This document shows, piece by piece, positions 1-64,000 of a DNA stretch of 64,000 bases. The notes beneath the pieces are model-generated. The model did no database searches. It worked only from the letters and a program-made list of their open reading frames with translations, and was not told the origin of the DNA. The number at the start of each line of letters is the position of its first letter. Position 1 is the first letter of the stretch. The position numbers and the translations under genes are program-made. This DNA comes from Heterodontus francisci (taxonomy: Eukaryota). The DNA lies in contig NC_090409.1 of NCBI RefSeq assembly GCF_036365525.1, forward strand, positions 39,318,437 to 39,382,436, in the 5' to 3' direction.

Positions 1-76
1 TAGTAACATAACCACTGCACTACCGTACCAATAAAATCAGAGTAAATGCAGAATACCTGAAACAGAAACTTCTCAC

Positions 77-409
77 CTGTTACAGAGAGATCAACATCTT
101 GATGAAAGACAACATCTGCCCTCTTGTAAAACTGGCACACATACTTGTACTGGTCTGACTGCCTGAGGTCAGAGATCATAACTGACCAGTTGCCTTGTTC
201 CAGTTGATCTTTGAACAGGTTTGTTCTGTTTCTGAACCGTGGGTCTTGTAGTGCCAACTCATCATTTCCATTGGCAAATCTGTGTAAAACTCCACGCTTG
301 AATATCCACCAAATTACCTGGAAATCAGAGACCGGGACATTCTCTTTGTAGACACAGGGCAGCACAACATGCTCCCCAAGGAACCCAGAAACTGGGACAG
401 ACGAGTAAC
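77..409 (-). CDS. Gene C exon 3: B7/butyrophilin-like Ig V-set domain (gene continues off the left edge)
   Basis: ttttccag acceptor, gtgaga donor, 333 nt, phase 1-1, open. Hand translation GYSSVPVSGFLGEHVVLPCVYKENVPVSDFQVIWWIFKRGVLHRFANGNDELALQDPRFRNRTNLFKDQLEQGNWSVMISDLRQSDQYKYVCQFYKRADVVFHQDVDLSVT, with B-strand Cys, C-strand Trp and D-x-x-x-Y-x-C. Not in the ORF track. Confidence 0.88.
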
Positions 410-860
410 CTGGAAAAGATTGAAAGTATTTATCCACAGATATAACCTCCCTGCTGGTACATTCCATCCCAAGCTTCACATGGTTACACTGCGATGCTTG
501 ATTTACAAGAAGCACTGATCAGTAACTCACTGCTTTCATTTCTGTGGGAAGGTTAAAGGTCAGGCATTAAGGGCCTTCAACTAAAACCAGCTTGTGCTGG
601 ATATTTGTATCCACAGAGCAGCTGGACAGCACTTTGAATCGTGTGTTTCCCATTGTACACATGCTGGGAGAACACATCAGGATATTGGTCACCCTGCCCA
701 CCTCCCCCCTTTGGGAGAACAATGACAGACCAGTGAACTGGCAGTGAGATCCCCAAACAAACACTGGATTTGGGACTGAGGTTTACAGAATCACCCAGGC
801 TTCAACACTGAACCAACTAATCCGAGCTCTGCTGAACGTGAGAGCAGTCACAGCGCTTAC

Positions 861-924
861 CTGAAACAGCAGCAACAGCATTTAGCAGCAGCAGGAGGAG
901 GAGGAGTTTCTGTAAGTTGGGTCC
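861..924 (-). CDS. Gene C exon 2: signal peptide
   Basis: cttgttgcag acceptor, gtaagc donor, 64 nt, phase 0-1, GPNLQKLLLLLLLLNAVAAVS(G). Confidence 0.85.
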
Positions 925-1272
925 CTGCAACAAGAAAACACAGTTACCCCCCTTTACCACAGTTTCTTGCTGCTCATGTCCATTTCTGAACCGGACTGTG
1001 TCACTGTGTCCCCCACCCCTGGGTGTAGATTAACAGCTAGGTGTTTATTTTCAGTTTAAACACAGTTTCTCTCGCTCCATCTCCTGTCTGACATTTCTCC
1101 TTTTATAAATGAGACCCTGCCCCAGGGTCAGGAAGACAAAGCCCCGAAATAGAACAAACTCTTCCCCTTTTTAGAGGGAGACAAACAATAAAGAGGCGAA
1201 TCCTCGGGGAGAGAAAGGAAAGTTTCCCCCACATCCCCCTCCCTCTCCCCGGGTGTGAGACACTGACAATAC

Positions 1273-1293
1273 CTGCAGCGCTTTTCCATCCAT
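1273..1293 (-). CDS. Gene C exon 1, coding part (MDGKALQ)
   Basis: ATG GAT GGA AAA GCG CTG CAG then gtattg donor; homologous to exon 1 of A, B and E. Confidence 0.75.
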
Positions 1294-1407
1294 TCTCCCG
1301 AACCCTGATCATCCCCTCTCGGAGACGGGAGACAGGGAATCTGCTGCTCAACCCGGATCGGCCAACTGCGCCTGTTATACTTTGAAACACAGGGACGATA
1401 GGGGTAT

Positions 1408-2235
1408 GGTCCAGACAGAGGGGAATCAGTCCCGGTCCCCGTGTCTGTGTCTCTGTCCAGACAGAGGGGGGATCAGTCCCAGTCCCTGTGTCTGGGTTCA
1501 GACAGAGGGGGATCAGTCCTGGTCCCTGTGTCTGGGTCCAGACAGAGGGGAATCAGTCCTAGCCCCTGTGTCTGGGTCCAGACAGAGGGGGATCAGTCCT
1601 GGTCCCAGTGTCTGGGTTCAGACAGAGGGGGATCAGTCCGAGTCCCTGTGTCTGGGTCCAGACAGAGGGGGATCAGTCCCAGTCCCCGTGTCTGGGTCCA
1701 GACAGAGGGGGATCAGTCCCAGTCCCCGTGTCTGTGTCAGGGTCCAGACAGAGGGGTATCAGTCCCGGTCCCTGTGTCTGGGTCCAGACAGAGGATGATC
1801 AGTCTGGGTCCCTGTGTCTGGGTCCAGACAGAGAGGGATCAGTCCCGGTCCCTGTATCTGGGTCCAGACAGAGGGGGATCAGTCCCGGTCCCTGTATCTG
1901 GGTCCAGACAGAGGGGGATCAGTCCTAGTCCCTGTGTCTGGGTCCAGACAGAGGGGGATCAGTCCTGGTCCCTGTGTCTGGGTCCAGACATAGGGGGATC
2001 AGTCCTAGTCCCTGTGTCTGGGTCCAGACAGAGGGGGATCAGTCCCGGTCCCCGTGTCTGGGTCCAGAAAGAGGGGGATCAGTCCCGGTCCCCGTGTCTG
2101 GGTCCAGAAAGAGGGGGATCAGTCCCGGACTCTGTGTCTGTGTCTGGGTCCAGACTGAGAGGGGAGTCAAACCCAGTCCCAGTCCCTGTGTCTGGGTCCA
2201 GACAGAGAGGGATCAGTCCTGGTCCCTGTGTCTGG
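1408..2235. repeat. 40-bp minisatellite (about 20 units) just upstream of gene C exon 1
   Basis: Unit TCTGGGTCCAGACAGAGGGGGATCAGTCCCGGTCCCTGTG; gacagagggg recurs at 1501, 1541, 1581, 1621, 1661, 1701; some longer variants. Confidence 0.95.
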
Positions 2236-2249
2236 TCCATGTGGAGTAT

Positions 2250-2770
2250 GCACACCATTCTGCTGTTAGGAAGGATGTTGCAGGATTTTGACCCAGCGAC
2301 AGTTCTACTCGGGATGGTGTGTGGCTTGGAGGGGAACTTGCAGGTGGTGGTGTTCCCATGCATCTGCTGCCTTTGTCCTTCTAGTTGGTAGAGGTCATGG
2401 GTTTGGAAGGTGTTGTCTAAGGAGCCTTGGTGCATTGCTGCAGTGCATCTTGTAGATGGTACACACTGCTGCCACTGTGTGTCGGTGGTGGAGAGAGTGA
2501 ATGTTTGTAGATGGGGTGTCAATCAAGCGGGCTGCTTTGTCCTGGATGGTGTCGAGCTTCTTGAGTGTTGTTGGAGCTGCACTCATCCAGGCAAGTGGAG
2601 AGTCTTCCATCACACTCCTGACTTGTGCCTTGTAGATGGTGGACAGGCTTTGGGGAGTCGGGAGGTGAGTTACTCACCGCAGGATTCCCAACCTCTGACC
2701 TGCTCTTGTAGACACAGTATTTATATGGCTACTCCAGTTCAGTTTCTGGTCAATGGTAACCCCCAGAATG
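2250..2770 (-). mobile_element. 3' fragment of a CR1/L2-group LINE (RT C-terminal region)
   Basis: ORFs 2395..2613 (SPLAWMSAAPTTLKKLDTIQDKAARLI) and 2079..2522; related 3' ends near 25.9, 47.8 and 61.4 kb. Confidence 0.7.
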
Positions 2771-3074
2771 TTCTGGATGATATTTCCAGGATGGTGAGTG
2801 ACCTTGAGAGGAACATGCGAGGCCTCCTTAGACCGACTGCACAATTTTTGTATCCGTGCTTATATAATGAATATTTTGCACTTGTTTTGCTCTCAGCAAA
2901 TTTTAAAATTAAAAATTAGATTCCATAGTGAGGGAATAATGTTAAAAAGAAAGCCCAAACAGAAACAAAGCAAATTGACTATAATTATAAACTCTGTCCT
3001 GCTTTCCAGTCAATGAGGTTTTATCACAACTGCTGAAAGTCTTTATTTCACAATTTTATTGTTTTAGCTCGATT

Positions 3075-3300
3075 TCTATTGGTGGATTCTAACCGTCAAT
3101 CAGCGCAGACCCGCCCCTCGGCGGCGAAACAGCTGGGCGGAGCATTCATCGCCTTGACCCTGATCGACACCGAGCTCGGCCAATAGGAACACACTGCTGG
3201 CAGGGGAAGGCTGTCGGTTCAGCCAATGGGCGGCAGCGGGGGCGGGACCGCGCTGAACAAGATGGCCCCCGTGTCCGCCGCCATTTTAAAGTTTATTTCC
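3075..3300. promoter_or_regulatory. CpG-rich promoter-like element (CCAAT boxes, GC box, YY1-like motifs)
   Basis: attgg, ggccaatag, agccaatggg, GGGGCGGGA, CAAGATGGC and CCGCCATTTT within about 220 bp of CpG-dense sequence. Confidence 0.55.
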
Positions 3301-3399
3301 TGCACCATCTGGTCTGGATGGTGAACGGTGCTGAAAAAAACAAGGAGGCGCAAACCGCAAACCGCAAACAGCAACGTTTATCAGGAAGGAGCCGCTCGC

Positions 3400-3515
3400 C
3401 ATTACTGACCCCCCCGAGTGTGAGACACTGACAGTACCTGAAACCCCTTTTCTATCGTCAAGGCCTCGATCATCCCCTCCCGGAGACAGGGGAGCTGCTG
3501 CTGCTCAGCCGGAGG
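3400..3515 (-). pseudogene. ATG-less copy of the exon-1 module
   Basis: Minus strand reads gacGATAGAAAAGGGGTTTCAG|gtactgtcagtgtctcacactcgggggggtcagtaatgg, homologous to ATGGATAGAAAAGCACAGCAG|gtattgtcagtgtctcacacccgggggg. Donor after 3438; ATG lost; no exon 2 nearby. Confidence 0.65.
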
Positions 3516-3621
3516 AGTCAGACCGAAAGAGAAAGAGCAGCTGCAGGCAGAGACCAAAGTACAAGGGCAGGGTGGAGCCGGAGGCTGAGCGGATAATGTT
3601 ATTGGACTGGCAATCCAGAGG

Positions 3622-3720
3622 CAATAAAAACAGAAAGTGCTGGAAAACGATCAGGCAGCGTCTGTGCAGCGAGAGAGAACAGAGTTAACGTTTCAGGTCT
3701 GTGTCCCTTCATCAGAACTG
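3622..3720 (-). mobile_element. Penelope-like element tail with hammerhead ribozyme motif
   Basis: Minus strand AGTT-CTGATGA-agggacacagacct-GAAA-CGTT-AACT; same tail family as 24030-24365 and 48985-49140. Confidence 0.6.
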
Positions 3721-4382
3721 CAATAGATTAATAACCACAATGTCAGGGTTAGACCTGAGAGAAGGGAGTGCAGCAAGTTCAGAGGGAGAGAGGTTAGAGT
3801 GAGTGAGTGAGTGGGGGGGGGGGGGGGGGGGGGGGGGGCGGGGACGGGTGGCAGAGAAACTAAGAAGACCGATGTCACGCCGACAGTTTTCAATGAAAAG
3901 CTCAAGAGCGGGTAAGAGGCCAGAGGGAGGGGTCCGATGCTGGAGGCGGGTGAATGGGACTGCTGGTCGGCGGGGTTGGACTCCTGGTCAAAGAAGTGAT
4001 CCCAGAGGCAAAAGTGACGAAGGAAAAGCTCAACATCATGTCCAGCACAAAATACATTGAGGTAGGGGGCGTAAGGGTGTAAAACGGAGTCCTTTGCTAA
4101 GTACAGGTTGTTCAGCATCAAAGAGGGGAAGGTCAGAGGGTATTGTGAATACATGGTGTTACAACCGAGGTGGGAGGAATGCACTGTTAATTCAGTCCCG
4201 CTTCTCCACGGGCCACAGCATATCAATACATTTTCCCACTTACTGAAACAGCCAGTTAGATACTCTGTCCCCCAGAATAAAGCACAGCAACCAGGTCTTC
4301 TTTAATCAACAACAAAATTAACTGTTTATTATAAAGCCAAATCTTAACCTATAATGAAGTAAATATATATTCAAACCGAGAT

Positions 4383-5252
4383 TGTAACAAGGTTTAATGT
4401 TAAACACACTCTCTTTATAGCTCCCCTTTGGCGAATCCTTGTTCACCGCTTTCCAATTATAAGGAAAAGAAATCAGCACACACAGGTTTTTTTAGGTTTA
4501 AAGAAGAAAGATTGAAATTTATTAAATTTAACCTTGAACTCTAATTCGGATAATGCCTACAGATACATGACCCGCCCACGCCAGCATGCATACATGATGT
4601 ATGTAGATAAGGACTGAAAAGAGAAGATAAATGAAGTGAAAAGTTTGAGGCAATCTCTAAAAGGGGGGTTCGTTACTGTGCTTCAAGCTCGCTGTGGAGT
4701 CTTTGATTGTAGGTAGGTCTTACATGTCATTGGGACCCAGTATTATTCTTAAACCTTGTTCAATGTAGGAGACTTTTCTCTCTTTGAGGTTCATGTGTCT
4801 TCAGTGGGTTCAGAGGCTTGTGAGAAAGAGATGGGAGCAGGCAGGAGAGACCTTCTTCAGTCTAGGAGTAAACTGCTTTTTGCCAGTTACAAACACTGTG
4901 GCAGGTTCAAATTCAAAAAAAAACTCAGGTGGCCCTGCAAGTTAGTCATGTGACTAGCTGGTCTGACCACATCCATTTTTGTATACGGCAATCTTAGCCA
5001 TCAACCTGGAATGTGAACTCCTCCACCTTTAAGATCTGATAATCAAAAGTCCATTGTGGATTGAACGTGTCAGGGTCTTTTGTCCCTTTTAAGTATTGTC
5101 TGTAAATAGGCAAATATCTTTCCAGTCAAGGGTCTGGTGTTTTTTTTTTTAAAAAAGCAAGTTCTTTTTTTACACCAGTAACAGTTTAAAAATCAATGTG
5201 CATGTGGCAAAATTAATATGCCTCATTCTTGGGAATGGGGGCCTGCATGACA
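4383..5252 (-). mobile_element. Nested solo LTR
   Basis: TGT...ACA termini and TSD AGAT (4379-4382, 5253-5256); related to 54300-54990 in the opposite orientation. Confidence 0.7.
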
Positions 5253-5595
5253 AGATGTTAAAGTCCCTTATTTTCCCTAGCCCTCATGCACACACCACAC
5301 ATCCATTCAAAAACTGGTTAACCGGGGGAGGAAAAAGGAGTTTGGTTTACAGCTGTTTCATAGGAATGAAAAGAACAATTAAAAAAAAACGTTGTCATGA
5401 TCTGGAAGGAAGATCTTTGGTTTGGCGAGGTGAACCAAAGTCGAATAGTTGGATGCCACTCGAAGTCTTTCCAGGTGAGGATGAGCCGTCGATGATGGGT
5501 AGGCTTTCAAAGAACCTCAACAAAAGAAGGCTTTATATAAGGCTTTCCATCAGGTATGCAGCATGAAGGCTCTTTGGTCTTACAGCAGCAGTAAA

Positions 5596-5945
5596 GGGCG
5601 GCGCAGTGGTTAGCACCGCAGCCTCACAACTCCAGGGACCCGGGTTCGATTCCGGGTACTGCCTGTGTGGAGTTTGCAAGTTCTCCCTGTGTCTGTGTGG
5701 GTTTTCTCCGGGTGCTCCGGTTTCCTCCCACAAGCCAAAAGACTTGCAGGTTGATGGGTAAATTGGCCATTATAAATTGTCACTAGTATAGGTAGTTGGT
5801 AGGGAAATATAGGGACAGGTGGGGATGTTTGGTAGGAATATGGGATTAGTGTAGGATTAGTATAAATGGGTGGTTGATGTTCGGCACAGACTCGGTGGGC
5901 CGAAGGGCCTGTTTCAGTGCTGTATCTCTAATCTAAATCTAAAAA
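5596..5945 (+). mobile_element. V-SINE (HE1-like, elasmobranch)
   Basis: tRNA-like head (A box GGCGCAGTGG, B box GGTTCGATTCC), V-domain TGTGTGGAGTTTGCAAGTTCTCC...GGGTGCTCCGGTTTCCTCCCACA, CR1-like 3' end GGGCCGAAGGGCCTGTTTC and short-repeat tail. Confidence 0.85.
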
Positions 5946-6993
5946 ATCTAACCTATAGCAGGAAAAGGTTTCTTGCAATATTCAGGATTTCTTCAAAACA
6001 CAGAAGGTAACAGGAACCACTCTTGATGCAGGAATCCTTTAGCGAGAGATAATAATCTTTCCGGGTCTACTTCTGACCTCCGGGCAGGTCAGAATCCAAT
6101 TTCAAAATGTCTGCTTTTTGGCCAAACCCACTGACTTTATAAAAGTTCAAAACTGAAACCACAACTTTCCATAAACAATTCACATGCCCAGTGATAAATT
6201 ATCTCCTGTGGTAACAGAGGGTAACTCTGAGGTCCACCCCCTGCTGGTTTCCTTGAGATTACCTGCATTCCTGTCCTTGTTTACCAGTTCAGCTTTCGTT
6301 GAACGTCCTATCAAAACATCCATAAAGTTCAGATCTCAATATCCACTGAAATCCTTTTCAGTTTTTAAAGACATGGAATCCGAAGTTTTAATACAAAAAA
6401 AAAATCCTCGTAACAATGGCAAGAGGTGAGATTAGGAGGGATGGGGGGTCAGAGGGAAGGGGAAGAAAGATCTGGAGGGGTGTTGGTACCCATGAGGTGC
6501 TGGAGCTTATGCTTCTTTAACACCTGAAAGGAAGAGATAAAGTTTTTTGTAAATGCATCGGAGAAGGTGAAGGATGAAATGGAACTGCAGAGCAGGACAG
6601 CTCTGAGATCGGGTGAGTCGGTGCTGCTGGAGAGAGAGGTCAAGTGCGTCCATGTGCACGGAGTATGGATCGCGATACCTGTAATCCTGGGTGGATTCAA
6701 AACACAGGATAAAACTTCAGTTGGAGTCTACGTGGAATAAGTCGGAGTCGGAGACAGTCGCTGAGGAAGGAGATGTGGCTGTGAAAATGAGTTTTAGCAG
6801 AAACCTTATTGAACAGCAGGAGGGAAATGGGAAGCAATGAAGGTGAGAAATGTAAACGAGATAAACGGAAATCCCAGAGAAAAGAGCAGAACTGCTTTGT
6901 GGTAGCATTCCTGCAAGAGAAGTGGCAGTGAAGTAAATACTAAAATAACAGCAAAATAATGTGGATGCTGGAACTCTGAAATGAGAACAGAAA

Positions 6994-7557
6994 TGTGAGA
7001 AACGTAGCCCACTTGATAACAATTTACACCAAGTCAAACTCTGAAGAAGTAAGTTTATTTAACGGTCTTGCAAGATCGGGTGTCCTACAAGCAGGCACAC
7101 CGATCAACATATTCAGTTCATGTTTATACAATACAAATCCATTTGTCCACGCCTTTATTTTACATTATTGGTTATAACGTATTATGACACTAACCTATCC
7201 TATGGTTGCTACAGTCTCCTCCTCTGTTTACTTCTCCCCCTACTCTAACTTTCTAGCCCCTAACTCTTGTTTTTGTTTTACCTTATTTGGCTCTCCATTA
7301 TGTGTTTTAACTTGCAGCTGTCAGCCTTTATCTTAGTGGGGCAGTTTCTTATTCACTACATCCGTTGTTCTAACTCTTGCTGTTTCTCTGTTATCTGCCT
7401 AAGCACAATTTTTAAGTGATGTACTGTCTTAAGGTCTCCACTGACATATCCTTATCAGTTCTCCTTTTCAGTGATTTCATTATGTTGTGCACAAATGACT
7501 TCTTGGTAACTTTCCACAAGCTGTAGAAACAACATTTCAGTATTTCTTATTCTCACA
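6994..7557 (-). mobile_element. Solo LTR inserted in a Penelope-like tail
   Basis: TGTGAGAA...TTCTCACA termini, TSD GAAA on both sides, minus-strand AATAAA near 7055. Confidence 0.7.
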
Positions 7558-7789
7558 GAAAGTGTCAGAAATACTCAGCAGATCTGGCAGCATCTGTGTA
7601 GAGAGAAACAGAGTTAACATTTCAAGTATCTGACCTTCCATCAGAACCTGGAATGTTAACCCTGTTTCTCTTTACTTGCTGAGTATTTCCAGCACTTTCT
7701 GTTTTTATTTCAGAGATCCAGCATCTGCAGTATTTTGCTTTTCCGCATGGATTCTGACATGCTGCCGGCCAGAAGCATACTCTCGTACA

Positions 7790-8345
7790 CTTCCAGCAGG
7801 TCTGAGCCGACCCAGTCCCTCAGAGTCGCAAACAACTCAACTGGTAATCTGTCGCTCCTGGGGGGGTGGTTTTACTCGTCTCGAAGGACCTGACAGCCTT
7901 TGTCAGTTTGTCCAGAATTAGCGGTTTGTCCAGACTCTCCCACGTACTGTCATCTAAGACCTCCGTGACAGATGACAGGAAGGACTGGGAGGCCGTGCTG
8001 TCTGTGGGCTTCACGTCGTACAGCCCAGCATAAAAGGATTTGCTGAACCTTAGTATGTCAGACTGCGATGACGTTACCAAGCTGTCTTCTTCCTCCAGGC
8101 TGCTGATCACAGAGCTCTCTCTGTGTACCTTTCGGAAGAAGTAACACGAGCACGTCTCATCCTGCTCCACGGAGCGGACTCTGGACTGGAAGATGATCTT
8201 GCAGGCCTCTGCGGCAAAGAGCAAGTCCTGCTGGCTCTTCACCTCTTGGAGATCCTCCTTGGCCTCGACCCCAATCGACTGCAGCCGGAGCAGATTCTGC
8301 ATGCTTTTCTGCCAACTCTCTGATCATCCTGGGATAGACAGTCAT
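7790..8345 (-). mobile_element. Tx1/L1-clade LINE ORF2 fragment
   Basis: ORF 7820..8302 SRVRSVEQDETCSCYFFRKV...FYAGLY resembles the Tx1 EN-RT linker. Confidence 0.65.
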
Positions 8346-9069
8346 ATGAACATATGAATTAGGAAAAGAACTCAGTCACATGAATTCTCGAGCCTGCTCA
8401 GCCATTCAATAAGATCATGGCTGATCTGATTACTCCACATTCTCAACTATCCCCAATAACCTTTCCCCACCTTGCTTATCATGAATCTATCTACCTCTGC
8501 CTTAAAAATATTGAAAGGCCTTTTGACATCATCACATTTTGAAGAAGAGCTTTATACAAACGGGAACAGTGTTATACAACATCAACTGAGATTGGACCCT
8601 AATGAGATTTGAACTCACAACTCATGGTTTACAAGACCAGCTCTCTAACCCCTGAGTAATGGAGCCAGATGTCAGCGAGGAGGAGGCAGGAGTCGGAGAA
8701 GAACACCGGCTTGACGTCAGTGGATCCGACTGTGAATGCGCGGGACACAAACAGGAAGTCAATCCTGGAATGGACGGACCCGTCTGGTCTTCACCAGGTC
8801 TATCTACACTCTGCTCCATCTGCAGGCCAAGACATTGTGCAGCTTGGCCTCTTTGACTGTTTCCATTTGGAGTCTGGACGGGGCTGAGTAAATTGGTCCT
8901 ATATTCTGTGGAGTTCAGAAAAATGAGAGGTGATCTAATTGATTCTGAAAGGGTTTGATAGGGTAGAAGCTGAGAGATTGTTCCCGCTGGTCGGGGGATC
9001 TAGAACATGGGGACACAGTCTCAGGATAAGGGGCCAATCATTCAGGACTGAGATGAGGAGAAATTATTT

Positions 9070-11012
9070 CAGGTATAGGCAGCTGGGATCAAGCGAGTCC
9101 CTCGGAGTATAAGGGATGCAGGAGTACACTTAAGAAGGAAATTAGGAGGGCGAAAAGGGGCCATGAGATTTCCCTGGCAGATAAGATAAAGGAGAATCCT
9201 AAAAGATTCTGTAAGTTTTTAAGAGTAAAAGGGTAGCGAGGGAGAGAGTAGGTCCCCTTAAGGATCAGTGTGGTAATGTATGTGAGGAGCCACTGGAAAT
9301 GGGCGAGGTCTTAAATGAATACTTCTCGTCTGTATTTACCATGGAGAAGGTCATGGAATCTAGTGAGTTCAAGGGAGGGAACAGCGATATCCTGGAGCCT
9401 ATCAACATTACAAAGGAGGAGGTGTTGGAGGTTTTGAAGCGCATTAAGGTGGATAAATCCCCAGGGCCTGACCAGATGCATCCTAGGACATTATGGGAAG
9501 CAAGGGAGGAGATTGCTGGGGCCCTGGCAGAGATTTTTGTATCATTGTTAGCCACGGGTGAGGTACCGGAAGACTGGAGGATATCTAATGTTGTGCCTTT
9601 AAGAAGGGCAGCAGGGATAAGCGAGGGAACTACAGGCCGGTGAGCCTTACATCAGTAGTGGGAAAGTTATTGGAAGGGATTCTGAGAGACAGGATCTATA
9701 TGCATTTGGAAAGGCATGGTCTGATTCGGGATAGTAAGCATGGCTTTGTATGTGGGAAATCATGTCTCACAAATTTGATTGAGTTTTTTGAGGAGGTGAC
9801 TAAGAGGATTGATGATGGCAGGGTGGTGGACGTTGTCTACATGGACTTTAGCAAGGCCTTTGACAAGGTCCCGCATGGTAGGCTGGTCTGGAAGGTTCGA
9901 ACACATGGGATCCATGGTGAGCTAGCCAATTGGATACAAGATTGGTTTGGTGATGGGAGGCAGAGGGTGGTAGTGGAGGGTTGTTTTTCAGATCGGAGGC
10001 CGGTGACCAGTGGTGTGCCGCAGGGATTGGTGCTGGGCCCTCTGTTTGTCATATATATTAATGACATGGATGAGAATGTAGGGGGCATGATTGGTAAGTT
10101 TGCAGATAACACCAAAATTGGTGGTGTAGTGGACAGTGAAGAAGGTTGTCTAAGATTACAACAGGATATAGATAAACTGGGAAAGTGGGCAAGGGATTGA
10201 CAAATGGAATTTAACGCAGACAAGTGTGAAATTATGCATTTTGGGACGCTAAACCAGGGCAGGACATATACAGTGAATGGCAGGGCCCTGGGGAGTGTTG
10301 TTGAGCAGAGAGACCCTGGGGTGCAAGTACATAGTTCCCTGAAAGTGGCAACACAGGTAGACAGGATGGTGAAGAAGGCATATGGCATGCTTGCATTACG
10401 GCCGAGGCATTGAGTACAAGAGTTGGGACGTCCTGTTACAGTTGTACATAACGTTGGTTCGGCCGCATTTGGAGTACTGTGTGCGGTTCTGGTCGCCGCA
10501 CTACAGGAAAGATGTGATTAAGCTAGAGAGGGTGCAGAAAAGATTCACAAGGATGTTGCCTGGTTTGGAGGGCTTGAGTTATAAAGAGAGATTGGATAGG
10601 CTGGGTCTGTTTTCACTGGAGCTAAGGAGGTTGAGAGGGGACATGACAGAGGTATATAAAATTATGAGAGGCATAGATAAGGTAGATAGCCAGAATCTAT
10701 TTCCCATGGTAGGGGTGACTAAAACTGGAGGACATAGATTTAAGGTGAGAGGGAGGAGGTTTAAAGGAGTTCAAAGGGGTACATTTTTCACACAAAGAAT
10801 AGTGGGTATCTGGAATGAGCTGCCAGAGGAGCTGGTGGAGGCAGGAACAGTAGCAACATTGAAGAGGCATCTGGACAGGTACTTGAATGAACAAGACATG
10901 GAGGGATATGGAATTAATGCAGGCAGGTGGGATTAGTATAGATAGGCATTATGGTCGGCATGGACGCGGTGGGCCGAAGGGCCTGTTTTTATGCTGTACC
11001 ACTCTAACTCTA
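9070..11012 (+). mobile_element. 5'-truncated CR1 LINE, decayed ORF2 reverse transcriptase
   Basis: ORFs 9299..9643, 9640..10200 (VYMDFSKAFDKVPH, GVPQG, FADNTK), 10204..10413, 10382..10936 with frameshifts and stops; CR1 3' end and actcta repeat tail. Confidence 0.92.
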
Positions 11013-11014
11013 AG

Positions 11015-11250
11015 TGAGCCTGGAGGCAACGGAAGACGAGCTCAATGTCATACCGAGGGTGAAATTCATTGAGGTGGAGGCGGAAGGGGATAAAACAGAG
11101 TCCTTTGCTGAGTAAAGAACGTTCCCTGTCAGAGAGAGGAAGGTCTGAGGGTTTAGTGAATACACAGCAAGGGGTCAGATCAGAGGGAAGTGAAGGGGAA
11201 GAAGGATCTGGAGAGGCAATAGTCCCCATCAGCTCCTGGAGCTGGTCTTC
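11015..11250 (-). mobile_element. Penelope-like ORF N-terminal fragment
   Basis: ORF 10933..11229 VFTKPSDLPLSDRERSLLSKGLCFIP. Confidence 0.55.
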
Positions 11251-11284
11251 CTCAACACCGGAAATGAACTAAACAGAACTGAAT

Positions 11285-11515
11285 CAGCCAAGGGGCGGGG
11301 CCAGGGGACTGTGGGCGGGGTTAGTAATGAGTGACAGGCCAGTCCGGCCGCTGATTGGGCGATTGGCTCTGAGACCCGCCACTGGGGCCAGGAGAAGTTG
11401 TTAGCCCCACCCCGGCGGGTCGAGCGCTGAGTGACAGGCGGGCCCGGTCGCTGATTGGGCGACCTGCTCTGACCCCGGCCCTGACTGCCAATAGAAGCCG
11501 TGCCCGCCAAGTATT
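11285..11515 (+). promoter_or_regulatory. Gene A proximal promoter
   Basis: GC box GGGGCGGGGC and two TGAGTGACAG motifs each followed by CTGATTGG, plus gccaatag, 80-300 bp upstream of the ATG; homologous to 63125-63850. Confidence 0.65.
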
Positions 11516-11594
11516 GGTTTCTTTATAAACCGGATGAAGGGTTCAGGCAGATTCCCGCCATTTTCACTGGAGCTGGTGATCCAGGATCGGGGCA

Positions 11595-11615
11595 ATGGAT
11601 AGAAAAGCACAGCAG
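11595..11615 (+). CDS. Gene A exon 1, coding part (MDRKAQQ)
   Basis: gcaATGG Kozak context, CAG|gtattg donor. Confidence 0.75.
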
Positions 11616-14600
11616 GTATTGTCAGTGTCTCACACCCGGGGGGTCAGTCATGGGGAGAGGGACCATGGACTGTTTCAGGGCTGCTCCCGGTCTCAATGTG
11701 TCTCAGAGCCGGGAGGGAGGGGAGTCAGTAATGTGGAGAGGGACCATGGACTGTGTCAGGGCTGCTCCCGGTCTCAATGTGTCTCAGAGCCGGGAGGGAG
11801 GGGGGTCAGTAATGGGGAGAGGGACCATGGACTGTGTCAGGGCTGCTCCCGGTCTCAATGTGTCTCAGAGCCGGGAGGGAGGAGGGTCAGTAATGGGGAG
11901 AGGGACCATGGACTGTGTCAGGGCTGCTCCCGATCTCAATGTGTCTCAGAGCCGGGAGGGAGGGGGGTCAGTAATGGGGAGAGGGACCATGGACTGTGTC
12001 AGGGCTGTTCCCGGTCTCAATGTGTCTCAGAGCCGGGAGGGAGGGAGGTCAGTAATGGGGAGAGGGACCATGGACTGTGTCAGGGCTGCTCCCGGTCTCA
12101 ATGTGTCTCAGAGCCGGGAGGGAGGGGGGTCAGTAATGGGGAGAGGGACCATGGACTGTTTCAGGGCTGCTCCCGGTCTCAATGTGTCTCAGAGCCGGGA
12201 GGGAGGGGAGTCAGTAATGTGGAGAGGGACCATGGACTGTGTCAGGGCTGCTCCCGGTCTCAATGTGTCTCAGAGCCGGGAGGGAGGGGGGTCAGTAATG
12301 GGGAGAGGGATCATGGACTGTGTCAGGGCTGCTCCCGGTCTCAATGTGTCTCAGAGCCGGGAGGGAGGAGGGTCAGTAATGGGGAGAGGGACCATGGACT
12401 GTGTCAGGGCTGCTCCCGATCTCAATGTGTCTCAGAGCCGGGAGGGAGGGGGGTCAGTAATGGGGAGAGGGACCATGGACTGTGTCAGGGCTGCTCCCGG
12501 TCTCAATGTGTCTCAGAGCCGGGAGGGAGGGGGGTCAGTAATGGGGAGAGGGACCATGGACTGTGTCAGGGCTGCTCCCGATCTCAATGTGTCTCAGAGC
12601 CGGGAGGGAGGGGGGTCAGTAATGGGGAGAGGGACCATGGACTGTGTCAGGGCTGCTCCCGGTCTCAATGTGTCTCAGAGCCGGGAGGGAGGGAGGTCAG
12701 TAATGGGGAGAGGGACCATGGACTGTGTCAGGGCTGCTCCCGGTCTCAATGTGTCTCAGAGCCGGGAGGGAGGGGGGTCAGTAATGGGGAGAGGGACCAT
12801 GGACTGTGTCAGGGCTGCTCCCGGTCTCAATGTGTCTCAGAGCCGGGAGGGAGGGAGGTCAGTAATGGGGAGTGGGACCATGGACTGTGTCAGGGCTGCT
12901 CCCGGTCTCAATGTGTCTCAGAGCCGGGAGGGAGGGGGGTCAGTAATGGGGAGAGGGACCATGGACTGTGTCAGGGCTGCTCCCGGTCTCAATGTGTCTC
13001 AGAGCCGGGAGGGAGGGGGGTCAGTAATGGGGAGAGGGACCATGGACTGTGTCAGGGCTGCTCCCGGTCTCCATGTGTCTCAGAGCCGGGAGGGAGGGGA
13101 GTCAGTAATGGGGAGAGGGACCATGGACTGTGTCAGGGCTGCTCCCGGTCTCAATGTGTCTCAGAGCCGGGAGGGAGGAGGGTCAGTAATGGGGAGAGGG
13201 ACCATGGACTGTGTCCTGTCCCGGTTCAGAAATGGACATGAGCAGCAAGAAACTGTGGTAAAGGGGGGTAACTGTGTTTTCTTGTTGCAGGGACCCAACT
13301 TACAGAAACTCCTCCTCCTGCTGCTGCTGCTAAATGCTGTTGCTGCTGTTTCAGGTAAACGCTGTGACTGCTCTCACATTTCAGCAGAGCTCGGGGCTGC
13401 TGGTGATATGGATTATATCAGGATTGATCTTCCTGGATGGTGTTAACCTTGTGAATTTATACAGACTGCAGTTAGCTATCTCCTGGAAAGAACATTTGTC
13501 TGGGTGTCTGGGACTGAAATCAGTAATGTGTATATTACTGGGGAATCTTCTTCTTTGGCCTCCTTGTCTCGAGAGACAATGGGTAAGCGCCTAGAGGTGG
13601 TCAGTGGTGTCAGTCGCTGTGAGGCAACTATGGAGTGACCTCTCCATGGCGCATGCCTGGGCGAATGTATGGAGGTTGAGAGTTGCCCAAGCGTCAAAAC
13701 CCCCCTCTCGGCCTTTCTGGTGGGGTCCAAAGGAGTGCAGAGCACGACGTTTGGCACCGGTAGTATTCATTATATCAGGAATTCATCTTGCTTTAAGGTG
13801 CTGTGTTCACTGTGAGTGGGCCCATTGAGGGAGTGGACACAGTCGGTTCACATTACACATAATGATCATGAGACCTGAAAGGAAGGCAGTTAATGTCTTC
13901 AGATTAACCCCTGTGATGTGAACAGTGGAATCTGGACACTGAGTGTTAGTGAGAATGAATCTAGAAGAATCACTCGACACTTGGGTCTGCTCCAATGTCA
14001 AACGGTTTATTGAGTTACGCCAGCAGGGAGCAGGTCACTGGGCTGTCCAGATGCCCCTCCACTGAACAATGAAAAATCATCAATACTTATACATTTTCAA
14101 ACAGTTACTCAGCCCATCCTTTCTGGACATGGTCCAATCATAATGATTACAGATTCTCTCCATTGATTATTAAAGACCAATAGAAGTGGTTACCAGGTGT
14201 GAAAGGGGCTGCAGGACCAACCCATGGACAGATAGGGGATTACTCATGATGTTTTCCATTCCTTTCTAGTCCCCATCCTTGGTTCTCCTGTACGCACACC
14301 ACCTTATCTTAACCTTGTTACAGGCTGGTATCTTTGTCAGCATTCCACATGGACATCTGCTCTCCATTGAATAAGTCTTTGAATTTATGTTACTCAGTTC
14401 CTGTGTGGAATGTGGTCAAGTTGGCTAAACCCCATGATGCCTTGCAAACTCTTCATTGTTCACTAAAATTACGTTACGAGTTACTCAAATAACATTTAAA
14501 CAGGATGTTCTTTTCTGCAGGTGCCTCTGCGCTTGGGAATACCCGTCAACACTGAGCAACACTCGGTGACACTGGGATGGGGTCCTGAGCACTGGGATCA

Positions 14601-17600
14601 GGAGTCTGGGACAGTCCTGGATCAAATAGAACTGGGAATTGCCTCTGAGCATGGGGAGTAGGGTCATCAGGACTGGGGATTGTGTTTTGGGTCCTGGGAG
14701 GGGGCAGAGTCTGGCCGTATTGGGGTGAGGAGCAAGGTCTGACAGGTTAGTGGTGGAGGGAGATGAGGATCCACATTGCCTCGGCCCCTTTCAGACCATC
14801 AGGTGCTGCCTCACCCCCTACACAGTGTACTCATCCGTCATTGTCCCCCCAACCTGTCCAAAGCCCTTTCCACATCCTCGGGTACCCCCTCCCCCACCCG
14901 TTCCTGTCTTTACATTTCCGGGTCAGTTTTCTGCTCCTGAGCTCCACCTCACATTGTGCACCCCCAGTCTGTCATTGTTCTCCCAAAGGGGGGAGGTGGG
15001 CAGGGTGACCAATATCCTGATGTGTTCTCCCAGCATGTGTACAATGGGAAACACACGATTCGAAGTGCTGTCCAGCTGCTCTGTGGATACAAATATCCAG
15101 CACAAGCTGGTTTTAGTTGAAGGCCCTTAATGCCTGACCTTTAACCTTCCCACAGAAATGAAAGCAGTGAGTTACTGATCAGTGCTTCTTGTAAATCAAG
15201 CATCGCAGTGTAACCATGTGGAGCTTGGGATGGAATGTACCAGCAGGGAGGTTATATCTGTGGATAAATACTTTCAATCTTTTCCAGGTTACTTGCCTGT
15301 CCCAGTTTCTGGGTTCCTTGGGGAGCAGGTTGTGCTGCCCTGTATCTACAAAGGGAATGTCCCAGTCTCTGAGTTACAGCTAATTTGGTGGATATCCAAT
15401 CGTGAAATTTTACACAGATTTATCGATGGGAACGATGACTTAATACAACAAGACCCACGGTTCAGAAACAGAACAAACCTGTTCAAAGATCAACTGGAGC
15501 AAGGCAACTGGTCACTAATGATCTCTGACCTCAGGCAGTCAGACCAGAATGAGTATCAGTGTCAGATTTACAAGAGGATCGGTGAGCACTATCAATGGCA
15601 ACAAACTGATTCAGTCCATCTCTCTGTAACAGGTGAGTGGTTTCTGTTTCAGGTATTCTGCATTTACTCTCTGATTTTATGAGTACGGTAGTGCAGTGGT
15701 TATGTTACTGGACTAGTAATCCAGAAGCCTGGACTAATAATCCAGAGAACGTGGCTTCAAATCCCACCATGGCACTTTCAGAATTGAAATTCAGTTTAAA
15801 ATAAATCTGGAAATATAAAGTTGGTCCCAATAAAAGTGACCATGAAGCTGTTGGATTGTTGTAAAACCCAACTGGTTCACTAATGTCCCTCTCGGGAAGG
15901 AAACCTGCCGTCCTTACCCGGTCTGGTCTATATGTGACTCCAGTCCCACATTAACCTGGTTAACTTTTAACTGCCCTCTGATTTGCTCGGTTACTTCAAT
16001 CAGTTTGTATCAAACCACTAGAAAGAAAAAACAGACTAAAACTGAACAGACCACTGGCTGTGACCCAGACATCAAATCAGGACACAGGAAAGGCAAACCC
16101 AGCCCAGTTGACACTGCAAAGTCCCCCTCGCTGACATCTGGAAATTGGTCTCCATGTTAGGCGAGCTGTGTGACAGTCATACTCACAGAATCAACCCTCC
16201 AACCCAGACTCCTCTATCACCATCCCTGGGTATGTCTTGTCCCACTGGCAGGACAGACCCACCCGAGGTGGGGGCACAGTGGTATCCAGTCAGGAGGGAG
16301 TTTTTTATTCTTTTGCTGCATTTGCTGACAATGCATCCACTCGGTGTCGCAATACTTGCACATGTGAAAATGCAGCCTGATCCACTGAAACGTCGCTGTC
16401 TGTGACCTTTTTGGCAGCTGCCAGTAATAAAGATGGCGACGCTCAATTTATCACAAAACAAATGAAACACAAATGCCCACAGTGGCTGTGATCACTGCCT
16501 CCATCACACCCCCAACAGTACCTCGCTCCCTCCTGCCATCACCACCTCCATCCCACCCCCAGCAATACCTCGCTCCCTCCTGCCATCGCCACCTCCATCA
16601 GTACCTCGCTCCCTCCTGACATCACTACCTCCATCCCACCCCCAGCAGTACCTCGCTCCCTCCTGCCTTCGCCACCTCCATCCCACCCCCAGCAGTACCT
16701 CGCTCCCTCCTGCCTTCGCCACCTCCATCCCGCCCCCAGCAGTACTTCGCTCCCTCCTGCCATCGCCACCTCCATCCCACCCCCAGCAGTACCTCGCTCC
16801 CTCCTGCCATCGCCACCTCCATCCCACCCCCAGCAGTACCTCGCTCCCTCCTGCCATCGCCACCTCCATCCCACCCCCAGCAGTACCTCGCTCCCTCCTG
16901 CCATCGCCACCTCCATCCCACCCCCAGCAGTACTTCGCTCCCTCCTGACATCACTACCTCCATCCCACCCCCAGCAGTACCTCACTCCCTCCTGCCATCA
17001 CCATCGCCATCCCACCCCCAACAGTACCTCGCTCCCTCCTGCCATCACCACCTCCATCCCACCCCCAGCAGTCCCTCGCTCCCTCCTGACATCGCCATCC
17101 CACCCCCAACAGTACCTCGCTCCCTCCTGCCATCGCCACCTCCATTCCACCCCCAGCAGTCCCTCGCTCCCTCCTGACATCGCCATCCCACCCCCAACAG
17201 TACCTCGCTCCCTCTTGCCATCGCCACCTCCATCCCACCCCCAACAATACCTCGCTCCCTCCTGCCATCATTGCTGCCTACCGCAGCAGTCTACTCACCA
17301 CTTGCTCCTGGCATCGCTGCTTCATTCCCTCTGCCATCCCTCTGCTCCCCTCCCCTGCTTATCTTTTCTGTCTCTGTGCGAGGAAGAAAGGCAGCAATCG
17401 CGGGACGGAGTGGGGAGGCTGGAGTGAATGGCCCACAGATAGGTGGAGGTGTGAAGCGTGGAGTGAGTAGGTGGGGGGGTGGGTGGTGGAGGGCGGAGAT
17501 GAAGCGAGGCTGGGGGTGAGCGGTGAGCAGACATTGCAGTACACAATGATGTTTGAGCGTAGACATGAGTAAGTCCTGGTAAACCGGGTGCTGACGTAGA

Positions 17601-19941
17601 CTGCACATGGGCAGCACTGTACGAACAGCAAGACTCTGATCTGCACATGTGTGAAGCTGGGAGCTTCTGATGTTGGCAGTGGGTTGCGTTGTCAGCAGTC
17701 ACTTTGTTTTATTTTATTCATGTTAGTGGGATGTCTGCGTCACTGGCCAGGCCAGCATTTATTGCCCATCCCTAATTGCTGTTGAACTGAGTGGCTTGCT
17801 CGGCCATTTCAGAGGGCAGTTCAGAGTTAACCATATTGCTGTGAGTCTGGAGTTACGTGTAGGCCAGACCAGCAGATTTCTTTCTCTAAAGGACATTCAT
17901 GAACAAATCGACTGTTTTCATGGTCACCATTATTCTAGCTTTTTATTTTAAATTACTGATTTTATTAATTAAATTCAAATTTCACCATCTGCTGTGGGTG
18001 GGATTCAAACCCCTGTCCCCAGAGCATTCACCTGGGCTCTGGAGTACTAGTCCAGTAACAGTCCCACTACACCCCACCAGTTCCCCATAGGCCCCAGGAC
18101 TCCTCAGCATTGAAGTCAGTGGAAAGTAATACTGATCCCATTGTAAACCAGCGTTCCATCCAATCCTGTGGTTTACCCAAACAGCAAATTATTTTAAATT
18201 CCTGCTCTATTTCAGCGGGCTGTTGGGTTTAATTAAAGGGAGGCTGCTGCTGGTCAGGGTCTGGTTATCTCCATTGGAAACCATGTATTGATCACATTGT
18301 GGGTGTGTAAGAAAGTCGAGCTGTGGGGTGGCTTCCTGTGTCTGTGGCTGTTTATTGGTGTTTAATCTCCCACATCCCTCCAGGACTAGAATTGACCAGG
18401 GATGTGTTTGCACTGGGGATGGTTCTGAAACACTAGGTGCTGACAGTCTCTGCTGTTAGTTTTGTTAGTGTGTCCCAGTCTGTTAACAGCTTCATTCTGT
18501 CTCTAGGTCCTGGACCCTCTACTGGATTGGTAGTTGGATTGGTCATCGCAATTCTGGTTCTTGTTTGCATAATTCTTGTTCTTCTTTGCATAATTCTGGT
18601 TTTCATAATCCAAAACCGACAAAGATGGTGAGTTCCAGAATGATCTGCAGTTCCCATTGTTAATTCTAGTTTTGTTTTATTATATTTGGTGTTGTGGAAA
18701 TGTTGTGTACACTGATACACTTTGTGCTGTGTAGGATGTTTCAATGCTGCATTATCCAGTCACTTCCAGCTTGTTGTCATCCTCTAGCTGCTGAACTGAA
18801 GGTGAAGAGCAGGAATGTGCGGCTCCCTCTATCACACAGTTAATAGACACTCGCCTAATCTCTGCAGCAAACAACTCACCAGCCTACACCTAAAATCCCC
18901 TTGTCCCCTCTCCTCTGACTTTTCACCAGCCTCTGATCCTTGCTCTGTTCCCCAGTCACTGACTCCATCCCCTTCCCTGGCCACTGTCTGAGGCTGAACC
19001 AGACTGTTCACAACCTCGGAGTCCTATCAGACCCTGAGCTGAGCTTCTGACTCCATATTCTCCCATCACTCAAATCCCACCTACCTCCGCTTCTGTGATG
19101 TACCCTGTGTCCACTCTCATCCCTTGACCTGACCATCAGTGGTTTTGATCACTAACAATAAAATATGTTGCATTTCTCTGCCTCCCTCAACATCCACATC
19201 TCCCTGCCCATCTCTTGCCCATCTGCCAGTTGTGGGGGGGAAACTATTGCAGATTCTCTAACTCTGTCCTCTGACTCTTTTTTCCCCATCACAATATTTC
19301 TGCCTCCGTCAGCCTGTTTGGTCACTGCTGGGTCGGGTTTGATCACATCAGGGAATATCCTGTCCATCTGACTCCTCTCAATAATTCAGGATCAGTCTGG
19401 AGAGTACGGACATTCCCAGCCTCCTCCTGTCTGATCTGATCCCCATCATCTTCAGCTCAGTGTTAACTGAGATCCTCATCAATTCTTCTTAATCTCCAAT
19501 GTTGAGGTGAGCTGTCATTTTTCTATTGGTCTGGTTCCTCGGTTAGCACAGGTCCTGTGGAGTGTCCAGCTCTTGCCCATTGCCTCCTCTCCTCTGCACT
19601 CTGTGCTCCATCACCGTGCAGCTCCTGTGACCCATTTTCCAGCTGCCATTGGGGCCCAGGAGGTTGAGTGTAATTTAATCGGTCTGTGCTCCTGAACAGC
19701 TCCTTTACACACTTGTACAAAGTGTTGGATTCTTTTAATGTAACCTGAACTCTGCTGTTTTTTCCCTCCCAGGAAAGCGAACAAACACAACATCAATCAC
19801 AATGAAGCATCTAATGTCATCCCTTTGACAGGGGTGACTTGTTTAGGTAGCAAGGTCCCATGTTTCACAACAGCACCTGAGCATCAGAATGGAGCAGCTG
19901 GAGAACAAAACCTTCTGGGGAACGGGGCTGTCCAGCACTAA
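11595..19941 (+). CDS. Gene A: single-IgV B7/butyrophilin-like type I membrane protein, 239 aa; join(11595..11615,13291..13354,15288..15632,18507..18627,19773..19941)
   Basis: All introns GT-AG, phases 0,1,1,2; 720 nt with stop. Signal peptide, V-set, GPGPST stalk, TM, tail ending GNGAVQH. The V motif QDPRFRNRTNLFKDQLEQGNWSL resembles CD276/VTCN1/BTN V domains; orthology cannot be assigned by eye. Confidence 0.85.
11644..13214. repeat. 81-bp minisatellite in gene A intron 1 (about 19.4 units)
   Basis: Unit TCAGTAATGGGGAGAGGGACCATGGACTGTGTCAGGGCTGCTCCCGGTCTCAATGTGTCTCAGAGCCGGGAGGGAGGGGGG; 27-aa periodicity in ORFs 11500..13446 and 11595..13241. Confidence 0.97.
13291..13354 (+). CDS. Gene A exon 2: signal peptide
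   Basis: ttttcttgttgcag acceptor, G|gtaaac donor; GPNLQKLLLLLLLLNAVAAVS(G). Confidence 0.87.
13548..13760 (-). mobile_element. RTE-like LINE 3' end, specific to gene A
   Basis: Minus-strand ...IVSRDKEAK then GAAGAAG tail; absent from the homologous intron of B (about 39730), D and E. Confidence 0.55.
13944..14551 (-). mobile_element. Solo LTR (608 bp) in gene A intron 2
   Basis: TGTT...AACA termini, 5-bp TSD CTGAG (13939-13943, 14552-14556); empty site with a single CTGAG in gene B at 39553-39557. Confidence 0.85.
15288..15632 (+). CDS. Gene A exon 3: Ig V-set domain
   Basis: ttttccag acceptor, G|gtgagt donor, 345 nt, phase 1-1; within ORF 15182..15682; sequons NRT and NWS. Confidence 0.92.
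16500..17270. repeat. 47-bp C-rich minisatellite in gene A intron 3
   Basis: Unit CCCCAGCAGTACCTCGCTCCCTCCTGCCATCGCCACCTCCATCCCAC with shorter variants; inverted counterpart at 34518-35250. Confidence 0.92.
18507..18627 (+). CDS. Gene A exon 4: stalk and transmembrane segment
   Basis: ttctgtctctag acceptor, TG|gtgagt donor, phase 1-2; GPGPSTGLVVGLVIAILVLVCIILVLLCIILVFIIQNRQR(W). Confidence 0.9.
19773..19941 (+). CDS. Gene A exon 5: cytoplasmic tail to stop
   Basis: gttttttccctcccag acceptor, phase 2; KANKHNINHNEASNVIPLTGVTCLGSKVPCFTTAPEHQNGAAGEQNLLGNGAVQH*; frame conserved in gene B despite a 6-nt indel. Confidence 0.8.
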
Positions 19942-20239
19942 CTGAGTTTACACTGCACTGAGCCTGGGTCAGGGAGGGAAAATCAGCCCAGTATTGTGGT
20001 TATCCAGTGAATCCTGGTGGAAAGTCTGAGATCGGGATCAACAATCACTTCCCACTCTGTACAAATCCCTCTGACCAGCAGAGTCTTGAGATAATCACCC
20101 AATGAAAGTTTTGTCCCGTTACTCGAAAACCTGTCCGATTGATATTTCATTGTATCTCAGTATTACTGATACAGTGTCCAAACCCAGTCTCAGGAACACA
20201 CAGGACCAACTTCAGCTGTGTAACCCATTGATCACTCCC

Positions 20240-23200
20240 TGTGTGAGATGGTAACTTCCAAAGTATCCAAATGATGAGCGAGTGGTTTTATGAAAGTGAC
20301 TCTGTTTTCCTAAATAATTTTTTTAAAAAAAGGAATTTCTAGTTAAGCTAAGTAAATGTTTTTTTAATGAAGAGGACAATGAGGGCTGATTGACCAGTGT
20401 TGCTCTTTGTCACCTGGCTGGGCTCGGCTTTGAACAGAAGCCATGGCAACAGAGGCAGAAATTGACAAGCCCAGTAACAACAGACAAGATCTGGGTGGGC
20501 AGAGAACTGCCAAGCTGTTTGGTTGTTCGTCAGTGCGTGTGTGATACCTTCTGGAAGGAGACAAAAGTCAAATGCTGCTGAAGTGCCAAAGAAGGACAGA
20601 AAAAGGAAAGAATTCCAAGGAAGAACAGAAGACTACAACCCAGTGCTTTTACTTGCAACTCCCTCAAAGATTCTGAAGTTCAGTGTGTTAATTTGTCTTG
20701 TTCCTGCATTTCAACAAGGCCTGCTAATTTGCTTTTCAACACCGCCTGAAGAGAACTAATTCTGGAAGAATCCTTTTTAACAGTTGCTCGGACGTTGGAC
20801 TGTCTGCAAGTTTGGTGCAGTGCGTCTCATCTGCTATTCTTTTAGGGTGGACACGTGATCTATTTGTGTTTTTGTCTGTAACAGAGCTCTAATCTAAAAA
20901 TTCTTTTTATTTTTCCAGTTGACCGATATATGTATAAGAATATATGAACATATGAATTAGGAGCAGAAGTAGGCCATTCAGCCCCTTGAGTCTGCTCCGT
21001 CATTCAATAAGATGTGTTTGTGTCTCACATCCCACACTCCCATCTACACCTCCCCCACCGCCCCCCATAACCTTTGATTCCCTTGTCTAACAAGAATCTA
21101 TCTGTCTCCACTTTAAATATATTCAATGATTCCGCCTCCACCACTTTCTGAGGCAGAATATATGTATATATGACTTTATTAAAAAAAAAACTTCAGGTTG
21201 CATATTCAAAAATATGCTGGTATTTTTCTTTAGCTTTTTTTAAATAAAATTGTTAATTTTGGACTGTTAAGAGGGCTGGTTAGTGTGTTCTATTCTGGGG
21301 AATAATAGTGTGGGGAAACTTTTAAAGAATATGCTGTGACCTGTGGAGAAGTGGGACTGAATTAACAGTGCACACCTCCTGCTTTGGTCATATCAATATT
21401 TATTTGGGGGCTCTCTTTTTCCAGGATAAACCAACGCTGACCAAGTTCAATTGTAAGTGGGTTATAATAATTGGAAAAGGGAATATAAAAAGAACCAGGT
21501 TTCGTGTGTCATGGAGTAACATTTACACCACTGGAATGTCTTTAACAGCAGCTGCAACTTGTCTGGGGAAGGTGAATGTATCCCTCAGTGATTTGAGATA
21601 CTTAACCAAGATGAAATTAAAGGATTTGGCAGACCTGTTGACATTAGAGTTACAACCAGGGGCGAAGAAAGCAGGAATAATTGACATAATAGCCCTACAT
21701 TTGAAATTGGAAGAAGAAAGCAAACCAGAGGGTAATGCAGTTGAATTAACTAAAATTCAGTTACAGACAAAGCAACTGGAGCTTCAACAAGAAACAGAAT
21801 TGGAAAAAACTTGAGGCTGAAGAAGAAATGTCAGTGGAAAAACTTGAATTTGCAAAAGAGGAAAGTGAAAAAGGGAGAGCATTTCAGAGAGAAAGAAAGA
21901 TGGGGATTTGAATTTTTTTTTAAAAGCTGGAACTAAAGTAACAGGGTGATCCTGACTCCAGGAAGAATCTAAGTCCAACCCAGGACACAGTGAAAAGCTG
22001 TTTAAATTGATACAAGCTCTCCCTAAGTTTGAAGAAAGGGACGTAGAGGTATTTTTCATTGCTTTTGAAACGATAGTTAAACAAGTGAAATGGCCAAAGG
22101 AAAGCTGAACACTGCTTATGCAAATCAGGTTGATGGGCAGAGTTCATGAACTTTATGCCATGCTTTCTGCAGAGGCTTCCACAGATTGAGATGGTAAAAA
22201 AGGCCATTCTCACTGCGTACGAGTTAGTCCCTGAAGTTTACTGACAGAAGTTTCAGAACCTCTGGTGATTGGCTGGGCAGATTAACATAGAATTTGAGAG
22301 GGTAAAACAAATTAATTTTGATTGTTGGATACGAGCATTAAAGATGGAAACCACGTATGAGAACCTTAGAGAACGGATTCTCCTGGAAGAATTTAAGAAT
22401 TCACTCCCTCCAGTTGTAAGAACTCGGGTAGAGAATCAGAAGGTTTCAACAGCCGACAGGCAGCAGAAATTGCTGCTGATTGAGTTTGTGTATAAACTCA
22501 AACCCTTTGTCCGTCACCTCCACAAACCCAAGCAGGATAGGAGGTGGGAGAGTGAAAGGAAGGCAAGTAGCCGGGGACAAGAATGGACAGCTGGGAATGC
22601 ACCAGGATCTCCTCCTTGGTCCAGAAAAGAAGATGCTGAGGGTGGGAGTGAGGTCCGCAAGCCTAAATGTTACCATTGTCACAAGGTGGGACATATTCGA
22701 GCAGATTGCTGGAAGTTGTGAATTAAACCCATGGGATTTAATACGGTGCATAAAGACAATGAAGAGAAAGAGGCCCTGACCGAGCATGTAGATCAGGCTG
22801 TAGTTCTGACTGCAGCTGTAAGGACAAGTACAAAAACCACAGAGTGTAGGGGTTGTGAATAAGATACTGGAAATTCTTGTCAAAAGGAAAAGTAACTCTT
22901 ATCCCTCGAGTGAGGCAGGCAAACCTATAATTATACTTAGGGATACAGGAGCCACCCAAACGTTTGCTGGGAAAAGGCATAAAATTTGCACCAGAGAGTG
23001 CACTGAATGCTAATGTTTTAGTGAATGGTATTGATGGGGAGTGTATACCCCTACCTTAGAGTGTGATCTAATGTCTGGAATGGTAACTGTAGGAGTTGTT
23101 CATAGCTTGCCAGTAGACAGAGTTGATCTACTCCTGGGGAAAGATTCCAGGACTTTTTCCTCGTGTAATAACCCGAGCAATGGCTAAACAAGTTCCATTG

Positions 23201-23735
23201 TCGGAGGTAAAATTGCCACCACAGTCAGGTAGTTGAATATATGAAACTATCTTTGGGGATTTAGATAATCCAAATGAAATATTTGATAAATCTTCTCTGA
23301 TCACAGCTCGGCTAGCTGACCCAGAGTTGAAGAATGTGACACAAACAGCTCTATCAGAAGCTGAGGTAAAAGGAGTTCCAGAAGGCTCTGATATTGAAAA
23401 TGGGATTGTGATGAGGAAGTGGAGACCTTCTCACAGACCTGTGGATGAAGACTGGACAGTTCTTCATCAGATAGTGGTATCTCTAAAGTATCACCGGGAA
23501 CTATTCAGGTTAGTGCGTGGGATTCCTCCAGCGGGACATATAGGGATCCGGAAGACCGAAACACATAGAAATCAACATTACAACTGGCCAGGTCATTCCA
23601 AGGACATGGTGCAGTTTTGTAAAATGTGCCATACATTCCAGATTGTGGGAAAACCACAACCTGCCATAATTCCCATCCCAGTTATTGGGGAACCATTTAG
23701 TAGGGTGTTGGTAGACTGTGTAGGACACTTAACAA
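20240..23735 (+). mobile_element. Decayed Gmr1-like Gypsy LTR retrotransposon (5' LTR, PBS, gag, protease, integrase N-terminus)
   Basis: LTR ends near 21395 (left edge uncertain); degenerate tRNA-Pro PBS TGGGGGCTC at 21405; gag PKFEERDVEVFF and AILTAYELVPE, knuckle CYHCHKVGHIRADC; protease LRDTGAT near 22940; integrase zinc region GHIGIRKT...CKMC in ORF 23327..23872, with no room for RT before it. Confidence 0.8.
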
Positions 23736-23985
23736 AAAGTAGTAGAGTTGGTGAGGGGGAGCCAATGGATGTGGTTTATTTGGAATTTCAGAAGGCTTTC
23801 GACAAAGTCCCACATAAGAGATTAGCGTGTAAAATTAAAGCACATGGGTTTGGGGGTAGTGTATTGCGATAGATAGAAAATTTTTTGGCGGACAGGAAAC
23901 GAAGAGTAGGGATAAATGGGTCTTTTTCCGAATGGCAGGCAGTGACTAGTGAGGTACCACAGGGATCGGTGCTCGGACCCCAGCT
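23735..23985 (+). mobile_element. CR1 RT fragment truncating the Gypsy element
   Basis: DVVYLEFQKAFDKVPHKRL fused in frame to the integrase fragment. Confidence 0.8.
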
Positions 23986-24029
23986 AACCAGTGCAAGCCT
24001 GATTAAAAAAACAGGTTTGCACTTGCTGC

Positions 24030-24365
24030 TGTTCAATATTCAGTCCGTTAACACCTAATCTGTACTAATGCTTTCTCTTTCAACACACCATTAACATATT
24101 GTTTGTCTTTGCTCCATGACCTTTTGGTCAGCTATGTGGCCTTGTCCAATCTTCACCTTCTCCTTTGTTATCTCTTGCCCCACCCCCACCTCACTTGCTT
24201 ATAACCTGTGACTTTTCTAATATTTGTCAGTTCTGAAGAAGGGTCACTGACCTGAAACGTTAACTCTGCTTCTCTTTTCACAGATGCTGCCAGACCTGCT
24301 GAGTGGTTCCAGCATTTCTTGTTTTTATTTCAGATTTCCAGCATCTGCAGTATTTTGCTTTTATT
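24030..24365 (+). mobile_element. Penelope-like tail with hammerhead motif (24229-24265)
   Basis: AGTT-CTGAAGA-AGGGTCACTGACCT-GAAA-CGTT-AACT; matches the 3' part of the GIY-YIG-bearing copy at 51350-51640. Confidence 0.65.
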
Positions 24366-24969
24366 GCTCCGTTTCTAGTTCAGCTTGGACCGCTGCGCCA
24401 TCTAGTGCTGAACTCCTTTACTACAGGAACCGGACTCTGCGTTGATCTGTCCTCCCTCCCTTTGCTATTAATCTCCTCTGGGTCTGTCACCCTGCGACGA
24501 TGAAGGGTTTTGATGGAGTAAAGAGGGAGAAACTTTCCAGGAAGGAAAGGAGGGAGACATTACACTGCCATCAAAAACTCTGCTGCCCCGTATCCTAACT
24601 CACACCAAGTCCCGTTTATCCAACACCCACTTCCCCGCACTGTGCCATGTGAAACATCTTGTGATGTTCTATTACATTAAAAGTGCTATATAAATGCAAG
24701 TTGTTGTTATGTGAATACAAACTCTTCTCTCAGTTCCGCCTCATGGCCTGGAACCCAGCTGTCTCCAAGCTGGTTCTCACCCATCCCTGTTTTTGTGAGA
24801 TTGTGACTCTGTATTTCTGTGGGAGAATTATCATCCTTTCATTATTCTTGGTATGAACACCATATCCCAGCCCTTCCAATGACCCTGTGGCTAAAGGACC
24901 ATCTGGTGCCCTAAGGGAAAAGATCCCTCAGCCAGAGCAGCAGCTAATATTGATCTCAGTACTCTGAGT

Positions 24970-26460
24970 GAGAGGGGAATGAGTGGCTGGTGTTCCTGTC
25001 CTGATCCCTGTCTGGAAACTCCTGCTGGACATCAGGATCAGGCTGAGATGCAATGTTAAATAAGCTGCTGAATCTAAAGGAGTTGTTTAACAAGGCTCTG
25101 CTCCCAGCATCGAGCCTTCCTACACAGTGAATGTAGCAACAGAGAAAGGGCCACAACACAGCAGGCCAAATATTCCAACCCTCACCTAGGTGAGTCCTTC
25201 CTGGTTTATTTATCAATTTTTAGCATTTAACCTAAACACAAAACAGATTATCTGGTCACTTATCTCTCTGCTACTTGTGGGAACTTGCTGTGTGTAAATT
25301 GGTGAGAAAGACACTGTATAAATGGGAGAAACTGAAACTGAATTTTACCTTTTGGAGATACATTGAACTGTTGGTTGGGGCTCTCTCCTCATGTTGCTCT
25401 GATTTGGAACATGTTTGACTGTCCGTGTGGCCTCAAGACACACGACTTTTAATGGAATCCATACTTCAGGATAAACTAGATCTTCCTCATTGTTGTGAGT
25501 GAGTTTACTTCAGTACCCAGGACACATTGATCACTCCATTTAGTTGCTGTTGGCCTTGTTTCAGTATCTGAGACACATTGAATGTCCTCAAGGCTGTGGC
25601 TTTTTCACCTCTATTATAATCCTCACTTGTTACCTCTACCCCGGTGAGCAGAGGTGAGAATTCCAGTCTCTGAATACTGGGTTTACATCCAGCAGGGAAC
25701 TGGTACCCGATGGGAGCGGAGAGTCAACCCACCACCCATTGTATCTACCCAGACTCTCCTGGTAGGGCGTTGTTAGTCAGGATAAGGACCTGTCTATATA
25801 AAGAAAGAGTCTTCCTTATGGAGCACAATCTACTGGGTGTAAAAGCAGTGGAAGGAATCAGCTGCCTCATTTTAAAATGATATATTAATTCCTGAGATGT
25901 GGGTGTCACTGGCAAGGCTGGTATTTATTGTCCATCCCGAGACACCCCTTGTGAAGGTGGTGCTGGGTCTTCTTGAACCGTTTCAGTTCCGTGTGGTGAA
26001 GGTGCTCCCGCGGTGCCGTTAGGGAGGGAGATCCAGGATTTTGACCCAGTGACGATGAAGGAACGGCCGATATATCTCCAAGTTGGGACGGTGTGTGTGT
26101 GACTCGGATGGGAACATGGAGGCGATGGTGTTCCCATGCTCCTGCTGCCCTTGTCCTTCTCGGGGAGGCTGGAGGTTGTGGGTTTGTGAGGTTTTATTGA
26201 AGAATGTGGGACTGGGAACAGAAGAGAAAGAAGACTTGTTATCCTCCTTGTCCTGTCACCCTCCTCTAGGAAACCTCAATCCCAGACAATAAATTCATTC
26301 ATTAAATAAAAAACACCTTTACAATAAATACAACTGCTTTTCCCATTCCAATAAACACTTTACCCCAATTATTCCTTCTCTGATATTCCTTACTGTGATT
26401 TGCCCCTCAATAAACTGAACTTTCTAAATTTGGTCAGTGTGACCTTTCACCTCCTGACAC
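24970..26460. repeat. Low-copy duplicated block, copy 1
   Basis: 25310-26460 is a direct near-copy of 47190-48350 and 60797-61815; 24970-25190 matches 58412-58630 (paired ORFs 24956..25216 and 58403..58603). Confidence 0.9.
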
Positions 26461-27164
26461 CCTTTTCAATTTCATTGTTTCGGATTACATTGGAGATACA
26501 GCAGAGAAACAGGTCATTCTTTTCCTCAATTTTAAATTATTCATTCTTGGAATGTGGGCACTGTTACCAAGGACAGCATTTATTGCCCATCCTTAATTGT
26601 CCCTGACAAGGTGGCAGTGAGCTTCCTTCTTGAACCGCTGCAGTCCACGTGGTGGATTTACACCCACAGTTCTGTCCTGTAATTTTGCTGTCGAGGTTTG
26701 ATAAAACTGAGTGTCTTGCTCGGCCATTTCAGAGGGCAGTTAAGAGTTAACCACATTGCTGTGGGTCTGGAGTTACTTGTAGACCAGACCAGACCAGGTA
26801 AGGGCGGTAGATTTACCTTCCCGAAAGGATATTAGTGAATCAGATGGGTTTTTACAACAATCGGTAATGGTCATCTTTAAACTAGCTTTTTAATTCCAGA
26901 TTTAAGTGAATTCAAATTTCACCATCTGCTCTGGTGAGATTCGTAATTATCGAGTTTCCTATTATCACATTTCTATTCTTCTCTCCCCTCCCCTGGACAG
27001 CCTCCTGACAGGGCCAGTGTCTGCGGGACCTCCTTCTCAACCTCTCCTAAATCCCCACTACCCAGCTCCGTATTAGTCACACCCTCCCTTTCCTGAACCT
27101 GTGTTTTCCTCTGGGGTGTATTCTGGATAAAACTGTCCAGAAATTCCTCCCCCTCTCTTATGTG

Positions 27165-27300
27165 TCAGAGTCTCTCCAGCTCAATGACTCTGAGCCGGAG
27201 AGATTCGAGATGGAGACATCACCTGCAGACGTGTTTGCTCAGGACAGTGTCGCTGTCCACAAACTCCCACATTCTGCAGTCCAGACACACAATCTGCTCT
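27165..27300 (-). mobile_element. CR1 ORF1 N-terminal zinc-finger/coiled-coil remnant
   Basis: Minus strand VCLDCRMWEFVDSDTVLSKHVCR*CLHLESLRLRVIELE. Confidence 0.6.
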
Positions 27301-28104
27301 GCTATATCTTAAACTAGCCTTATTTTATTTATTTAACTGAAGTCTTTAATCAATGATTATTTGTAATTTTATAACGTAGTTTAACACGTGAAATAATAAC
27401 CTTAATACACTACTTATACTTTCCCAGTTCTATGTTTAAACCACTGACGTAGTTTAGAGAAAAAGAAGCCTTAAAACTCACTAACTAATCATTTACCTGT
27501 TTATCTAATTAATGCCTCTGGACTTCAGCTCTCTGGTCTCACTGTCTCCCTCTCCCTCTCTCGATCACTCCTTGTTTTGTGAAAGACCAGAACAGCACCT
27601 CTTCCCTCCCTGCGCCGAATTCCCTCACTCACCAAATTGTCCGAGTGAAGTACTCTGTCGCAGCAGTACGCCATCGTGCTGGCCTCCATGCTGCTCACTT
27701 GGTGTGTAAGTAAAAACCAATTCCAAAGACCTGAGTCAGGCCCTGCTGACCGGGTAAGCAGTTCTAACTCGTCACCTCATTAACTAACCGTGTAGCGACA
27801 TGAGGGGAGGGCGGATCTTTTTTGGGCAGCGAGTGTTTGGGATGTGGAATGCGCTGCCTGAGAGTGTGGTGGAGGCACATTCAATGGTGGCTTTCAAAAG
27901 GGAATTGGATAATGATGTGAAGAGTAAAGTTGTGCGGGGGCTAGGGGAGGAAAAGGCGGGGGGGGCAGTGAGACTAGCTGAGTTGCTCTGACAGAGAGCC
28001 AGCACAGACAGGACGGGCCGAATGGCCTCCTCCTCTGCTCTCACCATTCTCTCATTCCATTCACTTCAACCCCTTCTCCCTCCAACGGCTTCTGCTCGCG
28101 CCGG

Positions 28105-28220
28105 GGGGGGCGGGGTCACAGCCAGCCTCCCAATCAGCGGCCGAGCCGGACTGTCACTCAGCTCTCGCCCCGCCCCCCGGCCCCGCCCCTTGGCGGCAAG
28201 GGCTTCTCCTGGCGCCAGTG
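28105..28220 (-). promoter_or_regulatory. Orphan copy of the A/E-type promoter unit
   Basis: CCAATCAGCGGCCGAGCCGGACTGTCACTCAG...GGCCCCGCCCCTTGGC, homologous to 63160-63280; no exon 1 found next to it. Confidence 0.6.
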
Positions 28221-29239
28221 TGTCAGGCTCACACTGCCGAGTGTGTGTGTGTAAGCTTCACACTACTGCTCCTGTGTGTCTGCATGGATTGCAGATAGAA
28301 TTCACACAGTCTCTGCATTAGAAATAGAAAAGCTCAGCAATCTCACACAATATCAGCTGAGTCCACATTGCCTCACAGCTGATTCTTATTTCTAATCTTT
28401 ACAGTGGCGAGTGTCTGACATTAAACTGAAATATCCCACAGCCTCTCTTCATATCTATCTCTTCAATTCAATCATTATGGATCTGACTGCTGTCATATAT
28501 AATGTTTTATACACTTCCTACATTTCCTGTTCCTGATCTCTGTCTCTCCTGTTGAAATCTTGGCGCCTGTCTCGGGGAAGGAGCTGGGCTGTGATGCCTC
28601 CCACAGTCAAATAGCCTGTCTACATCCAGTGTAACACCAGAGAGGGCCTGGAGACCGCAGAACGGTCTGGAACGAAGGTCTTGGCCATAAACGAGTTCGT
28701 TTTGGTGTGTAATGTTGATTGGACAATATATTTAAAATTTGTACAAAAAAGGGATTTGGGGGAAGTGGTTCCTGAAGATCAGGTGTTGAGGAACAAGTCT
28801 GGATCCCTGATAATGAGTTACTCTGTCAACCTCCTGATTGATCTAATGCTGGGTCAGAGGGGTTTGATCTGGTTAGGCCCCATCTGGAGTCACTGTGTTC
28901 AGTCTGGGCACCGCCCTTCAGGATGGATATATTGCCCGAGAGGGTGCAGTGCAGATTCAGCAGAATGATACTGGAGTGAAAAGGGTTAAATTACAAGGAC
29001 AGGTTGCACAGACGAGGCTTGTATTCCCTTTTCTATCAAAAATTAAAAGGTGATCTAATCGCTGTGTTTAAGGTAATTAAAGGATTTGACAGAATAAATA
29101 GGAGAGCCAACACAGATTAGATGGGCTGAACAGCCTCATTCTGAGTTGTAACTATTGTTTAATTGAGTTCTCTCCCCCTACATGCCCCATTCAGGTCAAT
29201 AGCCCTGAACCAACATCACTTTAAATAAAACTGATGATC

Positions 29240-29410
29240 TGAATCATTATCACATTGCTGTTCATGGGATCTTGCTGTGCACAAGGTAGCTGCTGCATTT
29301 CCTACATTACAACAGTAACTACATTTGAAAAAGTACTTCCCTGACTGTGAAACACTTTGGGATGTCCTGAGGTGGTGAAAGACGCTATATAAATGTAAAC
29401 TCTTTCTTTT
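29240..29410 (+). mobile_element. DeuSINE-family (AmnSINE1/SacSINE1-like) fragment
   Basis: GGGATCTTGCTGTGCACAA...CTGCATTTCCTACATTACAACAGT...CGCTATATAAATG; similar pieces at 46500-46650, 46935-47200, 58755-59075. Confidence 0.55.
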
Positions 29411-30574
29411 ATAGAGAGTACCAGAAATGCTCACACTATCAAAGCTCGACAGTCCTGCCACATCCAGTCTTGAACGGTGGGGAACAATTAAACAACAGGC
29501 GGAGGAGGCTCCATGAACATCCCCATCCTCAGTGATGGGGGAGCCCAGCACCAGTGAAAAAGACCAGGCTGAAGTGATCACAACCATCTTCAGCTGGAAG
29601 TGCCGACTGGATGATCCATCCCGGCCTCTTCCTGAGATCCCACAATCACAGATACCGTCATCAGACAATTCAATTCACTCCAGTTAGGATCAAGAGACTT
29701 CCTGCCTGTACACAGCAGCATCTCTGTTCAGGCAGTGACAGACAGAGTCATTAAACATAACAAGACTGTACATTCACTAATATTAACACTGACTTCTTTA
29801 ATCAGAGATTAAATCAAAAATTACATATAGAAAAGTAACATTAATTATACAGAATAGAGGTACAGATATAGACAAAATCTATAGGACTCAGTTTCAATTG
29901 TAGAAAACATGTATAAAATATTTACAGTATAAATTACACATAAAAACAGTGACAATGAGGACCTGGACTGCAGAGAGAGAGAGATCGGAGTCCAAGATAT
30001 ACAAATCATTAAAAGCTGGTGAACAGGCACAGATCCTTGAATTAATAAATATTGCTCGAGTGCAAAAGTGAGGACTTTCTGGTAAACCTTCATAAATTCA
30101 CCAGTTTCAGCTTCAGCTGGAGTATTGAGTCTGGGGATCACACTTTAGGGAGGATGTCAAGGCTTTGGAGAGGAGATTTACTAGAATGGTTCCAGGGTGA
30201 GAGACTTCAGTAACAGAAACCACAGAAGGAGCCCATTCAGCCCATTGTGTCAACACAGCCGAAAAAACTGGCCGCCCAATATAATATGTGGAGACTGGAG
30301 AAGCCACAGGCAGTTTCAATCTATAAAATATCTAGAAGATGGAATCTGTATATAAACAGTTACTGGCAATAATGTCGCTGCTGGTTTTGCCCAGTGGATG
30401 CTGCTGCACAGAGAGTTTCTGAAGCCTCTTCCCATGTTCACCACTGTGGGAGAACCATCGCTACAAGGACTGCAGTGGTTCAGGTACAGATGGACAATAA
30501 ATGGGGCCCTGCCAGTATCACCCACACTGAGAACAGGTTAATAAATGCATCACAAACTACCTGATGTTCCCACT

Positions 30575-31522
30575 GTTTGGACCGAGGCGGGAGGAGTGCA
30601 CTGTTAATTCAGTCCCGCTTCTCCACAGATCACAATATATTCTTTAAGTTTTCCATTTGTTGAAACAATTCCCCAGAATAAAACACACTAACCAGGTTTC
30701 TTTACTAAACAAAATTAACAGATTATAAAACAATTCTTAACTAGTAATGCAGTAAAATAATATCACAGATCAAATTTTTAAATATCCAACATTAGATTTT
30801 AAAATGTCCCCTTTACCTTAGTTCCTTCACACTCACACATTCCTATACATAAATCAGTTAACTGGAAAAAGAAAAAGAATTTTTAGATTAGAGCTCTGTT
30901 ACAGACAAAAACACAAATAGATCACGTGTCCACCCCAAAAAGAATAGCAGATGAGACTCACTGCACCAAAGAAGCAGACAGTCCAACGTCTAAGCAACTG
31001 TTACAGAAACTTCCAGAATTAGTTCTCTTCAGGCAGTGTTGAAAAGCAATTTAGCTGGCCTTGTTAAAATGCAGGAACATGACAAATTAACATGCTGAAC
31101 TTCAGAGTCTTTGAGGGAATTGAGAGTAAAAGCACTGGGTTGTAGTCTTCTGTTCTTCCTTGGAATTCTTTCCTTTTTCTGTCCTTCTTTGGCACTTTAG
31201 TAGCACTTGACTTTTGTCTCCTTCCAGAAGGTATCACACACATGCACTGACTGACAACCAAACAGCTTGGCAGTTCTCTGCCCACCCAGATGTTCTCTGT
31301 TGTTACTGGGCTTGTCAATTTCTGCCCTTTGCCATGGCTTCTGTTCTAAGCCGAGCCCAACCAGGTGACAAACCGTTGCCAATCATCCCTCACTGTCTTC
31401 TTGAGTGAAAAACATTTAGCTTAATTTTAAATTCCTTTATTTTATTAAATAATTTTTTAAAAGTCACTTTCATAAAACCACTCGCTCATAAAGAGGATAT
31501 TTTGGAAGTTACCATCTCACAC
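30575..31522 (-). mobile_element. LTR downstream of gene B, at the position equivalent to the Gypsy LTR downstream of A
   Basis: Reverse complement of about 20240-20935 and 21280-21390; no gag/pol follows. Confidence 0.7.
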
Positions 31523-31832
31523 AGGGAGTGATCAATGGGTTTCACAGCTGAAGTTGGTCCTGTGTGTTCCTGAGACTGGGTTTGGACACAGTGTGTATCA
31601 GTAATACTGAGATATAATGTAATATCAATCGGACAGGTTTTCTAGTAAAGGGACAACACTGTCACTGGGTGATTATCTCAAGACTCTGCTGGTCAGAGGG
31701 GTTTGTGCAGAGTGGGAAGTGATTGTTGATCCCGATCCTGAGCTCAGACTTTCCACCAGGATTCACTGGATAACCACAATACTGGGCTGATTTTCCCCTC
31801 CCCGACCCAGGCTCAGTGCAGTGTAAACTCAG

Positions 31833-32007
31833 TTAGTGCTGGACAGCCCCGTTCCCCAGAAGGTTTTGTTCTCCAGCTGCTCCATTCTGATGCTCAGGTG
31901 CTGTTGTGAAACATGGGACCTTGTGACCTAAACAAGTCACCCCTGTCAAAGGGACGACATGAGATGCTTCATTTTGATTGATGCTGTGATGCTTTTGAAC
32001 ACAATTC
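31833..32007 (-). CDS. Gene B last exon: cytoplasmic tail
   Basis: tttttttctcccag acceptor; NCVQKHHSINQNEASHVVPLTGVTCLGHKVPCFTTAPEHQNGAAGEQNLLGNGAVQH*. Confidence 0.8.
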
Positions 32008-35000
32008 CTGGGAGAAAAAAAACAGCAGAGTTCAGGTTACATTAAAAGAATCCAACACTTTGTACAAGTGTGTAAAGGAGCTGTTCAGGAGCACAGACCG
32101 ATTAAATTACACTCAACATCCTGGGCACCAATGGCAGCTGGAAAATGGGTCACAGGAGCTGCACGGTGATGGAGCACAGAGTGTAGAGGAGAGGAGGCTT
32201 ATAGAGGAGGCAATGGGCAAGAGCTGGACACTCCACAGGACCTGTGCTGACCGAGGCACCAGACCAATAGAAAAATGACAGCTCACCTCAACATTGGAGA
32301 TTAAGAAGAATTGACGAGGATCTCGGTTAACACTGAGCTGAAGATGATGGGGATCAGATCAGACAGGAGGAGGCTGGGAATGTCTGTACTCTCCACACTG
32401 ATCCTGAATTATTGAGAGGAGTCACAGATGGACAGGACATTCCCTGATGTGATCAAACCCGACCCAGCAGTGACCAAACAGGCTGACGGAGGCAGAAATA
32501 TTGTGATGGGGGAAAAAGAGTCAGAGGACAGAGTTAGAGAATCTGCAATAGTTTCCCCCCCACAACTGGCAGATGGGTAAGAGATGGGCAGGGAGATGTG
32601 GATGTTGAGGGAGGCAGAGAAATGCAACATATTTTATTGTCAGTGATCAAAAGCACTGATGGTCAGGTCAAGGGATGAGAGTGGACACAGGGTATATCAC
32701 AGAAGCGGAGGTAGGTGGGATTTGAGTGATGGGGAGAATATGGAGTCAGAAGCACAGCTCAGGGTCTGATAGGACTCAGAGGTTGTGAACAGTCTGGTTC
32801 AGCCTCAGACAGTGGCCAGGGAGGGGGATGGAGTCAGTGACTGGGGAACAGAGCAAGGATCAGAGGCTGGTGAAAAGTCAGAGGAGAGGGGCCAAGGGGA
32901 TTTTAGGTGTAGGCTGGTGAGTTGTTTGCTGCAGAGATTAGGCGAGTGTCTATTAACTGTGTGATAGAGGGAGCCGCACATTCCTGCTCTTCACCTTCAG
33001 TTCATTAGCTAGAGGATGACAACAAGCTGGAAGTGACTGGATAATGCAGCATTGAAACATCCCACACAGCACAAAGTGTATCAGTGTACACAACATTTCC
33101 ACAACACCAAATAGAATAAAACAAAACTAGAATTAACAATGGGAACTGCAGAACATTCTAGAACTCACCATCTTTGTCGCTTTTGGATTATGAAAACTAT
33201 AAATCCCTGAAGAAGAAGAAGAAAAAGAATTCCGACAACCAATCCAACTACTGCTCCAGTAGAGGGTCCAGGACCTAGAGACAGAATGAAGCCGTTAACA
33301 GACTGCGACACACTAAACAAAACTAACAGCAGAGACTGTCAGCACCTAGTGTTTCAGAACCATCCCCAGTACAAACACATCCCTGGTCAATTCTAGTCCT
33401 GGAGGGATGTGGGAGATTAAACACCAATAAACAGCCGCAGACACAGGAAGCCACCCCACAGCTCGACTTTCTTACACACCCACAATGTGATCAATATATG
33501 GTTTCCAATGGAGATAACCAGACCCTGACCAGCAGCAGCCTCCCTTTAATTAAACCCAACAGCCCGCTGAAATAAAGCAGGAATTTAAAATAATTTGCCG
33601 TTTGGGTAAACCACAGGATTGGATGGAACGCTGGTTTACAGTGGGATCAGTATTACTTTCCACTGACTTCAATGCTGAGGAGTCCTGGGGCCTATGGGGA
33701 ACCGGTGGGGTGTAGTGGGACTGTTACTGGACTAGTACTCCAGAGCCCAGGTGAATGCTCTGGGGACAGGGGTTTGAATCCCACCCACAGCAGATGGTGA
33801 AATTTGAATTTAATTAATAAAATCAGTAATTTAAAATAAAAAGCTAGAATAATGGTGACCATGAAAACAGTCGATTTGTTCATGAATGTCCTTCAGAGAA
33901 AGAAATCTGCTGGTCTGGCCTACACGTAACTCCAGACTCACAGCAATATGGTTAACTCTGAACTGCCCTCTGAAATGGCCGAGCAAGCCACTCAGTTCAA
34001 CAGCAATTAGGGATGGGCAATAAATGCTGGCCTGGCCAGTGACGCAGACATCCCACTAACATGAATAAAATAAAACAAAGTGACTGCTGACAATGCAACC
34101 CACTGCCAACATCAGAGTGCTCCCAGCTTCACACATGTGCAGATCAGAGTCTTGCTGTTAGTACAGTGCTGCCCATGTGCAGTCTACGTCAGCACCCGGT
34201 TTACCAGGACTTATTCATGTCTACGCTCAAACATCATTGTGTACTGCAATGTCTGCTCACCGCTCACCCCCAGCCTCGCTTCATCTCCCCTCCCCACCCC
34301 ACCCACTCACTCCACACTTCACACCTCCACCTATCTGTGGGCCATTCACTCCAGCCTCCCCACTCCCTCTGCCACCCCACGATTGCTGCCTTTCTTCCTC
34401 GCACAGAGACAGAAAAGATAAGCAGGGGAGGAGAGGGGGAGGGGAGCAGAGGGATGGCAGAGGGAATGAAGCAGCGATGCCAGGAGCAAGTGGTGAGTAG
34501 ACTGCTGCGGTAGGCAGCGATGATGGCAGGAGGGAGCGAGGTACTGATGGAGGTGGCGACGGCAGGAGGGAGCGAGGTACTGATGGAGGTGGCGATGTCA
34601 GGAGGGAGCGAGGTACTGCTGGGGGTCGGATGGAGGTCGTGATGTCAGGAGGGAGCGAGGTACTGCTGGGGGTGGGATGGACGTGGCAAAGGCAGGAGGG
34701 AGCGAGGTACTGTTGGGGGTGGGATGGAGGTGACGAAGGCAGGAGGGAGCGAGGTACTGATTGAGGTGGCGAAGGCAGGAGGGAGCGAGGTACTGATGGA
34801 GGTGGGATGGAGGTAGTGATGTCAGGAGGGAACGAGGTACTGTTGGGGGTAGGATGGAGGTAGCGAAGGCAGGAGGGAGCGAGGTACTGATGGGGGTGGG
34901 ATGGAGGTGGCGAAGGCAGGAGGGAGCGAGGTACTGATGGAGGTGGCGATGGCAGGAGGGAGCGAGGTACTGCTGGGGGTGGGATGGAGGTGGCGATGGC

Positions 35001-38000
35001 AGGAGGGAGCGAGGTACTGATGGGGGTGGGATGGAGGTGGCGAAGGCAGGAGGGAGCGAGGTACTGATGGAGGTGGCGATGGCAGGAGGGAGCGAGGTAC
35101 TGCTGGGGGTGGGATGGCGATGTCAGGAGGGAGCAAGGTATTGCTGGGGGTGGGATGGAGGTGGTGATGGCAGGAGGGAGCGAGGTACTGTTGGGGGTGG
35201 GATGGAGATGGCGATGGCAGGAGGGAGCGAGGTACTGTTGGGGGTGTGATGGAGGCAGTGATCACAGCCACTGTGGGCATTTGTGTTTCATTTGTTTTGT
35301 GATAAATTGAGCGTCGCCATCTTTATTACTGGCAGCTGCCAAAAAAGGTCACAGACAGCGACGTTTCAGTGGATCAGGCTGCATTTTCACATATGCAAGT
35401 ATTGCGACACCTAGTGGATGAATTGTCAGAAAATGCAGCAAAAGAATAACAAACTCCCTCCTGACTGTATACCACTGTGCCCCCACCTCGGGTGGGTCTG
35501 TCCTGCCAGTGGGACAAGACATACCCAGGGATGGTGATAGAGGAGTCTGGGATGTAGGGTTGATTCTGTGAGTGTGACTGTCTCACACAGCTCGCCCAAC
35601 ATGGAGACCAGTCTCCAGAGGTCAGTGAGGGGGACTTTGCAGTGTTGACTGGGCTGGGTTTGCCTTTGCTGTGTCCTTATTCGATTCCTGGGTCACAGCC
35701 AGTGGGCCAGTTTTATTCTTGTTTTTCTTTCTAGTGGTTTGATACAAACTGATTGAAGTGGCCGAGCAAATCAGAGGGCAGTTAAAAGTCAACCAGGTTA
35801 ATGTGGGACAGGAGTCACATATAGACCAGACCGGGTAAGGACGGCAGGTTTCCTTCCCTAGAGGGACATTAGTGAACCAGTTGGGTTTTCCAACAATCCA
35901 ACAGCTTCATGGTCACTTTTATTGGGACCAACTTTATATTTCCAGATTTATTTTAAACTGAATTTCAATTCTGAAAGTGCCATGGTGGGATTTGAAGCCA
36001 CGTTCTCTAGATTATTAGTCCAGGCCTCTGGATTACTAGTCGAGTAACATAACCACTGCACTGCCGTACTCATAAAATCAGAGTAAATGCAGAATACCTG
36101 AAACAGAAACCTCTCACCTGTTACAGAGAGATTGACTGAATCAGCTTGTTGCCATTGATAGTGCTCACCGATCCTCTTGTAAATCTGACACTGATACTCA
36201 TTCTGGTCTGACTGCCTGAGGTCAGAGATCATTAGTGACCAGTTGCCTTGTTCCAGTTGATCTTGGAACAGGTTTGTTCTGTTTCTGAACTGTGGGTCTT
36301 GTTGTGTTAAATCATCGTTCCCATCGATAAACTTGTGTAAAATTTCACGATTGGATATCCACCAAATTACCTGTAATTCAGAGACTGGGACATTCCCTTT
36401 GTAGATACAGGGCAGCACAACCTGCTCCCCAAGGAACCCAGAAACTGGAAAAGATTGAAAGTATTTATCCACAGATATAACCTCCCTGCTGGTACATTCC
36501 ATCCCAAGCTTCACATGGTTACACTGCGATGCTTGATTTACAAGAAGCACTGATCAGTAACTCACTGCTTTCATTTCTGTGGGAAGGTTAAAGGTCAGCA
36601 ATGCAGTATTTATAATGACAAGTCTCCAGTACAGTGTACACTATTCTTGTCATTTTTAAAATGGAAACATCTCCGTGTCACACACTGAAACAAGTAAATA
36701 TCTACATTTTTACAATTTAACGCTGGTTTTACAACTGGGTCAATATTACTTGCCGTTGACCTCAATTAGCATTGCACCAATCCCAGTTTCCCAACTGGAG
36801 GGTTCGGTTAAAATTGTACCGAATCTTTTCACAGACTCCCAGAAACACTGATGCTAGTGGGAAGCAGGAATCCTCAGAGTTCTGTATCAGAGGGACAGGA
36901 AGGTGAGTCTCAGAAACAGAAATAACAATTGCAGGTAGTTTAAGGAGCAGTTACAGGTAACGGTGTCCCACATCACTCACTCTCACAGAATCATTCATTG
37001 GTAAAATATCACAGCATTTCAAACCTTCCAATATTACTACCTGTCTATCCAGCATGATCAAATGTAAAATCTAAAAACACATGCAGTAGTTTAGAAATAG
37101 ATTTACCTGGTACAGGTGTGTTCGGTACAGGTGTACGAGCTCGCTCTAAAGAAAACATCATGTGTTTAGTATTGTGTGTGAAACAAACTGCAGAAATGTT
37201 CAAAGACTCTATCGGGCTGGAGGGAAACACATCCCGGGAGGAACGAGACTTGGGTCAAACTGATCAGGAACAGGGTCGGCAGAGTGAAAAATCCAACAGG
37301 ATTGCATTCACTTTGAGGGATAGAATGGAAGTTTTCCAGAGTTACCCCCAACAGGATCATTCCCAGCAGACTACACCCACCTGTGGAGAGAATTCCCACA
37401 GGATCCTGGGCGACTGGGATACACTTTCAAGGTAAGTGCACTGGGTCTTGTAAAGGCTGCCTGAGGGGTGCTATGGACCCCACCTCCTGCACCCCAACAT
37501 CTGGAGACAGATGGAGCACGTTTCTGGAGAGTGAGAGCAGCTTGATAGCACCGTTAACTCCTTCCATCACCCAGTTTAGCAGCTCTGTCCTTCAGGGCTC
37601 AGCCAGCTCGGTCAGTGGTGGGATTACAGAGTGACCCTTGGTGATGGAAAGTGAAGTCCCCACTCAGTACATTCTGTGTCCTTGTTACCCTCAGTGCTTC
37701 CTCCAAGTGGTGTTCAACATGGAGGAGAACTGATTCATCAGCTGAGGGAGGGCAGTAGGTGGGAATCAGCAGGAGGTCTCCAGGCCCATGTTTGACCTGA
37801 AGCTGTGAGATTTCATGGGGTTCAGAGTCAATGTTGAGGAGTCCTGGGGTCACTGACTCCAGACTGGATACCACTGTGTCCCCACCTCTGGTGGGTCTGT
37901 CCTGCAGGTGCGACAGAACATACCCAGGGATGGTGATAGAGGGGTCTGGGATGTCGGGTTGATTCTGTGATGATGACTCTGTCACACAGCTCTCCCAACA

Positions 38001-41000
38001 TGGACACCAGTCTCCAGATGTCAGTGAGGGGAACATGGCAGTGTCAACTGGGCTGCATTTGCCTTTGCTGTGTCCTGATTCAATATGTGTGTCACAGCCA
38101 GTGGGCCGTTCAATTTTATTCCTGTTTTCCTTTCCAGTGGTTTGATACAAACTGATTGAAGTGGCCGAGCAGGTCAGAGGGCAGTTAAAAGTCAACCAGG
38201 TTAATGTGGGACTGGAGTCATATAGACCAGACCGGGTAAGGACGGCAGGTTTCCTTCCCGAGAGGGACATTAATGAACTGAATTTAAATTCAGTTCAAAA
38301 TAAATCTGGAAATTTTAAATTCTGAAAGTGCCATGGTGGGATTTGAACTCAAGTTCTCGGGATTATTAGACCAGGCCTCTGGATTACTAGTCTAGTAACA
38401 TAACCACTGCACTACTGCACCCATAAAATCAGAGAGTAAATGCAGAATACCTGAAACAGAATCCTCTCACCTGTTACAGAGAGATGGACAACTTGATGAA
38501 AGACTGGACTCGACCTCTGCAGAATCTGACATCGATACTCATTCTGGTCTGACTGCCTGAGGTCAGAGATCATGAGTGACCAGTTGCCTTGTTCCAGTTG
38601 ATCTTTGAACAGGTTTGTTCTGTTTCTGAACTGTGGGTCTTGTTGTGTTAAATCATCGTTCCCATCGACAAAATTATGTAAAACTCCGCGCTTGAATATC
38701 CACCAAATTACCTGTAACTCAGAGACTGGGACATTCCCTTTGTAGGTACAGGGCAGCACAACCTGCTCCCCAAGGAACCCAGAAACTGAGTAACCTGGAA
38801 AAGATTGAAAGTATTTATCCACAGATATAACCTCCCTGCTGGTACATTCCATCCCAAGCTCCACATGGTTACACTGCGATGCTTGATTTACAAGAAGCAT
38901 TGATCAGTAACTCACTGCTTTCATTTCTGTGGGAAGGTTAAAGGTCAGGCATTAAGGGCCTTCAACTAAAACCAGCTTGTGCTGGATATTTGTATCCACA
39001 GAGCAGCTGGACAGCACTTTGAATCGTGTGTTTCCCATTGTACACATGCTGGGAGAACACATCAGGATCTTGGTCACCCTGCCCACCTCCCCCCTTTGGG
39101 AGAACAATGACAGACTGGGGGTGCACAATGTGAGGTGGAGCTCAGGAGCAGAAAACTGACCCTGAAATGTAAAGACAGGAACGGGTGGGGGAGGGGGTAC
39201 CCGAGGATGTGGAAAGGGCTTTGGACAGGTTGGGGGGACAATGACGGATGAGTACACTGTGTAGGGGGTGAGGCAGCACCTGATGGTCTGAAAGGGGCCG
39301 AGGCAATGTGGATCCTCACCTCTCCACCACTAACCTGTCAGACCTTGCTCCTCACCCTAATACGGCCAGACTCTGCCCCCTCCCAGGACCCAAAACACAA
39401 TCCCCAATCCTGATGACCCTACTCCCCATGCTCAGAGGCAATTCCCAGTTCTATTTGATCCAGGACTGTCCCAGACTCCTGATCCCAGTGCTCAGGACCC
39501 CATCCCAGTACCACTGGACCCCAGTCACCCATCCCAGTGTCACTGAGTGTTGCTCAGTGTCCAGATTCCACTGTTCACATCACAGGGGTTAATCTGAAGA
39601 CATTAACTGCCTTCCTTTCAGGTCTCATGATCATTATGTGTAATGTGAATCGACTGTGTCCACTCCCTCAATGGGCCCACTCACAGTGAACACAGCACCT
39701 TAAAGCAAGATGAATTCCTGATATAATGAAGACTATTCCCCAGTAATATACACATTACTGATTTCAGTCCCAGACACCCAGACAAATGTTCTTTCCAGGA
39801 GATAGCTAACTGCAGTCTGTATAAATTCACAAGGTTAGCACCATCCAGGAAGATAAATCCTGATATAATCCATGTCACCAGCAGCCCCGAACTCTGCTGA
39901 AATGTGAGAGCAGTCACAGCGTTTACCTGAAACAGCAGCAACAGCATTTAACAGCAGCAGCAGGAGGAGGAGTTTCTGTAAGTTGGGTCCCTGCAACAAG
40001 AAAACACAGTTACCCCCCTTTACCACAGTTTCTTGCTGCTCATGTCCATTACTGAGCCGGGACAGGACACAGTCCATGGTCCCTCTCCCCATTACTGACC
40101 TCCCTCCCTCCCGGATCTGAGACACATTGAGACCGGGAGCAGCCCTGACACAGTCCATGGTCCCTCTCCCCATTACTGACCCTCCCTCCCTCCCTCCCGG
40201 CTCTGAGACACATTGAGACCGGGAGCAGCCCTGACACAGTCCATGGTCCCTCTCCCCATTACTGACCCCCCTCCCTCCCGGCTCTGAGACACATTGAGAC
40301 TGGGAGCAGCCCTGACACAGTCCATGGTCCCTCTCCCCATTACTGACCCTCCCTCCCTCCCGGCTCTGAGACACATTGAGACCGGGAGCAGCCCTGACAC
40401 AGTCCATGGTCCCTCTCCCCATTACTGACCCCCCTCCCTCCCGGCTCTGAGACACATTGAGACCGGGAGCAGCCCTGACACAGTCCATGGTCCCTCTCCC
40501 CATTACTGACCCTCCCTCCCTCCCTCCCGGCTCTGAGACACATTGAGACCGGGAGCAGCCCTGACACAGTCCATGGTCCCTCTCCCCATTACTGACCCTC
40601 CTCCCTCCCGGCTCTGAGACACATTGAGACCGGGAGCAGCCCTGACACAGTCCATGGTCCCTCTCCCCATTACTGACCCTCCCTCCCTCCCTCCCGGCTC
40701 TGAGACACATTGAGACCGGGAGCAGCCCTGACACAGTCCATGGTCCCTCTCCCCATTACTGACCCTCCCTCCCTCCCTCCCGGCTCTGAGACACATTGAG
40801 ACCGGGAGCAGCCCTGACACAGTCCATGGTCCCTCTCCCCATTACTGACCCCCCTCCTTCCCGGCTCTGAGACACATTGAGACCGGGAGCAGCCCTGACA
40901 CAGTCCATGGTCCCTCTCCCCATTACTAACCCTCCCTCCCGGCTCTGAGACACATCGAGACCGGGAGCAGCCCTGACACAGTCCATGGTCCCTCTCCCCA

Positions 41001-44000
41001 TTACTGACCCCCCTCCCTCCCGGCTCTGAGACACATTGAGACCGGGAGCAGCCCTGACAGTCCATGGTCCCTCTCCCCATTACTGACCCCCCTCCCTCCC
41101 GGCTCTGAGACACATTGAGACCGGGAGCAGCCCTGACACAGTCCATGGTCCCACTCCCCATTACTGACCCCCCTCCCTCCCGGCTCTGAGACACATTGAG
41201 ACCGGGAGCAGCCCTGACACAGTCCATGGTCCCTCTCCCCATTACTGACCCCCCTCCCTCCCGGCTCTGAGACACATTGAGACCGGGAGCAGCCCTGACA
41301 CAGTCCATGGTCCCGCTCCCCATTACTGACCCCCCTCCCTCCCGGCTCTGAGACACATTGAGACCGGGAGCAGCCCTGACACAGTCCATGGTCCCTCTCC
41401 CCATTACTGACCCCCCTCCCGGCTCTGAGACACATTGAGACCGGGAGCAGCCCTGACACAGTCCATGGTCCCTCTCCCCATTACTGACCCCCCTCCCTCC
41501 CGGCTCTGAGACACATTGAGACCGGGAGCAGCCCTGACACAGTCCATGGTCCCACTCCCCATTACTGACCCCCCTCCCTCCCGGCTCTGAGACACATTGA
41601 GACCGGGAGCAGCCCTGACACAGTCCATGGTCCCTCTCCCCATTACTGACCCCCCTCCCTCCCGGCTCTGAGACACATTGAGACCGGGAGCAGCCCTGAC
41701 ACAGTCCATGGTCCCACTCCCCATTACTGACCCCCCTCCCTCCCGGCTCTGAGACACATTGAGACCGGGAGCAGCCCTGACACAGTCCATGGTCCCGCTC
41801 CCCATTACTGACCCCCCTCCCTCCCGGCTCTGAGACACATTGAGACCGGGAGCAGCCCTGACACAGTCCATGGTCCCTCTCCCCATTACTGACCCCCCTG
41901 CCTCCCGGCTCTGAGACACATTGAGACCGGGAGCAGCCCTGACACAGTCCATGGTCCCACTCCCCATTACTGACCCCCCTCCCTCCCGGCTCTGAGACAC
42001 ATTGAGACCGGGAGCAGCCCTGACACAGTCCATGGTCCCGCTCCCCATTACTGACCCCCCTCCCTCCCGGCTCTGAGACACATTGAGACCGGGAGCAGCC
42101 CTGACACAGTCCATGGTCCCGCTCCCCATTACTGACCCTCCTCCCTCCCGGCTCTGAGACACATTGAGACCAGGAGCAGCCCTGACACAGTCCATGGTCC
42201 CTCTCCCCATTACTGACCTCCCTCCCGGCTCTGAGACACATTGAGACCGGGAGCAGCCCTGACACAGTCCATGGTCCCTCTCCCCATTACTGACCCCCCT
42301 CCCTCCCGGCTCTGAGACACATTGAGACCGGGAGCAGCCCTGACACAGTCCATGGTCCCACTCCCCATTACTGACCCCCCTCCCTCCCGGCCCTGACACA
42401 GTCCATGGTGCCTCTCCCCATTACTGACCCCCCTCCCTCCCGGCTCTGAGACACATTGAGACCGGGAGCAGCCCTGACACAGTCCATGGTCCCTCTCCCC
42501 ATTACTGACCCCCCTCCCTCCCGGCTCTGAGACACATTGAGACCGGGAGCAGCCCTGACACAGTCCATGGTCCCTCTCCCCATTACTGACCCCCCTCCCT
42601 CCCGGCTCTGAGACACATTGAGACCGGGAGCAGCCCTGACACAGTCCATGGTCCCTCTCCCCATTACTGACCCTCCCTCCCGGCTCTGAGACACATTGAG
42701 ACCGGGAGCAGCCCTGACACAGTCCATGGTCCCACTCCCCATTACTGACCCCCCTCCCTCCCGGCTCTGAGACACATTGAGACCGGGAGCAGCCCTGACA
42801 CAGTCCATGGTCCCGCTCCCCATTACTGACCCCCCTCCCTCCCGGCTCTGAGACACATTGAGACCGGGAGCAGCCCTGACACAGTCCATGGTCCCTCTCC
42901 CCATTACTGACCCCCCCTCCCTCCCGGCTCTGAGACACATTGAGACCGGGAGCAGCCCTGACACAGTCCATGGTCCCACTCCCCATTACTGACCCCCCTC
43001 CCTCCCGGCTCTGAGACACATTGAGACCGGGAGCAGCCCTGACACAGTCCATGGTCCCGCTCCCCATTACTGACCCCCCTCCCTCCCGGCTCTGAGACAC
43101 ATTGAGACCGGGAGCAGCCCTGACACAGTCCATGGTCCCGCTCCCCATTACTGACCCTCCTCCCTCCCGGCTCTGAGACACATTGAGACCGGGAGCAGCC
43201 CTGACACAGTCCATGGTCCCTCTCCCCATTACTGACCTCCCTCCCGGCTCTGAGACACATTGAGACCGGGAGCAGCCCTGACACAGTCCATGGTCCCTCT
43301 CCCCATTACTGACCCCCCTCCCTCCCGGCTCTGAGACACATTGAGACCGGGAGCAGCCCTGACACAGTCCATGGTCCCACTCCCCATTACTGACCCCCCT
43401 CCCTCCCGGCCCTGACACAGTCCATGGTCCCTCTCCCCATTACTGACCCCCCTCCCTCCCGGCTCTGAGACACATTGAGACCGGGAGCAGCCCTGACACA
43501 GTCCATGGTCCCTCTCCCCATTACTGACCCCCCTCCCTCCCGGCTCTGAGACACATTGAGACCGGGAGCAGCCCTGACACAGTCCATGGTCCCTCTCCCC
43601 ATTACTAACCCTCCCTCCCGGCTCTGAGACACATTGAGACCGGGAGCAGCCCTGACACAGTCCATGGTCCCTCTCCCCATTACTGACCCTCCATCCCGGC
43701 TCTGAGACACATTGAGACCGGGAGCAGCCCTGACACAGTCCATGGTCCCTCTCCCCATTACTGACCCCCCTCCCTCCCGGCTCTGAGACACATTGAGACC
43801 GGGAGCAGCCGACACAGTCCATGGTCCCTCTCCCCATTACTGACCCCCCTCCCGGCTCTGAGACACATTGAGACCGGGAGCAGCCCTGACACAGTCCATG
43901 GTCCCACTCCCCATTACTGACCCCCCTCCCTCCCGGCCCTGACACAGTCCATGGTGCCTCTCCCCATTACTGACCCCCCTCCCTCCCGGCTCTGAGACAC

Positions 44001-45640
44001 ATTGAGACCGGGAGCAGCCGACACAGTCCATGGTCCCTCTCCCCATTACTGACCCCCCTCCCGGCTCTGAGAGACATTGAGACCGGGAGCAGCCCTGACA
44101 CAGTCCATGGTCCCACTCCCCATTACTGACCCCCCTCCCTCCCGGCCCTGACACAGTCCATGGTCCCGCTCCCCATTACTGACCCCCCTCCCTCCCGGCT
44201 CTGAGACACATTGAGACCGGGAGCAGCCCTGACACAGTCCATGGTCCCACTCCCCATTACTGACCCCCCTCCCTCCCGGCCCTGACACAGTCCATGGTCC
44301 CTCTCCCCATTACTGACCCCCCTCCCTCCCGGCTCTGAGACACATTGAGACCGGGAGCAGCCCTGACACAGTCCATGGTCCCTCTCCCCATTACTGACCC
44401 CCCTCCCTCCCGGCTCTGAGACACATTGAGACCGGGAGCAGCCCTGACACAGTCCATGGTCCCTCTCCCCATTACTAACCCTCCCTCCCGGCTCTGAGAC
44501 ACATTGAGACCGGGAGCAGCCCTGACACAGTCCATGGTCCCTCTCCCCATTACTGACCCTCCATCCCGGCTCTGAGACACATTGAGACCGGGAGCAGCCC
44601 TGACACAGTCCATGGTCCCTCTCCCCATTACTGACCCCCCTCCCTCCCGGCTCTGAGACACATTGAGACCGGGAGCAGCCGACACAGTCCATGGTCCCTC
44701 TCCCCATTACTGACCCCCCTCCCGGCTCTGAGACACATTGAGACCGGGAGCAGCCCTGACACAGTCCATGGTCCCACTCCCCATTACTGACCCCCCTCCC
44801 TCCCGGCCCTGACACAGTCCATGGTGCCTCTCCCCATTACTGACCCCCCTCCCTCCCGGCTCTGAGACACATTGAGACCGGGAGCAGCCGACACAGTCCA
44901 TGGTCCCTCTCCCCATTACTGACCCCCCTCCCGGCTCTGAGACACATTGAGACCGGGAGCAGCCCTGACACAGTCCATGGTCCCACTCCCCATTACTGAC
45001 CCCCCTCCCTCCCGGCCCTGACACAGTCCATGGTCCCGCTCCCCATTACTGACCCCCCTCCCTCCCGGCTCTGAGACACATTGAGACCGGGAGCAGCCCT
45101 GACACAGTCCATGGTCCCGCTCCCCATTACTGACCCCCCTCCCTCCCGGCTCTGAGACACATTGAGACCGGGAGCAGCCCTGACACAGTCCATGGTCCCT
45201 CTCCCCATTACTGACCCCCCTCCCTCCCGGCTCTGAGACACATTGAGACCGGGAGCAGCCCTGACACAGTCCATGGTCCCACTCCCCATTACTGACCCCC
45301 CTCCCTCCCGGCCCTGACACAGTCCATGGTCCCGCTCCCCATTACTGACCCCCCTCCCTCCCGGCTCTGAGACACATTGAGACCGGGAGCAGCCCTGACA
45401 CAGTCCATGGTCCCTCTCCCCATTACTGACCCCCCTCCCTCCCGGCTCTGAGACACATTGAGACCGGGAGCAGCCCTGACACAGTCCATGGTCCCTCTCC
45501 CCATTACTGACCCCCCTCCCTCCCGGCTCTGAGACACATTGAGACCGGGAGCAGCCCTGACACAGTCCATGGTCCCTCTCCCCATTACTGACCCCCCGGG
45601 TGTGAGACACTGACAATACCTGCAGTGCTTTTCTATCCAT
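31833..45640 (-). CDS. Gene B: two-IgV B7/butyrophilin-like membrane protein, 338 aa; complement join(45620..45640,39927..39990,38471..38794,36118..36444,33169..33274,31833..32007)
   Basis: All GT-AG, phases 0,1,1,1,2; 1017 nt with stop and no internal stops; inverted paralog of gene A. Use of both V exons in one transcript is inferred. Confidence 0.8.
33169..33274 (-). CDS. Gene B transmembrane exon
   Basis: ctctag acceptor, TG|gtgagt donor, 106 nt; GPGPSTGAVVGLVVGILFLLLLQGFIVFIIQKRQR(W). Confidence 0.88.
34518..35250. repeat. 47-bp minisatellite in the gene B V2-TM intron
   Basis: Reverse complement of the 16500-17270 unit with a different order of variants. Confidence 0.92.
36118..36444 (-). 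CDS. Gene B V2 exon (membrane-proximal IgV)
   Basis: ttttccag acceptor, gtgaga donor, 327 nt, phase 1-1; ORF 35948..36550; 7 aa differences from the gene A V domain. Confidence 0.88.
37600..38060 (-). mobile_element. LINE endonuclease fragment
   Basis: ORF 37599..38270 ITIPGYVLSHLQDRPTRGG...TYCPPS...GDF; shorter copies after the other V exons (about 16130-16300, 35460-35650). Confidence 0.7.
38471..38794 (-). CDS. Gene B V1 exon (N-terminal IgV)
   Basis: ttttccag acceptor, gtgaga donor, 324 nt, phase 1-1; ORF 38412..38900. Confidence 0.9.
39927..39990 (-). CDS. Gene B exon 2: signal peptide
   Basis: 64 nt, same peptide and splice sites as gene A exon 2. Confidence 0.87.
40068..45595. repeat. 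81-bp minisatellite in gene B intron 1 (about 5.5 kb, roughly 70 units)
   Basis: Reverse complement of the gene A unit, with longer, shorter and about 50-bp deletion variants. Confidence 0.97.
45620..45640 (-). CDS. Gene B exon 1, coding part (MDRKALQ)
   Basis: gcaATGG, CAG|gtattg donor; start of ORF 44993..45640. Confidence 0.75.
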
Positions 45641-46176
45641 TGCCCCTGATCCTCAATCACCAGCTCCCGGAGACAGTAACATTAAACACTTTTCTCTGTC
45701 ATCATTCAGAGGGGGATCTGTCCCTGTCTTTGTGTCTGGGTCCATTCAGAGGGGGATCTGTCCCAGTCCCGGTCCCTTCCCCCTCCCCCATGGTCTGAAG
45801 TGAACAGTTTCCCGGGAGCCGACACTCGGATTGTTGTTTCACTCAAATCCCTTCCCGGGAAAAGCAGCTTTTAACACGGCTTTTCCTGACAGAGACTGCA
45901 CCATTATTACACACTCCCCCACTCAGTGTGACAATGGATCAGTCCAGACCCGCCCACAAAGTTCACTGATGAAGTTAATGAAGTGTCTCGATTTCTTCAC
46001 TCACACTCAGTGAATGTGGTCAGTTTACAAGTTCTCGCAGTGGCTGCATGGGTTTCCAGGCCCGCCCACCAGGTTCTGTTTATCGTAAACGTTCAATTAC
46101 TAAAACCACAAATTCACCGCAGTCCTCACAGACTGGTTTAATTTAATCACACAAACCACCTTTACTGCAGAAGCAG

Positions 46177-46188
46177 GAAATGGAAACT
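46177..46188. promoter_or_regulatory. ISRE-like site upstream of gene B
   Basis: GAAATGGAAACT fits GAAANNGAAACT, about 540 bp upstream of the ATG; motif match only. Confidence 0.35.
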
Positions 46189-47189
46189 GCTGAAATATCT
46201 CAGACTTTGTAAAAACATAAACAGAGTTTAACCCTTTCAGCTCCATTCTCCTCCTCCTGTGCTGTTTCTATTCTATTTTATTCTCTGACTGTTCCTCAGA
46301 ACTGAATCCACATCTTCCAGGGTGTTTTCTTTCACTGAATTTGAGATCCAGCTGTGGTTCAGTTGGTAGCTCTCCAGGACTTGGGCACAAAAATCAAGCT
46401 TTATTTGAGGGTGGGTGCAGAAGGAGCCCCGCACTGCCGGAGGGCGCGGTGCAGAGGGAGCTGTCTGAGAAACGGGGAGGGGTGGGGGGGGTGTTCTGGG
46501 TGGTCACTATCACATTGCTGGCTGTGGGATCTTGCTGTGCACACACTGACTGCTGCATTTCCTACATTACAACAGTCAATACACTTCAGAAAAAGTACAT
46601 CATTGGCTGGGAAGCATTTTCAGATGCCGGTGGTCGTGAAAAGCAAGACTTGCGAGACTTTTTTCTCCCGCCACATCAGCTCCATCAGTGAGAGCTCGAA
46701 CCTCCCTCTCTGTGACATCTCCCAGACTTTACCCACTCAGCCCATCTGCTGCTGAAGCCCTCATTCCTTCCTTTCTTACCTCCACACTCAATTATTCCAA
46801 CCCTCTCCTGGCCTGAATGAGGCTCCACATTGAGGATTGAACCTGACAAACGTTTACCTTCACTGTCAAAACTCACACATGAAGAATGGATGTTTATGTG
46901 GGCAAACAGAGGGCTGCTGGTATCCACGTGTCAGACATGACTCAGTGGGTAACACTCACCTCAGTCAGAAGGTACTGCAGTACTGAGTGAGTGCTGCACT
47001 GTCAGAGGTACTGTCTTTCAGGTGAGAGGTTAAACCGAGGGCCCTGTCTGCCCTCTTTGATGTGAAGGATCCCACAACCACAAAGCCAGATCCTCCTGGT
47101 TTATTTGTCAATGTTTAGAATTTAACCAACACATAAAACAGTTTAGTGCAGACATTTATCACATGGTTATTTGTGGGAACTTGTTGCGT

Positions 47190-48350
47190 GTAAATTGGTG
47201 AGAAAGACACTGCATAAATGGGAGAAACTGAAACTGGAATTTACCTTTCTGAGATACATTGAACTGTTGGTTGGGGCTCTCTCCTCGTGTTGCTCTGATT
47301 TGGAACATGTTTGACTGTCCCTGTGGCCTCAAGACACACGGCTTTTAATGGAATCCATACTTCAGGATAAACTAGATCTTCCTCATTGTTGTGAGTGAGT
47401 TTACTTCAGTACCCAGGACACATTGATCACTCCATTTAGTTGCTGTTGGCCTTGTTTCAGTATCTGAGACACATTGAATGTCCTCATGGCTGTGGCCTTT
47501 TCACCTCTATTATAATCCCCACTTGTTATCTCTACCCCGGTGAGCAGAGGTGAGAATTCCAGTCTCTGAATACTGGGTTCACATCCAGCAGGAAACTGGT
47601 ACCCGATGGGAGCAGAGAGTCAACCCACCACCCATTGTATCTACCCAGACCCTCCTGGTAGGGCGTTGTTAGTCAGGATAAGGACCTGTCCATATAAAGA
47701 AAGAGTCTTCCTTATGGAGCACAATCTACTGGGTGTAAAAGCAGTGGAAGGAATCAGCTGCCTCATTTTAAAATGATATATTAATTCCTGAGATGTGGGT
47801 GTCACTGGCAAGGCTGGTATTTATTGTCCATCCCGAGATGCCCCTTGTGAAGGTGGTGCTGGGTCTTCTTCAACCGTTTCAGTCCCGTGTGGTAAAGGTG
47901 CTCCCACGGTGCCGTTAGGGAGGGAGATCCAGGATTTTGACCCAGTGACGATGAAGGAACGGCCGATATATCTCCAAGTTGGGACGGTGTGTGTGTGACT
48001 CGGAGAGGAACATGGAGGCGATGGTGTTCCCATGCTCCTGCTGCCCTTGTCCTTCTAGGGGAGGCTGGAGGTTGTGGGTTTGTGAGGTTTTATTGAAGAA
48101 TGTGAGACTGGGAACAGAAGAGAAAGAAGACTTGTTATCCTCCTCGTCCTGTCACCCTCCTCTAGGAAACCTCAATCCCAGACAATAAATTCATTCATTA
48201 AATAAAAAACACCTTTACAATAAATACAACTTCTTATTCCATTAAACATTTCCCCCAACAATTCCTTCTCAGAGCTTCCTTAATGTGAGTTATCCCTCAA
48301 TAAAATAAACTTTCTGAAGTTGGCCATTCACTTTGACCTTTCACCTCCTC
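47190..48350. repeat. Low-copy duplicated block, copy 2 (ISRE consensus at 47224-47235)
   Basis: Near-identical to 25310-26460 and 60797-61815. Confidence 0.9.
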
Positions 48351-48394
48351 ACACATATTTAAATTTCAACTGTTTTATCTTTGAACTGTTTCTG

Positions 48395-48740
48395 CTCGGG
48401 TCAGTGGCACCTGAGACAGCCGCCAATCAGGTGCCACAACGCCCTGTCACTCAGGATTCCCCGCCCAACCGACGGGCTGAGAAAACAGCCAGCCAATCAG
48501 GGAAAGGATGTGCGAGCTGCACTTCCGCCAATCGGTGCTTTCCGCAGATATGACGACACTGTAAAGCGGGATTGCTATTGGTCCCTGATGCCATTAGAAA
48601 CCGATAAACAAGGTTACGTGTTCAGCCGCTGATTGGCTGATGGCTCGCCCAATGGCGGAGGATGAAGAAGGCGGGGGAAAATCAGCCGCCATTTTATGAC
48701 GCAGTCTGATTCACCGCCAAACTGTTAATTCCGGGAATTG
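48395..48740. promoter_or_regulatory. CpG-rich multi-CCAAT promoter-like element downstream of leader module D
   Basis: At least five CCAAT/ATTGG, CCTGTCACTCAG, ETS-like CACTTCCG, YY1-like CCGCCATTTT, TGACGCA, GAS-like TTCCGGGAA at 48729-48737. Confidence 0.6.
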
Positions 48741-48984
48741 TGAAACAAATGTTTGTTTGAGGTGATATTTCGGCGTCGATGTTATCCAGAGGAGATGCGT
48801 TTGCTCAGGATGCAGTGTGATCGGGAACACCGGGATTTTCAGGAGCAGCCGGTAACAGCAGCTGAGGAACAAATGTCAGAAATGGATGTTTGTCTCCACA
48901 GAGCAGCTGGACATCGCTTTGAATCGTGTGTTTCCCATTGTAAACATATTGGTCACAATGTCCACCCCCAGTCTGTCATTAAAA

Positions 48985-51640
48985 TTAAAGCAAATGACTG
49001 CAGATGCTGGAAATATAAAAAAAAAGGCTGGAAATACTCAGCAGGTCTGGCAGCGTCTGTGGAGAGAGAAACAGAGTTAATGTTTCAGCTCAGTGACCCT
49101 TCATCAGAACTGACAAATATTAGAAATGTGAAAGGTTCTCAGCAAGTAAAGTGGGGGTAGGGCAAGAGGTAACAAAGGAGGTCTCGATAGGACAAGGTCA
49201 CAGTGAGTAACTGACCAGAAGGTCATGGAGCAAAGGTAAACAATATGTTAATAGTGTGTTGAAAGACAAAGCATTAGTACAGATAGGGTGTTCATGGCCT
49301 GAAACTGAACAGCCACAAGCAAAACAATAAAAAAGTGGGTAAGCAAACTGAACAAACTAAGATAAAATAAAAACAAACAAAAAAGAACTAAAAATAAAAG
49401 TAAAATGGGGGGCCCGCTATGCTTTGAAGTTATTGAACTCAATGTTCAGTCCGGCAGGCTGCAGCGTGCCTAATCGGTAGATGAGATGCTGTTCCTCGAG
49501 CTTGCGTTGATGTTCACTGGAACACTGCAGCAATCCCAGGGCAGAGATGTGAGCACGAGAGCGGAGGGGGAGGGGAGTGTTGAAATGGCCAGCAACCGGA
49601 CGCTCGGGTACATGCTTTCGGACCAATTCTCCATTGCACTACCACCTCATCACCTATCCACGGCACCTTCCCCTGCAATTGCAGGAGGTGTAATACCTGC
49701 CCATTCAATTCCTCTCTCCTCACTATCCCAGGCCCCAAACACTCCTTTCAGGTGAAGCAGTGATTTACTTGTACTTCTTTCAATGTAGTATTCTGTATTA
49801 GCTGCTCACAATGTGGTCTCCTCTACATTGGGGAGACCAAGCACAGAGTGGGTGACCGCTTGGCTGAACACCTCCAATCAGTCCGCAAGCAGGACCCTGA
49901 GCTTCCGGTTGCTGGCCATTTCAACACTCCCCTTGCGCCCCCCCACCCCCCCGCCCTCATGCTTACATCTGTGTCCTGGGATTGCTGCAGTGTTCCAGTG
50001 AACATCAACGCAAGCTCGAGGAACAGCATCTCATTTCCCAATTAGGCACACTACAGCCTGCCGGACTGAACATTGAATTCAATAATTTCAGAGCATGACG
50101 GGCCCCCATTTTACTTGTATTTTGTGTTACTTATTTCTTCAATTGTTCTGTTTTATTTTTATCTTAGTTTGTTCAGTTTGCTTACCCACTGTTTTTTTTC
50201 ATGTTTGTACTTGCGGCTGTATAGTTTTCAGTTCATTAACACCCTCTCTGTACTAATGCTTTATCTTTCAACACACCATTAATATACTGTTTGTCTTTGC
50301 TCCATGACCTTCTGGTCAGTTACTCTCTGACCTTGTCCCATCTACACCGCCTTTGTTATCTCTTGCCCCAACCCCACTTTACTTGCTTAAAAAGCTTCAC
50401 ATTCCTGTAAGGACTCCATTCCATTCTCCCAGTTTCTCCGTCTCCGACACATCTGCTCTGATGATGCGACCTTCCATGATGGTGCTTCTGTTATGACCTA
50501 AACCGAGGATTTCCCCCCCACTGTTGTTGACAGGGCCCTCAACCGTGTCCGGCCCATTTCCCGCACCGCTACCCTCACTCCTTCCCCTCCCTCCCAGATC
50601 CGTGATAGGGTTCCCCTTGTCCTCACTTTCCACCCCATCAGCCTCCATATCCAAAGGATCATCCTTCGCCATTTCCGCCACCTCCAGCGTGATGCCACTA
50701 CCAATGGCATCTTCCCCTCCCTTCCCCTGTCAGCATTCTGAAGGGATCGTTCCCTCCGTGACACCCTCGTCCACTCCTCCATTACCCCCACCACCTCGTC
50801 CCCGTCCCATGGCACCGTCCCCTGCAATCGCAGAGGTGTAATACCTACCCGTTTACCTACTCTGTCCTCACTATCCCAGGCCCCAAACACTCCTTTCAAG
50901 TGAAGCAGCGATTTACTTGTACTTCTTTCAATGTAGTATACTGTATTCACTGCTCACAACGTGGTCTGCTCTGCATTGGGGAGACGAAACGCAGACTGGG
51001 TGACCGCTTTGCGGAATACCTCCACTCAGTCCGCAAGCAGGACCCAGAGCTTCCGGTTGCTTGCCATTTCAACACTCCCCCCTGCTCTCATCTCTATCCT
51101 GGGATTGCTGCAGTGTTCCAGTGAACATCAACACAAGCTCGAAGAACAGCATCTCATTTTCCGATTAGGCACACGACAGTCTGCCGGACTGAACATTTAA
51201 GTTCAATAACTTCAAAGCATGGCCGGCCCCCCATTTTAATTTTATTTTTAGTTATTTTTACAATTTTTTTTCTTCTGTTTATTTCATTTCATCGTAGTTT
51301 ATTCAGTTTGCTTACCCACTGTTGTTTTTTTCATGTTTGTTACTTGCTGCTGTTCAATATTTAATCCGTTAACACCTTATCTGTACTAATGCTTTGTCTT
51401 TCAACACACCATTAACAAATTGTTTGCCTTTGCTCCAAGACCTTTTGGTCAGCTGTGTGGCCTTATCCAATCTACACCTTCTCCTTTGTTACCTCTTACC
51501 CATCCCCACCTCACTTGCTTATAACCTTTGACATTTTGAATATTTGCTAGATCCGAAGAAGGGTCACTGACCAGAAACATTAACTCTGCTTCTCTTTCCA
51601 CAGATGCTGCCAGACCTGCTGAGAATTTCTTGTTTTTATC
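48985..51640. mobile_element. Penelope-like element cluster (GIY-YIG endonuclease remnants): one inverted and two tandem partial copies
   Basis: ORF 50900..51124 NVVYCIHCSQRGLLCIGETKRRLGDRFAE; same region at 49750-50090 (+) and 49417-49626 (-); hammerhead motif at 49074-49111 (-). Inverted plus tandem partial repeats are typical of PLEs. Confidence 0.82.
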
Positions 51641-51900
51641 CCAGTCTGTCATTGTTCTCCCAATGTGAGGTGGAGCTCAGGAGATGAATTCCTGATATAA
51701 CTAACACGATTCCCCAGTAATATACACATTACTGATTTCAGTCCCAGACACCCAGACAAATGTTCTTTCCAGGAGACAGCTAACTGCAGTCTGTATAAAT
51801 TCACAAGGTTAGCACCATCCAGGAAGATCAATCCTGATATAATCCATATCACCAGCAGCCCCGAGCTCTGCTGAAATGTGAGAGCAGTCACAGCGTTTAC

Positions 51901-51964
51901 CTGAAACAGCAGCAACAGCATTTAGCAGCAGCAGCAGGAGGAGGAGTTTCTGTAAGTTGGGTCC
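51901..51964 (-). CDS. Leader module D exon 2 (signal peptide; no cognate V exon)
   Basis: 64 nt, intact splice sites and peptide; downstream intron homology is lost near 48890, before the V position. Confidence 0.55.
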
Positions 51965-52039
51965 CTGCAACAAGAAAACACAGTTACCCCCCTTTACCAC
52001 AGTTTCTTGCTGTTCATGTCCATTTCTGAGCCGGGACAG

Positions 52040-52235
52040 GACACAGTCCATGGTCCCTCTCCCCATTACTGACCCCCCTCCCTCCCGGCTCTGAGACACA
52101 TTGAGACCGGGAGCAGCCCTGACACAGTCCATGGTCCCTCTCCCCATTGCTGACCCTCCCCCGGGTGTGAGACACATTGAGACCGGGAGCAGCCCTGACA
52201 CAGTCCATGGTCCCTCTCCCCATTACTGACCCTCC
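52040..52235. repeat. 81-bp unit, about 2.4 copies, in module D intron 1
   Basis: Same unit, one copy with the variant TCTCACACCCGGGG. Confidence 0.85.
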
Positions 52236-52260
52236 CCCGGGTGCGAGACACTGACAATAC

Positions 52261-52278
52261 CTGCAGCTCCTTTCCCAT
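52261..52278 (-). CDS. Leader module D exon 1 (MGKELQ)
   Basis: cccATGG, CAG|gtattg donor, phase 0; GC boxes at 52350-52382. Confidence 0.5.
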
Positions 52279-52904
52279 GGGGAGATGGAGAAGAATCACT
52301 TCCTGCTCAGCCGCATGTTCAAGCCGGTCCTGGAGCATGTGACCCAGCGAGGGGCGGGGCCTGGGATTTCGGGGCGGGGCCAGGCAATAGGAGCGGCCAC
52401 TATCTGCATCTGGGCCCATGGTGTGGGGAGAGGCTGTTACTCTGAGGACAGACAGAGGGAGATCAGTCCCGGTACCTTTCCCCTCTCAGAGGGGATGAAA
52501 TGAACAGCCGGCAGGGAATCAGCACTTGCTTGTTCTTTGACTCAAATCCCTTCAGACAGAGGCTGCACCATTATTCCACTCACTCACAACCCCCCCCTTC
52601 TCAGTGTGAAAATGGGTCAGTCCAGTCCCCCCGCCGCCATCTGAGTCACGTGACTGCTGAACCCAATCGGAATTTGACTTCAAATTAGACCGGAAATGAT
52701 GTAAATTCTCAGACTTTGTCAAAACAGAAACAGAGTTTAACCCTTTCAGCTCCATTCTCCTCCTCCTGTGCTGTTTCTATTCTATTTTATTCTCTGACTG
52801 TTCCTCAGAACTGAATCCACATCTTCCAGGGTGTTTTCTTTCACTGAATTTGAGATCCAGCTGTGGTTCAGTTGGTAGCTCTCCAGGACTTGGGAACAAA
52901 AATC

Positions 52905-55900
52905 AAGGTTAACACAGCAGTGCAGAGAAATTTACAGGCAACACAAAAATTGGCCTGGTGGTTAATAGTGAGGAGGGAAGCTGGAGACTGCAGGAGGATA
53001 TTGATGGACTGGTCAGGTGGGCAGAAAAGTTCCAAATGGAATTTAACCCAGAGAAGTGAGAAGTGAGACTTTTTGGGGAAGTCAAACAAGGCAAAGGAAT
53101 ACACAATTAATGGGAAAATGCTGAGAAATGTAGAGTAAGTGAGGGACCTTGGAGTAAATGTCCAGAGATCCTGTCGATAACCACCCTTTCAACCTGTCCT
53201 GCTAAGAAGGCATTTGGAATACTTTCCTTTATTAGCAGAGTATAGAATATAAGCAGGGAGGTTACACTGGAGCTATATAAAACACTAGTTAGGCTACAAC
53301 TTGAGTATGGTGTGCAGTTCTGATCACTTCATTACAGAAAATGGATGCAATTGCACTGGAGAGGGTACAAAAGAGGTTTTTTGAGAATTTTGCCAGGACT
53401 GGAAAATTGCAGCCACGAGGAAGAATTGGATAGGCTGGGTTGTTTTCCTTGGAACAGAGGAGACTGAGGGGAGATTTGATTGAGGTGTCAAGGTTGTGAG
53501 GGGCCTGGATAAAGTTGATGGGAAGCTCCTTTTATCTCAGTGCAATGGTCAGTGACTAGGGGACATAGATTTAAAGTGATTGGTAGAAGGATTAGAGAAG
53601 GGAGATGAGGAAACATTTTATCACCCAGAGGGTGGAGGAGGTCTGGAACTCACTGCCTGAAAGGGTCATAGAGGCAGAAACCCTCAACTCATTCAAACGG
53701 TGTCTGGATACGCACCTGAATATTGAGGAGTACATGACATTTAGGAAGGAGAGGAAGCTAGGAAAAGGTGGAGGGGTTGCTCTGTTAATTAATGATGGTA
53801 TTAGCACTATTGAGAGAGACGACCCAAGTTCTGAAAACCAAGCTATAGAAGCAGTTTGGGTCGAGATGAGAAATGATAAAGGCTAGAAGTCACTTGTGGG
53901 AGTGGTGTAGAGGCCCCCTAACAGTAACCACACAGTAGAACGGGGTATAAAAGAAATATGGGAGCATGTCAGAAAGGTCCGGCAAAAATCATGGGGAATT
54001 TTAATCTACATATAGACTGAAAAATTCAGATGGGCAAAGGCAGCCCAGATAAGGAGTTCATGGAATGGTTTTGCGATAGTTTCTTAGATCACCACATTCT
54101 GGAGTCAGAGAGCAGGACATACTAAACCTCATGTTGTGCAACAAGAGAGGATTAACTCATGACCTCGTAGTGAAGGTCCCCTCAGCTGTGATCATAGTAC
54201 AATTGAATTTTATATTCAGTTTGAGGGAGAGAAGAGTGGGTCCACAACTAGTATGTTAAAGTTAAACAAGGACAATTGTGAGGACAGGAATACAGAAGGT
54301 GGAGAGGCTAGCATTCCAGGCTAACTGCTAAGATGGCCAAATACACAAACAGACGTGGTCAGACCGGATTTGTCACATGACTAACTGGCTGGTGGAGTTT
54401 TTTTGAATCTGAACTTGCCACAGAGTTTTAAAACACAAAACTGTTTGCTCCTGGACTGAAAAGACCTCTCTCCTGTCTGCTCTCATCTCGCTCTCACCAG
54501 CTTCGGAAGCCATTGAAGACACACGAACCCCAAGATAGAAAAGTGTCCTATGGTGAACAAGGTTTAAAAATACCGGGCCCCAACGAAAAGCAAGAATTAC
54601 CTACAAGTGAGAACTATCTGCAAAAGGACTACAGCGAGCTCGAAGCACCGTAACAAGAAACTCTTCTGATATTGCCTTAAAACTCTTTTCTTCTGCTCTT
54701 TTCTCTCTCTATTTACATGTGTGTATTGTGTATACATGCTAGTGGGGGGGTGGGGGGAGGGTGGTGTGTATCCATATTAGTTAACCAAATTAGAGTTTAA
54801 GTTTTAATTAATTTCACTTTTCTTCTTTAAACCTAAGAAAGCCTGTTTGTACTCATTCTTTGCCTTATAATTGGAAAGCGGTGAACAAGCATTCACCAAG
54901 GGGGAGCTCAAAGTACACTGTATAAAATTAAACCGTTACAATAAGACCAGGTGAAGGCTGAGAAAGAACCCAAGGCACCTTTCTCACCTGGTTTAGTTTA
55001 GTTTTGAGATACAGCACTGAAACAGGCCCTTCGGCCCAACGTGTCTGTGCCGACCATCAACCACCCATTTATACTAATCCTACACTAATTCCAAATTCCT
55101 ACCACATCCCCACCTGTCCCTATATTTCCCTACCACCTACCTATACTAGGGGCAATTTATAATGGCCAATTAACCTATTGGCCATTATAAGTCTTTTGGC
55201 ATGTGGGAGGAAACCGGAGCACCTGGAGGAAACCCATGCAGACACAGGGAGAACTTGCAAACTCCACACAGGCAGTACCCAGAATTGAACCTGGATCGCT
55301 GGAGCTGTGAGGCTATGGTGCTAACCACTGTGCCACCCTATGTGGTCATAACACTGGCTAGAAATATGAAGACAGATAGTAAGAGTTTCTGTAGATATTT
55401 TTTAAAAAAGTGAACAAAGATGCTCCACAGATGATGCCAGATCAAAGTATTTCCAGCACTTTTTGTTTTTAATTTAACAAAGTGAGCGTCAGGGAAAAAA
55501 GGAGATGGCAGATGAATTGAACAGGTATTTTGCATCAGTCTTCAACATATAGGATATAAGTAACATCCCAGAAATAGCTGTAAATCAGGAAATGGAAGGG
55601 ATGGAGGAACTTGAGAAAATTACCATCACCAGGGATGTAGTACTGAGCAAATTGTTGGAGTTGCGGGCTGACAAGTCTCAGGGTCCTGATAGACTTCAAC
55701 CCAGGGACTCAAAAGTGGCTAGTGAAATAGTTGATGGGTTGGTTTGAATTTTCCAAAATTCCCTAGATTCAGAGAAGGTTCCATTAGATTGGAAAATAGC
55801 AAATGGAACTTCTTTATTGAAAAAGGGAGGGAGCCAGAAAGCAGGAAACTACAGGGCAGTTAGCTTAACATTTATCATCGGGAAAATGTTAGATATTATA

Positions 55901-57190
55901 AAAGACATTACGGCAGGGTACATAGAAAAATTCAAGGTAACCAGAGAGAATCAACATTGTTCTGTAAAAGGGAAATCATGTTGAACCAATTTATTGGGCT
56001 TCTTTGAAGTAGTAACATATGCTGTGGATAAAGGGGAACTGGTGGATGTACTGTACTTAGAATTCCAGAAGGCACTTGATAAGGTCCACATCAAAGGTTA
56101 TTGTGGAAAATAAAAGCTCATGGCATAGGGAGTTACATATTAGCATGGATAGAAGATTGGCTAGCTAACAGGAAACAGTAGGCATAAATGGGTCATTTTC
56201 TGGTTGATAAGGTGGAACAAGTGGTGTGCCACAGATGTCAGTGCTGGGGCTTCAACTTTTTACAATTTATATAAATGACTTCGATGAAGGAACCAAAAGG
56301 TACGGTTGCTAAATTTGCTAACGATACAGAAATAGGTAGGAAAGTAAATTGTGAAGGGGACAATAAAGAGGCTACAAAGGGATATAGATAGGTTAGGTGA
56401 GTGGGCAAAGATTTGGCAGATGGAGTATAATGTGGGAAAATATGAAAATGTCCATTTTGGCAGGAAGAATAAAAAAAAGCATATTATCTAAATGGAGAGA
56501 GATTGCAGAGCTCAGCAGAGAGATCTGAGTGTCCTAGTGCATGAATCGCAAAAAGTATGCAGGTACAGCAAGTAATTAGGAAAGCTAATAGAATGTTTAC
56601 TGCGAAGGAAATTGAATACAAAAGTAGGAGGTTATGCTTCAGTTATACAGGGCATTGGTGTGACCACACCTGGAGTACTATGTACAGTACTGGTCTCCTT
56701 ATTTAAGGATGTAAATGTGGTGGAAGCAGTTCAGAGAAAGTTTACTATACTAATATCTGGAATGGGCAGGTTGTCTGATGAGGAAGGGTTGGACAGGCTA
56801 GGCTTTATCCACTGGAGTTAAGAGGAAGACATACAAGATTCAGAGGGGTCTTGACAGGGTGGATGTGGAAAGGACGTTTCTCTTGTGGGAGAATGTGGAA
56901 CTAGGGGTCACGGTTTAAAAATAAGGGGGTCGCCCATTTCAGACAGATGAGAAATTTTTTCCCTCAGAGGGCAGAGTGTCTTTGGAACTCTCTTCCTCAA
57001 AAGGCGGTGGAAACAGAGTCTAATATTTTCAAGGCAGAGGTAGATATATTCACGATAAGCAAGGGGGTGAAAGGTTTTTGGGGTAGGTGGGAATGTGGAG
57101 TTGAGGTTACAATCAAATCAGCCATGATATTGTTGAATGTTGGAGCAGGCTCGAGGGGCTGAGTGGCCTACTCCTAATTCGTATGTTCGT
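52905..57190 (+). mobile_element. Decayed CR1 LINE pieces with nested LTR-like element (about 54300-54990) and V-SINE
   Basis: RT 3' fragment 52905-53720; endonuclease (FRKERKLGKGGGVALLI) from 53720; RT and 3' end 55340-57190. Confidence 0.8.
54992..55338 (-). mobile_element. V-SINE (HE1-like)
   Basis: Reverse complement of 5596-5945. Confidence 0.85.
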
Positions 57191-57194
57191 ATGT

Positions 57195-58400
57195 GCAGCT
57201 TGCCAACCCAAAAAATGACCCATTTATCCCTACTCTGATTCCTGTTCGCTAACCAATCCTCTATCCATGTTAATATGTTACCCCCTACACCGTGAGTTCT
57301 TATTTTGTGTAGTAATCTTTGATGTGGCACCTTATCAAATGCCTTTTGTAAATCCAAGTACACCACATCTACAGGTTCCCCTTTATCCATGTGACTTGTT
57401 ACTTTGTCAAAAAGAACTCGAATAAGTTAGTCAAACACCATTTCCCTTTCACAAAATGATGTTGGCTCCGTCTGATCACTTAATTTTCTAAATGTCCTTC
57501 TATAACCTCGTTAATAGATTTTAGCAATTTCTCTATGACATATTAGGCTAACTGGCCTATTTTTTATTTATAGCACTGAAACAGGCCCTTCGGCCCACCG
57601 AGTCTGTGCTGACCAACAACCACCCATTTATACTGACCCGACAGTAATCCCATATTCCCTACCAACTACATACGCTAGGGGCAATTTACAATGGCCAACT
57701 TACCCATCACCTGCAAGTCTTTGGCTGTGGGAGGAAACCGGAGCACCCGGCGAAAACCCACGCGGTCACAGGGAGAACTTGCAAACTTCACACAGGCAGT
57801 ACCCAGAATCGAACCCAGGTCCCTGGAGCTGTGAGGCTGCGGTGCTAACCAGTGCGCCGCCCTATAGTTTCCTGCTTTCCGTCTCCCTCCTTTCTTGAAG
57901 ATAGGTGTTACTTTCACAATTGAATTTGCGATTCTCCAATCTGCTGGGATTTGAATCTCAGCATCTATTGTCTGCAGCCATTTCCTTTCAGACGAGGATA
58001 CAGGTCATTAGGTCCAATGGACTTGTTACCCTTTAGTTCAAATTGTTTGCCCAGTACCTTTTCCCCAGTGATTGTGGTAAAAAAATTCCTCCCTCCCTTT
58101 TACCTCTTGATTTTCAAGCATTTCTGGGATGTTACTTGTGTCTTCTACAGTGAAAGCAGACACAAAATACCTGTTTAATACATCTGCCATTTCCTTCTTT
58201 CCCATTATTAATTCCCCAGTCTCACCTTCTGAAGGGATCAACACTCACGAGTTATTCTTTTTAAAAACTTGCAGAAAAACTATTTCTAGCTAGCTTTCTC
58301 TCATACTTTAATTTCTCCCTCATTATTGGTTCAGTCATTCTTTACTGGTTTCCAAAATCTTAGATCTTCTGACCAAACACATCTTTGCAGTTTTGTGCAC
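57195..58400 (-). mobile_element. CR1 RT fragment
   Basis: ORFs 57118..57390 (DVVYLDLQKAFDKVPH) and 58038..58244. Confidence 0.8.
57562..57862 (-). mobile_element. V-SINE (HE1-like) nested in CR1
   Basis: tRNA head and V-domain on the minus strand; CCTAT repeated at both ends. Confidence 0.82.
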
Positions 58401-59079
58401 TTTCAATTTGATGGAGAGGGGAATGAGTGGCTGGTGTTCCTGTCCTGATCCCTGTCTGGAAACTCCTGCTGGACATCAGGATCAGGCTGAGATGCAATGT
58501 TAAATAAGCTGCTGAATCTAAAGGAGTTGTTTAACAAGGCTCTGCTCCCAGCATCGAGCCTTCCTACACAGTGAATGTAGCAACAGAGAAAGGGCCACAA
58601 CACAGCAGGCCAAATGTTCCAACCCTCACCTGCCCTGAATGAGGATCCACATTGAGGATTGAACCTTGTAAAATTATACCTTCGCTGTCAAAACTCACAT
58701 GAAGACTGGATGTTTATGAGGATAACAGGGCACTACAGGCATCCCCATGTCAGCCATGACTCAGTGGGCAACACTCACCTCAGAGTCAGAAGGTTGTGGA
58801 TTCAAATCCCATTGCAGAGACCTGAGCACATAATAAACGCTGATATTCCCACTGCAGTACTGAGGGCATGCTGCACTGTCAGAGGTGCCACTTTTCAACA
58901 GAGATGCTAAACCAAGGGCCCCGTCTTCCCATTTCGATGTAAAAAGATCCGATAGACACAAGGTGAGTTCCATCTGCTTTGTCAAAGTTTACCATTTAAC
59001 CAATACATCAAACAGGTTATCCAACCACTCATCTCACTGCAACTTGTGGGAACTTGCTTTGTGTAAATTGGTGAGAAAG

Positions 59080-60790
59080 AGGTTTTATCAATACATTAAG
59101 AGTAAGAGGAAAACAAAGGAAAAAGTAGGGCCGATAGAAAACTAAAAGGTAAGGTATGTATAGGAACGGAATTTGTTGGTATTGTTCTTCATGAATACAC
59201 TGCATCTGTCTTCACAAAAGAGGGGGACGATGCAGATATTGCAGTTAAGGAGAAGTGTGAAGTATTGGATGTGATAAACATAGCGAGGGAGGAAGTATTA
59301 ATGGGATCAGCATCCGTGAAAGTTGATAAATCACCAGGGCCAGATGAAATGTACCTGAGGCTGTTAAAAGCCAGGGAGGAAATAGCAGAAAGCCTGACCA
59401 TCATTTTCCAGTCCTCACCAGATACAGGTGTGGTACTGGAGGATTGGAGGACCACGAACGTTGTACTTTTGTTTAAAAAGGAAATGAGGGATAGACTGAA
59501 TAATTCTACACCAGTCAGTCTAACCTCAGGAGTGGACAAATTATTGGAATCTATTCTGAAACAGGATAAACTGTCACTTAGAAGGGCACAGGTTAATCAA
59601 GAATAGTCAGCATGGATTTGTTAAGGGAAGATCTTGTCTTACCAATGAGATAGAATTTTCTGAAGGAGGAACAAAGATTGATGTGGATAATGCAGTTGAT
59701 GTGGTTTACATGGATTTCAGCAAGGCTTTTGACAAGGTTCCACATGGCAGACTGGTTAAAAAAACGCATGGGATCCAGGGAAATGTAGTGAGGTGGATTC
59801 AAAATTGGCTCAGTGGCAGGAAGAGAGGGTAATTGTTGACGGGTGATTTTGCGACTGAAAGGCAGTTTCCAGTGATGTTCCACAGGGCTCAGTACTGGGT
59901 CCCTCGCTTTTGTGGTATATGTTGTTAACGATTTGGACTTAAATGTAGAGGGTATGATCAAAAAATTTGCAGGCGACAAGAAAATTGACCATGTGGTAGA
60001 TAGTGAGAAGGAAAGCTGCAGGAAGATGTCAGGTGGGCAGAAAAGTGGCAAATGGAATTCAACCTGGTGAAGTGTGAGGTGATGCATTTGGGGAGATCAA
60101 ACAATAAATGGGAGGATACTGAGAGGTGTAGAGGAAGTGAGGGACCTTGGAGTGAATGTCCACAGATCCCTGAAGGTAGCAGGACAGGTAGATAGCGTGG
60201 TTAAGAAAGAATATGGAATCCTTTCCTTTATTAGCCGAGGTATAGAATATAAGAGCAGGGAGGTTATGCTGGAACTGTATAACTCATTGGTTAGGCCACA
60301 GCTTGAGTACTGTGTGCAGTTCTGGTCACCTCATTACAGAAAGGATGTAATTGCTCCAGAGAGGGTACAGAGGAGATTTATGAGGATGTTGCCAGGACTG
60401 GAAAAAATGCAACTGTAAGGAAATATTGGATAGGCTGGGGTTGTTCTCCTTATCACAGGGAAGACTGAGAGCAGATCTGAAACGTACAAAACTGAGGGGC
60501 AGAGAGGTCAGTGACTAGGGGGTATATATTTCAAGTGATTGGTGGAATGATCAGAGGAAACAGCTTTTCACCCATAGGGTGGTGGGGTCTGGAACTCACT
60601 GCCTGAAAAGGGTAGTTGAGGAAGAAACCCTCAACTCATTTAAAAAGGGGTCTGGATATGCACCTCAAGTGCTGTAATCTGCAGGGCTGCAGACCAAATG
60701 CTGGAAAATGGGATTAGGCTGAGGGTTCACTTTTCAACCGGCACAGACACGATGGGACAAGTGGCCTCTTCATGTGACAAACATTTTCTC
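59080..60790 (+). mobile_element. 5'-truncated CR1 LINE
   Basis: ORFs 59265..59606 and 60137..60418 (LVRPQLEYCVQFWSPHY). Confidence 0.88.
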
Positions 60791-60796
60791 TGAATC

Positions 60797-62065
60797 TGTA
60801 TAAATGGGAGAAACTGAAACTGGAATTTACCTTTCTGAGATACATTGAACTGTTGGTTGGGGCTCTCTCCTCATGTTGCTCTGATTTGGAACATGTTTGA
60901 CTGTCCCTGTGACCTCAAGACACACGGCTTTTAATGGAATCCATACTTCAGGATAAACTAGATCTTCCTCATTGTTGTGAGTGAGTTTACTTCAGTACCC
61001 AGGACACATTGATCACTCCATTTAGTTGCTGTTGTCCTTGTTTCAGTATCCGAGACACATTGGATGTCCTCATGGCTGTGGTTTTTTCACCTCTATTATA
61101 ATCCCCACTTGTTACCTCTACCCCGGTGAGCAGAGGTGAGAATTCCAGTCTTTGAATACTGGGTTCACATCCAGCAGTAAACTGGTACCCAATGGGAGCT
61201 GAGAGTCAACCCACCACCCATTGTATCTACCCGGACCCTCCTGGTACGGCGTTGTTAGTCAGGATAAGGACCTGTCCATATCAAGAAAGAGTCTTCCTTA
61301 TGGAGCACAATCTACTGGGTGTAAAAGCAGTGCAAGGAATCAGCTGCCTCATTTTAAAATGATATATTAATTCCTGAGATGTGGGTGTCACTGGCAAGGC
61401 CGGTATTTATTGTCCATCCAGAGACACCACTGGTGAAGGTGGTGCTGGGTCTTCTTCAACCGTTTCAGTCCCGTGTGGTGAAGGTGCTCCCACGGTGCCG
61501 TTAGGGAGGGAGATCCAGGATTTTGACCCAGTGACGATGAAGGAACGGCCGATATATCTCCAAGTTGGGACGGTGTGTGTGTGACTCGCAGGGGAACATG
61601 GAGGCGATGGTGTTCCCATGCTCCTGCTGTCCTTGTCCTTCTAGGGGAGGCTGGAGGTTGTGGGTTTGTGAGGTTTTATTGAAGAATGTGGGACTGGGAA
61701 CAGAAGAGAAAGAAGACTTGTTATCCTCCTTGTCCTGTCACCCTCCTCTAGGATACCTCAAACCCAGACAATAAATTCATTAATTAAATAAAAAACACCT
61801 TTACAATAAATCTAACCGCTTATTCTGGGAATTGTGAACACAAATGATTTTACAGCCTGGATGTTATCTAGAGGAGATGCGGCTGCTCAGGATCCAGTGT
61901 GATCGGGAACACCGGGATTTTCAGGAGCAGCCGGTAACAGCAGCTGAGAAACAAATGTCAGAAATGGATGTTTGTCTCCACAGAGCAGCTGGACAGCGCT
62001 TTGAAACGTGTGTTTCCCATTGTAAACATATTGGTCACAATGTCCACCCCCAGTCTGTCATTGTT
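60797..62065. repeat. Low-copy duplicated block, copy 3
   Basis: 60797-61815 matches 47215-48240; 61825-62065 matches 48735-48980. Confidence 0.9.
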
Positions 62066-62309
62066 CTCCCAATGGGAGGTGGAGCTCAGCAGATAAATTC
62101 CTGATATAATGAAGACTATTCCCCAGTAATATACACATTACTGATTTCAGTCCCAGACACCCAGACAAATGTTCTTTCCAGGAGACAGCTAACTACAGTC
62201 TGTATAAATTCACAAGGTTAGCACCATCCAGGAAGATCAATCCTGATATAATCCATGTCACCAGCAGCCCCGAGCTCTGCTGAAATGTGAGAGCAGTCAC
62301 AGCGTTTAC

Positions 62310-62373
62310 CTGAAACAGCAGCAACAGCATTTAGCAGCAGCAGCAGGAGGAGGAGTTTCTGTAAGTTGGGTCC
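62310..62373 (-). CDS. Leader module E exon 2 (signal peptide; no cognate V exon)
   Basis: 64 nt, intact splice sites and peptide. Confidence 0.55.
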
Positions 62374-62451
62374 CTGCAACAAGAAAACACAGTTACCCCC
62401 CTTTACCACAGTTTCTTGCTGCTCATGTCCATTACTGAACCGGGACAGGAG

Positions 62452-62890
62452 ACAGTCCATGGTCCCACTCCCCATTACTGACCCCCCTCCCTCCCGGCTC
62501 TGAGACACATTGAGACCGGGAGCAGCCCTGACACAGTCCATGGTCCCTCTCCCCATTACTGACCCCCCTCCCTCCCGGCTCTGAGACACATTGAGACCGG
62601 GAGCAGCCCTGACACAGTCCATGGTCCCGCTCCCCATTACTGACCTCCCTCCCTCCCGGCTCTGAGACACATTGAGACCGGGAGCAGCCCTGACACAGTC
62701 CATGGTCCCTCTCCCCATTACTGACCCTCCTCCCTCCCGGCTCTGAGACACATTGAGACCGGGAGCAGCCCTGACACAGTCCATGGTCCCTCTCCCCATT
62801 ACTGACCCTCCTCCCTCCCGGCTCTGAGACACATTGAGACCGGGAGCAGCCCTGACACAGTCCATGGTCCCACTCCCCATTACTGACCCC
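62452..62890. repeat. 81-bp minisatellite, about 5.4 units, in module E intron 1
   Basis: Same unit as in A and B. Confidence 0.93.
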
Positions 62891-62914
62891 CCGGGTGTGA
62901 GACACTGACAATAC

Positions 62915-62935
62915 CTGCTGTGTTTTTCTATCCAT
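62915..62935 (-). CDS. Leader module E exon 1 (MDRKTQQ)
   Basis: gcaATGG, CAG|gtattg donor; start of ORF 62432..62935. Confidence 0.55.
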
Positions 62936-63176
62936 TGCCCCGATCCTGGATCATTCTCTCCCGGAGACAGGAGACTGGGAATCTGCTGCTCAGGGTCAGA
63001 AACAGCAGCCGCTGGGTCAGACAGTGAATATTGAAACTGACTGAGCTGCTGAATCTTTACAGACGGTGACAGTGGCGGGAATATGACACTGAAACCTGGA
63101 TCCGGGTTCTAAATAAACCATTTCTTGGCGGGAACGGCTTCTGTTGGCAGTCAGGGCCGGGGTCAGAGCAGGTCGC

Positions 63177-63853
63177 CCAATCAGCGGCCGGGACGGCCTG
63201 TCACTCAGTGATAGCCCTGCCCCAGCCCCCTGGCCCCGCCCTTTGGCTGGAACAGATTCTCTTGGCCCCAGTGGCGGGTTCAGAGCCAGTTGTCCAATCA
63301 ACAGCGGGGCCGGCCTGTCACTCAGTGATAGCCCTGCCCCCAGCCCCCTGGCCCCGCCCTTTGGCTGGAACAGCTTCTCTTGGCCCCAGTGGCGGGTTCA
63401 GAGCCAGTTGTCCAATCAACAGCGGGGCCGGCCTGTCACTCAGTGATAGCCCTGCCCCCAGCCCCCTGGCCCCGCCCTTTGGCTGGAACAGATTCTCTTG
63501 GCCCCAGTGGCGGGTTCAGAGCCAGTTGTCCAATCAACAGCCGGGCCGGCATGTCACTCAGTGATAGCCCTGCCCCCAGCCCCCGCCCTTTGGCCGGAAC
63601 AGATTCTCGGCGCCCCAGTGGCGGGTTCAGAGCCAGTTGTCCAATCAACAGCCGGGCCGGCATGTCACTCAGTGATAGCCCTGCCCCCAGCCCCCTGGCC
63701 CCGCCCTTTGGCTGGAACAGATTCTCTTGGCCCCAGTGGCGGGTTCAGAGCCAGTTGTCCAATCAACAGCCGGGCCGGCATGTCACTCAGTGATAGCCCT
63801 GCCCCCAGCCACCTGGCCCCGCCCTTTGGCTGGAACAGCTTCTCGGCGCCCCT
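63177..63853 (-). promoter_or_regulatory. Tandem 118-bp promoter repeat (about 5.7 units) upstream of module E
   Basis: Each unit has CCAAT, (C/A)TGTCACTCAG and CCCCGCCC; period 118 bp with one 111-bp unit. Confidence 0.8.
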
Positions 63854-63864
63854 GTGAGTTCTCT

Positions 63865-64000
63865 GTGGCCTTGTCCAATCTACACCTTCTCCTTTGTTAT
63901 CTCTTGGTCCACCCCCGGCTCACTTGCTTATAACCTTTGACATTTCTAATATTTGCTAGTTCCGAAGAAGGGTCACTGACCGCTCTGTTTCTCTTTCCAC
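63865..64000 (+). mobile_element. Penelope-like tail fragment
   Basis: Matches 24135-24285; hammerhead motif is degenerate (GAAA deleted). Confidence 0.6.

What the first reader, a model, noticed from the sequence alone, without database searches (positions are those of the whole stretch)
77..45640. Expanding cluster of IgC-less, B7-like V-domain membrane proteins in a probable shark genome
Seen: three paralogs (C partial, A, B) with split leader, V exon(s), a 6-residue stalk, TM and a tyrosine-free tail; C and A are head-to-head, A and B tail-to-tail. Known: classical B7 ligands (CD276, VTCN1, ICOSLG) and most butyrophilins pair V with IgC; V-only members such as MOG are exceptions. The Gly of D-x-G-x-Y-x-C is replaced in all four domains (DQNEY, DQYKY). 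Inference: a lineage-specific, fast-evolving immune receptor or ligand family that pipelines would label loosely as CD276-like.
Basis: partly seen in the sequence, partly recalled or inferred. Interest (0 to 1): 0.8.

Follow-up and report, generated by a model that had tools for sequence, protein, structure and literature searches.

The report
Shark V-only B7-like gene cluster
This stretch of horn shark DNA carries transcribed members of a shark-only family of small surface proteins built from one or two B7-type antibody-like V domains, whose likely binding face differs sharply between copies while the rest stays almost unchanged.

Summary
The window is Heterodontus francisci: its exons match RefSeq models at 100%. 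It carries four V-set exons: C (partial gene), A, and two in B. It also has five split-leader modules, two TM exons and two tail exons. Contigs from two studies join A's V exon straight to its TM exon, and TM to tail, at GT..AG borders, so no IgC exon was overlooked. No C-set domain turned up in 61 family models.

Amendments: B has a 39-nt Pro/Thr hinge exon between V1 and V2, and two truncated 5' modules lie beyond 45640.

The family forms one clade, found only in sharks, and expands order by order. RefSeq gives it about ten unrelated names. Its closest solved V domains are VTCN1 and CD276.

Two exon patches differ by 15-27% between copies, against about 1% in the intron just upstream. dN/dS stays below 1. 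The tail is conserved across sharks.

Most likely these are diversified B7/butyrophilin-like surface ligands; that function is inferred. The scan already found this family in neighbouring windows. Four paper searches found no description of it.

The parts
1273..1293 (-). Gene C, coding part of exon 1 (MDGKALQ, donor GT)
   Evidence: pattern match; sequence
861..924 (-). Gene C, exon 2 (hydrophobic core of the leader, 64 nt)
77..409 (-). Gene C, V exon (333 nt, phase 1-1). 100% identical to RefSeq model P0037. The rest of the gene is off the window.
3438..3473 (-). Alternative first coding exon used by RefSeq models of C (P0037, P0027)
   Evidence: 12 of 12 residues identical
5397..5474 (+). 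Alternative first coding exon used by the RefSeq model of A (P0009)
   Evidence: 26 of 26 residues identical
11595..11615 (+). Gene A, coding part of exon 1 (MDRKAQQ). CCAAT and TTTATAAA lie about 70-105 nt upstream.
11638..13215 (+). 81-bp minisatellite in intron 1 of A (19.5 copies, 97% matches)
13291..13354 (+). Gene A, exon 2 (leader core)
   Evidence: A contig end in run X6 carries leader letters joined to the V exon.
15288..15632 (+). Gene A, V exon (345 nt, phase 1-1)
   Evidence: deep contig cover
16491..17270 (+). 47-bp minisatellite in the V-to-TM intron of A
18507..18627 (+). Gene A, stalk plus TM exon (121 nt)
   Evidence: GT..AG joint from the V exon in runs X1 and X5
19773..19941 (+). 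Gene A, tail exon with stop codon
   Evidence: GT..AG joint from the TM exon in runs X1 and X2
45620..45640 (-). Gene B, coding part of exon 1 (MDRKALQ)
40066..45597 (-). 81-bp minisatellite in intron 1 of B (about 68 copies, with higher-order periods)
39927..39990 (-). Gene B, exon 2 (leader core)
38471..38794 (-). Gene B, V1 exon (324 nt, phase 1-1). 100% identical to P0015.
37107..37145 (-). Gene B, hinge micro-exon ERARTPVPNTPVP (39 nt, phase 1-1). The only one in the window.
   Evidence: used in P0015 and P0208
36118..36444 (-). Gene B, V2 exon (327 nt). An 18-bp deletion at the acceptor leaves a CCAG acceptor and the reading phase intact.
   Evidence: a V2-type domain follows the hinge in P0208
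34546..35255 (-). 47-bp minisatellite in the V2-to-TM intron of B
33169..33274 (-). Gene B, stalk plus TM exon (106 nt)
31833..32007 (-). Gene B, tail exon with stop codon
51901..52338 (-). Module D, a truncated 5' unit: variant exon 1 (52338-52261), 2.7 repeat units (52040-52251), exon 2 (51964-51901). No V, TM or tail exon follows it before gene B.
   Evidence: RefSeq models P0015 and P0208 start here.
62310..62935 (-). Module E, a truncated 5' unit: exon 1 MDRKTQQ (62935-62915), 5.4 repeat units (62452-62892), exon 2 (62373-62310)

Best explanation
SHOWN. The window is part of a horn shark (Heterodontus francisci) cluster of a multigene family found here only in sharks. Each gene encodes a small type I membrane protein: a leader split over two exons, one or two B7-H4/B7-H3-like IgV domains, an optional Pro/Thr-rich hinge micro-exon, a six-residue stalk, one uncharged TM helix, and a tail whose C-terminal half is conserved across shark orders. 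There is no IgC domain. All ectodomain exons are phase 1-1, so V and hinge exons can be duplicated, skipped or combined without breaking the frame (V-TM in A; V-hinge-TM and V-hinge-V-TM in B). The copies arose by tandem and inverted segmental duplication. They are kept very alike outside two patches of the V exon.

INFERRED. By canonical IgV topology, the two variable patches (C-C'-C'' and F-FG-G) lie on the GFCC'C'' sheet, the face B7 and CD28 family members use to bind partners. The B, D and E strands and two N-glycosylation sequons are nearly invariant. The proteins therefore most likely act as germline-diversified cell-surface ligands of the B7/butyrophilin kind, read by receptors on other cells. 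They have no ITIM or ITAM and no charged TM residue to signal in the usual receptor way. The conserved tail, with an E-x-x-L-L stretch near its end, would serve sorting or an unknown cytoplasmic partner. Gene conversion probably homogenises the framework and flanking intron, while selection or mosaic conversion keeps the patches different.
For: Species and gene models: exons match RefSeq models P0015 and P0037 at 100% and P0009 at 98-100%.

Domain: Pfam V-set, E 1.4e-13 to 9.3e-11. Best solved relatives per domain are VTCN1 4gos at 54.9 bits, MOG 43.7, PD-L1 about 41, CD276 about 35 per domain and BTN3A1 36.5.

Transcription and splicing: GT..AG joints 15630->18505 (runs X1 and X5, two studies) and 18626->19772 (X1, X2); a leader-to-V contig end (X6); exon bins hundreds to thousands of times deeper than the neighbouring intron bins.

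No IgC: 0 of 61 family models hit a C1-set or C2-set model, while 59 of 61 hit V-set. Every long non-V segment is hinge, TM and tail, apart from one fusion model and one N-terminal extension. As a control, C2-set_3 is found in 2 of 10 non-family relatives.

Shark-only clade: (family domains at least 116 bits, others at most 59.5).

Patchy divergence: patches 15-27% against 0.9-1.3% in about 330 nt of upstream intron for the A/B1/C pairs. With variable sites defined from 47 V domains of other sharks, 28-32% against 3-8% in 5 of 6 pairs.

Tail: a search with the tail alone found 16 proteins, all shark. The motif [AT]PEH[QL][DN]G occurs in 30 of 65 models.
Against: The function is not tested, and no tissue or cell type is known because the run records are coded.

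dN/dS is 0.44-0.87 over the whole domain and 0.38-0.93 in the patches. Positive selection is therefore not shown. Synonymous divergence is also raised in the patches, which fits mosaic conversion or poor alignment across the indel-bearing FG loop as well as it fits selection.

The patch limits were chosen after seeing the variation; only partly cures this.

The strand and face assignment rests on general IgV knowledge. No structure could be predicted.

The runs are only guessed to be RNA, and all data are contigs that may mix paralogs at 95% likeness or more.

The A/B2 pair shows no patch excess.

Twelve of 54 family tails elsewhere carry a tyrosine.
Confidence: 0.6

Rival explanations
1. They are diversified innate receptors rather than ligands. 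The variable face binds pathogen or stress molecules, and the signal passes through an unknown partner chain.
For: The family is multigene, clustered and expands lineage by lineage, with variation focused on one face of the V domain. The tail is strongly conserved and could dock a partner.
Against: The TM segments of A and B have no charged residue and their tails have no tyrosine, so there is no ITIM, ITAM or adaptor-pairing residue (read). The nearest solved V domains are ligands, VTCN1, CD276 and PD-L1, not receptors.
Confidence: 0.2
2. They are adhesion or housekeeping surface molecules used as entry sites by pathogens, and the patch variation is an escape arms race.
For: The same positions vary in all shark orders sampled, while the rest is nearly invariant. 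Soluble TM-skipped isoforms are annotated (P0037, P0018) and could act as decoys.
Against: There is no evidence of any pathogen link. dN/dS is below 1. The V domain is of B7 type.
Confidence: 0.1
3. The copies are decaying duplicates under relaxed constraint. Their transcripts are noise and the gene models are pipeline artefacts.
For: Whole-domain dN/dS is 0.44-0.87. Modules D and E are truncated. The region is rich in transposons and minisatellites.
Against: All four V exons, both TM exons and both tail exons are open, with intact splice sites. Spliced contigs occur in two studies, with very deep exon cover. The framework, the glycosylation sequons and the tail are conserved across shark orders.
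Confidence: 0.06
4. They are ordinary V-plus-IgC B7 genes (orthologues of CD276 or VTCN1) whose IgC exon was overlooked.
For: RefSeq names such as 'CD276 antigen homolog'. The best solved matches are CD276 and VTCN1.
Against: Contigs join V directly to TM at GT..AG borders. None of 61 models has a C-set domain. No open frame between V and TM looks Ig-like. Identity to any non-shark protein is at most 40%.
Confidence: 0.03

Closest known systems
VTCN1 (B7-H4) and CD276 (B7-H3), classical B7 ligands
   Same: These are the best solved sequence matches of the V domain: 4gos at 54.9 bits, CD276 about 35 bits per domain. They share the motif run from the D to the F strand, including the G-N-x-S glycosylation site. 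Both are type I membrane proteins with short tails lacking signalling motifs. CD276 also has duplicated ectodomain units.
   Different: This family has no IgC domain. It forms a multigene cluster with a hypervariable face. The Gly of D-x-G-x-Y-x-C is replaced throughout (D-Q-x-x-Y-x-C is at least 90% conserved). Its tail is unique to sharks. Identity to any non-shark protein is at most 40%.
Butyrophilins, BTNL and Skint (function recalled from general knowledge)
   Same: They share a B7-superfamily V domain (BTN3A1 36.5 bits, BTN1A1 35.4). They are also clustered, lineage-specifically expanded ligand genes.
   Different: This family has no IgC and no B30.2/SPRY domain (no such Pfam hit in 61 models). 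It has a single TM helix.
MOG (single IgV membrane protein)
   Same: One IgV and no IgC. RefSeq names many horn shark members 'MOG-like'. The V domain scores 43.7 bits.
   Different: MOG scores below VTCN1. This family is multicopy, shark-only and has no one-to-one relation to MOG. It has one hydrophobic segment (MOG's second segment is recalled, not tested). Two-V members exist.
Uncharacterised multi-V B7-like proteins of ray-finned fishes (for example P0118, P0165, P0159, P0179, P0128, P0124, P0142)
   Same: These are the nearest non-shark relatives by V-domain score. Seven of the 10 scanned show V-set domains and no real C-set domain (two have a sub-threshold C1-set score with no matched stretch), so IgC-less V-V layouts are not unique to sharks.
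   Different: Only 29-40% identical. They fall outside the shark clade (SH-aLRT 100). The tail search found no shark-type tail in them.

Membership tests
B7 family (CD80/86, ICOSLG, PD-L1/2, CD276, VTCN1, HHLA2) | N-terminal IgV of B7 type | tested here: met
   Pfam V-set. The top solved matches are CD276, VTCN1, MOG and PD-L1.
B7 family (CD80/86, ICOSLG, PD-L1/2, CD276, VTCN1, HHLA2) | Membrane-proximal IgC domain after each IgV | tested here: not met
   A V-to-TM GT..AG joint is present in contigs. None of 61 family models has a C-set hit. Control: C2-set_3 is detected in P0137 and P0174.
B7 family (CD80/86, ICOSLG, PD-L1/2, CD276, VTCN1, HHLA2) | Type I membrane protein with a short tail lacking ITIM or ITAM | tested here: met
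   Leader, one hydrophobic TM and tyrosine-free tails of 55 and 57 residues in A and B.
B7 family (CD80/86, ICOSLG, PD-L1/2, CD276, VTCN1, HHLA2) | Binds a CD28-family or other lymphocyte receptor | not testable with these tools
   Needs binding assays.
One-to-one orthologue of VTCN1, CD276 or MOG | A single orthologous lineage shared with other vertebrates | tested here: not met
   Members at 58% identity or more were found only in sharks. All other hits are at most 40% identical. The family forms one clade with order-level expansions.
Butyrophilin / BTNL | IgV-IgC ectodomain, usually with a cytoplasmic B30.2 (PRY/SPRY) domain | tested here: not met
   No C-set and no SPRY hit among the 20 Pfam families matched by the 61 models.
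Paired or innate Ig receptors (NITR, CD300, TREM kind; features recalled) | ITIM or ITSM in the tail, or a charged TM residue for adaptor pairing | tested here: not met
   The TM segments of A and B have no K, R, D or E, and their tails have no Y (read). No sequence comparison with those families was run.

The most novel reading that the evidence does not exclude
Sharks carry a germline-diversified set of V-only B7-like ligands. Gene conversion keeps the framework and flanking intron uniform, while the receptor-facing patches are held apart. These ligands co-evolve with lymphocyte receptors (gamma-delta TCR or NK-like) and so fill the selecting-ligand role that butyrophilins and Skint fill in mammals. 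The phase 1-1 exon chassis (leader, hinge, TM, conserved tail) is a reusable platform. In other sharks it also displays a Cys-rich domain that matches no Pfam model or solved structure (P0209, P0210).
Probability: 0.2. Interest if true: 0.8.

Novelty: new variant of a known kind. Interest (0 to 1): 0.55.

Why it matters
Cartilaginous fishes are the oldest living lineage with antibody- and TCR-based immunity, yet little is known about the ligands that shape their lymphocytes. This is a large, transcribed, shark-only family of B7-type V domains that has dropped the IgC domain. It varies on the presumed binding face and keeps an invariant tail, which makes it a concrete candidate for such ligands. 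It is also a clean case of framework homogenisation with patch diversification outside the MHC and the antigen receptors.

In practical terms, RefSeq gives these genes about ten unrelated names (MOG-like, SCN4B-like, JAML-like and others). Those names would mislead comparative studies, so a single family name is needed.

Tried and rejected
Overlooked IgC or hinge exon in A. I listed all open frames of 30 aa or more between V and TM and searched all six frames for hinge motifs. Nothing was found in A. The only hinge exon is in B.

Pseudo-exon reading of B-V2. The 18-bp deletion at its acceptor recreates a CCAG acceptor in the same phase, so I did not call it dead.

Positive selection. Nei-Gojobori dN/dS on the four window exons gave 0.44-0.87 for the whole domain and 0.38-0.93 for the patches. 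The Fisher tests were not significant, so I make no claim of positive selection.

Relatives outside sharks. Neither the library search nor the tail-only search found any above 40% identity or with the shark tail. Batoid or chimaera members more diverged than that are not excluded, and only the best 150 of 2991 hits were seen.

Literature. Four full-text searches and passage look-ups in PMC12841164, PMC12227049 and PMC12151841 found no description of this family. I saw passages only, no supplements; those could hold lists of shark B7 or butyrophilin genes. The 2012 B7-family paper (PMC3709836) is not held, so I cannot say what it reports for sharks.

Alternative Cys-rich ectodomain of P0209, P0210 and P0061. 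It has no Pfam or PDB match and no such exon in the window.

Rfam. The only hit was one tRNA.

Full report
WHAT IS THERE. The window has no N runs. A self-comparison shows a large inverted duplication: 15134-20947 against 36598-30833, 92.6% identity over 5,890 columns. Shorter matches tie 1-730 to both 14967-15709 (91.5%) and 38393-39115 (91.7%), and 35963-36598 to 38314-38948 (90.3%). The ORF list and a tblastn with the window's own exons give four V-type exons, two TM exons, two tail exons and five copies of a leader exon. The three V-bearing ORFs scanned are Pfam V-set, with E 2.7e-11, 9.3e-11 and 1.4e-13. The fourth, in C, aligns with them throughout.

SPECIES AND GENE MODELS. A word-index search with the natural 200-aa ORF around B-V2 returned 49 proteins at E 0.001 or better, out of 72 candidates. 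All are from sharks: Heterodontus, Mustelus, Cetorhinus, two Chiloscyllium species, Hemiscyllium, Rhincodon, Stegostoma, Scyliorhinus, Carcharodon and Pristiophorus. Their source names include MOG-like, CD276-like, VTCN1-like, sodium channel beta-4-like, ICOS ligand-like, JAML-like, butyrophilin 1A1-like and CD86-like. Mapped back with tblastn, the Heterodontus francisci models P0015 and P0037 match window exons at 100%, and P0009 at 98-100%. The window is therefore horn shark, and these genes are already predicted in RefSeq.

Exon borders, checked on the sequence:
- Gene A (+): exon 1 coding part 11595-11615 (MDRKAQQ, with CCAAT and TTTATAAA upstream), exon 2 13291-13354, V 15288-15632, stalk/TM 18507-18627, tail 19773-19941.
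- Gene B (-): exon 1 45640-45620, exon 2 39990-39927, V1 38794-38471, hinge 37145-37107, V2 36444-36118, TM 33274-33169, tail 32007-31833.
- Gene C (-): exon 1 1293-1273, exon 2 924-861, V 409-77. The rest is off the window.

I summed lengths only.

(a) A 39-nt hinge micro-exon (ERARTPVPNTPVP, phase 1-1) lies between B-V1 and B-V2 and is the only one in the window. RefSeq isoforms run V1-hinge-TM (P0015) and V1-hinge-V2-TM (P0208). The direct V1-V2 join of the 338-aa model is untested.
(b) B-V2 has an 18-bp deletion at its acceptor, but this recreates a CCAG acceptor in phase.
(c) Two truncated 5' modules lie beyond 45640, on the minus strand. Each has exon 1, a short repeat array and exon 2: D at 52338-51901 and E at 62935-62310. 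No V, TM or tail exon follows them in the window. P0015 and P0208 start in D and continue into B.
(d) Intron 1 of every copy with a measurable array holds an 81-bp minisatellite: 19.5 units in A, about 68 in B, 2.7 in D and 5.4 in E. It is G-rich on the coding strand (GC skew +0.29 to +0.32 for A, -0.36 to -0.37 for B on the minus strand).
(e) V and hinge exons are all phase 1-1, so they can be duplicated or skipped in frame. Skipping the TM exon shifts the frame of the tail exon and gives the short soluble ends seen in P0037 and P0018.

TRANSCRIPTION AND THE IgC QUESTION. Seven runs from two studies hold parts of 14000-19990. Their kind is only guessed to be RNA, and all are kept as contigs. 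I laid four of the seven, two per study.
- The V exon bins reach summed contig depths of 27,676-155,287 (X1, X2) and 846-2,672 (X5, X6). The intron bins just upstream (14200-15199) stay at about 150 or less.
- A GT..AG joint runs 15630->18505, skipping 2,874 nt, in X1 and X5 (different studies). A second runs 18626->19772 in X1 and X2.
- A contig end in X6 carries leader-exon letters joined at the V acceptor.
- Exact intron-type joints mean spliced RNA is present. In gene A the V exon is joined directly to the TM exon.
- Other loose ends belong to paralog transcripts.
- Limits: contigs cannot rank expression, paralogs at 95% likeness or more may be mixed in, and a repeat at 17600-17999 is very deep in all runs.

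At family level, a Pfam scan of 61 models found V-set in 59. No C1-set, C2-set or SPRY model was among the 20 families matched at E 0.01 or better. Of the 61, 47 have one family V domain and 14 have two. Every non-V stretch of 75 aa or more is hinge plus TM plus tail, with four exceptions: a PRDM7-like read-through model (P0063), an N-terminal extension in P0061, and two long leader regions. As a control, the same library finds the butyrophilin-type C2-set_3 domain in 2 of 10 non-family relatives.

HOW FAR THE FAMILY REACHES. HMMER against 1.84 billion representatives gave 2,991 hits at E 0.001 or better. Among the 150 listed, 14 have 58-72% identity and the other 136 have at most 40%.
- The six high-identity representatives I looked up are all sharks.
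- The 14 low-identity ones looked up are 12 ray-finned fishes, a frog (HHLA2) and a turtle.
- With a profile of the four window domains, full family domains score at least 116 bits and all others at most 59.5.
- A quick ML tree of 89 V domains (114 columns, SH-aLRT only, many forks unresolved) puts all 64 shark-family domains on one side of a branch with support 100, against 25 outgroup domains from 14 proteins.
- In that tree the 15 Heterodontus and window domains form one group (support 92), Pristiophorus one (99), and lamniforms mostly one (97). Expansion has therefore gone on separately in each order.
- I left out isoform duplicates and domains covering fewer than 85 profile positions.
- The closest solved V domains are VTCN1 (54.9 bits), MOG (43.7), PD-L1 (about 41), CD276 (about 35 per domain, 74.6 for two) and BTN3A1 (36.5).
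- Seven of the 10 nearest non-shark relatives scanned are V-V proteins of ray-finned fishes with no real C-set domain: two of them have only a sub-threshold C1-set score with no matched stretch. Loss of IgC is therefore not unique to sharks.

PATTERN OF VARIATION. In 61 distinct family V domains, the B strand, the D-E region with two sequons (N-R-T, N-W-S) and D-Q-x-x-Y-x-C are at least 90% conserved. The Gly of D-x-G-x-Y-x-C is thus replaced family-wide, not only in the four window domains. Variation falls in two stretches, residues 34-57 and 86-109 of A's exon. By canonical IgV topology (general knowledge, not computed) these are C-C'-C'' and F-FG-G, the sheet that B7 and CD28 family members use for binding.

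Between the window copies A, B1 and C, these patches differ at 19-25% of nucleotides (15-27% when pairs with B2 are included). The rest of the exon differs at 2-6%. The roughly 330 nt of intron just upstream differs at 0.9-1.3%, and the downstream intron at 6.5-8.2% (Fisher p from 3e-8 to 4e-14 for the three A/B1/C pairs). Those patch limits were chosen after seeing the data. I therefore redefined variable codons from 47 V domains of other shark species only. The window copies then differ at 28-32% in those codons against 3-8% elsewhere, in 5 of 6 pairs (p from 6e-6 to 6e-12). The recent A/B2 pair shows no excess (5.3% against 2.3%, p 0.2).

dN/dS is below 1 everywhere: 0.44-0.87 for the whole domain and 0.38-0.93 in the patches. 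Synonymous divergence in the patches (0.30-0.71, leaving out A/B2) far exceeds that of the flanking intron. This fits framework and intron homogenisation by gene conversion, with old or mosaic patch sequences retained. It does not prove positive selection, and the FG loop contains a 12-nt indel that weakens the alignment there.

TAIL. A search scoring only residues 200-258 of P0009 found 16 proteins, all shark. The motif [AT]PEH[QL][DN]G occurs in 30 of 65 models and an E-[QR]-[ND]-L-L stretch in 28; the others are mostly short or soluble isoforms. The tails of A and B have no tyrosine and their TM segments no charged residue. Elsewhere, 12 of 54 family tails do have a tyrosine.

READING. Shown: the genes, their splicing (for A), the absence of IgC, the shark-only clade, and the patchy divergence. 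Inferred: these are surface ligands of the B7/butyrophilin kind with a diversified binding face and a tail used for sorting or an unknown partner. The rivals (receptor, pathogen arms race, decay, missed IgC) are weighed in their own sections.

EARLIER NOTES OF THIS SCAN. Neighbouring windows about 61 kb before and 62 kb after this one, and one overlapping its start, were noted as clusters of single-IgV B7-like genes. One follow-up reached the same main conclusions: horn shark, shark-only, many RefSeq names, V exon more variable than the introns. I reached these points from my own calls before reading that note. Together the notes suggest the cluster spans well over 180 kb, which I could not check. 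Eleven Heterodontus protein clusters on one 44-Mb scaffold agree with a large cluster.

LIMITS. No tissue information was available. I saw no paper supplements.

Noticed in passing
window 51901-52338 and 62310-62935 (minus strand): Two truncated gene heads (exon 1, short 81-bp array, exon 2) with nothing of the gene body behind them. RefSeq models of gene B start in the nearer one, so they may serve as distant alternative promoters or be relics of unequal crossing-over.
   Followed up: partly
window 11638-13215, 40066-45597, 52040-52251, 62452-62892: An 81-bp minisatellite sits in intron 1 of each copy, ranging from 2.7 to about 68 units. It is G-rich on the coding strand and lies just downstream of the promoter. 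Its repeat number may affect transcription or recombination.
   Followed up: partly
window about 14967-15287, 38795-39115, 410-730: The roughly 330 nt of intron directly upstream of the V exon is about 99% identical among C, A and B1, much more than the downstream intron (6.5-8.2% different). This suggests recent conversion or a conserved intronic element.
   Followed up: partly
proteins P0209 (Cetorhinus), P0210 (Hemiscyllium), N-terminus of P0061 (Rhincodon); not in the window: The same leader, hinge, TM and conserved tail carry a Cys-rich domain of about 95 aa instead of, or in front of, the V domain. It has no Pfam or PDB match, and no such exon is in this window.
   Followed up: partly
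window 16491-17270 and 34546-35255: A 47-bp minisatellite (15-17 units) lies in the V-to-TM intron of both A and B. It is C-rich on the coding strand, the opposite skew to the intron-1 array.
   Followed up: no
window 17600-17999: A short repeat with very high contig depth in all four runs laid and many loose ends. It is probably an expressed interspersed element.
   Followed up: no
window 8594-8666 (minus strand): One Rfam tRNA match (40.9 bits) in the transposon-rich spacer between C and A. I did not check whether it is a true gene or a tRNA-derived repeat.
   Followed up: no
   Followed up: no

Follow-up and report, generated by a model that had tools for sequence, protein, structure and literature searches.

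The minus-strand gene in the window, by which we mean the whole 64,000-nt stretch of Heterodontus francisci DNA analysed here, is best read as a multi-promoter gene of an ordinary kind, one of its V exons being a cassette exon; its repeated 5' modules most likely supply alternative promoters and first exons (probability roughly 0.6). RefSeq already annotates it as a CD276 antigen homolog (XP_067874636/637). Its product is a type I membrane protein whose two B7-like V-set domains are linked through a short Pro/Thr hinge, and the gene belongs to a young, expanding shark B7-like cluster. The original prediction had proposed a combinatorial locus in which three promoter-leader cassettes (E, D and B) could each be spliced to either or both of two V exons. 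Gene models starting at D, first-exon isoforms at paralogous loci and the inclusion or omission of V2 lend partial support to the idea of promoter and exon choice, whereas a choice of mature protein by promoter is not upheld, as the first exons code only for the N-terminus of a cleaved signal peptide and leave the mature protein unchanged.

Results

Exon structure of the gene and its annotated models

All the exons and leaders listed in the original prediction are present on the minus strand where it had placed them, in a window with 0 N runs; it had overlooked a hinge exon and two first exons of a type named here after its peptide, MYLRK. The body of the gene begins with the V1 exon (38794-38471; 324 nt, phase 1-1; Pfam V-set, 5e-14), of a hinge-linked V-set subtype, followed by a Pro/Thr-rich hinge exon (37145-37107; 39 nt, phase 1-1) shared by the two RefSeq models and the RNA contigs, and by the cassette exon V2 (36444-36118; 327 nt, phase 1-1; Pfam V-set, 1e-10), in which the ancestral acceptor and the first 18 nt are deleted. 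V1 and V2 are spaced by 2.35 Kbp and their flanks are 90% identical. A transmembrane exon (33274-33169; 106 nt, asymmetric, phase 1 to 2) and a cytoplasmic tail exon (32007-31833; stop included, 57 residues, no tyrosine) complete the gene, so that the predicted arrangement of two phase 1-1 V exons with one transmembrane and one tail exon is found as described. Every exon of the gene has AG/GT splice sites and matching phases.

Two RefSeq protein models, P0229 (370 aa) and P0009 (261 aa), match the locus exon by exon at 100% (tblastn). Both begin at D exon 1 and continue through one leader, V1, V2 where present, the transmembrane exon and the tail. The order in RefSeq isoform X1 is leader-V1-hinge-V2-TM-tail, and isoform X2 is the same with V2 left out. 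Summing the lengths exon by exon, with the tail exon taken to start at 32007, gives 1113 nt, i.e. 370 codons and a stop. The two V-set stretches are the sole Pfam domains of P0229; the tail has no Pfam match, and hence no B30.2 (PRY-SPRY) domain. As read from the sequence, the leader is split over two exons and has a Leu8 core, and basic residues come after the hydrophobic stretch of the transmembrane exon. Note that the RefSeq XP models are automatic predictions and that neither they nor the Logan contigs are locus-specific, since these exons are at least 97% identical among three loci.

Three leaders and five candidate first exons lie upstream of V1

Upstream of V1, five candidate first exons and three leader copies occupy 23 Kbp, all on the minus strand. 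Cassette E consists of an ATG exon (62935-62915; MDRKTQQ, 21 nt, GT donor), which keeps a proximal promoter of the family type, and a 64-nt leader, or signal-peptide, exon (62373-62310; AG/GT) identical to the leaders of D and of gene A, a paralog in the same window. Downstream lies one of the MYLRK-type alternative first exons (copy 2, 60845-60831; 15-nt coding sequence, GT donor), inside a repeated segment of ~1 Kbp (60796-61825). D exon 1 (52419-52261) ends at a GT donor and contains three in-frame ATGs, at 52419, 52338 and 52278, the last opening the peptide MGKELQ; RefSeq places the coding start at 52338, and residues 1-26 of both P0229 and P0009 correspond to 52338-52261 at 100%. The homology of D exon 1 to the first exons of E and B is limited to its last ~10 nt. 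The D leader follows (51964-51901; 64 nt, AG/GT), then MYLRK copy 1 (47259-47245; MYLRK, then gt), upstream of B. The B ATG exon (45640-45620) encodes MDRKALQ, the peptide that also opens paralog isoform P0232, and the B leader (39990-39927; 64 nt, AG/GT) has one synonymous difference from those of D and E, at 39951. The prediction that E, D and B each possess an ATG exon and an intact 64-nt leader ending in phase 1 is thus confirmed, with AG/GT sites present.

The coding part of the alternative first exons is 15-21 nt long (5-7 residues), or 78-159 nt (26-53 residues) for D when its upstream ATGs are counted, and in every case precedes the signal-peptide core. Lacking an acceptor, the ATG exons can be used only at the start of a transcript.

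The upstream regions of E, D and B differ from one another on alignment, as had been proposed. Upstream of E lies a tandem array of 118-nt units (63125-63844, minus strand; 6.2 copies, TRF) that carry a GC-box/CCAAT-type module also present upstream of the annotated MDRKAQQ first exon of gene A (11285-11567 versus 63367-63066, 79.5% identity by self-blast); the proximal promoter of E is likewise common to that annotated exon by alignment. For B, homology to the family promoter ends ~45 nt upstream of the ATG. Each cassette has an 81-nt-type minisatellite or its remnant in intron 1, on the minus strand: 5.4 copies of the 81-nt unit in E (62452-62892; TRF), a remnant of 2.7 copies in D (52040-52251; TRF) and ~68 units filling the 5.5 Kbp of the B intron (40066-45597; TRF and self-blast). 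The interval between E and D is filled with LINE fragments.

The cassettes are truncated copies that differ little from one another

No V exon lies between E and B, in agreement with the original prediction: a tblastn search with the whole protein gave no V, hinge, transmembrane or tail homolog over 40-64 Kbp of the window. E and D as decayed whole genes are therefore ruled out, and the lack of such remnants makes them truncated 5' copies. The null model offered with the prediction, that D and E are young truncated duplicates on their way to decay, does not fit D as modelled, both RefSeq models starting in its exon 1.

A narrower version would have a single productive 5' start, D exon 1 with one leader, and would take the other cassettes as by-products of recent duplication, their exons either silent or included in frameshifted multi-leader transcripts that get degraded. 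No RefSeq model of this locus starts at E or B, which agrees with this version, as do the loss of the family-type promoter of B beyond about -45 and the LINE fragments between E and D. The duplicates are moreover 94-97% identical, non-coding flanks included, and intact exons are expected from age alone. Indeed, the leader copies differ by 0-1 of 64 nt and their flanks by 3.5-6%, a difference that is not significant as a sign of selection on the spare leader exons; judged from these sequences, the conservation of the E and D leaders appears no greater than expected for such young duplicates.

The reading frame points the same way: when two or three leaders are joined in one mRNA the frame of V1 is lost and early stops follow in V1, after 24 or 28 codons. 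As 64 nt is not a multiple of 3, the frame survives only when an mRNA has exactly one leader copy, and a productive mRNA needs a single leader for this reason. Perfect splice sites flank the spare downstream leader exons, and transcripts from upstream starts might include them and be degraded.

Nevertheless, the same cassette types open annotated isoforms at both paralogous loci, the promoter type of E is complete and has an annotation as active in gene A, and multi-mapping may have prevented the annotation of E and B isoforms here. On balance, we consider a single productive start rather unlikely.

RefSeq models use alternative first exons across the cluster

The window also contains a further family gene (1-3473, minus strand) and an inverted one-V paralog (~3.9-19.9 Kbp, plus strand). 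Gene A has one leader, fed in the annotation by three alternative first exons (3954, 5397 and 11595). Two near-identical paralogous loci carry first-exon isoforms of the B, D and MYLRK types; their isoforms start with MDRKALQ, MGKELQ, MYLRK and MDGK-type exons on a common V1-hinge-V2 body, the MYLRK-type exon opening P0226 and P0228. In D exon 1 the present locus has His where locus 2 has Arg and Pro where locus 1 has Leu, and the end of its V2 differs from that of the paralogs. Isoforms of locus 2 have either a 7-Leu or an 8-Leu leader, indicating that this locus employs two distinct leader exons. In other sharks, too, RefSeq models show alternative N-termini before a conserved leader. The E, B and MYLRK promoters are probably active at the present locus, and transcripts from D would retain one of the leader copies.

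RNA junctions pass through the hinge exon

RNA contigs were placed on 35300-40050. Run X1 is RNA-seq-like, with a depth of 5e3-9e4 in exon bins against ~13-32 in introns, and the B leader exon has a very high contig depth in this run. Its joints are 38471->37145, from V1 to the hinge, and 37107->36444, from the hinge to V2; past 36118, a loose end reads into the start of the transmembrane exon (V2-TM). A leader-to-V1 joint is absent among the RNA joints listed for this interval. Loose ends listed at the leader acceptor (runs X5-X7) read first exons of the paralog MIEALT- and MDGKE-types, not those of E, D or B; all they show is that first exons of several types are spliced to this leader type. 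A peptide search for transcript-derived fragments matching the D exon 1 peptide returned no candidate.

Two of the proposed splices are not supported by these data. The direct V1 to V2 junction is replaced, in RefSeq models and RNA contigs alike, by passage via the hinge exon. The in-frame splice from leader to V2 has a single candidate among the read joints, 39925->36448 (runs X1, X6 and X7), which contains 12-13 extra letters; these match the V-exon start either of the gene at the start of the window (W0 type) or of a closely related paralog, and the joint is therefore a paralog leader-to-V junction. The V2-skipped form, isoform X2, has the RefSeq model as its one basis, and V1-hinge-V2 versus V1-hinge is the only protein-level choice with any support.

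These junctions also bear on the strong form of the combinatorial proposal, in which exclusive or stochastic promoter choice would combine with a choice among V1, V2, V1+V2 or the V exons of neighbouring genes, as at protocadherin and Dscam loci, to give a distinct ectodomain per cell. In its favour, all V and hinge exons of the cluster are phase 1-1, so that any combination is in frame; the V exons diverge faster than the introns around them; and at paralog locus 1 two three-V isoforms of 470-472 aa, P0225 and P0231, carry the upstream gene's V exon and hinge in front of V1-hinge-V2. However, read-through isoforms that come from automatic models are frequently noise, V1 and V2 are included together, a V2-only junction is absent once the apparent leader-to-V2 joint is assigned to a paralog, the first exons add nothing to the mature protein, and each gene keeps its own transmembrane and tail exons with no shared constant region. 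We therefore regard this form as very improbable.

A related reading treats the whole shark cluster as a frame-compatible pool of exons, with upstream cassettes, some including V and hinge exons, spliced to downstream V exons. We hold it to be quite improbable; if true, it would allow regulated one-, two- and three-V ectodomains, with the 64-nt leader enforcing single-leader splicing via frameshift and decay.

Discussion

The standard 5' module of the family comprises an ATG exon of 5-7 codons, an intron filled with the 81-nt minisatellite and the 64-nt signal-peptide exon. Partial tandem duplication of this module has produced E, D and B, together with the two MYLRK-type first-exon copies. 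Under the multi-promoter reading, each transcript would take one start, exactly one leader, V1, the hinge, optionally V2, and the transmembrane and tail exons; the choice of promoter could alter when and where the gene is expressed, the mature protein being the same.

The V domains are closest, among solved structures, to CD276 (8e-20) and the VTCN1 IgV (8e-16), followed by MOG, PD-L1 and BTN1A1. The shark protein resembles CD276 (B7-H3) and VTCN1 (B7-H4) in its B7-type IgV, its type I membrane form and its phase-1 Ig exons, and differs from them by a short tail without tyrosine and a signal peptide split over two exons; this closeness is one of sequence similarity, without established orthology. 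RefSeq names of family members vary accordingly among CD276, MOG, VTCN1, ICOSLG, JAML and SCN4B, and a full-text literature search found no published description of this shark B7-like family. Human CD276 has 2Ig and 4Ig forms, a further likeness, as Ig exons are duplicated within one gene and isoforms with fewer domains occur. From the B7/butyrophilin plan the shark protein has the N-terminal B7-type IgV and, as read from sequence, the signal peptide and single transmembrane helix of a type I protein; the membrane-proximal IgC (C1/C2-set) domain is missing, the order being V-hinge-V-TM instead, as is the cytoplasmic B30.2 (PRY-SPRY) domain of butyrophilins, in whose place stands the 57-residue tail.

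The analogies drawn in the original prediction fail, the likeness being one of layout. As in clustered protocadherins and UGT1A, several candidate first exons with their own upstream regions precede a common body; however, the variable exon there encodes a whole variable domain, whereas the shark first exon contributes no more than the N-terminal end of a signal peptide that is cleaved off, and in the shark gene the leader exon is duplicated too, to be used exactly once. As in Dscam, symmetric Ig-domain exons stand in tandem, here under the frame constraint of the leader; but Dscam arrays are mutually exclusive, whereas the two shark V exons (n=2) are included together in the main isoform, both being present in P0229 and joined through the hinge in RNA contigs. 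The best functional match is with alternative-promoter genes that form conjoined or read-through isoforms in tandem clusters, where partial 5' duplications are likewise a source of first exons and RefSeq models combine exons from adjacent paralogs. Unlike usual genes of this kind, the shark gene has unusually dense first exons and leaders and a conserved minisatellite in intron 1 of each cassette.

Since promoter choice leaves the mature protein the same, there is no new diversity-generating mechanism here. Should the cassettes prove to be in use, the locus would show partial 5' duplications turning into alternative promoters almost at once within a fast-expanding immune-type cluster, and a leader whose length is no multiple of three filtering the splice products. 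The locus documents a shark-specific, V-only B7-like branch, in which V exons diversify between nearly invariant introns, and this branch bears on the evolution of non-rearranging receptor and ligand families in cartilaginous fish.

A CD276-like gene with three 5′ cassettes

The gene with two V exons (two-V gene, minus strand) and its isoforms are already covered by the RefSeq automatic annotation, as 'CD276 antigen homolog' isoform X1 (XP_067874636, P0229, 370 aa) and isoform X2 (XP_067874637, P0009, 261 aa), each matching the window at 100%. Residues 1-26 of both models map to 52338-52261, the first exon of cassette D, and are followed by a leader, V1, a hinge, V2, the transmembrane (TM) exon and the tail, V2 being present in isoform X1 only. 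Pfam detects V-set domains only in the protein, with no IgC and no B30.2 domain, and, by sequence, CD276 (8e-20) and VTCN1 IgV (8e-16) are the nearest solved structures, followed by MOG, PD-L1 and BTN1A1. The protein is thus B7-like at the level of its V domains, but not a canonical IgV-IgC B7 molecule. Literature searches returned no description of this shark family.

The window contains no runs of N, and the exon architecture of the original prediction was borne out. Three minus-strand cassettes, E (ATG exon of 21 nt with a GT donor, 62935-62915; leader, 62373-62310), D (ATG at 52278, exon end at 52261; leader, 51964-51901) and B (ATG exon, 45640-45620; leader, 39990-39927), each carry a 64-nt leader with AG/GT sites that exits in phase 1, and the first exons of D and B end at canonical splice sites. 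Downstream lie V1 (38794-38471, 324 nt) and V2 (36444-36118, 327 nt), both symmetric phase-1 exons with Pfam V-set matches, a single TM exon (33274-33169) and a single tail exon including the stop codon (32007-31833). Several features had been overlooked, among them a 39-nt phase 1-1 hinge exon between V1 and V2 (37145-37107), and two MYLRK-type candidate first exons, each with a GT donor (47259-47245 and 60845-60831, minus strand), within a ~1-kb segment downstream of both the E and D cassettes. Handling the exons individually by reference and summing their lengths, with the tail starting at 32007, we obtained 1113 nt, i.e. 370 codons plus a stop. The reading frame of D exon 1 is also open upstream as far as ATGs at 52338 and 52419, another point that had been overlooked.

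Several local features of the gene body were also observed. The ancestral acceptor and the initial 18 nt of the V exon are missing from V2, whose acceptor is an internal CCAG fused to the upstream polypyrimidine tract (36427-36462); 9 nt are deleted from V1 at the equivalent site, and the end of the hinge exon provides a PVP motif resembling the one at the start of other family V exons. The V2-TM intron harbors ~15 copies of a 47-nt G-rich tandem repeat (34546-35255), which is conserved at the equivalent position in gene A, the inverted one-V paralog (16491-17270).

Origin of the cassettes

A tblastn search with the complete protein found no homolog of V, hinge, TM or tail across 40-64 kb, in agreement with the lack of a V exon noted between E and B; E and D are therefore truncated 5′ copies. 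By self-comparison, the end of exon 1, a minisatellite, the leader and ~250 nt downstream are common to E, D and B at 95-97% identity; the minisatellite, of 81-nt units, lies in intron 1 of all three (~68 units in B, 5.4 in E and 2.7 in D). Farther out, E and D share another flank with the MYLRK exon (60796-62062 vs 47210-48980), and D carries an additional ~2.6-kb insertion. The E-D interval contains LINE fragments; LINE-type reverse-transcriptase fragments occupy most of 52900-60500 (ORFs at 57118-57390, 60137-60418 and 53605-53886). The promoter regions do differ as proposed: E has its proximal promoter and GC-box/CCAAT module in common with the annotated MDRKAQQ exon of gene A, B retains only ~45 nt of this promoter, and in D nothing but the final ~10 nt of the exon is retained. 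Between leader exons, 0-1 of the 64 positions vary, vs 3.5-6% in the flanks, a difference that is not significant for such young copies.

Among the V exons (38321-38944, 35968-36594, ~15137-15784 and 3-560), differences fall mostly in two patches, C′-C″ and F-G, and include an indel of 12 nt. Intron sequence over the 150 nt upstream is 98-99% identical across all four copies, so that the V exons are islands of divergence amid homogenised introns.

Neighbouring family genes

Gene A (3954-19938, plus strand; closest match, RefSeq isoform set XP_067874647-653) has three alternative first exons, MGLLVGG (3954), MIWKED (5397) and MDRKAQQ (11595), which RefSeq joins to one leader (13291-13354). Its V (~15.3-15.6 kb) is joined straight to TM (~18.5 kb) without a hinge, followed by the tail (~19.8 kb), and it contains a 1.6-kb copy of the 81-nt minisatellite. 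W0, the family gene at the window start (P0040/P0068, XP_067874655/656; 1-3473, minus strand, extending past the window start), comprises a MIEALT first exon (3473-3438), a possible MDGK exon (1293), a leader (924-861) and a V exon (410-78). The MIEALT and MGLLVGG exons are divergently oriented ~480 nt apart, which suggests a possible bidirectional promoter between them. A third MYLRK/MYLQK first-exon copy (25349-25363, within the segment 25195-26480, minus strand) sits in the interval separating the 3′ end of gene A from that of the two-V gene; it could serve the leader of W0, which is 24 kb distant on the far side of gene A, and W0 paralogs have MYLQK-start isoforms (P0036).

Isoforms at paralogous loci

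Two near-identical paralogous loci outside the window, locus 1 and locus 2, are represented by XP_067874619-628 and XP_067874630-635. Their isoforms place various first exons before the same V1-hinge-V2 body: MDRKALQ (B type), MGKELQ or its long forms (D type), MYLRK and MDGK-type exons. Among locus 2 isoforms the leader is of either the 7-Leu or the 8-Leu type, so two different leader exons are used there. At locus 1, isoforms of 470-472 aa place the V and hinge of an upstream gene ahead of V1; in the three-V RefSeq models P0231 and P0225, the upstream first exon-leader-V-hinge is joined to V1-hinge-V2-TM of a two-V gene at that locus, which as modelled would represent cross-gene splicing inside the cluster. 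Models of Mustelus, Carcharodon and other sharks likewise show alternative N-termini before a conserved leader.

The tail exon of the two-V gene has a second open frame, GIVFK... (31994-32008, minus strand). Paralog RefSeq isoforms lacking the TM exon (P0013, P0040) read the tail in a GIVFK-type frame, giving putative secreted forms, and by analogy hinge-to-tail splicing could likewise yield a putative secreted form here.

Transcript junctions

No run is recorded as RNA; we took run X1 (2024; distinct from isoform X1) as RNA-seq from its depth pattern, with exon bins at 5e3-9e4 vs ~13-32 in introns. Contig coverage was examined over 35300-40050 only, and the first exons of E, D and B lie outside this interval. 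Run X1 contains the joints 38471 to 37145 (V1-hinge) and 37107 to 36444 (hinge-V2), and a loose end past 36118 reads into the start of the TM exon; none of these is locus-specific, given short contigs and the near-identity of all three loci. An apparent leader-to-V2 joint (39925 to 36448), a type of junction expected from the original prediction, carries 12-13 extra letters corresponding to a W0-type V exon start and is a paralog's leader-to-V junction. In the 2018 runs, loose ends at the leader acceptor read into paralog first exons of the MIEALT and MDGKE types. Searching with the peptide of D exon 1 gave no match.

Consequences of promoter and exon choice

The alternative first exons add 5-7 codons (26-53 in the long D forms), all ahead of the Leu8 core of the signal peptide. 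As these residues would be cleaved off with the signal peptide, promoter choice can vary regulation only and cannot diversify the mature protein. Since the leader is 64 nt long, an mRNA would have to carry exactly one: two or three leaders put V1 out of frame, with a stop after 24 or 28 codons, and transcripts from E or D would thus either have to skip the downstream leaders, whose splice sites are perfect, or undergo degradation. Of the three ectodomains proposed (V1, V2 and V1+V2), the only protein-level choice supported is V1-hinge-V2 vs V1-hinge.

The analogies originally drawn do not hold. The defining feature of clustered protocadherins and UGT1 is a variable exon that encodes the variable domain, whereas the first exons of the two-V gene add only cleaved signal-peptide residues; the likeness to Dscam fails because V1 and V2 are included together. 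CD276 occurs as 2Ig and 4Ig forms, which the cassette Ig exon of the two-V gene resembles. Functionally, the two-V gene comes closest to an ordinary multi-promoter gene within a young tandem cluster, one with a cassette Ig exon.
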